This document shows positions 1 through 41,889 of a stretch of DNA of 41,889 nt, in pieces; the first letter of the stretch is position 1; the number at the start of each line of letters is the position of its first letter. The DNA comes from a virus. Under the pieces are notes generated by a model, which did not search any database, was not told the origin of the DNA, and saw only the letters and a program-made list of their open reading frames with translations. The DNA lies in the IMG/VR virus record IMGVR_UViG_3300005764_000007, positions 1 to 41,889 of that record. The stretch is one strand, 5' to 3'. The position numbers and the translations under genes are program-made.

Positions 1-120
1 CAGATCGCGGGCGTCAAGGCCAACACGATTCAAGGCGCGATTGTCGCGGGTCAGATCGGCTCCGTATCAGCTACGACCATTCAGGGTGTTGTCGTCTCCT
101 CGCAGTTAGCGGACGGCATC
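1..120. repeat. Terminal direct repeat, copy 1 (identical to 41770..41889); circularisation/assembly overlap
   Basis: Bases 1-120 read identically to 41770-41889, and one ORF runs through both copies in the same frame. Confidence 0.95.
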
Positions 121-1329
121 ATAGACGACTTGGCGAAGTATGCGACCGCGCTGCGTCCAGTGCCGATGCTATCGACAGTACCCACGCTGCCCGATCCGAA
201 TTATCCGCCTGACACGTTCTTCTATTACGTTCCTGACGGTCACTTCTACCGGATCAATTCAGCGGGCACGGGCTGGACGCTGGACGATAACCCGCAGAAC
301 ACGGTGATGAAGTTCTACCACATCGGAGCGATCAGCGCGAGCTCGATCACGGGGCTTATCGTGGCGGCGCAGATCGGCAGCATCACAGCGGGACAGATCA
401 CGGGGCAGATTCAGGCCAGCCAGATTCAAGCCGTGAATGCTTCGAGCATCAACGGGCAAGTGAACGCGTCGCAGATCAGCACGGTTAACGCGAGCTCCAT
501 ACAAGGCTCGATCAGCGCTTCTCAGATAGCGACCATCAACGCCACGCAGATCACGGGTAGCATCATCGCGAGTCAGATCAGTACCGTTAACGCAACCACG
601 ATCACAATCGGGCAGATCGTAGATGGGCAGATCGCGAACATCAGCGCATCCAAGCTGACTCTGGGCACGCTGCAAGTAGGCGCGCAGAGCAACATGCCCG
701 GAGTGATCAACGTCTACGGCCCGAGCTCGCTGGTTGCGCAGATCGGCATCTTGAGCGGCGGCTTCTATGGCGGATGGTTCCAGGTCTTCGGAGCGGGCGG
801 CACGGGCTACGCTGACGCGAAGGTGAAGACCGACGCGGGCAATCTATTTCTGACTGACTGCACTCTGAACATCTCGAATCAGATCAAGACGAGCCCGACA
901 ACGTTCGATAGCACGTACAGCACCCTTGCGCTGAACAATGACAACGGCACGGACAAGGCGTCTTTCATCTCGCGCGGCATGGTGTTCTATTACGCGGGCG
1001 GCAAGATCGGCTCACTCATCCGCACGGGCACGGGCGGCACATATCTGGAGTTAGAGATGAACGCGGGCGGCTCGTCCTACGTGCTGATCAATGGCCCGAG
1101 CGGAGTGCGCAGTGATCAGGGCTTTGCAGTGGGCGGCGCGCGGGTGATCAACAGTAGCGGCGCTTTTACGGGTGCGGGCGTCTCGTGTCTGAGCAACGGC
1201 ATCGCGGGCGCGGGCTTCAACCCGTTCATCGGCGGCACGCAATACTTTGGCGTGAGCAGCGGATCATTTACGACCGCAGACGGCAAGACAGCGACGGTGC
1301 GCGGCGGCGTCATCGTGGCGCTTGGATAA
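1..1329 (+). CDS. Tail-tip / fibre protein, 3' part of the ORF that starts at 40477 and wraps the window junction
   Basis: Frame 1 is open from base 1 (QIAGVKANTIQGAIVAGQIG...) into the listed 130..1329 ORF, with the stop at 1327-1329. It has 17-aa repeats followed by a Gly-rich C-terminal domain. It sits after the tape measure gene. Confidence 0.85.
   Translation, partial: QIAGVKANTIQGAIVAGQIGSVSATTIQGVVVSSQLADGIIDDLAKYATALRPVPMLSTVPTLPDPNYPPDTFFYYVPDGHFYRINSAGTGWTLDDNPQNTVMKFYHIGAISASSITGLIVAAQIGSITAGQITGQIQASQIQAVNASSINGQVNASQISTVNASSIQGSISASQIATINATQITGSIIASQISTVNATTITIGQIVDGQIANISASKLTLGTLQVGAQSNMPGVINVYGPSSLVAQIGILSGGFYGGWFQVFGAGGTGYADAKVKTDAGNLFLTDCTLNISNQIKTSPTTFDSTYSTLALNNDNGTDKASFISRGMVFYYAGGKIGSLIRTGTGGTYLELEMNAGGSSYVLINGPSGVRSDQGFAVGGARVINSSGAFTGAGVSCLSNGIAGAGFNPFIGGTQYFGVSSGSFTTADGKTATVRGGVIVALG
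325..672 (+). repeat. In-frame tandem 17-residue (51-nt) repeats, block 2, consensus xASQIxTVNAxxIxGxI
   Basis: Units read from the translation: VAAQIGSITAGQITGQI / QASQIQAVNASSINGQV / NASQISTVNASSIQGSI / SASQIATINATQITGSI / IASQISTVNATTITIGQI / VDGQIANISASKLTLGTL. Confidence 0.85.
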
Positions 1330-1338
1330 AGAGGAGTT

Positions 1339-1599
1339 ATGGACAATCACGAAGTAGAAACGTACCCGTTAGATGACGCAGTGATAGCGCTGCTCGATGA
1401 CATGAAAAAGGCGCACGTGCAGTTTGTGCAGCAAGCGCAGCAACAGGAGCAGCTATTGCTGGGACAGCAACAAGGCGCGCTCACGCTGTTCATCCGACAG
1501 CACGCGCTGCAAGGCAACTGGCGATTGGCTGACAACGGGCGCGAGCTCGTGAAGGCGCGCGCTGAGCAGCCCGCGCCCGCGCCGAAAGCTGACGCATGA
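1339..1599 (+). CDS. Hypothetical Gln-rich 86-aa protein (possible fibre chaperone, unproven)
   Basis: ATG is preceded by AGAGGAG. It abuts the tail-tip ORF and its stop overlaps the next ATG (ATGA). Confidence 0.6.
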   Translation: MDNHEVETYPLDDAVIALLDDMKKAHVQFVQQAQQQEQLLLGQQQGALTLFIRQHALQGNWRLADNGRELVKARAEQPAPAPKADA

Positions 1600-1772
1600 T
1601 CGAGCGCGCACAGCGGACGTGTGAGCAGTGCGGCAAGCCCATCGTTGCGAACCGCTTCAATCGCCGCATGGAGCAGCGCTTCTGTTCTGATCGATGCCGC
1701 AAGGCGCAGTGGCTAGCAGATAGGAGGACATATGGCCGCAGCGACAAGCCCGCCCAACTTCGCGTTTCCTAA
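1596..1772 (+). CDS. 58-aa zinc-ribbon protein with an FCS-type motif (CEQCGK ... RFCSDRCRKAQW)
   Basis: My own translation gives MIERAQRTCEQCGKPIVANRFNRRMEQRFCSDRCRKAQWLADRRTYGRSDKPAQLRVS. ATGA overlap with the upstream stop. It is below the ORF-track size cut-off and its 3' end overlaps the next gene by 41 nt. Confidence 0.4.
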   Translation: MIERAQRTCEQCGKPIVANRFNRRMEQRFCSDRCRKAQWLADRRTYGRSDKPAQLRVS

Positions 1773-3054
1773 CTTCACTCCGGGCAAGCATCGCATCCCG
1801 CCCGACTTCAAGCTGTGGCCCGAGCCGTCGAGCTCGATGCCCGCCACTCCACCCATCCCGCCCACGGTCGCGACTGGAGATGTGATCACTGCGGTTCACG
1901 AGAACACGGTGACCACTGCGCTGAGCGATCTCTGGACAAACGAGCAGTGGCTGGCGTCGCAGATCGTAGACGCTGTGCCCACGTCCAGGCAAGTGATCGC
2001 GGGCGCGGGCATGAGCGGAGGCGGCGCGCTGAGCGCAGACGTGACGCTGAACGCGCTCGTTACCTCCGTCTTCGGGCGCACCGGAGCGGTCACGCTGACG
2101 AGCTCCGATATAACGGGCGCTGGCGGGGTTCCTGCGACGCGTACGCTCTCGGCGGGCGCGGGGCTGACAGGTGGAGGGGATCTGTCAGCGGACCGCTCCT
2201 TCAGCGTTGTAGACGACACTACGACCCAGCGCGTACGCGTGCTGTCGAGCGGCTCGCTCGTAGGGACGCGCCCTGCGATGAACTTCATTCAAGGCTCGAA
2301 CGTCACGCTGAGCGTTCTAGATGACGCTGCGAACAATCGCGTGAATCTCACGATTGCATCAACGGGCGGGGGCGGCAGTGGCGGCGCGTCTGGAATTCCG
2401 ATCATCGTTAACGGCGCGCCGATCGGCAATGCAAGCGGCGCGGGCGTAGCGCTGTGGAGTGGAACAATTAACCCTAATGGAGTGGGCGCGGACAAAGCGC
2501 CGCACAACATGACCTCTGATACCTCCGGGGGCTATGTGGTGACGTACGCATCCTCACAGCAACCGGGCTATCAGGCATTCAACGGGCTCACCGGGGCGGG
2601 GGACGCTTGGATCAGTTTCAATACTCCATGTTGGCTCCAGATTGATCTAGGAGCGGGACGCGGAACATCTATAGCCTCGTATGCCATTCGGACTCGGAAT
2701 GATGTCGGCGCGGCATACGATCAGCGACAGCCTAAAACGTGGAACCTGCAAGGCTCAAACGACGGCAGTACTTGGACTACAGTAGACAGCCAATCCAATC
2801 AACCGGGCGTCGCGAACGGCGGGCTCATGTCATATTCGATTACGCCGACAGCGGTGTTCCGGTATTGGCAAATCAACATAACGCTGAATCAGGGCAGCGT
2901 CGGCAATACCGAAATCGGCGAGCTATATTTGTATGCCCCTGCGTCGCCGTTTGCGAGTGGATCTGACGGAGATATCTACATCGACACGCTAGGCAAGTAT
3001 ATGTATGGTCCCAAAACCGGAACTGCATGGCCCCCGGTTGGAAAGCTGTTATAA
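1732..3054 (+). CDS. Tail fibre / receptor-binding protein with a C-terminal discoidin (F5/8 type C, CBM32-like) domain
   Basis: AGGAGG lies 6 nt upstream of the ATG. N-terminal fibre motif SVFGRTGAVTLTSSDITGA, a Gly-rich linker, then a C-terminal region (WISFNTPCWLQIDLG...WNLQGSNDGSTWTTVD...RYWQINIT...IGELYLY) typical of discoidin domains. Confidence 0.85.
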   Translation: MAAATSPPNFAFPNFTPGKHRIPPDFKLWPEPSSSMPATPPIPPTVATGDVITAVHENTVTTALSDLWTNEQWLASQIVDAVPTSRQVIAGAGMSGGGALSADVTLNALVTSVFGRTGAVTLTSSDITGAGGVPATRTLSAGAGLTGGGDLSADRSFSVVDDTTTQRVRVLSSGSLVGTRPAMNFIQGSNVTLSVLDDAANNRVNLTIASTGGGGSGGASGIPIIVNGAPIGNASGAGVALWSGTINPNGVGADKAPHNMTSDTSGGYVVTYASSQQPGYQAFNGLTGAGDAWISFNTPCWLQIDLGAGRGTSIASYAIRTRNDVGAAYDQRQPKTWNLQGSNDGSTWTTVDSQSNQPGVANGGLMSYSITPTAVFRYWQINITLNQGSVGNTEIGELYLYAPASPFASGSDGDIYIDTLGKYMYGPKTGTAWPPVGKLL

Positions 3055-4635
3055 ATGGCCTCTAAATTTGAGCTAAACGACAGCACTCCCGCTGCTCCTG
3101 GCGGCAAAGTCAATATCAAGTGGCAATCCGACATCAACGGCAACGTCTCCGCATATGTCGATCCTCCTGGATCGGGCGGCGCAGTCTCCAGCGTCTTCGG
3201 GCGCACGGGCGCAGTTGTCGCAGCGAGCGGAGACTACACTGCGGCGCAGATCACGGGCGCGCTCGCTGATCCGCTCACTACGAAGGGTGACTTGATCGTG
3301 CGCGGGGTAGTGACTACGCGTCTGGACGTGGGCGCTGACGGTCAAGTACTCACTGCTGACTCGACGCAAGCGAGCGGCATTAAGTGGGCGGCTCCTACGG
3401 GCGGGAGCGGGAGTCAGACACCGTGGGTTCAGGATGTGAACGCGGCGGGATTCAAGCTCATGAGCGCGGGGTTCGTCGGCGTGAACCTAACCGCTCCAAT
3501 CCAGAGCGCGGCGGGTCGAGGCTACGCCTCCATCAAAGGCGCGTCCGATATCGGCGTAATCGAACTCGCGCAGGGGAGCGCGGACGCGCTCTCTAGTCCA
3601 GTGGGTCAAGTAGCGTTTACCGATACGAACGCGACGCTCGCCGACAAGCGGGCGGCGGTTATCAATTGCATACTCACCGGACCGACGGCGAACGCTCGCG
3701 GCGGGACATTGACACTCAACACACGCGCGGACAACTCGACGCTGGCGGAGCGGGTACGCATCGACCATAACGGCAATGTCGGAATAGGAACGTCGAGTCC
3801 TCAAGGCGTTCTGCATGTTCATACCGGAACAGATAACAACATTCTTGTCCGGGGTCCGGTTTCCTTGAGTGCGGGAATTTCTCTGTATTCGGTAAACGAT
3901 GTGAATAGCGTAGTGCGACCAGTGCAGTATGCCGCGTCGCCACACTACTTCAGTGATGGCAACGTCGGAATAGGAACGTCGAGTCCCGGAGGCGTCCTAG
4001 AAATAGCTCACGATTCAGGCGTTACTCCCATGCTGAAACTCAATCAAACCAGCGGCAGTTGGGGAACCGTCGCGCAGTTTAACCTGTTTCGTTTTCTCTC
4101 GACCGCATCCGCAGCAACGGACGGAAACTTCAAGCCTGTACATATCGGTCCGGGCGGTATCGGGATCAATATGGCTCCTCCTCCATACGGGTGGCCTGAC
4201 GGATTCTATTGTGGCTCTGACTGCATGATCGGGGCATCGGGCGGATTGCAGATTCCCAGACAAGCGAACACGAGCTACAACTTTCTTGTCTCGCAATCGG
4301 CGGGCGCGGGATTCGCGGTCGGATGGAATAAGAGCGCGGGCGGCGGCGAGACGAATTTCTACAACTACGGGCAGGGTGCGGGCGGCGGGTTCTCATTCTG
4401 GAATTACGCGACTCCCGGCTCGGCGTACCCGAATAGCGGAGCGAGTCAGTTGCTTTATCTCCACGCGGCGGGTCCGCTCATTCAGAACGTCATTCTCCAG
4501 TCATCATGGAATGACGCAATGCTATTCAACGGGACAATGAGTTTCTATATCAACGAGAGTACGAATCAAGTCGTTCTGAGGGTACGCTACTCGAACGGCA
4601 CGACAGTCAAGGGCATTTCATTCTCGCTCACATAA
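3055..4635 (+). CDS. Second tail fibre protein
   Basis: ATG directly follows the upstream TAA. It has the same N-terminal motif (SVFGRTGAVVAASGDYTAAQITGA ... GDLIVRG ... GQVLTADS...GIKWA). The motif GNVGIGTSSPxGVL occurs twice, encoded by a 23-nt perfect DNA repeat (3778-3800 and 3964-3986). Confidence 0.85.
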   Translation: MASKFELNDSTPAAPGGKVNIKWQSDINGNVSAYVDPPGSGGAVSSVFGRTGAVVAASGDYTAAQITGALADPLTTKGDLIVRGVVTTRLDVGADGQVLTADSTQASGIKWAAPTGGSGSQTPWVQDVNAAGFKLMSAGFVGVNLTAPIQSAAGRGYASIKGASDIGVIELAQGSADALSSPVGQVAFTDTNATLADKRAAVINCILTGPTANARGGTLTLNTRADNSTLAERVRIDHNGNVGIGTSSPQGVLHVHTGTDNNILVRGPVSLSAGISLYSVNDVNSVVRPVQYAASPHYFSDGNVGIGTSSPGGVLEIAHDSGVTPMLKLNQTSGSWGTVAQFNLFRFLSTASAATDGNFKPVHIGPGGIGINMAPPPYGWPDGFYCGSDCMIGASGGLQIPRQANTSYNFLVSQSAGAGFAVGWNKSAGGGETNFYNYGQGAGGGFSFWNYATPGSAYPNSGASQLLYLHAAGPLIQNVILQSSWNDAMLFNGTMSFYINESTNQVVLRVRYSNGTTVKGISFSLT

Positions 4636-4645
4636 GGGGGTCGCT

Positions 4646-4969
4646 ATGGCGCTCGATTACGCGCAATCCGCAAGTCTCAGAGTCAATATCCCGTTCCAGG
4701 GTCGCATCGGCACAGCGGCGCTCAAGTGGGCGTCCGCGATTCTTTCGGATACATCCGTGGATGTGTCGTCATCAATCGCGCGCAAGAATCTGGACTACGC
4801 GCGGCTGGTGTATGCGCAGCCGACGCAAAAGGCTATGGAGCTCCAGCCCGGAGTGGTTCAAGATCCCGCCGTGCAAGCGCAGGACATCGTGCCTTCGACG
4901 GGCGACAGCACGATCACTGACCCGTACTTGCAGCAAGCCGTCGAAGCCACCATTGCAAAAGTGATTTGA
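4646..4969 (+). CDS. Hypothetical protein (107 aa)
   Basis: AAGGGGG RBS lies upstream of the ATG. The gene is contiguous with the fibre gene. I recognise no motif. Confidence 0.6.
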   Translation: MALDYAQSASLRVNIPFQGRIGTAALKWASAILSDTSVDVSSSIARKNLDYARLVYAQPTQKAMELQPGVVQDPAVQAQDIVPSTGDSTITDPYLQQAVEATIAKVI

Positions 4970-5328
4970 TCGATCAGCGCCAGTCGAACCTACTGGACTC
5001 GATCATTAGTCAAGCTGTGGACTGCGGCGCGTGCTGGCCGCTGCGCGTCACGATCACTGACCGCCACTTCCGCCCGCTCGCCAGCGTGATGATCGACGGC
5101 CCGGACTATAGCAGCACTGACGAGTGGTTGCGCGCGCTGAGCTCGCCCGGAGCGTACTGGGCGAGCATCGAGCCGACGCGACCGCGCCCGGACATCAGGA
5201 CCTGGATCAAGCGCATCGGCGCGTACGGGGTCGAGGATCGGCTGGCGGACGGAGCGCGGCGCTGCACTGCGCGGCATCGGCGGCAGCGCATTCACACTTT
5301 CTCCAGCTACGAGCAAGTGAGTAAGTGA
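4966..5328 (+). CDS. Hypothetical protein (120 aa, TTG start as listed)
   Basis: It overlaps the upstream stop by 4 nt and is the last + strand gene before the convergent repressor gene. The Arg-rich C-terminus lowers confidence. Confidence 0.45.
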   Translation: MIDQRQSNLLDSIISQAVDCGACWPLRVTITDRHFRPLASVMIDGPDYSSTDEWLRALSSPGAYWASIEPTRPRPDIRTWIKRIGAYGVEDRLADGARRCTARHRRQRIHTFSSYEQVSK

Positions 5329-5347
5329 GACGTAACCGCTCGCCTAA

Positions 5348-5387
5348 CCTATCTTTCGGTCGCTCCGCGCGCTGGCTGAAAGATAGG
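5348..5387. repeat. Perfect 10-bp inverted repeat (CCTATCTTTC / GAAAGATAGG) with a 20-nt spacer between convergent genes
   Basis: Read directly: 5348-5357 is the reverse complement of 5378-5387. There is no flanking T-run, so it is not a canonical intrinsic terminator. Confidence 0.6.
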
Positions 5388-5427
5388 GCGTCGCGCTCGC
5401 TGATCGGCGTAACCTTCATCCGGGCGA

Positions 5428-5757
5428 TCAACGCCAATCGACTTCGCCGCGCGCTACTCTTCCATCGAGGACATCTTCAACGAGACGGACAAATAAGCGA
5501 TGCGCTGGCTTGGGCCGCTGTCTGCGCAGCGCTGCGAGCAGCTTGCGGATGAGCCGCTCTTCGTCTGAGCTCCAGGCCGTCACGTCATTCTCCGCGCCTT
5601 TGTAGGCGATGCGGCGCGTGGCTGTCTCTACAACGTCTGACGCCGTGATGCGCTGATTGTGGCGTCGCGCTTCATCCTTTACCCGCTCGATCATGCGATA
5701 TGCGTCCTCGCTAATTCGTATGGGATAGCTGCGGACAGTAGATGCTGTCTTCGGCAT
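5428..5757 (-). CDS. Ribbon-helix-helix (CopG/Arc-like) regulator, candidate lysogeny repressor
   Basis: This is the only convincing minus-strand gene. Its N-terminus SYPIRISEDAYRMIERVKDEARRHNQRITASDVVETA fits a beta-strand/helix/helix pattern. It is divergent from the early operon. Confidence 0.7.
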   Translation of the reverse strand: MPKTASTVRSYPIRISEDAYRMIERVKDEARRHNQRITASDVVETATRRIAYKGAENDVTAWSSDEERLIRKLLAALRRQRPKPAHRLFVRLVEDVLDGRVARGEVDWR

Positions 5758-6228
5758 AATAGTGGCGCGAATTGTCGCGCATTCGTTACCCGCGTCCCTC
5801 CGCCCATAATTATGCGCAGCACGTCCGGAAGCTGGGGCGCTCGGCTACTGCGCGTAGTGTTCGTACTACACCTTTGCGATTTAAAGGTCACGCGCTGAGG
5901 CGTTTGCCAGAAATGCGGAAAAGAATATCCGAAGTCGAGCGAATAGCACAAATAGTATTCCCACTATTCATACTGTTTTGGGGCTCGAAAACGGACTGCT
6001 TTGCTTGGCATGTTTCTCCTACGCCGTCTGTCGCTTGCGACGAAATGCCAAGATGATGTAGTAACGCGTATTTCCTCACCTATTAATTTTCCTAGCATTT
6101 TGTGTTGACACGCTAACGTTTGCGGGAGTACGCTCGTGACTGTCGGTTGCAGTCTGAGCTACAGGAGGCAAACGATACTGCGACTGGTACTTACATCATT
6201 TTTTCACCCGGAGGCATGGTTATATAAA
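5758..6228. promoter_or_regulatory. Divergent switch region: AT-richer, several palindromes, candidate rightward promoter TTGACA(6105-6110)-18-TACGCT(6129-6134)
   Basis: It contains a 14/16 palindrome GCCCATAATTATGCGC (5802-5817), GAATAG/CTATTC and GAATA/TATTC half-sites (5941-5969), and nested inverted repeats TTGGCAT(6004-6010)/ATGCCAA(6045-6051) enclosing GTCGC..GCGAC. The -35-like TTGACA is exact but the -10 is weak. Confidence 0.45.
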
Positions 6229-6465
6229 ATGCCACGCAAGCAGAATAGCCCTGCAATCCCTGCGGGAAGCGTACGCATCCAGGGGATTGTTCATGAAGAC
6301 ACGTGGATGAAGCTGCGCGTCTACGCAATGCAGAACCACATCACGATCGGTCATGCAATTGATCATGTGACCGGACACGTCAATCTGGACGGCCCATTGA
6401 AGAAGCGGGCGGGCAGGCCGAAGAAGCAACGGACTGCGCCCGAGCTCACCGAACTCGCCTCATGA
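6229..6465 (+). CDS. Ribbon-helix-helix regulator, Cro-like candidate (78 aa)
   Basis: MPRKQNSPAIPAGSVRIQGIVHEDTWMKLRVYAMQNHITIGHAIDHV fits the RHH pattern. I prefer the ATG at 6229 over the listed GTG at 6136, whose extra N-terminus looks non-protein-like. GGAGG at 6210-6214. Confidence 0.65.
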   Translation: MPRKQNSPAIPAGSVRIQGIVHEDTWMKLRVYAMQNHITIGHAIDHVTGHVNLDGPLKKRAGRPKKQRTAPELTELAS

Positions 6466-6638
6466 TCACGGCGGGCGACAAGCCCGCTTGTGACCGCTGC
6501 ACACAACATCCTGGCGTCAGATTCCTGATGGGTCGCTGGCTCTGCGCTGGATGTGTGCGCGCGTTCATGGAGGGGCTCAGAAGAGAGGTCTACGATGATC
6601 GATCAGGCGATAAGACGTTTGGGCATTGGCGGCTCTGA
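6462..6638 (+). CDS. 58-aa Cys4 zinc-ribbon protein (CDRC ... CAGC)
   Basis: My own translation gives MITAGDKPACDRCTQHPGVRFLMGRWLCAGCVRAFMEGLRREVYDDRSGDKTFGHWRL. ATGA overlap with the upstream stop. It is below the ORF-track cut-off and overlaps the start of the next gene. Confidence 0.4.
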   Translation: MITAGDKPACDRCTQHPGVRFLMGRWLCAGCVRAFMEGLRREVYDDRSGDKTFGHWRL

Positions 6639-7590
6639 AGTCGCCGCGCTGGTGGGGTGCGACCCGGAGCGCGACGCGATGAGTCTGTGGATCGAGAAGA
6701 AGGGCGGGATGCCCGAGCGGCCGCCCTCTGATCGGATGCTGGTCGGTCAGAAGCTGGAGCGCGGAGTGATCGAGCTCTACGCGCACGTCACGGGCTATGA
6801 AGTCGAGTATGTGAATCAGACTTTCCAGCATCGCGCCTGGCCCTTCGTGATCTACAGTCCTGACGCGCTCTGTCGCAACATGCGGCGCGGGGTGGACGCG
6901 AAGGTCGTATCCCGCGATCAGCGCGCGAAGTGGGGCGAGCCGCCCTACGGAGTGCCGCTCGACAAGCAGACGCAGGGGCAGTGGTATTGCATGGCGATGG
7001 ACTACGATGCGTGGGACTTCGCCGTCTACATGGGCGACGGGATGCCGCGCGTGTATGTTGTCGAGCGCGATGACGAAGTGTGCCGCATTCTGCTGGCGCG
7101 CGCGGAGGAGTTCTATCAGCGCTATCTGATCGGAGACGAAGAGCCGCCGATGGGCGGAAGCGCGCTGGCCGCTGCTTGGCTGCAATACAAGTACCCGGAG
7201 CACAAGCGGCCCGACATGCGCGAGGCGACGCCCGCAGAAGCAGCGCTGCTCACTGACTATGCGTATGTGCGAGCGGAGCAGAAGGATCTCCAGCGCACGC
7301 GCGACCGCATGGAAAACCTGATCACGCGCGCTATCGAGGATCGAGAAGGCTTGTATTGGCCGGACGGCTCCTTCACGTGGCGCAGAACGAAGGATCAGAC
7401 AGTGACGGATTGGGAGAGCATGGCGCGGGGCTTGATCAACGCTTACGTGCCCGATGAGGAGAAGCGCAAAACGCTGATCGGACTATACACGCGCACGAAA
7501 GAAGGCTATCGGAAGATTCGCTTCACGTGCGAATTGACGAAGGAGGAGTATGCAACCAACGGAAGCAGAAGCGACGCAGACGCAGACTGA
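6595..7590 (+). CDS. YqaJ-type (lambda-exonuclease-like) recombination exonuclease
   Basis: The N-terminal motif RRLGIGGSEVAALVG is typical of YqaJ-family proteins, and PD-(D/E)XK-like DA..KVV residues follow. It is paired with an annealase gene downstream. The ATG at 6595 follows a GAGAGG RBS; the listed start is 6553. Confidence 0.8.
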   Translation: MIDQAIRRLGIGGSEVAALVGCDPERDAMSLWIEKKGGMPERPPSDRMLVGQKLERGVIELYAHVTGYEVEYVNQTFQHRAWPFVIYSPDALCRNMRRGVDAKVVSRDQRAKWGEPPYGVPLDKQTQGQWYCMAMDYDAWDFAVYMGDGMPRVYVVERDDEVCRILLARAEEFYQRYLIGDEEPPMGGSALAAAWLQYKYPEHKRPDMREATPAEAALLTDYAYVRAEQKDLQRTRDRMENLITRAIEDREGLYWPDGSFTWRRTKDQTVTDWESMARGLINAYVPDEEKRKTLIGLYTRTKEGYRKIRFTCELTKEEYATNGSRSDADAD

Positions 7591-8584
7591 AGCAGCGCCG
7601 CCCGTGGAGCCGAAGACGCTGGAGCGGACGCAGCCCGCGGCGAGCTCGACATCGCCGCGCATGTCGCTGGAGCACTTGATACTGATCCCTGATCCCGAGC
7701 TCCGCGCGCGCGTCATCAACGAATACGCTCAGAAGGATCTGGAGCGGCAGAACTATGCGCAGGATCTCGCCGATGCGCGCCAGTTTGCAGTGAGCGGATT
7801 CTTTGACGACATCAAGGGCAACACGCTGGAGCAAGCGATAGCGAAGGCGATGGTGAAGGTCAGGATCGGTCGAAGCTGGGGCTTCAGCGCGGCTGACTCG
7901 ATCCGCCACATCTACATGGCGAATGGCCGCCCGTCGATTGAAAACGAGCTCGTAGCCGCGAAACTCCAGCAAGCCGGCATAGATTGGGACATCGAGTGGT
8001 ACGAGAAGAACGTGCCCTATGAGGGCGCGCAGTGGGCGCAATGTACGGGCTGTCGGCTGTGGCTGAAGAAGTGGAACCGCGAGACGCAGCGCTATGATGT
8101 GATGCTCGACCGCAACGGCAAGCCGATCTCCGTAGCTTTCGTGAAAGCTGACGCCGATCATGCGGTGATTCACGAAAAAGGCGTCGAGAAGAAGCTATCG
8201 GAGAAGTGGAACTTCCAATCATGGGCGCGTGATATGTACTACTGGAAGTGCATCGCGCGAGTGAAGAAGTACCACGCGCCGCACGTGCTGCGCGGAGTGC
8301 TCACGAAAGAAGAGCTCCTCGAAACGCTGCCCGCTGACGCGATGCCGCCGAGCGAATTGCCGCGCGACTTGCAGCCCGCGCCCGCAGTGATCGAAGCCCC
8401 CAAGCCAGCGACGCTGCGCGAGCACTTACAGGGCATTGAAAATTTATCGGACGCGCCGCCGTGGGAGACGCCCGGACAGATGACGCTCGATCAGCAGACG
8501 CAGATGGAGCCGAAGACGGACCCGGAGAAGACCCCGAAGAGCGGCGCTGCCCAAGCTGTGACTCCGCGCGCACCGAAGAAGTAA
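7550..8584 (+). CDS. RecT/Red-beta-like single-strand annealing protein
   Basis: AGGAGG RBS. It sits immediately downstream of the YqaJ exonuclease. The core segment ...IRHIYMANGRPSIENELVAAKLQQAGI... resembles RecT-family proteins, and the tails are disordered. Confidence 0.7.
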   Translation: MQPTEAEATQTQTEAAPPVEPKTLERTQPAASSTSPRMSLEHLILIPDPELRARVINEYAQKDLERQNYAQDLADARQFAVSGFFDDIKGNTLEQAIAKAMVKVRIGRSWGFSAADSIRHIYMANGRPSIENELVAAKLQQAGIDWDIEWYEKNVPYEGAQWAQCTGCRLWLKKWNRETQRYDVMLDRNGKPISVAFVKADADHAVIHEKGVEKKLSEKWNFQSWARDMYYWKCIARVKKYHAPHVLRGVLTKEELLETLPADAMPPSELPRDLQPAPAVIEAPKPATLREHLQGIENLSDAPPWETPGQMTLDQQTQMEPKTDPEKTPKSGAAQAVTPRAPKK

Positions 8585-8688
8585 CGCGCGAGTCATTCAC
8601 CGGAGTACGGGCTGAAGACGGGACATGCGAGCGCTGGACCGTGCGCGCGCTCGTGTGTCATGACTGCGGAGTGATCGAGGAGCTATGA
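8461..8688 (+). CDS. Possible small zinc-ribbon protein (CPSC ... CHDC)
   Basis: Two CxxC pairs about 30 aa apart. The only in-frame start (GTG 8461) forces a 124-nt overlap with the annealase gene, so confidence is low. Confidence 0.3.
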   Translation: MGDARTDDARSADADGAEDGPGEDPEERRCPSCDSARTEEVTRESFTGVRAEDGTCERWTVRALVCHDCGVIEEL

Positions 8689-9071
8689 ATCATACAAAAC
8701 ACGAAACGCTGGCCGAGCAATTACAGCGCATCCGTGAGCGCAATGTGATCAGAAGTCGAGAGCAGCGCATCGAGCTAGGCGAGCAGCCAGCACAAGAGGA
8801 GCGCAGCACGCCAAGACTTACGCGCCCGTTCTTCTGTCGCACGTGCGGCAAAGAGACTGTAACTGATCGGATACCGGAGGGCTGGTACACAATCAATCGG
8901 CACACTTCGGAGAAGTCCGTGCGGCTAGGCGTCTACTGCTCGATTGAATGCTTCATAGAATCCATTCCGCGCTTGCGGGGCATCGATCACGATTTAACGG
9001 AGCGCGGCGTACCGCTGGTGGGTGGAATGCATCCGCCGCGCGGCGAAGCGCCGACGAAGAGGCGCACATGA
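8685..9071 (+). CDS. Hypothetical Cys-containing protein (CRTCGK ... CSIEC)
   Basis: GAGGAG RBS and ATGA-type coupling to its neighbours. Confidence 0.65.
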   Translation: MNHTKHETLAEQLQRIRERNVIRSREQRIELGEQPAQEERSTPRLTRPFFCRTCGKETVTDRIPEGWYTINRHTSEKSVRLGVYCSIECFIESIPRLRGIDHDLTERGVPLVGGMHPPRGEAPTKRRT

Positions 9072-9283
9072 AGAAGATCGAAGGCGTTCATACGCGCGAG
9101 ACAGAAGTACCGGAGGGCGGGCGCGTGCTCGTGGTCGAGCTCCACCGCAGATACATGCGCATCTGGCGCAAAGGCGCGCGCGAGCCAGTACCCGATATCA
9201 GCTATCAGGCGATCTACGATCTGTCGCGCAAGTTTGCGTACCGCGAGCAGCTTGAAGCTATGCAGCAGAAGAAGAGGGCATGA
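9068..9283 (+). CDS. Hypothetical protein (71 aa)
   Basis: The ATG at 9068 overlaps the upstream stop (ATGA) and lies in the frame of the listed 8948..9283 ORF. Confidence 0.55.
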   Translation: MKKIEGVHTRETEVPEGGRVLVVELHRRYMRIWRKGAREPVPDISYQAIYDLSRKFAYREQLEAMQQKKRA

Positions 9284-9286
9284 GCA

Positions 9287-9568
9287 ATGCAGGGCGTACG
9301 CATTCAACTGCTCGACTTAGCGGACGGCGGGCAGCACGAGCTCAACGGGCAGTATCTCGTCAGCTATGACGCTGACTATCACTGGCCCGATGGCAGCTAT
9401 CACGGCGGAAAGCTGATCTGCACTCCGCACGTGGAGCGCGCGCCCATGTTTCCAATTGAGCGCGCCTACGAGATTTATAAATCCGGGCCGATGTGCCGCT
9501 GCCATCGGAAGCGACCGGACGGCAAGCCGAATCGTCCGCTGACTGCGTTCAATGTCTTGATGGGGTGA
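9287..9568 (+). CDS. Hypothetical protein (93 aa)
   Basis: Listed ORF, tightly packed in the co-directional operon. Confidence 0.55.
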   Translation: MQGVRIQLLDLADGGQHELNGQYLVSYDADYHWPDGSYHGGKLICTPHVERAPMFPIERAYEIYKSGPMCRCHRKRPDGKPNRPLTAFNVLMG

Positions 9569-9571
9569 CTG

Positions 9572-9787
9572 ATGAAGACGACACGTACGCTCATGCGCAT
9601 AACTCATATCAGCGGAAGCGATCAGCAACATTGCATCTGTGGCAGGGCGCGCGCCTTCGTGGTTCATATCAGCCACGATGGTCACAATCGTCACGGCAAA
9701 AAGATCCGCATTAACACGATGCGCTCTTTCTGTGAGGGTCACGCCGCGCGCTATGCGCAGCGCTTCGGCCTGGAGCTCCCGCAGTGA
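9572..9787 (+). CDS. Hypothetical Cys/His-rich protein (71 aa)
   Basis: Listed ORF with a 3-nt gap to the upstream gene. Its stop overlaps the next GTG start. Confidence 0.55.
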   Translation: MKTTRTLMRITHISGSDQQHCICGRARAFVVHISHDGHNRHGKKIRINTMRSFCEGHAARYAQRFGLELPQ

Positions 9788-10140
9788 AGCTGACCGACGG
9801 GCAGAAGAAGGCGCGCGCCGAGAAGCGCGAGAAGAGGCTGGCGCAGTGTCCGCACGCGCGGATTGCGAACTGCCACGACAAGTGGGGCGTCATCGTGGAA
9901 TTCGAGGAGGGCTACCAGACCCTAAGAATCAGTTATCGCGGCGATGCCTGGAGGCAGACCACGCATGCGCAGTGGAAAGACACCACCATCTGGTTCGACA
10001 GGCAGGAACTGGGCACCCTGGCTGCGTTCCTGCACGCTGGTATTGCGCGCTACAACGCCATCGTCCAGGAGATCAACACGCAAGTGCGCGAGACGCCCGC
10101 GCTTGAAAGGCTGGAGCAGATATCAGCGGAGAAGCCATGA
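9784..10140 (+). CDS. Hypothetical protein (118 aa)
   Basis: GTGA overlap upstream and ATGA overlap downstream. Confidence 0.6.
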   Translation: MKLTDGQKKARAEKREKRLAQCPHARIANCHDKWGVIVEFEEGYQTLRISYRGDAWRQTTHAQWKDTTIWFDRQELGTLAAFLHAGIARYNAIVQEINTQVRETPALERLEQISAEKP

Positions 10141-10343
10141 AGCGTCTATCCATGCGTGCTGCGCAGCGCTGCGAGACAGCGAAGGGCAAGACGTGCAAGT
10201 GTCGCTGCGGCGGCTTGCTGCACGGCGCGGGGCGCGGCCAGGATGCCAGCTACTTCGAGAAGCTGCCGAAGGATGATCCGCATCACGCGCTCAGCAAGGG
10301 CAAGAAACCGGAGAAGCCGTTGCCGTTGTTCGATCAGGAGTAA
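10137..10343 (+). CDS. Hypothetical small protein with a CKCRCGG..HG motif (68 aa)
   Basis: ATGA overlap with the upstream gene; Cys cluster KTCKCRCGGLLHG. Confidence 0.5.
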   Translation: MKRLSMRAAQRCETAKGKTCKCRCGGLLHGAGRGQDASYFEKLPKDDPHHALSKGKKPEKPLPLFDQE

Positions 10344-10346
10344 GCG

Positions 10347-10886
10347 ATGAGTGAGTACATCGAAGTCACGCTGACGTGGGCGCAAGCTGCGAGCGCGGCC
10401 ATGATCGGACTGCACCGCAACATGCGCGCGATGAAGGAGGGGCGCGTGCATCGCGCGGACAGCCGCGCCATGAATGACTACTCAGTAGAGAACGCCTGGA
10501 CTAATCACGTCGAAGGCGCAGCGGGCGAGATGGCGTGCGCGAAAGCGCTGAACATCTTCTATCCAGCCACGATCAATACTTTCGGCGCGCCCGACATAGC
10601 GCGGCTCGAAGTGAAGACGCGATTGAAGCATAACTACGAGCTCCGCATATTTCGAGACAGCCCCGATGAGGATGCCTACGTGCTCGTGACTGGGCGCATC
10701 CCGACGTTTCGCGTCTGGGGCTGGCTGTGGGGTCACGAAGCTAAGCGTGAGGACTGGTGGAAAGATCCGGGCAAGTATGATCAGCCCGCATACTTCGCGC
10801 CGCATTCAGCGCTGCGTCCGCTATCGACGTTGCCGCCCGAGCTCCTGTATCCGGGCGGCGCAATTGTGGAGCGGACGGAACGATGA
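10347..10886 (+). CDS. PD-(D/E)XK-type nuclease-like protein
   Basis: GAAGEMACAKAL ... GAPDIARLEVKTR gives a D-x(n)-E-x-K arrangement. The call rests on this motif only. Confidence 0.55.
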   Translation: MSEYIEVTLTWAQAASAAMIGLHRNMRAMKEGRVHRADSRAMNDYSVENAWTNHVEGAAGEMACAKALNIFYPATINTFGAPDIARLEVKTRLKHNYELRIFRDSPDEDAYVLVTGRIPTFRVWGWLWGHEAKREDWWKDPGKYDQPAYFAPHSALRPLSTLPPELLYPGGAIVERTER

Positions 10887-11089
10887 CCAAAGCGCGGTTG
10901 CTGGACATCTTCACGCGACACGATGACGACGATGACGCGTGCGAGGTCCAGATCATGCTAGAGCGGGCCAGTGGCGAGATCGAAGAAGCATATATTGACA
11001 GCGCGCGCTATCAGAGGACCGAAGACGGATACGAAGCCACGGAAATCTTTCTGATCGCGCGGCTGTATGACGAAGGAGTAGACACATGA
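10883..11089 (+). CDS. Very acidic 68-aa protein (DDDDD run; about 19 D/E against about 7 K/R)
   Basis: Listed ORF with ATGA overlaps at both ends. Composition counted from the translation. Confidence 0.6.
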   Translation: MTKARLLDIFTRHDDDDDACEVQIMLERASGEIEEAYIDSARYQRTEDGYEATEIFLIARLYDEGVDT

Positions 11090-12030
11090 GCACAGATGAA
11101 CTGGGCGGCTATCGCGTTCATCCAGCGGCGGCGCTATTCCCGGCGCTGGAGGGGCAGGAATACGAAGCCCTCAAACATTCCATCGAAACGGGCGGGCAGC
11201 GCAATCCCATCTGGGTGCAAGGCGACACGCTGCTAGACGGGCGCAATCGTCTGCGCGCGTGCCTCGATCTGAACATAAAACCCATCGTCAGAGAGTACGA
11301 AGGCGATGCGCCCGCGCAGTTGATCTGCGATCAGAACATCAATCGGCGCGATCTGACGGATGAACTGCGCGCGCTGATCAAAGCGCAGATAGACGGCTTG
11401 ATCGTGCGCGAGCGGAATCTGACGAAGCAGATCGAGGCAGGCAAGACGCAGGGTGAGCACGGCAAAGAGGGCGGGCGAGGGCGGAAGAAACCCCTGTGCC
11501 CGGATTCAGGCACAGGGGTTTCAAAGCGCGACTGGTCTAAGGTTCACACTAACAGCACGGTAGGTCAGATCGCGACTGAAGCCAAAGTCAGCCGTCACAA
11601 AGCGGCCCAAGCCGTCGCTGTCGCGAAGGAGCCCGACTTAGCCCAAGATGTCCATGAAGGCAAGCTGAAACTGAAGGACGCTGCGCGCGTCGCGAAGCAG
11701 CGAAAGCCAGCGAAGCCGAAACCGCACAAGCACGGCGCGACGCGCACGAATCTTTTGCGGGGCGAAAAAATGCGCGTGGAGTCTATGCTGCCGTACATGC
11801 GCGGCATAGTCCGGGCAATGTCAGAAATAGACTACGTAATTCTGGCAGACGCGCTGACCGAAGAAGAAGCGCGTTACGCCGTCGAGACAGCATGGCAGGT
11901 GCATAGAGCCTTCCGCGTATTTGCGGAGCAGTTAGCAGACACAAAGGGAATTCCGCGCACCAGTCGCGCGAGAGATAAGGAGAACGTAAATGGACGCAGT
12001 GAAGCAAGCGAAACAATCAGGCCGAACTGA
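11086..12030 (+). CDS. ParB-fold (ParB/Srx N-terminal domain) protein with a central HTH-like segment
   Basis: VHPAAALFPAL..EYEALKHSIETGGQRNPIWV..DTLLDGRNRLRAC matches the ParB N-terminal box ending in DG.(H/N)R. STVGQIATEAKVSRHKAAQAVAVAK looks like an HTH. Confidence 0.8.
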   Translation: MSTDELGGYRVHPAAALFPALEGQEYEALKHSIETGGQRNPIWVQGDTLLDGRNRLRACLDLNIKPIVREYEGDAPAQLICDQNINRRDLTDELRALIKAQIDGLIVRERNLTKQIEAGKTQGEHGKEGGRGRKKPLCPDSGTGVSKRDWSKVHTNSTVGQIATEAKVSRHKAAQAVAVAKEPDLAQDVHEGKLKLKDAARVAKQRKPAKPKPHKHGATRTNLLRGEKMRVESMLPYMRGIVRAMSEIDYVILADALTEEEARYAVETAWQVHRAFRVFAEQLADTKGIPRTSRARDKENVNGRSEASETIRPN

Positions 12031-12796
12031 AGTTATGACCGTGCTGGCGCAGGATCTCGTACCGCATCCGCGCGTGCAGCGGCGCCTAAATGAAGCCAAA
12101 GTCAAAAAGCTGATGGCGGATGCCGACTTGGACGCTATTGGCACAATGCACGCCGTGCGCTATCCGATTGAAGGAGTCACGCGCGACTGGCAGATAGACG
12201 GTAATCATCGCCGCAACATGCTTATCAATTTGGGACTGGGCGAATGGCCCGTAGAGCTCATGGTGCATCTGGATGTTAAGGAGGACGCGCGCGCGGCGGA
12301 TCTATTTCTGAAGCTGAATAATCGCTTTGTGGTAGACGCCTTTGACAGATTCGAGCAGGCGTTTATTGCGGGACATTCAGAAGCGGTCGGGGCGCAGGAT
12401 GTAGCGGAACGGCACGGATATGTCATATCGAAGAGCAACGGCAACGGACATCTATCATGCGTGCAATCGCTTCAACGGTTGTGGAGCGCAGATGGGGGAG
12501 TCACGCTAGACGCCACGCTGGGCACCATCGTTGAGGCATGGGGTCATACGGCGGCTTCGTCCGAAGGCAAACTGATTGAGGGGCTGGGGCTGTTGTATCG
12601 GCGCTACGGGGCTGAAATAGACCGCCCCGCGCTGGTCACGCGGATAGCGAAGTATCCGGGCAGAGCGTCGGCGCTGCTGGGCGATGCAAAGGGCCATCGT
12701 CAGTTGCGGCGCATGTCCATGACGCGCTCCGTCGCTGAAAGCATCCGCACAACTTACAACGCGCAGCGCCGCGCACACAAGCTGGACCCGTTATAA
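11990..12796 (+). CDS. Second ParB-fold protein (DGNHR motif; DndB/DGQHR-like flavour)
   Basis: AAGGAG RBS 7 nt upstream of the ATG at 11990. LVPHPRVQRRL...VKKLMADADLDAIG...WQIDGNHRRNML matches the ParB/Srx signature. Confidence 0.75.
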   Translation: MDAVKQAKQSGRTEVMTVLAQDLVPHPRVQRRLNEAKVKKLMADADLDAIGTMHAVRYPIEGVTRDWQIDGNHRRNMLINLGLGEWPVELMVHLDVKEDARAADLFLKLNNRFVVDAFDRFEQAFIAGHSEAVGAQDVAERHGYVISKSNGNGHLSCVQSLQRLWSADGGVTLDATLGTIVEAWGHTAASSEGKLIEGLGLLYRRYGAEIDRPALVTRIAKYPGRASALLGDAKGHRQLRRMSMTRSVAESIRTTYNAQRRAHKLDPL

Positions 12797-13042
12797 GTGA
12801 CGGGGAAAACGATGACATACAACGAACGACTTCATAGAGCCCGGACGCATAACGCGGCGCTTGATGCTATCGACCGACGCAACGCTAACCCGACTCCAGC
12901 GGAGGCGGGAGGGCTGGCGCTATTTGAGACGGCGATGGAGGCTATCAGGGCGGGGCTTAAGGGCGAGGATCTCGATATGGTCGCCGAAGGTTATGTCATG
13001 TTGCGTGATTTCGACCAAATGATTTTGCGGAGACTTTCATGA
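12797..13042 (+). CDS. Hypothetical protein (start GTG 12797 or ATG 12812)
   Basis: Listed ORF. The ATG at 12812 has GGGGA upstream. ATGA overlap downstream. Confidence 0.55.
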   Translation: MTGKTMTYNERLHRARTHNAALDAIDRRNANPTPAEAGGLALFETAMEAIRAGLKGEDLDMVAEGYVMLRDFDQMILRRLS

Positions 13043-13251
13043 ACGATCCACTATCAGACGCGATCGCGCATCAATTGCGTGTCGCTGACATTCAGTGCTC
13101 GGCGCTGAATGAGCTCATATCCATCGTGCTGCGCTTGCCGCTGCGCGATGAGGACATGCGAATGATCGCAGCGTGGGCGCGCCGTCACACTGAGGCGATA
13201 GCAGCGTCACGCGCGCGGATTGTCCAGCGCGAGCGCGCGACGCTCAACTGA
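13039..13251 (+). CDS. Hypothetical protein (70 aa)
   Basis: ATGA overlap with the upstream gene. Confidence 0.55.
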   Translation: MNDPLSDAIAHQLRVADIQCSALNELISIVLRLPLRDEDMRMIAAWARRHTEAIAASRARIVQRERATLN

Positions 13252-13258
13252 GGGAGTC

Positions 13259-14074
13259 ATGAAGCAAGCCGTACAGTTGGCTTTCGACTATGCCGCGCTG
13301 GACGCTGACACGCGCGCCTTCGTCCAGGAGCGCGCCGCAGCGATTCACAGGCTGGCCCGCGCGACAGCCGCCGCAATCGTCCAGATCGGCCAGATGCTGA
13401 CCGAAGTGAAGGAGCGGCTAGGACACGGGAAGTTTCAGGAGTGGATTAGACGCGAATTCGCATGGACCATTCGACACGCCCAGAACTTCATGCTGGTGTA
13501 TCGGGAATTTAAAAACGAAAACTTTTCGCATTTGGAGATCGACGCCTCAGCACTCTTTCTAATTGCGAAGCCCTCCACGCCGGAGCCCGTGCGCGTGGAA
13601 GCGATTCGACGCGCGGAGCTCGGCGAGAAGGTCACGCACTCCGTGGTGCGAAACGTAGTCACTGAGTATCAGAAATCTGGCGATGCGTCAGTAGCCGTCA
13701 GTAAGCTATTCGATGTGGTGCGTCAAGCGAAGGTGCAGGAGGCTGACGATAAGCGCCGCTTGCCCTCGCCCGCAGAAGCGCGACAGAAGGCGATAGAGAG
13801 CGGCGCGCATACGCTCGACTGGAACGGCAACTATCAGCCGCCCATGACGAAGGAGGCGCAAGCTGAGTGGCGTGCAGACATGCGCCGCCTGGGTCCGCTG
13901 TGGGATTTTCTGCGCTGGGTCGCGAGCACAGACAATCCCGATCCAACCGCTGCCGTGCAACTGATCGAATCGCGGCATTGGCGTCGCGACTTCACCCCGT
14001 ACACTCGCAACGCGTCAGCGTGGCTTAAGGACTTTAGCGAGGCTTTATGGCGAGAAAAAAAGCAAACGAGTTAA
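13259..14074 (+). CDS. DUF3102-like protein
   Basis: GAGGGAG RBS before the ATG at 13259. IVQIGQMLTEVKERLGHGKFQEWIRREFAWTIRHAQNFMLVY resembles the conserved DUF3102 core seen on plasmids and phages (recalled, not searched). Confidence 0.6.
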   Translation: MKQAVQLAFDYAALDADTRAFVQERAAAIHRLARATAAAIVQIGQMLTEVKERLGHGKFQEWIRREFAWTIRHAQNFMLVYREFKNENFSHLEIDASALFLIAKPSTPEPVRVEAIRRAELGEKVTHSVVRNVVTEYQKSGDASVAVSKLFDVVRQAKVQEADDKRRLPSPAEARQKAIESGAHTLDWNGNYQPPMTKEAQAEWRADMRRLGPLWDFLRWVASTDNPDPTAAVQLIESRHWRRDFTPYTRNASAWLKDFSEALWREKKQTS

Positions 14075-14580
14075 GAACCGAAGCCCGCGCGCGCTTCGAG
14101 CATTTCATTGCCGCTGAGCTAGAGACTCATCCCGATGTCGGCACGGATTCGCTGGCGCGCAACTTCTACGCGCGCGAAGAGCCGCTGCTGAAGAAGATTG
14201 CTGGCGCTGTCATCATCAGCATTCTTGTGAAGTGGGCCGATGACATTCTAAGTCAGTCTGTCGCCGTCCATGCGTCGCGCAATGGGCGAGGACAATTAGC
14301 GCTGCCCTTAAATCTTCAGGGCATTGAATTGTCTGGAGCGTTCAGCTTTCTTAACGGCGCAAATAAGATTCGCTTCGTAGCAAACTACAAGGCCACCTTG
14401 TTCCATCTGGACTCACACGCGCAGCTTCTTCGCAAGCATGAAGACGAGGTGCATGATGCGCGCGTGGACTTCGAGCGCGTGATTGAGTGCGTGAGACCGA
14501 TTATGCAGCGCCATCCGAGCATCACTCTGGCGGACGCGCTTCAGGAGCTCATCAAAACCGAAGAGCCCGAAGAGAACTAA
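14047..14580 (+). CDS. Hypothetical protein (177 aa)
   Basis: Listed ORF with a 28-nt overlap with the upstream gene. Confidence 0.6.
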   Translation: MARKKANELRTEARARFEHFIAAELETHPDVGTDSLARNFYAREEPLLKKIAGAVIISILVKWADDILSQSVAVHASRNGRGQLALPLNLQGIELSGAFSFLNGANKIRFVANYKATLFHLDSHAQLLRKHEDEVHDARVDFERVIECVRPIMQRHPSITLADALQELIKTEEPEEN

Positions 14581-14587
14581 GGCGCGC

Positions 14588-14764
14588 ATGCCCATCAAAA
14601 TCCGTTTCCGGTGCATGGCGTGTCCCGCGCTGCTCGATCTGGAGGGCGAAAACTTTCAGTATCGAGAGTATCTGGGCGCGCTCCGCGCTGAAGGCTGGCG
14701 CGTGCTGATCGATCACATGGACGTTTCGATATTCTGCCCGAATTGCCCGCTGCCCGAATTCTGA
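14588..14764 (+). CDS. 58-aa Cys4 zinc-ribbon protein (CMAC ... CPNC)
   Basis: My own translation gives MPIKIRFRCMACPALLDLEGENFQYREYLGALRAEGWRVLIDHMDVSIFCPNCPLPEF, with the stop at 14762-14764. It is below the ORF-track cut-off and fills an otherwise empty gap. Confidence 0.5.
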   Translation: MPIKIRFRCMACPALLDLEGENFQYREYLGALRAEGWRVLIDHMDVSIFCPNCPLPEF

Positions 14765-14852
14765 GGAGAGGAGAGCCCGCCAACCTGCTGACCGGCGAGA
14801 CGTTTGACGCGTATGACACAGAGTATGTTACACTTGACGTTTGGATCACAGT

Positions 14853-15206
14853 ATGAAAACACGACAGACGACAAGCGAAGCAAACGCGATGACCGGACTC
14901 CCGTATGGGAGCGGCTCGCTTCAGATGCGCGGCAATTTTTATTGGGCGATGTATCGCGATGCGAGCGGACGCTTGCATCAAGAGAACACGCACACGAACG
15001 AATTCAGCGGAGCTCTATCGATCCTGACGGAGCGCGCAATTGCGACAGCCGAGAAGCGACTGGAGCAACTGTATCGAGTGCTGCATGAAACATCTAAGGG
15101 TGACAGTGCAGCCCGGACCGCCGATGAGCGAAGAAGAACTCCTCGCCGCTCTAAAACTGATGCGCGAAATAGGAGCGCAAGTCGAGCGCGAAGAGCAAAG
15201 CAGTAA
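14853..15206 (+). CDS. Hypothetical protein with an integrase Arm/AP2-like beta motif (GSLQMRGNFYWAMYRDASGRLHQE); candidate DNA-binding factor upstream of int
   Basis: This is the listed 14841..15206 frame with the first ATG at 14853. The Arg-rich C-terminal third has poor third-position GC and overlaps a better-looking frame (15085/15124..15252). Confidence 0.4.
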   Translation: MKTRQTTSEANAMTGLPYGSGSLQMRGNFYWAMYRDASGRLHQENTHTNEFSGALSILTERAIATAEKRLEQLYRVLHETSKGDSAARTADERRRTPRRSKTDARNRSASRARRAKQ

Positions 15207-15248
15207 CGAAGCAGAAAAAACGAAACCAGATAGAAACGAAACCGAACA

Positions 15249-15455
15249 ATGAACAAATTTAGATATCACGCCCCGCTCGATCCTGAATGCCCCATAGTCG
15301 CTGGATATCGCCGCGCGATGTACGCCGACCCCATGACGGAGTGCGCGCCGTCCGATGTGCTGCGCGAGCTCGCTGAAGACTGGAGCCGCTCGCATCGCAG
15401 CAAGTGTGCGCGCTGCGCTGAGTACGGAGCCGCGAACATCGAGGTGATGGGCTAA
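15249..15455 (+). CDS. Hypothetical protein (68 aa)
   Basis: ATGA overlap with the 15040-frame ORF stop, and TAATG overlap with the integrase start. Confidence 0.55.
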   Translation: MNKFRYHAPLDPECPIVAGYRRAMYADPMTECAPSDVLRELAEDWSRSHRSKCARCAEYGAANIEVMG

Positions 15456-17182
15456 TGGCCGCTCCACACATCGCGCCCGCGCCCATCGTCTGTATCGGCA
15501 TCAAGCGCGTTTCGCTTCAGATGCAAGTCGCCAACTATTCGCTGGAGCATCAAGGGCAGAAGTTCAAAGCGTTGGAGCAGAAGTTTCAGTGCTCGATCCC
15601 CGAAGAGCTCATGCTGGATGATGCTGGATTCAGCGGCACTACGCTCGACCGTCCAGGGATCAAAGAAGCGCTTCGCCGCATCCGCGCGGGACGCGCCAAC
15701 GCTGTCGCCTTTCCCTACATTGACCGCTTCGCGCGCAATCTGGAGTTTGGGCTTCAGATGATCCGTACGTTTCGTGAAGCAGGGGCGAAGGTTCTGCTTG
15801 GGGACTACGGCTTCGTGAAGGATACGGGCGCGTTCAAGATTCAGATGAATCTGGGGCTCATGATCGCGGAGTATCAAGCCGACGAGATCCGCGAAAAGTC
15901 GCGCGGAGGAGTGCTCACGAAGATTCAGAAGGGGCTCGCGCACGGCGCGCGCGCTCCGTTTGGATGGCGCTTCGTGACGGGGCTGGAGCTCGCAGCGCAA
16001 GCGATGAAGGAGAAGCGCGCAGTCGATCAGAAGCCGCAGAACTATTTCGCCGCAGTGATCGAGGATCAAGCGACCGTACGCTTGATTGGACAGCTTGCGC
16101 TCGATGGATACACAGCGCGCGGCATCTGTCGCGAGCTCGCGCTGCGCGGAGTGAAGACGCACTTCGGCAAGCTGCGCTGGACTCCCGAAGTCATCAAGTT
16201 CATCGTCAATAACGAAGTCTATTCAACGGGCGTCGCGCACTGGAATAAAACGGAGTCCTTCGCGCCGAAGAAGCTGCGCAAGCCCGACGCTCCGCGCCGA
16301 CGCCAGCGTACAGTGCAGAAGCTGCGCGATAGAAGCGAGTGGCTCCCGCAGAAGCTGATGGGCGGACCGATCTGGACGCCCGCACAGCAGAAGCGCATCT
16401 GTGAAGCGCTGAAGCGCAACGGCATGATGAAGAGCGGACGCCCAGCCAAGCCGCAGAGTGAGGGCGGACGCGTCGCGCTTCTGAGCGGGCTCGTGATCTG
16501 CAAGCGCTGCGGCTTCTCCGTGGTGCCCGTGCATCGCGCCAACAGAGCGCCGCACAGACGCGCAGACTGGTACCGCTGCTCGAATAAAAATCGGACCACG
16601 CATGAGCGCATCTGCAACTGCCGCAGCATCGGAGCGGACATCCTTGAAGACGCCGTATACAACGCTATGGGGCGCGGGCTGACCGTGGAGCTCGACGTGC
16701 TTTTAGAGAAGCGCGCGGATGCGCTCGCGGCGACTGAAGATGGAGCGGAGCTCGACACGCTGCGCGCTCGCGAGCAGAAGCTGATTGCCAAGCAAAAGGA
16801 CGCCGCCAAGCGCGCCATTCTCGAAGATGACGAAGACGTGAAACGGACGTATAGTGATTTGGTGGTTGAGCTCAAAGCCGAGCTCGCGCTGCTCCGCCGC
16901 CGCATTGCGAATACAACGGGCGCTATGGAGACGGAGCGCGTAGACACGTCAACGATCAAGCGGCAAGTGAAGACCGCGCTACGCACGCAGGACCGCGCAG
17001 CAAAGCGCGCCCTGCTCGTAGCGTGGGTGCAGCAAGTGCGCTGGGCGGACGATGACGTGACCATCACCCTTCGCATTCCAGTCGCATCATCGGCGAGTGT
17101 ATTTAACTGTCAGCATCTCGAACGTGAAGCTGACACTTACATACTCCTCGATGTCGTAGAAAAACTGGGGGTCGCAGCGTGA
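15455..17182 (+). CDS. Large serine recombinase (phage integrase)
   Basis: It has a resolvase-type N-terminus (IGIKRVSLQMQ ... AGFSGTTLDRPGIKEALRRIRAGRANAVAFPYIDRFARN), a recombinase domain, a zinc ribbon (CKRCGFS...YRCSNK...CNC) and a C-terminal coiled coil. Confidence 0.92.
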   Translation: MAAPHIAPAPIVCIGIKRVSLQMQVANYSLEHQGQKFKALEQKFQCSIPEELMLDDAGFSGTTLDRPGIKEALRRIRAGRANAVAFPYIDRFARNLEFGLQMIRTFREAGAKVLLGDYGFVKDTGAFKIQMNLGLMIAEYQADEIREKSRGGVLTKIQKGLAHGARAPFGWRFVTGLELAAQAMKEKRAVDQKPQNYFAAVIEDQATVRLIGQLALDGYTARGICRELALRGVKTHFGKLRWTPEVIKFIVNNEVYSTGVAHWNKTESFAPKKLRKPDAPRRRQRTVQKLRDRSEWLPQKLMGGPIWTPAQQKRICEALKRNGMMKSGRPAKPQSEGGRVALLSGLVICKRCGFSVVPVHRANRAPHRRADWYRCSNKNRTTHERICNCRSIGADILEDAVYNAMGRGLTVELDVLLEKRADALAATEDGAELDTLRAREQKLIAKQKDAAKRAILEDDEDVKRTYSDLVVELKAELALLRRRIANTTGAMETERVDTSTIKRQVKTALRTQDRAAKRALLVAWVQQVRWADDDVTITLRIPVASSASVFNCQHLEREADTYILLDVVEKLGVAA

Positions 17183-17213
17183 GCGGACCCCCGCATATCG
17201 GCAGTACCCACCA

Positions 17214-17250
17214 AAACCCCGCGCCTGATGAGCGCGGGGTTTCGTGTTTG
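17214..17250 (+). terminator. Perfect 11-bp hairpin (AAACCCCGCGC-ctgatga-GCGCGGGGTTT) plus T-rich tail: intrinsic terminator after int (alternative: attP core)
   Basis: 17214-17224 is the exact reverse complement of 17232-17242. It is followed by TTTCGTGTTT and preceded by AAAA. Confidence 0.65.
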
Positions 17251-17261
17251 TGGAGGAGCCC

Positions 17262-17498
17262 GTGCTGATCTGCGCGCAATGCGCGTACAGCGCGCGCTGT
17301 CCGATCTGCGCGGCGCGCGGAGCTCCAGACGAGCCCCGCGTCAGCCGCAAGCGTAAGCGCTGCCCGAAGTGCGGCGCTGCGCTCAATCGAGAGCTCACGA
17401 TCACGTTCATCAGCCGCCGCACTGGACGCGAAGAAACGCATCAGCGCGTGACGGCCCTGACGTGCCCGGAGTGTTCATGGGAGGTGAAGTTTTTATGA
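17262..17498 (+). CDS. Small protein with four CxxC pairs (double zinc ribbon)
   Basis: VLICAQCAYSARCPICAARG...RCPKCGAAL...LTCPECSWEV. GGAGGAG at 17252-17258. The listed start at 17244 lies inside the terminator tail. Confidence 0.6.
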   Translation: MLICAQCAYSARCPICAARGAPDEPRVSRKRKRCPKCGAALNRELTITFISRRTGREETHQRVTALTCPECSWEVKFL

Positions 17499-17827
17499 TC
17501 TGCAAAAGCTGCGGGCTTCCGGTGCCCGATACATCGCTTGTATGCGTGCCCTGCACAATGCGCAAGTCGAGCGCCGCGCTGCTCGACTATCAGCAGAAGT
17601 TTCTGCCCCATGTCGCGAAGGGCGAGCTCTTCATGACTGCGCCCATCATCGAGCGCGTGACGCACATTCAGATGTTCGGCGCGCAGAAGACATGGTGCGG
17701 GCTGGACGTGAAGAGCGGCTATCGTCTGAAGCGTCTGACGCTGGGCGAGCTCTGCGCGATGCACATCTGCCAGCGCTGCGAGCAGCCGCTGCGCGCTGCG
17801 ATTGCGGAGACGCCCAGTGCAGCGTGA
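17495..17827 (+). CDS. Cys-rich hypothetical protein (110 aa; CKSCG, CVPC, CQRC)
   Basis: The ATG at 17495 overlaps the upstream stop (ATGA) and lies in the frame of the listed 17369..17827 ORF. Confidence 0.6.
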   Translation: MICKSCGLPVPDTSLVCVPCTMRKSSAALLDYQQKFLPHVAKGELFMTAPIIERVTHIQMFGAQKTWCGLDVKSGYRLKRLTLGELCAMHICQRCEQPLRAAIAETPSAA

Positions 17828-18470
17828 TGCGCGACCGCTCGCCATTGATCTGTACTGCGGGCTCGGCGGCTGGACTGAGGGCTTCATCGCTGAAGGATAC
17901 GATTGCATCGGCTTCGACATCGAGCGGCACGAGTATGACGGCGCGCGTTATCCAGGGCGGCTCGTATTGCAGGACGTTCGCACGCTGGACGGGGCTCGAT
18001 TCAGCGGCGCTGCGCTCATCGTTGCCAGCCCGCCATGCCATGAGTTCAGTTATCTGGAGACTCCGTTTGCTCGACGGCGCGGAATCAACGGCCCACCGGA
18101 TACGACTTTATTCGAGGCGTGCTTCAGGCTTCAGCGCGAGGCGAGCGCGGCGACAGCGCGCGCCGTGCCGCTCATTGTCGAGAACGTTCGCGGCGCTCAA
18201 TCGTGGGTCGGGCGCGCGCGATGGCATTACGGAAGCTACTATCTGTGGGGCGACGTGCCCGCGCTCATGCCCTACGTGCAAAAGGGGCGCAAGGGAAGCG
18301 GCGGCTCGTGGATGTTCGCTGAGAGATCGGACCCGCGCAAGATTCGCCATAAGCGATGCCCAGCGGGACGCGCAGAATCGGCATTTGTCGCGAAGATTCC
18401 GCTCGATCTCGCGCGCTACATCGCGCGCACTTTTCATCCAGGGAGTACATCATGCAGCGCTACCGACTGA
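17802..18470 (+). CDS. Compact DNA (cytosine-5) methyltransferase (~220 aa)
   Basis: Motif I DLYCGLGGW, motif IV ASPPCHEFS, motif VI IVENVRG, and a C-terminal AKIPLDLARYIARTF. The start is TTG 17802 or GTG 17817. Confidence 0.8.
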   Translation: MRRRPVQRDARPLAIDLYCGLGGWTEGFIAEGYDCIGFDIERHEYDGARYPGRLVLQDVRTLDGARFSGAALIVASPPCHEFSYLETPFARRRGINGPPDTTLFEACFRLQREASAATARAVPLIVENVRGAQSWVGRARWHYGSYYLWGDVPALMPYVQKGRKGSGGSWMFAERSDPRKIRHKRCPAGRAESAFVAKIPLDLARYIARTFHPGSTSCSATD

Positions 18471-18826
18471 AGCCGCAGCGCGCGCCCAAACTCACGGAGA
18501 ACGATGTAGAGCGCGCGTGTCTGGACTTTCTTCATCTGCGCGGTTATAAGGAGCACCGTCTGCACTGCGGGCGCGCGCGTTTCCCAGACGGAACATGGAC
18601 GCAGCTTGAGCCCGTGGGCACGCCCGACTGGCTGCTCGTGCATTCGACGCACCCCGCGTTTTATCTCGAAACAAAACGGCCAGGCGCTGAACTCGCGCCC
18701 GGACAAATCTTGAAGCATCTGGAGCTCACGCGCGGGCTTCGGCTGCATGTCAGTGTCGCCTCATCAGTCGAGGAGCTCCGCGCGTGGCTCGATGAGCACG
18801 AAGCCCAGATCAGCACGCGAGTTTGA
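18452..18826 (+). CDS. VRR-NUC-type nuclease
   Basis: GGGAG RBS before the ATG at 18452. ENDVERACLDFLHLRGY ... GTPDWLLV ... FYLETKRPG..LAPGQ matches the VRR-NUC / PD-(D/E)XK layout. Confidence 0.7.
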   Translation: MQRYRLKPQRAPKLTENDVERACLDFLHLRGYKEHRLHCGRARFPDGTWTQLEPVGTPDWLLVHSTHPAFYLETKRPGAELAPGQILKHLELTRGLRLHVSVASSVEELRAWLDEHEAQISTRV

Positions 18827-18876
18827 GTGAGAGAACCCAATGCCTGAAAAGCGCCCCACGCCAGAAAGGACTTCAA

Positions 18877-19806
18877 ATGCCTAACAGGATTTTACGAGAA
18901 GGCATCATCACAAGTGAACGGGTAGATTCCCTAAGTGAAGGGGCCGAGCTCTTCTATCGACGCCTCATGTCGCTGGTGGATGATTACGGGCGCTACACGG
19001 CGCACCCGTCGCTGCTTCTCGCTGCTTTGTACCCCCTGCGGCTTGATCGCGTCACGGTGACACAGATTGAGCAGTACTTGCTCGATGTGGCACAAGTGGG
19101 CCTTATCGTGACGTACAGCGTCAAAGGCAAGCGCTATCTGCAAATGGTTGATTTTAGGCAGCAATTGCGCACGAAGAAGCCGCAGTGGCCCGCGCCCGAC
19201 TGTCCGCCCGCCGACGATCTGCATAGCAGATGCATAGCAGATGATGTGCAGATGCCTAGCACGTGCGCAGCGGATGATACGCGCCTGCATAGCACGTGCG
19301 CAGCATCTGCTAGTTTCGAATCCGAATCCGAAGAGAGGGAGCTCTCTTCGGGGAAGAGTATATATACACAGCAATATAAACACGCTTCCGAAGAGCGCGC
19401 GCGCGCGTTTATTAATCCCGTTGCAATCGCGCTGTCGAAAACGGCGGACGAGACAACCGCGCTGTACGAGCAGTTCATCGGCGTGTTCCTGGCTGCGGGC
19501 GTGGAGCTCAGCGAAACGGACTTGATGTACGCGGCGCGCGGCAACGGCGCGAAGGTCGGCTTTCTCAACTTCGAGCCCGAAGAGCAGCGCGTGATTGTCG
19601 CCTACGCTGAACGCAAAGCGCGACACACGGAGGCGCGCTTCATGGGCTTACCCGTGAACTTTCTCGACAAGCGTGAATGGACGCGCAAGGGTATTCAGCG
19701 CGCGATGCCGCCGCCCAAAGTCGCGGAAGAAGAGGCGCGCATAGAAGCGCGCGCTCGCAGACTCGATGAGCTCGACAGACGAGCAGCCGCAGGAGGCAGA
19801 TCATGA
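18877..19806 (+). CDS. Putative replication initiator / replisome organiser (winged-helix-like N-terminus) containing a candidate origin
   Basis: The N-terminus ILREGIITSERVDSLSEGAELFYRRLMSLVDDYGRY...GLIVTYSVKGKRYLQMVDF resembles phage replication-organiser wHTH domains. Iterons and an AT-rich tract lie in the linker. The function is inferred. Confidence 0.5.
   Translation: MPNRILREGIITSERVDSLSEGAELFYRRLMSLVDDYGRYTAHPSLLLAALYPLRLDRVTVTQIEQYLLDVAQVGLIVTYSVKGKRYLQMVDFRQQLRTKKPQWPAPDCPPADDLHSRCIADDVQMPSTCAADDTRLHSTCAASASFESESEERELSSGKSIYTQQYKHASEERARAFINPVAIALSKTADETTALYEQFIGVFLAAGVELSETDLMYAARGNGAKVGFLNFEPEEQRVIVAYAERKARHTEARFMGLPVNFLDKREWTRKGIQRAMPPPKVAEEEARIEARARRLDELDRRAAAGGRS
19220..19310. 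repeat. About eight degenerate 11-bp phased repeats (TGCATAGCAGA x2 perfect, then TGATGTGCAGA, TGCCTAGCACG, TGCGCAGCGGA, TGATACGCGCC, TGCATAGCACG, TGCGCAGCATC); candidate iterons
   Basis: Read directly. Each unit starts with TG at an 11-nt spacing. CTGCATAGCACGTGCGCAGC recurs as GCCTAGCACGTGCGCAGC. An AT-rich stretch (GTATATATACACAGCAATATAAACAC, about 19348-19382) follows. Confidence 0.55.
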
Positions 19807-20426
19807 ACGAACCGCAGATCACGAGCAAAGAATTCGCGCGGGCCGCTGAGCGGCTCTCGATCTTGCGCTACTACCCGACGGGCGAAAAGGCGCGCGATGA
19901 GATAGCGCTGGTGCTGAAGCGTCTGTGCTCCACGCCCGCGCAACTGGAGTGGCTCGTGCGCCAGATGATCGACGGCGTAGGCGAGTGGCGCGGCCCCGTC
20001 GATCTACGGCGCGTCTATGCGCAGCGCTTCAAGCCCGCTGACGGCGTGGAGCCCGAAGAGCTCGACGCGTTGAACGATCCAGGCCGCGCGGAGATGCGCT
20101 ACATCGAGCAAGCGGGCGCGGAGTTCGAAGAGCAGATGCGCGAGTGGAAGCGCACGCGGCTGCTGACGGGCGATGCCGAAGAGCAGAAGCCCGCGCACAT
20201 CGAGAAGCCCGCTGCTCCGCTGCGCTATGACAATCCGGGCGGCGCAGTCGCGCCCACGGTGACGGAGCTCGAAGCGCGGCTTGCCGCTGACATGGAGCGC
20301 GGCGACAAGCGAAGCCCGGAGGAGCGCGCGCGGCTGATCGAGGATCTACACGCGCGGTTGTGCGACAGATATACTGCGTCTAGTAGTTTGAATTCGACAG
20401 TAAATGACTCTACAAAGGATGAATAA
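19803..20426 (+). CDS. Hypothetical protein (207 aa), downstream partner of the replication gene
   Basis: ATGA overlap with the upstream gene. I recognise no motif. Confidence 0.65.
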   Translation: MNEPQITSKEFARAAERLSILRYYPTGEKARDEIALVLKRLCSTPAQLEWLVRQMIDGVGEWRGPVDLRRVYAQRFKPADGVEPEELDALNDPGRAEMRYIEQAGAEFEEQMREWKRTRLLTGDAEEQKPAHIEKPAAPLRYDNPGGAVAPTVTELEARLAADMERGDKRSPEERARLIEDLHARLCDRYTASSSLNSTVNDSTKDE

Positions 20427-20865
20427 ACCGAACACTATGAAACGTACTGGTAATAACCCCAGTAGCGCCACCTACACGCAGATGGGCATGGCCGCATTGC
20501 TACCCGGAATGCAACACATGATCGAGCTTATGCAGTCGCATCTCGATGAGCTCCGCGCGCAGCTTGCGGCGCTACAGAACGGTGGCGCTCCTGCGACAAG
20601 CGGCAGAGGCGCGAAAGCAGCAGAGAACGGACGCAACGCCAATTACGACTACCGCAAGTCGCCCGAGTATCGCGAGAGTCAATCGCGCATCGTCAAAGCG
20701 GCTCTTGCGCGCAAGAAAGCCGAGCAGCAAACGGGCGATAAACGCGGAGCAGCGAGCAGCGCTTACTGGGCGCGCATGACGCCCGAAGAGCGCAGCGCGG
20801 AGATGGTGCGCCGTCAAGCGCTGAGCAAACGGCGCAAGCAGCAGAACGGGAGGGCGGCAGCATGA
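20404..20865 (+). CDS. Hypothetical basic protein (start 20404, 20419 or 20437)
   Basis: Listed ORF with ATGA overlap downstream. Confidence 0.55.
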   Translation: MTLQRMNKPNTMKRTGNNPSSATYTQMGMAALLPGMQHMIELMQSHLDELRAQLAALQNGGAPATSGRGAKAAENGRNANYDYRKSPEYRESQSRIVKAALARKKAEQQTGDKRGAASSAYWARMTPEERSAEMVRRQALSKRRKQQNGRAAA

Positions 20866-21197
20866 CGCGTCTCTCCAATCGCCAGTACCCCATGCTGCGT
20901 GTGTTCATCGAGGGCGGGCCTCAGTTCTACATGAGCATCGAGCAAGCGCAGCGCTACGACCAGCGCCCGTTTCGCTCGATGCTGATTCGCGGCTGGATCG
21001 CATATCGTCCGGGCAAGGGCTTTCACGGCACGCGCGAAGGCGCTGCGGCGTGGGTGGAGTTTCACGAAACGGAGATTGCGCGCAAGAATCCCACGCTGCC
21101 GCTCACTGCGTACTTCGACCCGACTGCGTACGGACTGAGCAAGCAAGATGCAAAATTCACGCTCCATCAGGGCGGCAAGAAACGGAGTGCGGCATGA
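20862..21197 (+). CDS. Hypothetical protein (111 aa)
   Basis: ATGA overlaps at both ends. Confidence 0.6.
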   Translation: MTRLSNRQYPMLRVFIEGGPQFYMSIEQAQRYDQRPFRSMLIRGWIAYRPGKGFHGTREGAAAWVEFHETEIARKNPTLPLTAYFDPTAYGLSKQDAKFTLHQGGKKRSAA

Positions 21198-21781
21198 GCG
21201 ACGCTCCTGCACGCATCGCGCGACTGGAGCGCGACAAGCGCGACTATCCGATCCCATGGAATGTGTTACGCGCTGACGGCGGCGAACCGTTCTTCACGGT
21301 CAACGATGATCGAAAAGCATTCCGGGCTCTTCGAGAGCAACGCTGCCCGCTGTGCGGCGAGAAGCTGGGCGCGTGGAAGTATCACGTGGGCGGCATCCGC
21401 TCCGCGTTTCATGAGCACGGCTGGTACTTCGATCTGCCCGGACATCGCGAGTGCATCACGTTCGCGCTCCAGACATGCCCGTATCTCGCGCTGCCGAAGT
21501 ATCTGGGCAGGATCGATGTCGTCAATCCGAAGAAGCTGCCCACGAAGGTGCTGCTCGATGAGACGCAGATACCCGACAGGCCCGAAGTGTTCGTGATGGT
21601 CGCGGGCTCTGGCGTAGAACTTCAGACGCGCGGAGCTCTCATTCCCTACACGCGCCCCAAGCGTCCGTTTCGCGCGGTCGAGTACTGGCGTCACGGCCGG
21701 CAGTTGAGCGAAGCAGAAGCGCTGCCCTACTTGCGCGCTGCTATGGGCGCGGAGTGGACGCCCCCGGAGGTCGCAGCATGA
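21194..21781 (+). CDS. Hypothetical Cys/His-motif protein (195 aa; RCPLCGEKLG ... GHRECITFALQTCPY)
   Basis: The ATG at 21194 overlaps the upstream stop and lies in the frame of the listed 21050..21781 ORF. Confidence 0.65.
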   Translation: MSDAPARIARLERDKRDYPIPWNVLRADGGEPFFTVNDDRKAFRALREQRCPLCGEKLGAWKYHVGGIRSAFHEHGWYFDLPGHRECITFALQTCPYLALPKYLGRIDVVNPKKLPTKVLLDETQIPDRPEVFVMVAGSGVELQTRGALIPYTRPKRPFRAVEYWRHGRQLSEAEALPYLRAAMGAEWTPPEVAA

Positions 21782-22005
21782 AAACTTATTTCGGCTCCGG
21801 GATGTACATCGAGCCCGACAAAGAGCCGCGCACCGGACAGCATCACAAGCGCATCATCCGCGCGCGCTCCATACCCGACACGCAAAGCGGCTATTGGCTG
21901 GATCTGGAGTGCGGGCATCGCGCGATGGCGTTCGGCGACTTGCATCATCTGGGCGGCGTCGCGCTGTGTACGCAGTGCCGCGACCGCGAGGAGGGCGAAG
22001 CATGA
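21778..22005 (+). CDS. Hypothetical small protein (75 aa; ECGH ... CTQC)
   Basis: The ATG at 21778 overlaps the upstream stop (ATGA). Confidence 0.55.
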   Translation: MKTYFGSGMYIEPDKEPRTGQHHKRIIRARSIPDTQSGYWLDLECGHRAMAFGDLHHLGGVALCTQCRDREEGEA

Positions 22006-22241
22006 ACGCTGTGCCAACGCTGAATGAATGGGCCGAGATCGCGCGACGATTGCGCGAAGGGTTTCTTGACGAGCTCCGCAACGAGCCCGCGCTGCTCTCG
22101 CCGTACGTGGGCGATGCACTGGGGCATCTCGTCTCAGTTACAGAAGCGTGTCAAGACTGCGCGGCGCTGATCGATGATCTCGAAGTCAACGAGCCCGACG
22201 CTTACGCCGCGATGCAGCGCGCCATGCAGGGGCTCGAATGA
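22002..22241 (+). CDS. Hypothetical protein (79 aa)
   Basis: The ATG at 22002 overlaps the upstream stop (ATGA). Confidence 0.55.
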   Translation: MNAVPTLNEWAEIARRLREGFLDELRNEPALLSPYVGDALGHLVSVTEACQDCAALIDDLEVNEPDAYAAMQRAMQGLE

Positions 22242-22864
22242 CGGTCACGATGACCGCTCAAGATGCGCGCGTGCTGAAGCTGCTCGATCTCTACGAGCAG
22301 ACGGCGCGCGCGCTGCTCAATCGGCTATTCAAGCCCGATACGTGTATCGAGCAGACGCGCGTGCTGCTCGAAGTGATGCGGCGCTTCGATGTGCGCGCTG
22401 ACGCGCTGGGATGCAAGCTGCACGTAGTCTGCGATGCGAAGCAGTTTCAGTTCATCACGGGCGTGGATCGCGAAGAGATCGAGCGCGGGCGCTCAATCGC
22501 AAAGCGCTTCATCGAGCGCAAGGCTGCGCGCGAGGATCAGGAGCAATACAAGCGCCATGTGGTCGCGCTGCTCGATGACCGCTTCATCGTGGACTCCACA
22601 ATGCATCAGGCGAGCTCCACGGAGTTCGGCGTGATCATCGCGCCCGTGATCGTCACGCTGGGGCCGCTCGCGCCGCGCTCCGCTCCTGATTCGTGCTGGG
22701 ACATGGAAGCAGTCTGCACTCTCGATGACGGGTTGGAGCTCAAAGCGCGTTGGATCACTACGACTGATCGAGACTGGCTCGACGCTCCGGGCTGGGAGCC
22801 GTCGCACTTATGGCCGCTGATTGATCGCATCGAGCGCGACATGCGCGCAAGGATTGTGCAATGA
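22238..22864 (+). CDS. Hypothetical protein with a transglutaminase/papain-like Cys...His...Asp pattern (208 aa)
   Basis: DTCIEQTRVLLEVMRRFDVRADALG (Cys at a helix start) and KRHVVALLDDRFIVDST (His then Asp) resemble transglutaminase-like cysteine peptidase cores. The call is pattern-based only. Confidence 0.6.
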   Translation: MTVTMTAQDARVLKLLDLYEQTARALLNRLFKPDTCIEQTRVLLEVMRRFDVRADALGCKLHVVCDAKQFQFITGVDREEIERGRSIAKRFIERKAAREDQEQYKRHVVALLDDRFIVDSTMHQASSTEFGVIIAPVIVTLGPLAPRSAPDSCWDMEAVCTLDDGLELKARWITTTDRDWLDAPGWEPSHLWPLIDRIERDMRARIVQ

Positions 22865-23124
22865 CGAAGGGCGACACAGTGCGCGTGCATCCGCTCGATC
22901 AGCCTGAGCGCAGCGCTACGGGCAAAGTCGTCATGCTCTCGTCTAATCGCTGCGCTATCGCTGTGGGCTTTGAAGACGGGGCTCCGTTCAAGATCGCAAA
23001 GCGCGGCTTCTTCGCGCATCCGCAGTACGGCATGATGCTCTTCGCTGCGCGACGCGAGCCCGCTGCGCAGTGGCAAGAGCTCCTGGAGGGCAACGTGTAC
23101 GTGATCGAGGAGCTAGCATCATGA
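22861..23124 (+). CDS. Hypothetical protein (87 aa)
   Basis: ATGA overlaps at both ends. Confidence 0.55.
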   Translation: MTKGDTVRVHPLDQPERSATGKVVMLSSNRCAIAVGFEDGAPFKIAKRGFFAHPQYGMMLFAARREPAAQWQELLEGNVYVIEELAS

Positions 23125-23321
23125 GCTATCGGCTGACATGCGCGATCTGCTCCACGCGCTTTGACGGGCTAGTCGAGATCCAGGAGCACGTGATGCGCGA
23201 TCACGGCTACACGCATGACGATCTATCGCGCCAGACGCATCACGATGAGCAGGGCGCGCTCGTTTACACGATGCCCGATGGGGTGAACTGGCTGATAGCC
23301 GAGCGCGTCACGATCAGCTAA
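23121..23321 (+). CDS. 66-aa protein with a classical C2H2 zinc-finger pattern
   Basis: C7-x2-C10-x3-F14-x5-I20-x2-H23-x4-H28 in MSYRLTCAICSTRFDGLVEIQEHVMRDH. Confidence 0.6.
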   Translation: MSYRLTCAICSTRFDGLVEIQEHVMRDHGYTHDDLSRQTHHDEQGALVYTMPDGVNWLIAERVTIS

Positions 23322-23369
23322 TCGTCCCGAATAGTACAAATACACTTGAAAGTAGGAGTAAACCGAACA

Positions 23370-23846
23370 ATGAAAACACTACGACATCTGACGCCGCTCG
23401 CGTTATGTGCGGTCGGATGCTGCGCTGCTACGCGCGAGTATCCGAAGGACTGCGCCGCTTTGTTCCCGTCCGCTGCGCAAGCCATGACTGCGGCGGGCTT
23501 CGAAGTCACTGTTAGTGACGCAACCGGAGGAGTGCTGAATGCGAAGTACGCGGGCGAGCCGATGATCTACAACGCTTTTGGCAAGGGGGTCGCGCCGTAC
23601 TTCGAGAAGTACGTGCAGGGCGGGTACAAGAAATACAAGCTGCGCGGGCTCACGCTGACGAGCGCAAACTTCACATTCACTACTGCGGGCGACGCGTGCA
23701 AGGTCGCGCTCACGGTCGGGCTCGCTGGAGTGGACATCAAGGCCGACACCGATCCGCGCCATCACACGGGTCAGTGGGTGCGCACGTACACTCCCGTGCC
23801 GTCCAATGGGACCGCTGAAGCTGAAATCCTGGAGCGCGTGAAGTGA
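23370..23846 (+). CDS. Lipoprotein (signal peptide plus lipobox ..LALCAVGC), candidate moron / superinfection-exclusion factor
   Basis: MKTLRHLTPLALCAVGCCAATRE. AGGAG RBS. It is preceded by one of the few intergenic gaps (23322-23369, AT-richer). Confidence 0.7.
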   Translation: MKTLRHLTPLALCAVGCCAATREYPKDCAALFPSAAQAMTAAGFEVTVSDATGGVLNAKYAGEPMIYNAFGKGVAPYFEKYVQGGYKKYKLRGLTLTSANFTFTTAGDACKVALTVGLAGVDIKADTDPRHHTGQWVRTYTPVPSNGTAEAEILERVK

Positions 23847-24406
23847 CGCTCGATCAACTGACGAAAATCGCAAAGAACGAATTCGGCGCAGCGATCGCAG
23901 ACATGAAGCGCAGGCGCGGCGACACGCCCGCTCCGCAGTTCACGCTGTGGCGCGATGACATGAGCTCCGATGTGCTGCCCATGCCCGAAGAGCTACACGC
24001 GACCATGGGTCACGGCAAAGCGAAGGATGAACTATTTGCGTTCATCCGTGAAGGCATCGCCAAGCAGCCCGATATCACGGGCTTCAGCTATCGCTGCGAA
24101 GCCTGGATGTGCATTGAGACTGCGGAGGGCAATGCGCATCGCGCGGAATTCGCGGCGGCGTATGACACGGGCCTGGAGACGCTTGTGAAGCGCGGCTGGC
24201 TCATGCGCTGTGAAGGGCTCGTGATCATTGCGCAATCGCGCGAGGACGTGGTGCTGATCAGTCAGCCGTTCCAGCGCGAGCCCGGATTGCTGCGCTGGCT
24301 GAAGGAGCCCGAGACGAAGCGCGGCCCGCAGTCCGGATATGCGGGGCGCTCAAAGATGTGGGGCGATCCGCGCTTGATGGGCGGAAGTCGGGAGACAGCG
24401 TGGTAA
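23843..24406 (+). CDS. Hypothetical protein (187 aa, GTG start)
   Basis: GTGA overlap with the lipoprotein gene stop. It is the last gene before the terminators. Confidence 0.6.
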   Translation: MTLDQLTKIAKNEFGAAIADMKRRRGDTPAPQFTLWRDDMSSDVLPMPEELHATMGHGKAKDELFAFIREGIAKQPDITGFSYRCEAWMCIETAEGNAHRAEFAAAYDTGLETLVKRGWLMRCEGLVIIAQSREDVVLISQPFQREPGLLRWLKEPETKRGPQSGYAGRSKMWGDPRLMGGSRETAW

Positions 24407-24434
24407 ACTGAAGGCGTTCAGTGTTTCGGTAAGT

Positions 24435-24462
24435 CTCACTGACAAAGTGAGCATTTTCCTTT
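24435..24462 (+). terminator. Weak hairpin CTCACT-gacaa-AGTGAG followed by CATTTTCCTTT
   Basis: 24435-24440 is complementary to 24446-24451, with a T-rich tail. Confidence 0.35.
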
Positions 24463-24466
24463 CAGC

Positions 24467-24496
24467 GCCGCCCACGGACATCTGGGCGGCTTTTTT
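24467..24496 (+). terminator. Strong rho-independent terminator (GCCGCCCA-8 nt loop-TGGGCGGC-TTTTTT) closing the early operon
   Basis: 24467-24474 is the exact complement of 24483-24490, with a T6 run at 24491-24496. Confidence 0.85.
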
Positions 24497-24619
24497 CGCC
24501 CCAAGCGCAAACGTGCAATCCTCCAGCCCGCCAGAATGGGCCGTCGTACCACAGCAACGCGCCAGGAGCGATTCTCTGTGGGTCGGAGGATGTCCAGCCA
24601 GGGGACAGTGGCTCTGAAC

Positions 24620-24667
24620 GCGTCCTAGCGCGTCCTATTGCCAAACTCGACCGACTTAGCGTAAGAT
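24620..24667 (+). promoter_or_regulatory. Candidate late promoter TTGCCA(24638-24643)-18 nt-TAAGAT(24662-24667), preceded by the direct repeat GCGTCCTA x2 (24620-24627, 24630-24637)
   Basis: The -35 matches TTGACA at 5/6 and the -10 matches TATAAT at 4/6. The tandem 8-mers sit 10 bp apart and abut the -35. The site lies between the early terminator and the first late ORF. Host sigma specificity is unknown. Confidence 0.35.
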
Positions 24668-24743
24668 CGGGCTTCGGAAGTCATGGGCCATGCGGGAGTA
24701 GGCCCGAGTCACAGTAAGCGATAGCATCCCGCCGCCTATCAGC

Positions 24744-25052
24744 TTGTCATACGTGTCACTACACGCCAGAGTAGCTTTAGTAAGTCATGCTGGCACACAC
24801 ATACGCTACATCCACAAAGAAGTGGCGCACGCTATGATTAGCGCGGGTCATGCAGAAGCTATCATTACTAACGGCAAGTCTCGTACTGTTACGCTCACTC
24901 AGCCCGCTAGCACTCACGCTGAGCGCATCGGCGAGCCTACTGGACGCTGTACGGGCGTGCGTTTCACTCGCTGGGTTCATCTGGAGCAGTCGAGCGCGCG
25001 AGTCATAGAACATCATCCGCGCTGTCTGTTCTTCGCGTCTGACTATGCCTGA
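24744..25052 (+). CDS. Hypothetical protein with atypical, lower-GC3 codon usage (TTG start as listed; GTG 24822 or ATG 24834 also possible)
   Basis: It is the only long ORF in this interval. It uses many GCT/ACT/CAT/ATT codons, unlike the rest of the genome. Its stop overlaps the HNH gene start. Confidence 0.45.
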   Translation: MSYVSLHARVALVSHAGTHIRYIHKEVAHAMISAGHAEAIITNGKSRTVTLTQPASTHAERIGEPTGRCTGVRFTRWVHLEQSSARVIEHHPRCLFFASDYA

Positions 25053-25380
25053 AGGCGCACATCAAGAGTGCAGACATCCGCGCTGCTCAGCGTACGCAGT
25101 AGCAGAAGGCTTCTGCTCAGCGCACAGATACTATCTGCGCGAGCGCATCGCAGGACCGAAGGGCTCTAATCTCACCACGCATAACAAGCGCTTCATGTGG
25201 ATGCGTCGCGCATTCATGAGTCAGCATCCGTTCTGCGCTGTGTGCAGTGACGTTGCAAGCGTGCTCGATCACATCACTCCGCATCGGGGCAACCGCAATC
25301 TGTTCTGGGATCAAACGAATTGGCAAGCGCTGTGCAAGCCTTGTCATGCGCGCAAGACGGCGCGTGAGATTTATGCATAG
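25045..25380 (+). CDS. HNH endonuclease (terminase-associated type)
   Basis: CAVCSDVASVLDHITPHRGNRNLFWDQTNWQALCKPCHARKT is the classic phage HNH layout. It lies just upstream of the terminase genes. Confidence 0.9.
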   Translation: MPEGAHQECRHPRCSAYAVAEGFCSAHRYYLRERIAGPKGSNLTTHNKRFMWMRRAFMSQHPFCAVCSDVASVLDHITPHRGNRNLFWDQTNWQALCKPCHARKTAREIYA

Positions 25381-25657
25381 GGGGAGTATGGGTGAGCTCT
25401 CGCGCCGTCCACCGCTTCAGCAATCAGCATCGAGTGTCAGCGCTGCGTCGGTCGCCGTCTCTATCGCGCGCAGCGCTGCGCGTCCGCTGTGCGTGCCGTC
25501 TTCTGCTCCTGGACGGGGGCGGACGCTCCGGTGCGGCGACGTGCTTCTCCGACGCGTCGCCGCGCTGGGGATAAGGGGGTTCGAAAACATTTCGCGCACT
25601 CGCGGAAATGCGATCGCGCTTGAATTTTTGCGCGCTCAATAGTGAATCAGGGGAGTT

Positions 25658-27103
25658 ATGACTGCTAGCGTACAGACTGCTCCTACTATGCAAGCTGCGA
25701 TTAGTACCGAGCATTGGCCGCTGTCGCGCTTTATCCCCTACGCGCGCAATCCGCGCAAGAACGATCACGCCGTAGAGCAGATGATGGCTTCCATTCGAGA
25801 ATTCGGATTCAAAATTCCGATACTCGCGCGCAGCGACGGCAGCGTAGTGGATGGGCACTTGCGCCTGAAAGCAGCGGAGCGCTTGAAGCTGGAGCCGCTG
25901 CCCGTGATCTTGTGCGATGAGTGGAGCGCTACTCAAGTCAAAGCATTCCGGCTGCTCGTCAACCGATCGGTTGCTTGGGCCGATTGGGACGAAGAGCTCC
26001 TCGCGCTGGAGATGCAAGACCTGAAGGAGCTCGATTATGACTTAGCGCTGACGGGCTTCGACGCATCCGAGATCGACGACTTATTCAAGCCCAAGAACGA
26101 AGAAGAGCGCGCCAAGATTCCAGAAGCCGAAGCGCTGCTCAACACAGCGTGGCGCGAGTGGTGCGCGGAGTGTCTCGCAGCGGTGGACGCGCTTAGCGCG
26201 CTGCGCGTAGTGTCCGTGGGGCTCAATCGCAGCGCCGCTAAGATACGCTTTGTAAACGCGCTCTACTATCAAAAGCATTTCCCGCGCTATGCTACGTGGG
26301 CTTATCATCCGCACAAGCTGACGACAGCGGGCGATGCGCGCAGCTTGCGTCAGTTGCTCGAAGACGTCAATGCTACAGCGCATGATGGAAAGTGCAGACC
26401 CGGAGACACGAACATTGAGCGCTTGCGCTTCCATTCGCAAGACGAGCCGATCTGGGACCGCTTTCTGCAATCCGGGCTTGCGTGCGCTGGAGCGCGTCAG
26501 CCGCTGGACTTTCCAGCCGAGCTCGCGCAGTCGCTGATCAATGAGTTTGCGCCCGAAGGAGCGCGCGTGCTCGATCCCTGCCACGGCTGGGGCGGGCGCT
26601 TAGCGGGTTTCCTGCTATCGCACGCGAGCGAGTATCTGGGCTTCGACCCGTCGCCGGAGACTCATGCGGGCGTCGAGCTCATGCGCGATGACTTGCTGGG
26701 CTACACGCGCGACAAGACAGCCGAGCTCCGAGAGCAGTGCTTCGAGGATGCGAAGCTGCCCGCGAATCATTTCGACTTTGCGCTGACATCGCCACCGTAC
26801 TATGACACGGAGAAATACACCGGAGAGCAGCAATCATACAAACGCTATTTGACATTCGAGCAATGGAGCGCTAAGTTTTATCGCCCGCTGATCGAGCGCA
26901 CGCTGCGCGCGCTGAAGCCCGGATGCGTGTTTGCGCTGCAAGTGGGCAATCAGACCTATCCGCTCGAAGCTGAAGCGAAGAAGCACGCCGCAGCGTGCAA
27001 AGCGGAGTACATGGAGACGCGCGCGAGCGACATGGTCAACGCGTTTCACAACACCGCGCCCGAAGAAGGCGAAGTGATCGTGCTACTACGGAAGGTAAGA
27101 TAG
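25658..27103 (+). CDS. ParB-like N-terminal domain fused to a SAM-dependent DNA methyltransferase (SPPY catalytic motif; N4-C or N6-A)
   Basis: ParB box: FIPYARNPRKNDHAVEQMMASIREFGFKIPILA..GSVVDGHLRLKAA. MTase motif I VLDPCHGWGG and motif IV FALTSPPYYD. GGGGAG RBS. Confidence 0.85.
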   Translation: MTASVQTAPTMQAAISTEHWPLSRFIPYARNPRKNDHAVEQMMASIREFGFKIPILARSDGSVVDGHLRLKAAERLKLEPLPVILCDEWSATQVKAFRLLVNRSVAWADWDEELLALEMQDLKELDYDLALTGFDASEIDDLFKPKNEEERAKIPEAEALLNTAWREWCAECLAAVDALSALRVVSVGLNRSAAKIRFVNALYYQKHFPRYATWAYHPHKLTTAGDARSLRQLLEDVNATAHDGKCRPGDTNIERLRFHSQDEPIWDRFLQSGLACAGARQPLDFPAELAQSLINEFAPEGARVLDPCHGWGGRLAGFLLSHASEYLGFDPSPETHAGVELMRDDLLGYTRDKTAELREQCFEDAKLPANHFDFALTSPPYYDTEKYTGEQQSYKRYLTFEQWSAKFYRPLIERTLRALKPGCVFALQVGNQTYPLEAEAKKHAAACKAEYMETRASDMVNAFHNTAPEEGEVIVLLRKVR

Positions 27104-27110
27104 ACCCGTC

Positions 27111-27572
27111 ATGATGGGCCGTCCTAACATCCCGACTGAACTGAAGCTGCTCCGCAGCACATCGCGCAAAGCGAAGAAGTTGGTAGCGAAGCAGACGCCC
27201 ACTCCGGGGCCGCTGCGTGAAGCGCCCGAGTGGTTCACCGATGATCAGAAGCGCGCATGGAAGTATGCCATCGAGAACGCGCCCGTAGGCGTGCTGAAGC
27301 GCATCGATAAAGCTGTGTTAGCGGGCTTCATTGTCGCTGAAGATGTGCATCGTCAAGCGACGCTCGCGCACCAGCAGGGCAAGATGCTGATCAAAAGCCC
27401 GCAGGGCTTGCCGATGCAGAACCCGTATCTGCCGATCATGAACCGTCAGTACATGTTGATGCTGCGCGCATCGAGCGAGCTCGGCTTTACTCCGTGCTCC
27501 AGAGCGCGCATCGATTCCGGTAAAGCGCCAGCCGTTCCATCGAACGATTGGGAGGACATCGCTACAGGCTAG
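27111..27572 (+). CDS. terS: Terminase small subunit (P27-like family)
   Basis: APEWFTDDQKRAWKYAIE...LKRIDKAVLAGF...NPYLPIMNRQYMLMLRASSELGFTPCSRARI resembles P27-family TerS. It lies directly upstream of TerL. Confidence 0.8.
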   Translation: MMGRPNIPTELKLLRSTSRKAKKLVAKQTPTPGPLREAPEWFTDDQKRAWKYAIENAPVGVLKRIDKAVLAGFIVAEDVHRQATLAHQQGKMLIKSPQGLPMQNPYLPIMNRQYMLMLRASSELGFTPCSRARIDSGKAPAVPSNDWEDIATG

Positions 27573-27578
27573 CTTCCG

Positions 27579-29276
27579 ATGCCGACCGCTACGCGCACAT
27601 CTCCGTTTGTTGCGCGTGCGGCGGAGTACGTCCGTGATGTCAAGGCTGACAAGTTTCCGGCGTGCCGATGGGTCAAGCTGGCCTGCGAACGTCACGAGCG
27701 CGACTTAGAGCGCGCCAAGCACAAGCGCTCACCGATCTACTTCGATGAAGAAGCCGCGCATCGCGTCTGCGCGATAGTTGAGCACTTCCCGCACATCAAG
27801 GGCGACTGGGCGCAGCGACGGCAGCGCATCGCGCTCCAGGGCTGGCAGTGCTTCATCCTGTGCTCCGTCTTCGGCTGGAAGTGGAGCGCGACCGACATGC
27901 GCCGCTATCGCGTGGTGTATATCGAAGTCGCGCGCAAGAACGCGAAGAGCACGCTTACTTCAGCAGTGGGCCTGTATCTCTTCGCGTGCGACGGCGAGCA
28001 GGGCGCGCACGTAGTCAGCGCGGCGAACACGCGCGATCAGGCCAAGATCATCTTCGGCGACGCGCAGATGATGGCGCGCAAAGAGGCGGGCTTCCGCAGC
28101 AAGTTCGGCGTGGAAGTGCGCGCGCATGTCATCGCGCAGCCCGACACAGCGAGTAAGTTCGAAGCGCTGAGCGCTGAGTACTCCAACTTAGACGGGCTCA
28201 ACTTGCACGCTGCGCTGATCGATGAGCTACACGCGCACCCGTCGCGGCAACTGTGGGACGTGCTGGAGACGGCCACGGGCTCGCGCGCGCAGCCGCTGAT
28301 CTGGGCCGTAACGACTGCGGGCCTGAATCGCGCGAGCGTCTGTTACGATCAGCGCGCGCATGTGATCGATGTACTAGAGCAGCGCATGGAAGATGACTCC
28401 TACTTCGGGATCATCTACACGCGCGATGAGGGCGATGACCCGTGGGATGAGAACACGTGGCGCAAAGCCAACCCCAATTACGAAATATCCGTGTACCCGG
28501 AGAGTCTGCGCAGCGAGAGCAAGCGCGCTCAGCAGATGCCCTCCGCGCAAGTCGCATTCTTTAACAAGCATCTCGACATCTGGACCAACGCAGCGATTAC
28601 CTGGCTCCCTGCGGGCGCGTGGGACGCGTGCGCCGATCCTGACTTAGACATCGAGGACTTTGCGCGAGAAGCGTGCTATGTGGGCATCGATCTCGCGCTG
28701 CGCTCCGATATCGCAGCCGTGATCATTGCGTTTCCGCCCAATGGAGTGCGCGACTGGTGGGCCGTCTTCGGTCGCTACTATCTGCCCGAAGAAACCGTGC
28801 AGCGCGCGGAGAACACGCACTATCAGGGCTGGGAAGCAGTGGGACGGCTGATCGCGACGCCCAACAAAGTTACAGACTTTGCCTACATCATCGCCAATCT
28901 GGGCGACATCGCCGCGCAGTATGACGTGCGTGAGATTGCGCTGGACCCCTACGATGCTGGACCGCTCATCAACGATATCGAGAAAGCGGGACTGAAGAAG
29001 CCCGTCGAAGTGCGGCAGATCGCGCCCAACTTCTCGCCCGCCATGGTGGAGCTCGAAGGGCTCGTGCTCTCTAAGCGCATCCGTCATGACGGCGATCCGG
29101 TGCTGGCCTGGATGTTCTCTAACGTCAAAGTCGAGCGCAGCGGCGATCTGCTCCGTCCTACGAAGGAATTCGAAGAGAAGAAGATTGACGGCGTAGTGAG
29201 TCTGCTCATGTGCATTCATCGCGCGATGAAAACGGAGACGCCCCCTGACTACTCGAAGGGCATATGGGTTATATAG
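27579..29276 (+). CDS. terL: Terminase large subunit
   Basis: 565 aa with a Walker-A-like VARKNAKST, then ...IDELHAH..., and a C-terminal nuclease region. Its position and size fit HK97-type TerL. Confidence 0.9.
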   Translation: MPTATRTSPFVARAAEYVRDVKADKFPACRWVKLACERHERDLERAKHKRSPIYFDEEAAHRVCAIVEHFPHIKGDWAQRRQRIALQGWQCFILCSVFGWKWSATDMRRYRVVYIEVARKNAKSTLTSAVGLYLFACDGEQGAHVVSAANTRDQAKIIFGDAQMMARKEAGFRSKFGVEVRAHVIAQPDTASKFEALSAEYSNLDGLNLHAALIDELHAHPSRQLWDVLETATGSRAQPLIWAVTTAGLNRASVCYDQRAHVIDVLEQRMEDDSYFGIIYTRDEGDDPWDENTWRKANPNYEISVYPESLRSESKRAQQMPSAQVAFFNKHLDIWTNAAITWLPAGAWDACADPDLDIEDFAREACYVGIDLALRSDIAAVIIAFPPNGVRDWWAVFGRYYLPEETVQRAENTHYQGWEAVGRLIATPNKVTDFAYIIANLGDIAAQYDVREIALDPYDAGPLINDIEKAGLKKPVEVRQIAPNFSPAMVELEGLVLSKRIRHDGDPVLAWMFSNVKVERSGDLLRPTKEFEEKKIDGVVSLLMCIHRAMKTETPPDYSKGIWVI

Positions 29277-30511
29277 ATCAGCTTCTCGCGAGCGCTAAGC
29301 GCTGGATGTCCGGTTTCATTCCGGTGCGCGGAGCGCAGAGTACTCCTGACGGCGCGGGCATCACGATCAACCCGACTGACTTCGGAGCAGACGCCGCGCT
29401 GCGCAGCGCGGCTTACTGGGCCTGTACGCGTCTAATCTCGTGCAGCGTCGCATCGCTGCCCACGCACATCTTCAAGGAAACCTCCGAAGGCAAGGTCAAG
29501 GCCGTCGAGCATCCGCTGTACGGAGTGCTCACGAAGCAGCCGAATCCGTGGATGACTAGCCAAGAGTTCTATCAGTGCATCGTCATGGGGCTGATGACTT
29601 ACGGCAACGGCTACGCGCTGCCCGACTTCCAGGAGGGCGATGCGATAGGATTGTGGCCGCTGCGACCGGAGCGCGTGAACACGTACTACTCGGCAGTGGA
29701 CGGCTCGCTGATGTACCGATACGTTGACTACTTCGGCAAGGTGTTCTTCTTTCGCCCGGAGCAGATCCTGCACTTCAGGACCTTCACGCTGGACGGCATC
29801 AACGGGCTCGCGCCGCTCGACTATCACAAGATCACTTTCGGCTTCGAGTCAGCCGCGCAGCTATATGCGAGCAGTTTGTACGGCAACGGCGGACGGCCCA
29901 GCGGCATCCTGGAGTTTCCGAATTCGCTACAGCCCGCGCAGAAAGAAGCCATCCGCGCAAGCTGGGCCACGATGCACGGCGGACCCGCTAACGTGGGCGC
30001 AGTCGCAGTGCTCGATGGCGGCGTGAAGTATACGCCCGTCAGCGCGCCGCTCGATCAGTTGCGCTACATCGAGGCGCAGAAGTTTTCCGTCGAGCAGATC
30101 GCGCGCATCTTCGGCGTGGCTCCGCATCTGATCGGCGCAGCTACGCAGCCCACCTACGCGAGCGTCGAGCAGCAATCGCTCGAATTCTTGCGCTACACGA
30201 TCCAGCCCATAGTGACGGGCATCGAGAGCACAATCCGTACGGCGCTGCTTCAGGAGCCCTACTTCTACAAGTTCAATATTGCGGGCTTCGAGCGCTCCGA
30301 CATCAGAACGCGCTATCTCGCGTACGGCAGCGGGCGTCAGTGGGGCTTCTTAAGCGTGAATGACATACGCGATCTCGAAGACATGAACCGCATTGGACCC
30401 GAAGGCGACATCTATCTGTCGCCGCTCAACATGGTGCCCGCTGGTACGGATCAGGCCCCAGATGCTACAACGCTGACGCAGCCGAAAGAAGAAGGAGTGA
30501 CGCAGCCATGA
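29264..30511 (+). CDS. Portal protein (HK97 family)
   Basis: 415 aa, between TerL and the prohead protease. AAYWACTRLIS...HPLYGVL..PNPWMTSQEF...GNGYA resembles HK97-type portals. Confidence 0.88.
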   Translation: MGYIDQLLASAKRWMSGFIPVRGAQSTPDGAGITINPTDFGADAALRSAAYWACTRLISCSVASLPTHIFKETSEGKVKAVEHPLYGVLTKQPNPWMTSQEFYQCIVMGLMTYGNGYALPDFQEGDAIGLWPLRPERVNTYYSAVDGSLMYRYVDYFGKVFFFRPEQILHFRTFTLDGINGLAPLDYHKITFGFESAAQLYASSLYGNGGRPSGILEFPNSLQPAQKEAIRASWATMHGGPANVGAVAVLDGGVKYTPVSAPLDQLRYIEAQKFSVEQIARIFGVAPHLIGAATQPTYASVEQQSLEFLRYTIQPIVTGIESTIRTALLQEPYFYKFNIAGFERSDIRTRYLAYGSGRQWGFLSVNDIRDLEDMNRIGPEGDIYLSPLNMVPAGTDQAPDATTLTQPKEEGVTQP

Positions 30512-31116
30512 CGCAGCCGCTATTCAAAACGTACCCGCTCGAAGTGCGAGCGGCGAATGACTCGCAACCCGCAGGAGTGATCAGCGGCTATGCTTCCACG
30601 TACGCGAAGGACGCTTACGGCGACAGAGTACTGCCCGGAGCGTTCGCAGCGTCGATAGCTGAAAAGCGCGGCAAGTATCCCTTGCTCTTCGGGCATGACT
30701 CCTCTTCTATCGTGGGCTTCACAACCCATCTGGCCGAAGACCACAAAGGGCTCATGATGGACGCGCAGCTATCGCTCGCGACATCGGGCGGCAAGGATGC
30801 CTACGAGCTCATCAAGACCGCTGAAGCGGTGGACTACAAGCTGGGCTTATCCATCGGATTCATTACGCGCGAGTGGGACATGGACGGAGATGTGCGCGTG
30901 TTGAAAGACATCGATCTGTGGGAAATCTCCCTCACTGCGTTTCCCGCCAATCGTCAGGCGCGCGTAGAAGAGGCGCGCTCGTTGCGCGGCAGGAGTGCCG
31001 CTGCTCAATCCCTGCTAGCTGTGATACGGCGCGACCGTTTGCAGTTAGCTCTCAGAACACCAAAGGAGAGAATGAACAATGGCATCACCTGCACTAGCTT
31101 TGGTATCAGACGTTGA
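30508..31116 (+). CDS. Prohead maturation protease (HK97 / S78 family)
   Basis: GYASTY...DAYGDRVLPGAF...PLLFGHD...GLSIGF...DIDLWEISLTAFPAN matches the HK97 protease core. ATGA overlap with the portal gene. Confidence 0.88.
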   Translation: MTQPLFKTYPLEVRAANDSQPAGVISGYASTYAKDAYGDRVLPGAFAASIAEKRGKYPLLFGHDSSSIVGFTTHLAEDHKGLMMDAQLSLATSGGKDAYELIKTAEAVDYKLGLSIGFITREWDMDGDVRVLKDIDLWEISLTAFPANRQARVEEARSLRGRSAAAQSLLAVIRRDRLQLALRTPKERMNNGITCTSFGIRR

Positions 31117-32392
31117 TCTGATCGCCGAATATCGCAAGCTGGGCGAAGAGAACTTCACCCTATGGAAAAAAGCGCTCGATGAGTTTCGCGTTAAGGGCGA
31201 AGTCACGGGCGAAACAAAGGAGCGCATCGAAAAGCTGGAAGCTGCAATGACCGAGCTCAGCGAGAAGATGCTGGCCGAGTTTCGCAAGCTGAACGAAAAG
31301 AGCTCGCGCCCGCCCGTCAGCATCGCGAACGGTCGCGGCTACGGCGGAGATGGCGAGTTCCGCTCTATCGGCGTGCAGTTTACGGAGCTCGCAGACTACA
31401 AGAGCTATCAGGCCAATCCCACGAATAGGCCGCGCTTCCAGACTACGCTCAAGGGCCGCATCATTCAGCCCATGGAGTTACGCGCCGTCAATCCGTTCAT
31501 CGCCAGCGAAACATCGGGCATTGTGTACATTCCCAAGCGCGTGGGTGTGTTCACTCAGCCCACGATCCCGCTCGTCATGCGCGATCTGCTCGATGTCATT
31601 CCGCTCGATGGCACGAACGCCGTAGAGTACGTCATCGAGGCGTGGCAACTGAATGCCGACTATCAGATCAAAGAAGGCGACAAGAAAGCGCAGTCCGATG
31701 TCACGTACACGGATAAGACCGCAGTAGTGCGGACCATTGCGCACTATGTCGTCATCAGCAGACAGATGCTCGCTGACGCGCCCTTCATTCAGGCCAGCAT
31801 CGATAACCGCATGGTCTACGGCATCGCGCTGAAAGAAGACAAAGAGATCCTATACGGCGACGGTGCGACGGGTCACTTGCTGGGCATCATGCCGCAAGCC
31901 ACTCCGTTTGCTGGAGGCGCGCTGACGATCGATAACGCGATTGATCAGGTGTACGCAGCGATGGTGCAGATCATGCAGGCGGGCTATGCGCCCACTGCCA
32001 TCGTGATGAACCCCGTGGACTTCGCGGGCATCGCGCTGATGAAGAACACGATGGGCATGTATCTGCTCGGCGGGCCTCCAGCGTCCGAAGCGACGCCGCG
32101 ACTGTGGGGCTTGCCTATCGCGCTCACGATGAACATGGCTCCGGGCGACTTTCTGGTCGGCGCGTTTCCGGGCAACGCTGCGCTCTTCGACCGTCAGCAG
32201 ACAGTAGTCGAAGTGAGCAGCGAAAACGAAGATAACTTCGTCCGCAACTTGGTCACGATCCGCGCGGAGGAGCGCGTGACGCTGGCCGTATTCGTGCCCG
32301 CTGCATTCGTCAAGGGCACGGTGATGCCGCCCGCTGCGCTCGCATCCGGGCATCATCCGCCCGCGCAGCAACCCAGCCGCGATAGGAAATAA
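31079..32392 (+). CDS. Major capsid protein (HK97 fold) with an N-terminal coiled-coil delta domain
   Basis: AAGGAGAG RBS. The delta-like N-terminus is rich in E/K heptads, and the gene follows the protease gene. 437 aa. Confidence 0.88.
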   Translation: MASPALALVSDVDLIAEYRKLGEENFTLWKKALDEFRVKGEVTGETKERIEKLEAAMTELSEKMLAEFRKLNEKSSRPPVSIANGRGYGGDGEFRSIGVQFTELADYKSYQANPTNRPRFQTTLKGRIIQPMELRAVNPFIASETSGIVYIPKRVGVFTQPTIPLVMRDLLDVIPLDGTNAVEYVIEAWQLNADYQIKEGDKKAQSDVTYTDKTAVVRTIAHYVVISRQMLADAPFIQASIDNRMVYGIALKEDKEILYGDGATGHLLGIMPQATPFAGGALTIDNAIDQVYAAMVQIMQAGYAPTAIVMNPVDFAGIALMKNTMGMYLLGGPPASEATPRLWGLPIALTMNMAPGDFLVGAFPGNAALFDRQQTVVEVSSENEDNFVRNLVTIRAEERVTLAVFVPAAFVKGTVMPPAALASGHHPPAQQPSRDRK

Positions 32393-32395
32393 CCC

Positions 32396-32638
32396 ATGTC
32401 CAGACACGTACAAGTAGTCAAGACTTTCACGGGCAAGACGGGCCGCGCACGCGTACCCGGAGAGCTCCTCACGCTGTCGGATGAAGAAGCGCAGAAGCTG
32501 ATCGATGAGGGCGTAGTAAAAGCGCACGAAGCCCCGCATCCGACCGAAACGAAATCGCCGCGCCCGACTGAAACGAAGGTTGAAGAACCCGAAGAGCAGA
32601 AGAGCGAAGGCGAAGACGAAGACGAGCGGCGCTCATGA
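32396..32638 (+). CDS. Hypothetical acidic-tailed protein (80 aa) with a duplicated PTETK motif
   Basis: Listed ORF. HPTETKSPRPTETKVEEPEE is encoded by a duplicated CCGAC(C/T)GAAACGAA. Confidence 0.6.
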   Translation: MSRHVQVVKTFTGKTGRARVPGELLTLSDEEAQKLIDEGVVKAHEAPHPTETKSPRPTETKVEEPEEQKSEGEDEDERRS

Positions 32639-32784
32639 GAGTTCCGCTTACGCTCCTATTGCTACTGCTCGCGCTGGTCTGCTTCGGGCTGACTGGCGCG
32701 GGCGTGCGCTTACCTCGCGGCGATCTGATGGCGTGGGGGCTCACGTTCCTAACGCTCGCGCAGATCATCCCACTCGTGCTATGA
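32635..32784 (+). CDS. 49-aa predicted two-TM membrane protein
   Basis: My own translation gives MRVPLTLLLLLLALVCFGLTGAGVRLPRGDLMAWGLTFLTLAQIIPLVL. ATGA overlaps at both ends exactly fill the gap. It is below the ORF-track cut-off. Confidence 0.6.
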   Translation: MRVPLTLLLLLLALVCFGLTGAGVRLPRGDLMAWGLTFLTLAQIIPLVL

Positions 32785-33254
32785 ACCGACTACCGCCAAG
32801 ACTGCCTCACGTACGCATCGCGCTGCATGATCAAAATGACTTCATCACTAATCAGGCTACTGTGCTGCTCGGTGATGGTCGCGATGATGTGACCGATCCG
32901 CCCGTTGTACCTCCTTCCGTTCCGCTGTCTCCATCGGCGGGCGGACGTGAGGCGGTCGTTACGCTCGATGAGATCAAGATGCATTGCCGCATCGAGCCCG
33001 ATCAGACCGTAGAAGACAGTTATCTGCTATCGCTCGAAATGGCGGCGCACATCCACATAGAGAACGATCTGCGCCGCCCCAATCAACTAGACGCGAGCGC
33101 GCCCGAGAACATCAAGCTGGCGATGCTCGTGCTGATCGCGCACTGGTACCGCAACCGTGAAGCCGTGGACATCGTGACGGGCTCCGTTGATACAGTGCCG
33201 CTCGCATACTCCGCGCTGCTCTCGACGGAGCGCGAATACAGCGCTGACTACTGA
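32781..33254 (+). CDS. Head-tail connector (gp6-like, Phage_connect_1 type)
   Basis: LDEIKMHCRIEPDQTVEDSYLLSLEMAAHIHIENDL...NIKLAMLVLIAHWYRNRE matches the family signature. The ATG at 32781 lies within the listed 32580 frame. Confidence 0.8.
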   Translation: MNRLPPRLPHVRIALHDQNDFITNQATVLLGDGRDDVTDPPVVPPSVPLSPSAGGREAVVTLDEIKMHCRIEPDQTVEDSYLLSLEMAAHIHIENDLRRPNQLDASAPENIKLAMLVLIAHWYRNREAVDIVTGSVDTVPLAYSALLSTEREYSADY

Positions 33255-33601
33255 TGCCCCTCGTACTCACACGCAGCGTTCCCGCGCAGCTTGACGCGGG
33301 CAAGCTGGACCGTCGAGTCACTCTGCTGAAGCCGATCTATAACAGCTACGGAGACGAGATCACGGGCTGGGAAGCGGTGGCCGATGTCTGGGCCGCAGTC
33401 ACTGTCAGCACGGGGCGCGAGCAGAACGAAGCAGATCGCATCGTAGCGCTGACGACTGCATACGTGATCATCCGTCATCGCACGGACGTAGACGCGCGCT
33501 GGCGCGTCCAGGATGGTCCCTATACATGGGAAGTGCGCGCGCTCGCTGATCTGTCGCGGCTGCGCGTCACATTGCAACTGACTTGCACGGAGGTTCAATA
33601 G
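33254..33601 (+). CDS. Head closure / head-tail joining protein (SPP1 gp16-like)
   Basis: LDRRVTLLKP...GDEITGWEAVADVWAAV...GREQ fits the family pattern. The call is also supported by synteny. Confidence 0.75.
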   Translation: MPLVLTRSVPAQLDAGKLDRRVTLLKPIYNSYGDEITGWEAVADVWAAVTVSTGREQNEADRIVALTTAYVIIRHRTDVDARWRVQDGPYTWEVRALADLSRLRVTLQLTCTEVQ

Positions 33602-34063
33602 ATGCCCGCTCCGGTCTTGAGCTCGCTCGATCCGAAAGTACAGGCTATCTTCGATGCGCTGGACGCATACATACAGGGCACGAGCTGGGCCAACGCGACG
33701 GCTAGCGTGATGCTCACTGGCTCCCAGACTACGCACACGATCACTACTGCTGATCGAACGAATAGCAACGGCGTCAGCTACACGGAGCGCATCGCGGGAG
33801 TGAGGGTCACTATCGACCCCATGAGCGTTACGCTCAGCCCTGGTCAGTCGCAGCAATTCACGGCGGCGGCCTACAATCCTGACGGCTCCGCTGCGAGCGG
33901 CACATTCACCTGGACGCTGACGCAGGGCGCACCGGGAACGCTCGATGCGAACGGGCTGTACACTGCGCCCGCATCGCTGGCTGGACCCGCGAGCGCGCAA
34001 GTTAACGCAGCTTTCAGCGACGGGCAAGCGTGGGCGTCCGCGACAGTCGCCCTACAGCCATGA
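33602..34063 (+). CDS. Ig-like (Big_2-type) domain protein
   Basis: VTIDPMSVTLSPGQSQQFTAAAYNPDGS...TFTWTL...LDANGLYTAP matches the bacterial Ig-like group 2 pattern. Confidence 0.7.
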   Translation: MPAPVLSSLDPKVQAIFDALDAYIQGTSWANATASVMLTGSQTTHTITTADRTNSNGVSYTERIAGVRVTIDPMSVTLSPGQSQQFTAAAYNPDGSAASGTFTWTLTQGAPGTLDANGLYTAPASLAGPASAQVNAAFSDGQAWASATVALQP

Positions 34064-34482
34064 GACGGCCCGTTGTCAAAGTTCAGTGGCAAGGCATCGA
34101 AGAGCTAAAGAATACGCTCGCGCAAGTGGGCCTATCGCTCGATGACCGCGACCGCACGGTTAAGAACGTGATCATGGGTCCAGCTACGAAGATGCGCGAT
34201 GAAGCGCGCGAGCTCGCGCCCGTCAAGACTGGCAATCTGCGCGCGTCGATCTACGCCAATCCTGGAGGCGACAGACAGCGCGGCGTGCTCATGGGCGTGA
34301 ACGCGAAGAAGGCGTACTACGGGCGCTTCGTGGAGTACGGCACAAGCAAGATGATGGCGCGCCCATACTTCCGCCCAGCGCTGCTCAAGATGACGGGCAG
34401 CTACGCAAACGACATCACTCCGGGCATCAAGAAAATCATCGAGGACACAGCCGAGAAGAACGCCTATCATCCGCCCGACTAG
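34060..34482 (+). CDS. HK97 gp10-like tail-attachment (head-tail adaptor) protein
   Basis: APVKTGNLRASIY......YYGRFVEYGTSKMMARPYFRPA matches the gp10 family. The ATG at 34060 overlaps the upstream stop. Confidence 0.8.
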   Translation: MRRPVVKVQWQGIEELKNTLAQVGLSLDDRDRTVKNVIMGPATKMRDEARELAPVKTGNLRASIYANPGGDRQRGVLMGVNAKKAYYGRFVEYGTSKMMARPYFRPALLKMTGSYANDITPGIKKIIEDTAEKNAYHPPD

Positions 34483-34935
34483 ATGATCATCTTCGAGCAG
34501 ACATTACGGGATCTGTTGATCAGCACGAATCTTGTGAGCAATCGCGTGTTTCTGGCGCGCGCTCCGCAGAAGCCCGCACAGCCGCTCGTGACTCCGTACA
34601 TGGTCTTCTTCATGGTCGGGCCGTTGCCCGTGCAGACTCACACGGGGCCGCTCAATCAAGTGCAGCGCGATTATCAGGTCAGCATCTTCGATGACTCGCA
34701 GTCGCGCGCGCTGGCAATCGGCGACTCGCTGCGCGGCTTTCTGGATACGCTGCACGGCGACTACGAAAGTGTACATATCGGCTCGTGTCTGTACATGCTT
34801 CAAACGTGGACGTGGGAGCAGGAGACGCAGTTAATGCAAGTGATCCAGGAGTACCGGATCATGCACAACTATCTACCCGCAGTAACCAAAGCAGTGAAGA
34901 CCGCAGTAAGACCCGAAAGGACAAAACGAATATGA
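34483..34935 (+). CDS. Tail terminator / completion protein (DUF3168-like)
   Basis: LVSNRVFLARAPQKPAQPLVTPYMVFFMV... pattern, and position before the major tail gene. Confidence 0.65.
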   Translation: MIIFEQTLRDLLISTNLVSNRVFLARAPQKPAQPLVTPYMVFFMVGPLPVQTHTGPLNQVQRDYQVSIFDDSQSRALAIGDSLRGFLDTLHGDYESVHIGSCLYMLQTWTWEQETQLMQVIQEYRIMHNYLPAVTKAVKTAVRPERTKRI

Positions 34936-35780
34936 GCACGTACTTCGCAGATCCAATGCCCGAGCAAGGCCGCGCGCCCGCAGCCGTTCATGGTGGCGGA
35001 GCTCCGCCGCGCACTCCTCCTCCTGCGCCGCCCGCGCCGCCTCCGCCGTCTCCGTTTGCAGCCGCGCCCGATGACACGATCACGGGCATTCCAGCGTACG
35101 GCACGCTGATCCAAGTACAGAGCGACCCAGGCCCGCCCGCAGTGTTCGTAAACATCGAGGGCGTAGGCGACATCACGGGCCCGGGCACGAACATTGCAGA
35201 AGCCGAGACGACATCGCACAGCACGGGCGCTCCCGTGCGCAGCTTCATTCCTACGCTGATCGATCCGGGCGAGCTCAGCTTTCCGTGTTTCTGGAATCCC
35301 AGCGATCCTACGCAGTCGCTGAGCTCACCGTACGGGCTAGAGTCTCTCTTCTGGTCGCGCTCGATCACTACGTTTCAGTTAGTGAACACGGACCCCACGC
35401 ACCGCACGCGGCAGTTTCGCGGCTTCGTCAAGAGCATCGCGGAGACTGCGCCAGTCGCGGGCATCATGACGCGCAACACAGCCATACGCATCACTTCGCC
35501 AATGATGGACGTTCCCAGCGCGATCAGTCTGGAGCCCGACAACGCAACTGCGCTGACGGCGGGCGGGCCTGGGACATTCGACGTGAAGACGGGCGGCAGC
35601 AATGCGCCGTGGCAAGCGCAGTCAGGCGTGCCGTGGATCACGATTGACGATCCGGTGGGCTTGCAAACGGGCGATCAGACCGTCAATTACACGGTCGCAT
35701 CTAACGGCACGGGCTCGCCGCGCACGGGTCACATTCTGATCGCGGCGCTGAGCCTCAGCTTCACAGTCACTCAGTCGTAA
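34932..35780 (+). CDS. Major tail (tube) protein with a Pro-rich N-terminal extension and a C-terminal BACON/Ig-like domain
   Basis: The ATG at 34932 overlaps the upstream stop. The core is ...LIQVQSD..VFVNIEGVGDITGPG...ETTSHS.... The C-terminus is LEPDNATALTAGGPGTFDVKTGGSNAPWQAQSGVPWITIDDP..GDQTVNYTVASNGTGSPRTGHILI....FTVTQS (BACON-like). Confidence 0.8.
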   Translation: MSTYFADPMPEQGRAPAAVHGGGAPPRTPPPAPPAPPPPSPFAAAPDDTITGIPAYGTLIQVQSDPGPPAVFVNIEGVGDITGPGTNIAEAETTSHSTGAPVRSFIPTLIDPGELSFPCFWNPSDPTQSLSSPYGLESLFWSRSITTFQLVNTDPTHRTRQFRGFVKSIAETAPVAGIMTRNTAIRITSPMMDVPSAISLEPDNATALTAGGPGTFDVKTGGSNAPWQAQSGVPWITIDDPVGLQTGDQTVNYTVASNGTGSPRTGHILIAALSLSFTVTQS

Positions 35781-35799
35781 CAGGAGCTCGCGCTACATC

Positions 35800-36234
35800 A
35801 TGCCGTTCACTAAGCCCGAGCCCGGAAAGCCCCTGTTGGTGGAGCTCGACGGGCATCTGTACGAATTCCGTTTTACGCTGCGCGCGCTCAAGGCTCTGGA
35901 TGTCGAGCAGAATATCTCGATATTTAGAGACTTGGGCACGGCGTTCCAGGACCCCGCGAAGATGGCGCTCATTCTGTGGTACGGACTGCGCGCCAAGAAC
36001 CCGGATATCACGCTGGACTTCGTAGAAGACAACATCGATGCAACCATGCTGCTCGATCTTGTGCCGCTGCTCAGCTATGCCGCGTCAGGACGCGTGCCAG
36101 ACGTTGACAAGCTGATCGCGGATGCGGAGGCCCGCATCCCAAACGCGCTCACGCCCAGAGCGGAGACTGGATCACCATCTGGGCAATCGGGCGCTACGAT
36201 CTTGGCTGCTCAGAGCTCGAATTCTGGGAGCTAA
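35800..36234 (+). CDS. Tail assembly chaperone (gpG-like)
   Basis: It lies between the major tail gene and the tape measure gene. 144 aa. Confidence 0.8.
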   Translation: MPFTKPEPGKPLLVELDGHLYEFRFTLRALKALDVEQNISIFRDLGTAFQDPAKMALILWYGLRAKNPDITLDFVEDNIDATMLLDLVPLLSYAASGRVPDVDKLIADAEARIPNALTPRAETGSPSGQSGATILAAQSSNSGS

Positions 36235-36629
36235 CCTTCGAGGAGTATCACGCGCTGTGCGAGCGCGACCTACAGCGTCAGGACTTCGAGGAGTATCTGG
36301 CGGCTCTCTCCCCGTGGGCTACGTTCAACGTCAATCGCGCAAAGAATGCGCGCTTCTGGCAACCAATGGAATTCATGTATCAGCACAAGGCGCGCGCTGA
36401 CATGCGCGCCAATCGCGCGCAGACGCTCCAGGAGCGATCGCGCGCGGGACGCCCGAGCATTGGCACTCCCGCCCGCATCGTCGCTCCTACGCCCGCTACA
36501 GGCGCGCGCTGGGCCAAGCCCGGAGAACGTCCGCCCAGCAAGTACGCTCCGGGCGAGAACGATGACGTGATCGAGCGCTATGACGCATGGGCCGCGCAGT
36601 TTCACGCGGGCAAGGTGAAGCGTGGCTAA
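35800..36629 (+). CDS. Tail assembly chaperone G-T fusion made by a -1 frameshift at 36138-36144
   Basis: The -1 frame is open from 36114 to the stop at 36627-36629 by my translation (...PKRAHAQSGDWITIWAIGRYDLGCSELEFWELTFEEYHALCERDL...). A C CCA AAC heptamer sits in the G frame. Confidence 0.65.
36138..36144 (+). other. Candidate -1 programmed ribosomal frameshift slippery heptamer C CCA AAC
   Basis: It fits X XXY YYZ in the zero frame of the chaperone gene (codons CCA 36139, AAC 36142). Confidence 0.6.
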
Positions 36630-36700
36630 GACAGCGGGCATAGTGCTGCTACTGCTCGCAGCGCTGGCGTGCTTGTGGCTATTGCACATGAGGACTCATC

Positions 36701-39700
36701 ATGACTGACGCAGGGGACATCAAAGCCAGAGCAACGCTAGATAACGCCGAGTTTATGGGCGCGCTCAAGGCGATGGGCGATGAGATCGGCAAGAGCGCTC
36801 AGAGCGCGGCCACTTCGCTTCAATCCATCACGTCAGGCTTCGGCGCAATCACGGATGCACTCGCGGGCATCGGCGCGGCAGTGGGGCTCAGCGAATTCGC
36901 GAAGCAGTGTCTGGATGTCACGAACAAAGTAGACGCGCTGAGCGCGGCCTTCAAAGCGCTGAACGGACCCACGCAAGAAACGGCGGATCTCTTAGAGACG
37001 CTGCAAGGCATGGAGTTCAAATCGCTCTATGACTTCGAGGACACGCTAGGCCCAGCCGCGAAGAACATGCTCATGTTGGGCGTCTCCGCTGATGACACGG
37101 CGAAGGCGATGCAAGCGCTCGCCGATCAAGCTGCGGCGATGAAGGAGGGGCCGCAGTACATCGAAGAAGTCAGCAACGCGCTCGCGAAGATGAATAGCCA
37201 TGTTGTCGCGAATCAGCGCGACATGAAGGCGCTCCAGCAATTCGGCATCGATGCGTACGGAGCGCTCGCGCGCGAGATCGGCACGAGCGTACCGAATGCC
37301 ATCGAAGAAGTGAAGAAAGGCATGATCAGCGCGCAGACCGTTATACAAGCGGTCACGGCTGACATGGAGAAGAACTTTGGCGGCGCGGCTGAGCGCTCGC
37401 TCGATAGCTGGAAAGGCGCAATGCACGTGCTCAGCGAGAGCACGGAAGAAGCGCAGCAAGCTATCGGGCGCGTGATCAAGGATGTCTTTACCGACATCGC
37501 GCCGATCATCAAAGCTGCCGCCGACGAGATTCTAAAGCTGGTCGATATCTTCAAGGATCTGCCCACCCCGGTAAAGGACGCGATCATCATCATCCCCATA
37601 GCTACGGGCATGGTCGCCGCGCTCGCTGTCGCATTCGGCGCGCTGGGCATCGCGCTCGAAGCCGTCTCCTTCAACCCGATCACGCTGGCTATCGGGGCCG
37701 CAGTGGGCGCGCTCGCGCTCTTGGGCAAGTGGGTCTATGACAACTGGCCCGCGATCAAAGCAGTTATCGATGAGCTAGGCACGGACTTCGTTGCGGCGGG
37801 CAATGCGCTCGCCAACGCCTTCGCTCCGGTAGTCGCGATATGGAAGCCGCTATGGGCTGATCTGGTCGCGGCGCTGCAATATTCGTGGGACTCGATCAAG
37901 TCAGCGCTCGACACATTCAAAGGCGCACTGGGTAGCTTCTTCGGCTGGATCGGCGATCTGTTCGCGAAGATTCCGGGCATGTCCGATGAGTGGAAGAAGC
38001 TAGGCGACATCTGGACAACCGAAGAGCAGAAGTTAGCGGACGCGAAAGCCGCGACTGACGCGAAGAAGAAGTCCGATGATGAAGCCGCCGCAGCATCCGC
38101 GAATCTGCGCAAAGAAGCGCAGCAACAGCAAGCGCAGGAGCTCGCCGCTGCGAACGCTGCGAAGGCCGCAGCCGCTGAGCGCAAGAAAGAAGAAGAAGCA
38201 GCTAAGAAGGCCGCGGAAGAGCAGAAGAAGCTGACCGCCGACACGCTGCGCGGCTACGAAGCGCTGAAGGCCATTGCGCCCGATGTCGCTGAATCCTTCG
38301 CTACCGCTATGGGCGGCATCCAGGAGGAGACAGACAAGACCGCGAAGATATTCGGCGCTGCATGGCCGAAGATGTCGGACGCGCAGAAGCAAGCGGCTAC
38401 GGATACAATCGCGCTGGGCGACGCCTTCAAGACGCTGGGCGTCACTACTACTGCGCAGCTTGAAGACGCGGCGACTAACGCGGAGAAGGCGTATCAGCGC
38501 ATCCAGGCATCGGGCCGCGCATCGGCTGATGATCTCGTGCTGGCGATGGATGCCGTGTACGCAGCCCATCAGAAGGTGGCCGATCATCTCAACGCCGACG
38601 TGAAGAAGGCGTATGACGACGGCGCGATTACAGCGCAGGAGTATTACTCCACGATCGCAGCGCGCGCGCAAGCGGCTTACGATGAGGTCGAAGCTGCGTA
38701 CGCTTCCGGTGAGGCCAGTTATGCCGAGCTCAAGGCTTCAGAGAAGACGCTGGACGATGCGCGCACTGCTGAAGCTAAGAGTAATTCGAAGGAGATGGCG
38801 GACGCCTACCATGAGTTCGGCGTCAAGACGCAGGAGGAGCTCGACAAGGCTACAGCCGCGCACGCTGCGTACAAAGCCATCGTAGACGCGACAGCGGACA
38901 GCGCGACCAAAGCCGCTATCGCGTTTAAGGATCTGGGCGTCACGAGCTCACAAGCGCAGACGGATAGCCTGAATAAGTTAGCGGACGCGTACGCGCGCGT
39001 GGAGACTGCGGCGCGGCAGGGGCTCGCGACAGACAGCGACTTATACGCCGCATCGCAGAAGCTACAGACTGCAACCCAGCAGCATGTTGACTACCTGAAT
39101 CAGAAGTGGCAGGACGCGTACAAGAATGGCGAGATCACCGCGAAGCAGATGTATACGCATCTAGTCGAAGCGGCGGGCGACTATCTTGCGCAAGTCCAGG
39201 CTACGAGCGACGGCAGCGAAGCCTCGATGCAAAAGGTTAACGCTGCGATCAAGGCGCTTCAGGATGCCATCGAGAAGCTGCGCGTCGCGACGGCTACCGA
39301 TCTCAATCAGGCGTTTCACGATCTGGGCGTCAAGAGCCAAGCCGAATGGGAAGCGATGCGCACGAAAGCGGAGACGGAGTATCAGCGCATCGCAGACAGC
39401 GCGGGCGCAAACTCGATCATCGCCAAAGAAGCGTGGGTCAACAAAACCAAAGAAGCGTACACCGCGATTCTCCAGGAGGGCGGAACGCTCACGGAGAAGC
39501 AGAAGTCAGAGCTCGACCGCCAGGAGACGCAGTTACAGCAACATCTCGACACTTCCAAATCGATGTGGAAGACCGCCTACGACGGCATCAAGAGTACGCT
39601 CGATACGTTCGTAGATGACTCGATCAATAAGCTGGTGACGGGCGATCTCAGCTTCGGCGCAAGCGTGAAGTCCATGCTCGAAGGACTGGGAACTACGGTC

Positions 39701-40480
39701 ATCAACACGTTCATTGCGCCCTTCAAGAAAGCCATCACCGATTTCATCGCTAACGAGATGGCCGATCTGTTAGGCCCGAAGGGGCTGGGCGGAATCACTG
39801 ACAGCCTGAAGAGCATCGGTACTGGAATCACCAGCATCTTCGGCGGCGGAGCGAGCGCGGCGGGCGGGGTTGCGAGCGGCGTAGGCGAAGCGGGCAGCGC
39901 AGTAGGGGGAGCAGCGGGCGGCGCGGGCAGCGCTGCTGGCAGCGTGTCTGGCGCAGCGGCGGGCAGCATTGCAAGCGTGGTCAACGTAGTCAGCGGAGTA
40001 GTGAGCGCGATCACTGGAGTTATCGGGGTGTTTCAGTCGGCCAAGCAGGAGACCACCCTGAACGCCATCGAACACAACACGCGCTACACCATGATGTACG
40101 TGGGTGATCGCGCAGACGGCGGCATCCTGGGTCAGATGTTCAAGCTGAATGAAGAGCTCGCATACGGCACGCTGACAAAGGCCATGGAGAAGCACCGGGA
40201 TAACTTCTATGACTGGACGGGCGTTATTAATCCGATCCTCATCACCATGCGTGACTCGCTGGCGCTGAACATCGCGCCCAAGATGGACGGCCTCTTGATG
40301 ACCGTGGAAAAGATCAGCGACTATACGCAGACGATGATCGATCAGCTATCGAAGAGCGACGCAGCGCGCAACATCACGGTGAACGTGAGCCCGCAAGGGC
40401 TGACCACGCAGGATGCGGCGCGCGCGCTGGGCAATCAGATCGCGGCGAATCTCTCTACTCAAATGGTGCCCGTAGCGTGA
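36701..40480 (+). CDS. Tape measure protein (1259 aa)
   Basis: It is the largest gene. It has long Ala/Lys/Glu coiled-coil regions, a hydrophobic segment (IIIIPIATGMVAALAVAFGALGIALEAV...) and a Gly/Ala/Ser-rich C-terminal stretch. It lies after the chaperone genes. Confidence 0.92.
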   Translation: MTDAGDIKARATLDNAEFMGALKAMGDEIGKSAQSAATSLQSITSGFGAITDALAGIGAAVGLSEFAKQCLDVTNKVDALSAAFKALNGPTQETADLLETLQGMEFKSLYDFEDTLGPAAKNMLMLGVSADDTAKAMQALADQAAAMKEGPQYIEEVSNALAKMNSHVVANQRDMKALQQFGIDAYGALAREIGTSVPNAIEEVKKGMISAQTVIQAVTADMEKNFGGAAERSLDSWKGAMHVLSESTEEAQQAIGRVIKDVFTDIAPIIKAAADEILKLVDIFKDLPTPVKDAIIIIPIATGMVAALAVAFGALGIALEAVSFNPITLAIGAAVGALALLGKWVYDNWPAIKAVIDELGTDFVAAGNALANAFAPVVAIWKPLWADLVAALQYSWDSIKSALDTFKGALGSFFGWIGDLFAKIPGMSDEWKKLGDIWTTEEQKLADAKAATDAKKKSDDEAAAASANLRKEAQQQQAQELAAANAAKAAAAERKKEEEAAKKAAEEQKKLTADTLRGYEALKAIAPDVAESFATAMGGIQEETDKTAKIFGAAWPKMSDAQKQAATDTIALGDAFKTLGVTTTAQLEDAATNAEKAYQRIQASGRASADDLVLAMDAVYAAHQKVADHLNADVKKAYDDGAITAQEYYSTIAARAQAAYDEVEAAYASGEASYAELKASEKTLDDARTAEAKSNSKEMADAYHEFGVKTQEELDKATAAHAAYKAIVDATADSATKAAIAFKDLGVTSSQAQTDSLNKLADAYARVETAARQGLATDSDLYAASQKLQTATQQHVDYLNQKWQDAYKNGEITAKQMYTHLVEAAGDYLAQVQATSDGSEASMQKVNAAIKALQDAIEKLRVATATDLNQAFHDLGVKSQAEWEAMRTKAETEYQRIADSAGANSIIAKEAWVNKTKEAYTAILQEGGTLTEKQKSELDRQETQLQQHLDTSKSMWKTAYDGIKSTLDTFVDDSINKLVTGDLSFGASVKSMLEGLGTTVINTFIAPFKKAITDFIANEMADLLGPKGLGGITDSLKSIGTGITSIFGGGASAAGGVASGVGEAGSAVGGAAGGAGSAAGSVSGAAAGSIASVVNVVSGVVSAITGVIGVFQSAKQETTLNAIEHNTRYTMMYVGDRADGGILGQMFKLNEELAYGTLTKAMEKHRDNFYDWTGVINPILITMRDSLALNIAPKMDGLLMTVEKISDYTQTMIDQLSKSDAARNITVNVSPQGLTTQDAARALGNQIAANLSTQMVPVA

Positions 40481-41889
40481 ATGCGCTGATCTACATTAAC
40501 GGCAATGACGTAACCAACGCGTGCCGCTTACAGGATACGCGCATCAATTACGACAGTTCGAAGCGCATCACTACCGCGCAGATTACGGTGATGGGCCGCA
40601 CGCTGGGACGTGAAGCGCGCTATGACTACGCGCACTATGACGAAGATTCGTACTCCATAGCGCTGCGCGAGCTCTATCAGGTCACGATATTCGACGGGCG
40701 CGACGGCGTGACGAAACTCTTCGACGGGCAAATCACCGCGCTGGACATGGAGCAAAGCGACGGACCGACGTTCGAAGTCTTCTACAAAGTCAGCATGAAT
40801 GATTGGGCCGCATGGCTGGATCGCGCCGTGTGCTGGGATTCGGGCTTCATGCTGCCGCTGCCCTCCAGCGATCAGAACATCATCGCCGCGCTGCTATCGA
40901 ACTTCTGCCCGAAAGTGCATCTCAACCCAGATAACATCGCGGAGCTAGTGCCCGTCATCGAGTCCTTCGACTGGCTAACGAAGACGTGTCGTCAGGTGCT
41001 CGATGACGTATGCACGCTGAGCATGGGCGAGTGGCGCATAGACTTTGACGCGAATCTGTACTACGGCCCTGCGAGCGCTGCGCGGCCCGCGCCCTACAAT
41101 CTCTCGACAAGCCCGGACTATGTGAGCACGTTTCCGGTGCGCGTCGAAGGCTATCGCCATGACTTCAGCAACCCCATCAATCATGCATACGTGCGCGGCG
41201 CGGTCGATCCTGCGAGCGGCATCTGGGTCACTGCGAACTATTCCGATCCCGTCAGCGTCGCAACGTACGGCGAGTATTCGAGCGCGGTGGTCGATCAGCA
41301 GATAACAACGGGCTGGGACGCAGCGCTGCGCGCGAAGAGCATGGTGTTGCAGAATGCGTACCCCACGGAGCAAGGCAACTTCACGGTGTGGACAGACGAC
41401 CTCCAGTGCGGAATGCAAGTGCATATCACGGAGGAGAATCTAGGCATTGACGGCGATTACACGATCCGCGCGCTATCGCTTCAGTGGGAAGACAATCACA
41501 CCGTCCGCTATGAGGCGCAGTTTGGCGCGGCGCAGCCCGATCTCGAAACCGTGCTGCGTCTGCTCCAGCTACGCGCGCGCTGGCAGAGCTCGACGCAAAG
41601 CGTAGGCTCACCCGCTCCGGGCAGCGTCACTGACGCGAGCATTGCGGCTGGAGGCTTGCACGCCGAGAGCATCTCGACAGTAAACGCCAACACGATCATG
41701 GGCGCTATTCAGGCGTCGCAGATCGCGACTGTGAACGCGGGCGCTATCGTGGGCGCGATCACTTCGGATCAGATCGCGGGCGTCAAGGCCAACACGATTC
41801 AAGGCGCGATTGTCGCGGGTCAGATCGGCTCCGTATCAGCTACGACCATTCAGGGTGTTGTCGTCTCCTCGCAGTTAGCGGACGGCATC
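40477..41889 (+). CDS. Tail-tip / host-specificity protein, 5' part. The ORF has no stop before the window end and continues through the junction to 1329, giving about 873 aa on the circular map
   Basis: The GTG at 40477 overlaps the tape measure stop (GTGA). My translation (VNALIYINGNDVTNACRLQDTRINYDSSKRITTAQITVMG...) has no stop to 41889 and is in frame with ORF 130..1329. Confidence 0.85.
   Translation, partial: MNALIYINGNDVTNACRLQDTRINYDSSKRITTAQITVMGRTLGREARYDYAHYDEDSYSIALRELYQVTIFDGRDGVTKLFDGQITALDMEQSDGPTFEVFYKVSMNDWAAWLDRAVCWDSGFMLPLPSSDQNIIAALLSNFCPKVHLNPDNIAELVPVIESFDWLTKTCRQVLDDVCTLSMGEWRIDFDANLYYGPASAARPAPYNLSTSPDYVSTFPVRVEGYRHDFSNPINHAYVRGAVDPASGIWVTANYSDPVSVATYGEYSSAVVDQQITTGWDAALRAKSMVLQNAYPTEQGNFTVWTDDLQCGMQVHITEENLGIDGDYTIRALSLQWEDNHTVRYEAQFGAAQPDLETVLRLLQLRARWQSSTQSVGSPAPGSVTDASIAAGGLHAESISTVNANTIMGAIQASQIATVNAGAIVGAITSDQIAGVKANTIQGAIVAGQIGSVSATTIQGVVVSSQLADGI
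41659..41889 (+). repeat. In-frame tandem 17-residue repeats, block 1 (QASQIATVNAGAIVGAI / TSDQIAGVKANTIQGAI / VAGQIGSVSATTIQGVV)
   Basis: Read from my translation of the 3' end of the window. The periodicity and consensus match block 2 (325-672). Confidence 0.8.
41770..41889. repeat. Terminal direct repeat, copy 2 (identical to 1..120)
   Basis: Exact 120-nt identity with the window start. Confidence 0.95.

What the first reader, a model, noticed from the sequence alone, without database searches (positions are those of the whole stretch)
1..41889. Selective hexamer usage: GAGCTC strongly enriched while CAGCTG, CTGCAG, CTCGAG and GAGCTG/CAGCTC appear purged by synonymous codon-pair choice
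A line-by-line manual count found about 80 GAGCTC sites (I counted 81, and the count is error-prone). A mononucleotide model for a sequence of this size that is visibly about 60% GC gives a rough expectation of 10-20. In the same read-through I found no CAGCTG, no CTGCAG, no CTCGAG and no CAGCTC, and only one GAGCTG (33682-33687, in acg agc tgg). The coding sequence appears to steer around these sites. Glu-Leu is written GAG-CTC, GAG-CTA or GAA-CTG (e.g. 20265-20273 GAG CTC GAA; 11091 GAA CTG), never GAG-CTG. Gln-Leu is CAA-CTG (19941-19946) or CAG followed by the rare codons TTA/TTG/CTT/CTA (103-108 CAG TTA; 20560-20565 CAG CTT; about 41556 CAG CTA), never CAG-CTG or CAG-CTC. Leu-Gln is CTG-CAA (670-675) or CTC/CTT/CTA/TTG-CAG, never CTG-CAG. 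After CTC, Glu is always GAA. AAGCTG, CTGGAG, GAATTC, GATC and GCGCGC are all common, so this is not a general palindrome or codon effect. It looks like targeted restriction-site avoidance (PvuII-, PstI-, XhoI- and AceIII-type specificities) combined with tolerance or selection of SacI-type GAGCTC. GAGCTC might be protected by one of the two phage methyltransferases (17802-18470, 25658-27103).
Basis: seen in the sequence. Interest (0 to 1): 0.75.

Follow-up and report, generated by a model that had tools for sequence, protein, structure and literature searches.

The report
Phage genome purged of restriction sites
This complete 41.8-kb genome of an uncultured soil phage has used synonymous codon choice to remove about twenty different six-base restriction-enzyme target words, and the excess of GAGCTC is mostly a side effect of that purge, so it is a clean, extreme example of a known anti-restriction strategy rather than a new mechanism.

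Summary
The counts are exact: GAGCTC 81; CAGCTG, CTGCAG, CTCGAG and CAGCTC 0; GAGCTG 1. Shuffles that keep every protein and each gene's codon usage expect 9-31 copies of each missing word and 30-47 GAGCTC.

The purge is wider than reported. Twenty six-base palindromes sit at 31% of expectation or less, and the other palindromes are neutral. GCCGG, CAGCTC and AAGCTC are also depleted on both strands. In 4x4 flank tables essentially only the palindromic cells are emptied. This DNA-level, strand-symmetric pattern is the classic signature of selection by Type II restriction enzymes.

The GAGCTC excess is mostly a by-product. Glu-Leu is common. GAG is used 91% of the time before any codon starting with C. 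GAG-CTG and GAG-CTT are excluded. A null with these constraints expects 65-68 GAGCTC, against 81 observed.

Relatives (terminase 56-74% identical) avoid different word sets. Eight have no GAGCTC at all, and the closest one avoids nothing.

Protection of GAGCTC by the phage methyltransferases is untested. Phages carrying homologues of the small C5 methyltransferase do not consistently keep GAGCTC. The host is unknown.

This is a known phenomenon. It is unusually broad for a phage that carries an integrase.

The parts
1..41889 (.). Whole contig: genome-wide removal of about 20 six-base palindromes, plus GCCGG/CCGGC, CAGCTC/GAGCTG and AAGCTC/GAGCTT. GAGCTC (81) and AAGCTG (59) show spill-over excess.
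   Evidence: Exact counts. Synonymous shuffle nulls. Flank tables. Constrained nulls.
1..120 (+). 120-nt terminal direct repeat, identical to 41770-41889. It marks a circularly closed assembly, so the unique genome is 41,769 bp and complete.
   Evidence: the repeat finder family D1, 100% identity. Circular recount leaves all word counts unchanged.
41770..41889 (+). Second copy of the terminal direct repeat.
33682..33687 (+). The only GAGCTG in the genome. It is out of frame (ACG AGC TGG) in gene 33602-34063.
20265..20273 (+). Example of the forced spelling GAG CTC GAA (Glu-Leu-Glu), which avoids GAGCTG and CTCGAG.
   Evidence: codon-pair tables
15455..17182 (+). Large serine recombinase (integrase). 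It suggests a temperate lifestyle.
   Evidence: Pfam Resolvase + Recombinase + Zn_ribbon_recom
17802..18470 (+). Small (222 aa) C5-cytosine methyltransferase-like protein. It has motifs I, IV (SPPCH here, SPPCQ in homologues) and VI (ENV), and only a very short variable segment where the target-recognition domain would be. Specificity unknown.
   Evidence: PF00145 N-terminal half, E 2e-7. PHROG DNA methyltransferase families. More than 7,700 homologues of 200-270 aa. Alignment A2.
25658..27103 (+). ParB-like N-terminal domain fused to an N6/N4-type DNA methyltransferase domain (SPPY motif). Specificity unknown.
   Evidence: Pfam ParB_N + N6_N4_Mtase. phrog_498 and ParB-like PHROG families such as phrog_620. 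Translation.
25045..25380 (+). HNH endonuclease upstream of the packaging genes.
   Evidence: PF01844
27111..27572 (+). Small terminase subunit.
   Evidence: Terminase_4 on the identical gene in metagenome contigs
27579..29276 (+). Large terminase subunit, used to find relatives.
29264..32392 (+). Portal, S78 prohead protease and HK97-type major capsid protein.
   Evidence: Pfam marks on identical genes
36701..40480 (+). 1259-aa ORF read as the tape-measure protein from its size and position after the head and tail genes. This is an inference; no family search was run.
   Evidence: ORF list; gene order

Best explanation
This is a complete, probably temperate, HK97-like tailed phage genome from soil metagenomes. 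It has been sculpted by selection against cleavage by many host restriction-modification systems. Wherever the protein sequence would allow one of about 20 six-base palindromes, or the asymmetric words GCCGG, CAGCTC and AAGCTC, a synonymous codon or codon pair that avoids the word has been fixed. That amounts to roughly 340 expected occurrences removed, about one per 120 bp. These counts and nulls are shown directly.

The excess of GAGCTC, and likewise of AAGCTG, is mainly spill-over. Glu-Leu is a frequent dipeptide. This genome strongly prefers G|C and avoids G|G and C|C at codon junctions, so Glu before a C-starting codon is GAG 91% of the time. GAG-CTG and GAG-CTT are excluded words, so Leu falls to CTC. 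Lys-Leu falls to AAG-CTG because AAG-CTC and AAG-CTT are excluded.

GAGCTC is simply in the neutral class of palindromes for this lineage, along with GAATTC, GCGCGC, AGCGCT, TGATCA and others. I infer that its host range lacks a SacI-type enzyme. Protection by a methyltransferase is a possible but unnecessary alternative.
For: Counts.

Depletion under three nulls that keep protein sequence and codon usage. For example, under the dinucleotide-preserving null CTGCAG is 0 against 21, CAGCTG 0 against 20, CTCGAG 0 against 18, CAGCTC/GAGCTG 1 against 43, GGCGCC 1 against 20 and GCCGG/CCGGC 12 against 105.

Bimodality: 20 palindromes at obs/exp 0.31 or less, the rest at 0.56-1.3 and GAGCTC at 1.73.

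Palindrome enrichment: 15 of 36 against 40 of 2540 below 0.2 of expectation.

Strand symmetry: z(word) against z(reverse complement) gives r = 0.39, and about 0 in shuffled replicates. CAGCTC 0 and GAGCTG 1, AAGCTC 1 and GAGCTT 1, CCGGC 7 and GCCGG 5 are each depleted on both strands.

Flank tables: for the cores TCGA, TGCA, GATC, GCGC, CGCG and GGCC, essentially only the palindromic cells are emptied.

Four-base sites are neutral once dinucleotides are kept.

Spill-over:
- GAG is 91% before C-starting codons, whatever the amino acid. Junction ratios are GC 1.56, CC 0.34 and GG 0.63.
- GAG-CTC is 56 of 80 Glu-Leu and AAG-CTG is 38 of 52 Lys-Leu.
- Constrained nulls from two independent starting sequences converge on GAGCTC 65-68 and AAGCTG 49.

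Comparative evidence:
- Relatives carry different avoided sets, and the closest relative (L001, 74%) carries none.
- Glu-Leu is spelled GAG-CTG in L004 and L007, GAA-CTG in L144, L146 and L006, and GAG-CTC in L005, according to which words are missing there.
- The invariant Glu216-Leu217 of the large terminase has six spellings in eight phages.

Literature: site avoidance is an established anti-restriction strategy and is mainly directed at orthodox Type II sites (PMC6286503).
Against: The host and its restriction enzymes are unknown, so no avoided word has been matched to a real enzyme.

About 13-16 GAGCTC copies (z about 3.5-5) remain above the best null. Half of this residue is in the frame xxG AGC TCx.

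According to PMC6286503, temperate phages more rarely eliminate sites completely, and asymmetric sites are rarely avoided. This phage has an integrase and does both.

The strong CC/GG depletion (rho* 0.62) is unexplained and could reflect something other than restriction.

The gene set used for the shuffles was picked by hand from ORFs and covers 88% of the genome.
Confidence: 0.85

Rival explanations
1. GAGCTC is positively selected, or is tolerated because the phage methylates it. Under this view one of the two phage methyltransferases makes GAGm5CTC or an equivalent, so SacI-type enzymes cannot cut and the word can accumulate or serve as a signal.
For: GAGCTC is the most over-represented hexamer under every null. 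A residue of about 13-16 copies persists after modelling displacement. GAGCTC is eliminated in eight relatives, which shows that SacI-type pressure exists in this phage family. The genome encodes a C5-type and an N6/N4-type methyltransferase.
Against: About 80% of the count is reproduced without any selection for the word. The share of Glu-Leu spelled GAG-CTC (70%) matches the share of Lys-Leu spelled AAG-CTG (73%), another 'best allowed' pair. The sites are spaced at random, with a gap coefficient of variation (CV) of 0.93. Phages with 61-64% identical small C5 methyltransferases have 0 observed against 8.0 expected, 2 against 7.7 and 6 against 2.5 GAGCTC. The small methyltransferase has almost no target-recognition segment, which does not suggest a six-base specificity. 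About twenty other palindromes are equally neutral without any special explanation.
Confidence: 0.1
2. The pattern is codon-pair (translational) bias or passive adoption of the host's oligonucleotide signature, not defence evasion.
For: Codon-junction dinucleotide preferences are very strong. They fully explain the GCGCGC and AGCGCT excess and the apparent depletion of four-base sites. The depletion of AGGAAG, CCGAGG and CCAAGG rests mainly on the coding strand and could be translational. Temperate phages do drift towards the host's composition (general knowledge).
Against: The depletions survive a dinucleotide-preserving null. Words and their reverse complements, which encode different dipeptides, are depleted together. 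Palindromes are about 25-fold enriched among eliminated words. Only palindromic cells are emptied in the flank tables. Relatives with 56-74% identical terminases have quite different sets, and one has none. Prophage regions with related terminases in bacterial genomes show little avoidance.
Confidence: 0.05
3. The words decayed by mutation: methylated cytosines in target words deaminate to thymine, as with CpG loss in vertebrates, so methylated sites disappear without selection.
For: The phage encodes a C5-type methyltransferase, and a prophage would also be methylated by its host. Most avoided words are rich in G+C.
Against: For GCCGG, the strongest signal, the transition neighbours are not enriched: GCTGG 0.99, GTCGG 0.80, GCCAG 0.75, GCCGA 0.90, ACCGG 1.01. 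The excess is in transversion neighbours: GCCCG 1.42, TCCGG 1.35, GCGGG 1.26. A/T-rich words such as AAGCTT and AGATCT are eliminated too. Twenty separate specificities would all have to be methylated.
Confidence: 0.03
4. General avoidance of palindromes for structural reasons such as hairpins, cruciforms or SbcCD-type nucleases.
For: Many palindromes are missing.
Against: About half of the testable six-base palindromes are neutral or enriched: GCGCGC 197 against 191, CGCGCG 158 against 151, AGCGCT 62 against 57 and GAGCTC 81 against 47. The missing set differs between relatives.
Confidence: 0.02

Closest known systems
Restriction-site avoidance in genomes of tailed phages (Rusinov et al. 2018, PMC6286503; earlier Sharp 1986 and Rocha, Danchin & Viari 2001, cited from my own knowledge)
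   Same: Short palindromic Type II target words are eliminated or nearly eliminated from a dsDNA phage genome by synonymous changes. Words not targeted are neutral. The pattern differs between related phages.
   Different: The breadth is unusual: about 20 six-base palindromes at 31% of expectation or less, 12 of them with no copies. It occurs in a phage that carries an integrase, whereas the survey found complete elimination notably rarer in temperate phages. Three asymmetric words (GCCGG, CAGCTC, AAGCTC) are also nearly eliminated, a class the survey found rarely avoided. The host is unknown, so the link to real enzymes is inferred.
Over-representation of one-mutation neighbours of avoided palindromes (Gelfand & Koonin 1997, cited from my own knowledge, not checked here)
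   Same: The enriched words GAGCTC and AAGCTG are single-base neighbours of eliminated words (GAGCTG, GAGCTT, AAGCTC, AAGCTT, CAGCTG). They rise to about the level predicted when those words are forbidden.
   Different: Here the spill-over is channelled by a very strong codon-junction rule (G|C preferred) and a frequent dipeptide. This gives an unusually large excess: 81 copies against about 13 expected from base composition.
Phage-encoded orphan DNA methyltransferases used as anti-restriction (for example the Dam- and Dcm-like enzymes of many temperate phages; general knowledge)
   Same: The genome carries two methyltransferase genes without partner endonucleases: a C5-type and a ParB-fused N6/N4-type.
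   Different: Their specificities are unknown. The extensive site avoidance shows they do not give blanket protection. The C5-type enzyme is far shorter (222 aa) than the characterised C5 enzymes I recall, such as M.HhaI at about 327 aa.

Membership tests
Restriction-site avoidance (anti-restriction by site elimination) | Target words are significantly rarer than expected when protein sequence, codon usage and dinucleotides are held fixed | tested here: met
   Fourteen hexamers and GCCGG fall at or below 0.15 of expectation; none does in shuffled replicates.
Restriction-site avoidance (anti-restriction by site elimination) | Depleted words are predominantly short palindromes (Type IIP-like), and non-targeted palindromes are neutral | tested here: met
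   15 of 36 palindromes against 40 of 2540 non-palindromes below 0.2; bimodal distribution; only palindromic cells emptied
Restriction-site avoidance (anti-restriction by site elimination) | Selection acts on double-stranded DNA, so a word and its reverse complement are depleted alike whatever the coding strand | tested here: met
   (r = 0.39 against about 0 in nulls); for CAGCTC/GAGCTG, AAGCTC/GAGCTT and CCGGC/GCCGG
Restriction-site avoidance (anti-restriction by site elimination) | Avoided words match the specificities of restriction enzymes in the host or host range | not testable with these tools
   Host unknown: no megablast match among phages, best prophage terminase 51% identical, tail protein and integrase scans uninformative. 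No REBASE access.
Restriction-site avoidance (anti-restriction by site elimination) | The pattern is specific to a lineage or host rather than to the phage family | tested here: met
   relatives have different eliminated sets, and L001 has none
C5-cytosine DNA methyltransferase (Pfam PF00145) | Catalytic motifs I (FxGxG), IV (PCQ) and VI (ENV) | tested here: met
   DLYCGLGGW, SPPCH (Q replaced by H in this copy; SPPCQ in homologues), IVENV
C5-cytosine DNA methyltransferase (Pfam PF00145) | Target-recognition domain plus motifs IX and X (GN) in the C-terminal half | tested here: inconclusive
   The Pfam match covers profile positions 4-114 of 324 only. The C-terminal part has a short variable segment and a conserved AKIPxxLxRxIA in place of GN. 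The AlphaFold model is poor there, with pLDDT below 50. Foldseek gave only generic Rossmann and methyltransferase folds.
SacI-type (GAGCTC) protective methylation by a phage enzyme | A methyltransferase that modifies GAGCTC | not testable with these tools
   Specificity cannot be read from the sequence. Indirect test: carriers of 61-64% identical enzymes do not consistently retain GAGCTC.
ParB-methyltransferase fusion of phages (phrog_498) | N-terminal ParB-like domain plus a C-terminal SAM-dependent DNA methyltransferase domain with a (D/N/S)PPY motif | tested here: met
   ParB_N below Pfam's cut-off but strong PHROG matches; LTSPPYYD motif; N6_N4_Mtase 31 bits against a cut-off of 26.7

The most novel reading that the evidence does not exclude
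The three asymmetric words that are nearly eliminated on both strands report host defence specificities that are not ordinary palindromic Type II enzymes. The words are GCCGG (12 against about 105), CAGCTC (1 against 43) and AAGCTC (2 against 27); the last two together read MAGCTC. The enzymes could be Type IIS, Type III or BREX-like. If so, the full 'avoidome' of this phage family could be read as a fingerprint of the restriction repertoire of uncultured soil hosts. A lesser possibility is that the 222-aa mini C5 methyltransferase family (more than 7,700 members) is what makes GAGCTC safe in this lineage.
Probability: 0.3. Interest if true: 0.45.

Novelty: new member of a known kind. Interest (0 to 1): 0.3.

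Why it matters
The finding adds no new mechanism. It is an unusually clean and broad case of restriction-site avoidance in an uncultured, integrase-bearing soil phage. It also comes with a set of relatives whose avoided word sets differ.

Such fingerprints could help match metagenomic phages to hosts and infer which restriction specificities are active in soil bacteria.

The analysis carries a methodological warning. A strongly over-represented word (GAGCTC, about six-fold over base composition) can arise passively from excluding its neighbours combined with a codon-junction rule. It should not be read as a functional motif without a constrained null.

Tried and rejected
- **Nearest phages.** Megablast of 20 kb against GenBank phages found no match. 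A protein search of the large terminase found at most 45% identity to cultured phages of assorted Proteobacteria, which says little about the host.
- **Host search.**
  - Terminase scans of 185,000 genomes gave at best 51% identity, in a Bryobacterales MAG (metagenome-assembled genome), with hits scattered over many phyla.
  - The tail protein scan gave only weak domain hits.
  - The integrase scan of metagenome contigs found nothing.
  - An exact look-up of the integrase found nothing on record.
  - Exact look-ups of the terminase and other proteins showed that they occur only in metagenomes.
  - A literature search for the run accessions found nothing.
- **Dinucleotide signature.** Comparison with the fetched loci gave no convincing host match.
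- **Small methyltransferase.** No PDB sequence match. The AlphaFold2 model had mean pLDDT 64 with a disordered C-terminal third. Foldseek returned only generic Rossmann and methyltransferase folds. None of this shows the specificity.
- **Other genes.** Pfam and PHROG searches of about 40 proteins found no known anti-restriction protein or repressor.
- **Rejected ideas.** Regular spacing of GAGCTC (gap CV 0.93). Methylation-driven decay. General palindrome avoidance. GCGCGC enrichment as a signal (it vanishes under the dinucleotide-preserving null).
- **Left ambiguous.** AGGAAG, CCGAGG and CCAAGG are absent, but the evidence rests mainly on the coding strand.


Full report
**What the window is.** The 41,889-base window is a whole metagenomic contig. 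Its first 120 bases are repeated exactly at its end, so it is a circularly closed assembly with 41,769 unique bases. Nearly all genes lie on the + strand.

It encodes:
- a large serine recombinase at 15455-17182;
- a 222-aa C5-methyltransferase-like protein at 17802-18470;
- a replication initiator at 18823-19806;
- an HNH endonuclease at 25045-25380;
- a ParB-methyltransferase fusion at 25658-27103;
- small and large terminase, portal, S78 protease and an HK97-type capsid protein;
- a 1259-aa ORF that I read as the tape-measure protein from its size and position.

No GenBank phage matches at the DNA level. Its proteins occur only in metagenome assemblies. The nearest relatives by terminase (56-74% identity) are viral contigs from metagenomes. 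From their JGI contig names I recognise these as mostly soil and rhizosphere samples; this rests on my own knowledge and was not verified. The host could not be identified.

**The observation.** The codon-pair statements hold:
- Glu-Leu is GAG-CTC in 56 of 80 cases and never GAG-CTG.
- Gln-Leu is never CAG-CTG or CAG-CTC.
- CTG-CAG and CTC-GAG never occur.

Two of the quoted example coordinates are wrong. This does not affect the claim.

**Is it more than chance?** I used three nulls that keep every protein sequence and each gene's codon usage.
- Plain synonymous shuffling expects 30.5 GAGCTC (z +12) and 12-26 copies of each missing word.
- Shuffling that also preserves all dinucleotides, including those across codon junctions, expects 44-47 GAGCTC. 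It removes the apparent excess of GCGCGC and AGCGCT and the apparent depletion of four-base sites. The hexamer depletions remain.
- A maximal-order Markov model agrees.

With a filter of expectation at least 9 and obs/exp at most 0.15, 14 real hexamers and the pentamer GCCGG pass. No hexamer passes in five shuffled replicates.

**What is really there.** The purge is much wider than the finding says.
- Under the dinucleotide-preserving null the six-base palindromes are bimodal. Twenty sit at obs/exp 0.31 or less: AAGCTT, AGATCT, AGGCCT, CAGCTG, CTCGAG, CTGCAG, GGATCC, GTCGAC, GTGCAC, GGCGCC, GACGTC, GCCGGC, CGGCCG, CCGCGG, GGGCCC, GCATGC, CCCGGG, ACATGT, TCCGGA and CGATCG.
- The remaining palindromes lie between 0.56 and 1.3, and GAGCTC is at 1.73.
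- Fifteen of 36 palindromes, but only 40 of 2540 non-palindromes, fall below 0.2.
- In 4x4 tables of flanking bases around TCGA, TGCA, GATC, GCGC, CGCG and GGCC, essentially only the palindromic cells are emptied and the off-diagonal cells are neutral.
- Three asymmetric words are nearly eliminated on both strands: GCCGG/CCGGC (5+7 against about 105), CAGCTC/GAGCTG (0+1 against 43) and AAGCTC/GAGCTT (1+1 against 27).
- Across 996 non-palindromic word pairs, the deviation of a word correlates with that of its reverse complement (r = 0.39, and about 0 in shuffled replicates). The two encode different dipeptides and almost all genes are on one strand, so the constraint acts on double-stranded DNA, not on translation.
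- About 340 expected occurrences have been removed, roughly one per 120 bp (sum over the words of six bases or fewer).

**Why GAGCTC is enriched.** Fifty-six of the 81 copies are in-frame Glu-Leu, 14 are xxG AGC TCx, 3 are in the third frame and 8 are outside my gene set.
- This genome has a strong codon-junction rule. The obs/exp ratios are G|C 1.56, C|C 0.34 and G|G 0.63.
- Glu is GAG in 91% of cases before any C-starting codon, whether Leu, Pro, His, Gln or Arg.
- After G-ending codons Leu is almost always CTN.
- With GAG-CTG and GAG-CTT excluded, CTC is what remains.
- In the same way Lys-Leu becomes AAG-CTG (38 of 52) because AAG-CTC and AAG-CTT are excluded.
- A dinucleotide-preserving shuffle that also refuses to create the four excluded NAGCTN words expects 65.4 +/- 2.7 GAGCTC and 56.8 AAGCTG.
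- With 33 automatically detected forbidden hexamers, and with two independent starting sequences, the chains converge on 65-68 GAGCTC and 49 AAGCTG.

About four-fifths of the count is therefore a passive consequence. A residue of 13-16 copies (z 3.5-5), half of it in the Ser-Ser frame, is unexplained. The sites are spaced at random, with a gap coefficient of variation (CV) of 0.93.

**Comparative evidence.**
- Relatives show the same kind of sculpting with different word sets. L005 lacks nearly all GATC and GGCC but has 38 CCGCGG. L007 lacks CCGCGG, CGGCCG and GCCGGC. L139, L149 and L210 each lack 8-11 of 18-26 testable palindromes.
- The closest relative, L001, shows no avoidance at all: the window's avoided set occurs 249 times against 271 expected.
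- GAGCTC itself is absent from eight relatives, whose dinucleotide-Markov expectations sum to about 30. It is retained and enriched only in the window and in L005, where GAGCTG is also absent.
- The spelling of Glu-Leu switches with the local exclusions: GAG-CTG in L004 and L007; GAA-CTG in L144, L146 and L006; GAA-CTC in L149.
- The invariant Glu216-Leu217 of the terminase has six spellings in eight phages.
- Prophage-like regions with related terminases in bacterial genomes show little avoidance.

This turnover among relatives is what shifting host restriction repertoires would produce. It argues against a family-wide functional role for GAGCTC.

**The methyltransferases.**
- The 222-aa protein has C5 motifs I, IV and VI. 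It lacks a recognisable target-recognition domain and the canonical motif X.
- It belongs to a very large family of 200-270-aa proteins, with more than 7,700 hits, found in the early regions of temperate-phage-like contigs.
- In this copy the nearly invariant PCQ is PCH.
- Three contigs carrying 61-64% identical copies have 0 observed against 8.0 expected, 2 against 7.7 and 6 against 2.5 GAGCTC. The enzyme does not go with GAGCTC tolerance, although specificities can differ at that distance.
- Structure prediction and fold search added nothing, and no PDB sequence matched.
- The ParB-fused enzyme has an SPPY motif. A positional counterpart exists in L001, which shows no avoidance.
- Neither specificity can be inferred here. 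The extent of avoidance shows that the two enzymes do not give general protection.

**Rivals.**
- Codon-pair bias or host-signature mimicry explains the GCGC- and CGCG-rich words and the four-base sites. It does not explain the strand-symmetric, palindrome-specific and lineage-specific eliminations.
- Methylation-driven decay is not supported. Transition neighbours of GCCGG are not enriched (ratios 0.75-1.01), while transversion neighbours are (up to 1.42).
- General palindrome avoidance is contradicted by the neutral class of palindromes.

**Comparison with what is known.** Recognition-site avoidance by phages is long established. A survey of about 4,000 viral genomes found it to be mainly directed at orthodox Type II sites. 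It found near-complete elimination in about a tenth of genomes, notably rarer complete elimination in temperate phages, and little avoidance of Type I, IIG and III sites (PMC6286503). The present genome fits this kind. Three things are less usual: the number of distinct words eliminated, the presence of an integrase, and the near-elimination of three asymmetric words. The rise of one-mutation neighbours of avoided palindromes is also a described effect (Gelfand & Koonin 1997, from my own knowledge).

**Verdict.** The restriction-avoidance reading is supported. 'Selection for GAGCTC' is largely an artefact of displacement. Methyltransferase protection is untested and unnecessary. This is a new member of a known kind, with modest interest.

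Noticed in passing
window 1-41889: Extreme dinucleotide signature: rho*(CC/GG) 0.62, GC 1.40, CG 1.35. At codon junctions C|C is 0.34 and G|G 0.63 of expectation. After C-ending codons Leu switches to TTR (for example GAC-TTA/TTG 14 against GAC-CTN 1). The closest relative, L001, has rho*(CC/GG) 0.82, while L142, L210 and L139 are also low (0.59-0.70). The cause is unknown. It could be a blunt way of thinning CC/GG-containing short sites, or a host signature.
   Followed up: partly
window 17802-18470; homologues P0001-P0120; loci L135, L137, L138: A very large family (more than 7,700 hits) of 200-270-aa 'mini' C5-methyltransferase-like proteins sits in the early regions of temperate-phage-like contigs. 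They have motifs I, IV and VI, a conserved LWGD, a variable insert and AKIPxxLxRxIA in place of motif X. No PDB chain matches by sequence. The window's copy has PCH instead of the near-invariant PCQ.
   Followed up: partly
window 1-41889 (word GCCGG/CCGGC): The strongest single depletion is an asymmetric pentamer: 12 copies against 105-136 expected, depleted whatever base flanks it. I know of no restriction enzyme with this site. The surviving CCGG sites are nearly all TCCGG or CCGGA.
   Followed up: partly
window 1-41889 (words AGGAAG, GAGGAA, CCGAGG, CCAAGG): AGGAAG and CTTCCT have no copies against about 12+4 expected (dinucleotide-preserving null). GAGGAA/TTCCTC has 1 copy against 19 under the plain synonymous shuffle. 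CCGAGG/CCTCGG and CCAAGG/CCTTGG have no copies. The expectation sits mostly on the coding strand, so a translational cause, such as avoidance of AAGGAAG-like ribosome-binding look-alikes, cannot be separated from restriction. GAGGAG is not avoided.
   Followed up: partly
L001 (IMGVR_UViG_3300047160_007231) against the window: The closest relative (terminase 74% identical) shows no palindrome avoidance at all, yet it also carries a ParB-methyltransferase fusion upstream of its terminase. The avoidance state therefore changes completely within this phage group.
   Followed up: partly
L005 (IMGVR_UViG_3300005764_000051): This relative has only 9 GATC and 10 GGCC in 12.7 kb. It has no AGCTG/CAGCT-containing hexamers but 38 CCGCGG. 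This is a different and equally extreme fingerprint.
   Followed up: no
window 1-120 and 41770-41889: An exact 120-nt terminal repeat shows that the contig is a circularly closed, complete genome of 41,769 bp.
   Followed up: yes
window 35177-35185 and 21694-21701: Several of the few surviving avoided words overlap each other: GGGCCCGGG (GGGCCC plus CCCGGG) and CGGCCGGC (CGGCCG plus GCCGGC). These could be constrained positions or recent changes.
   Followed up: no
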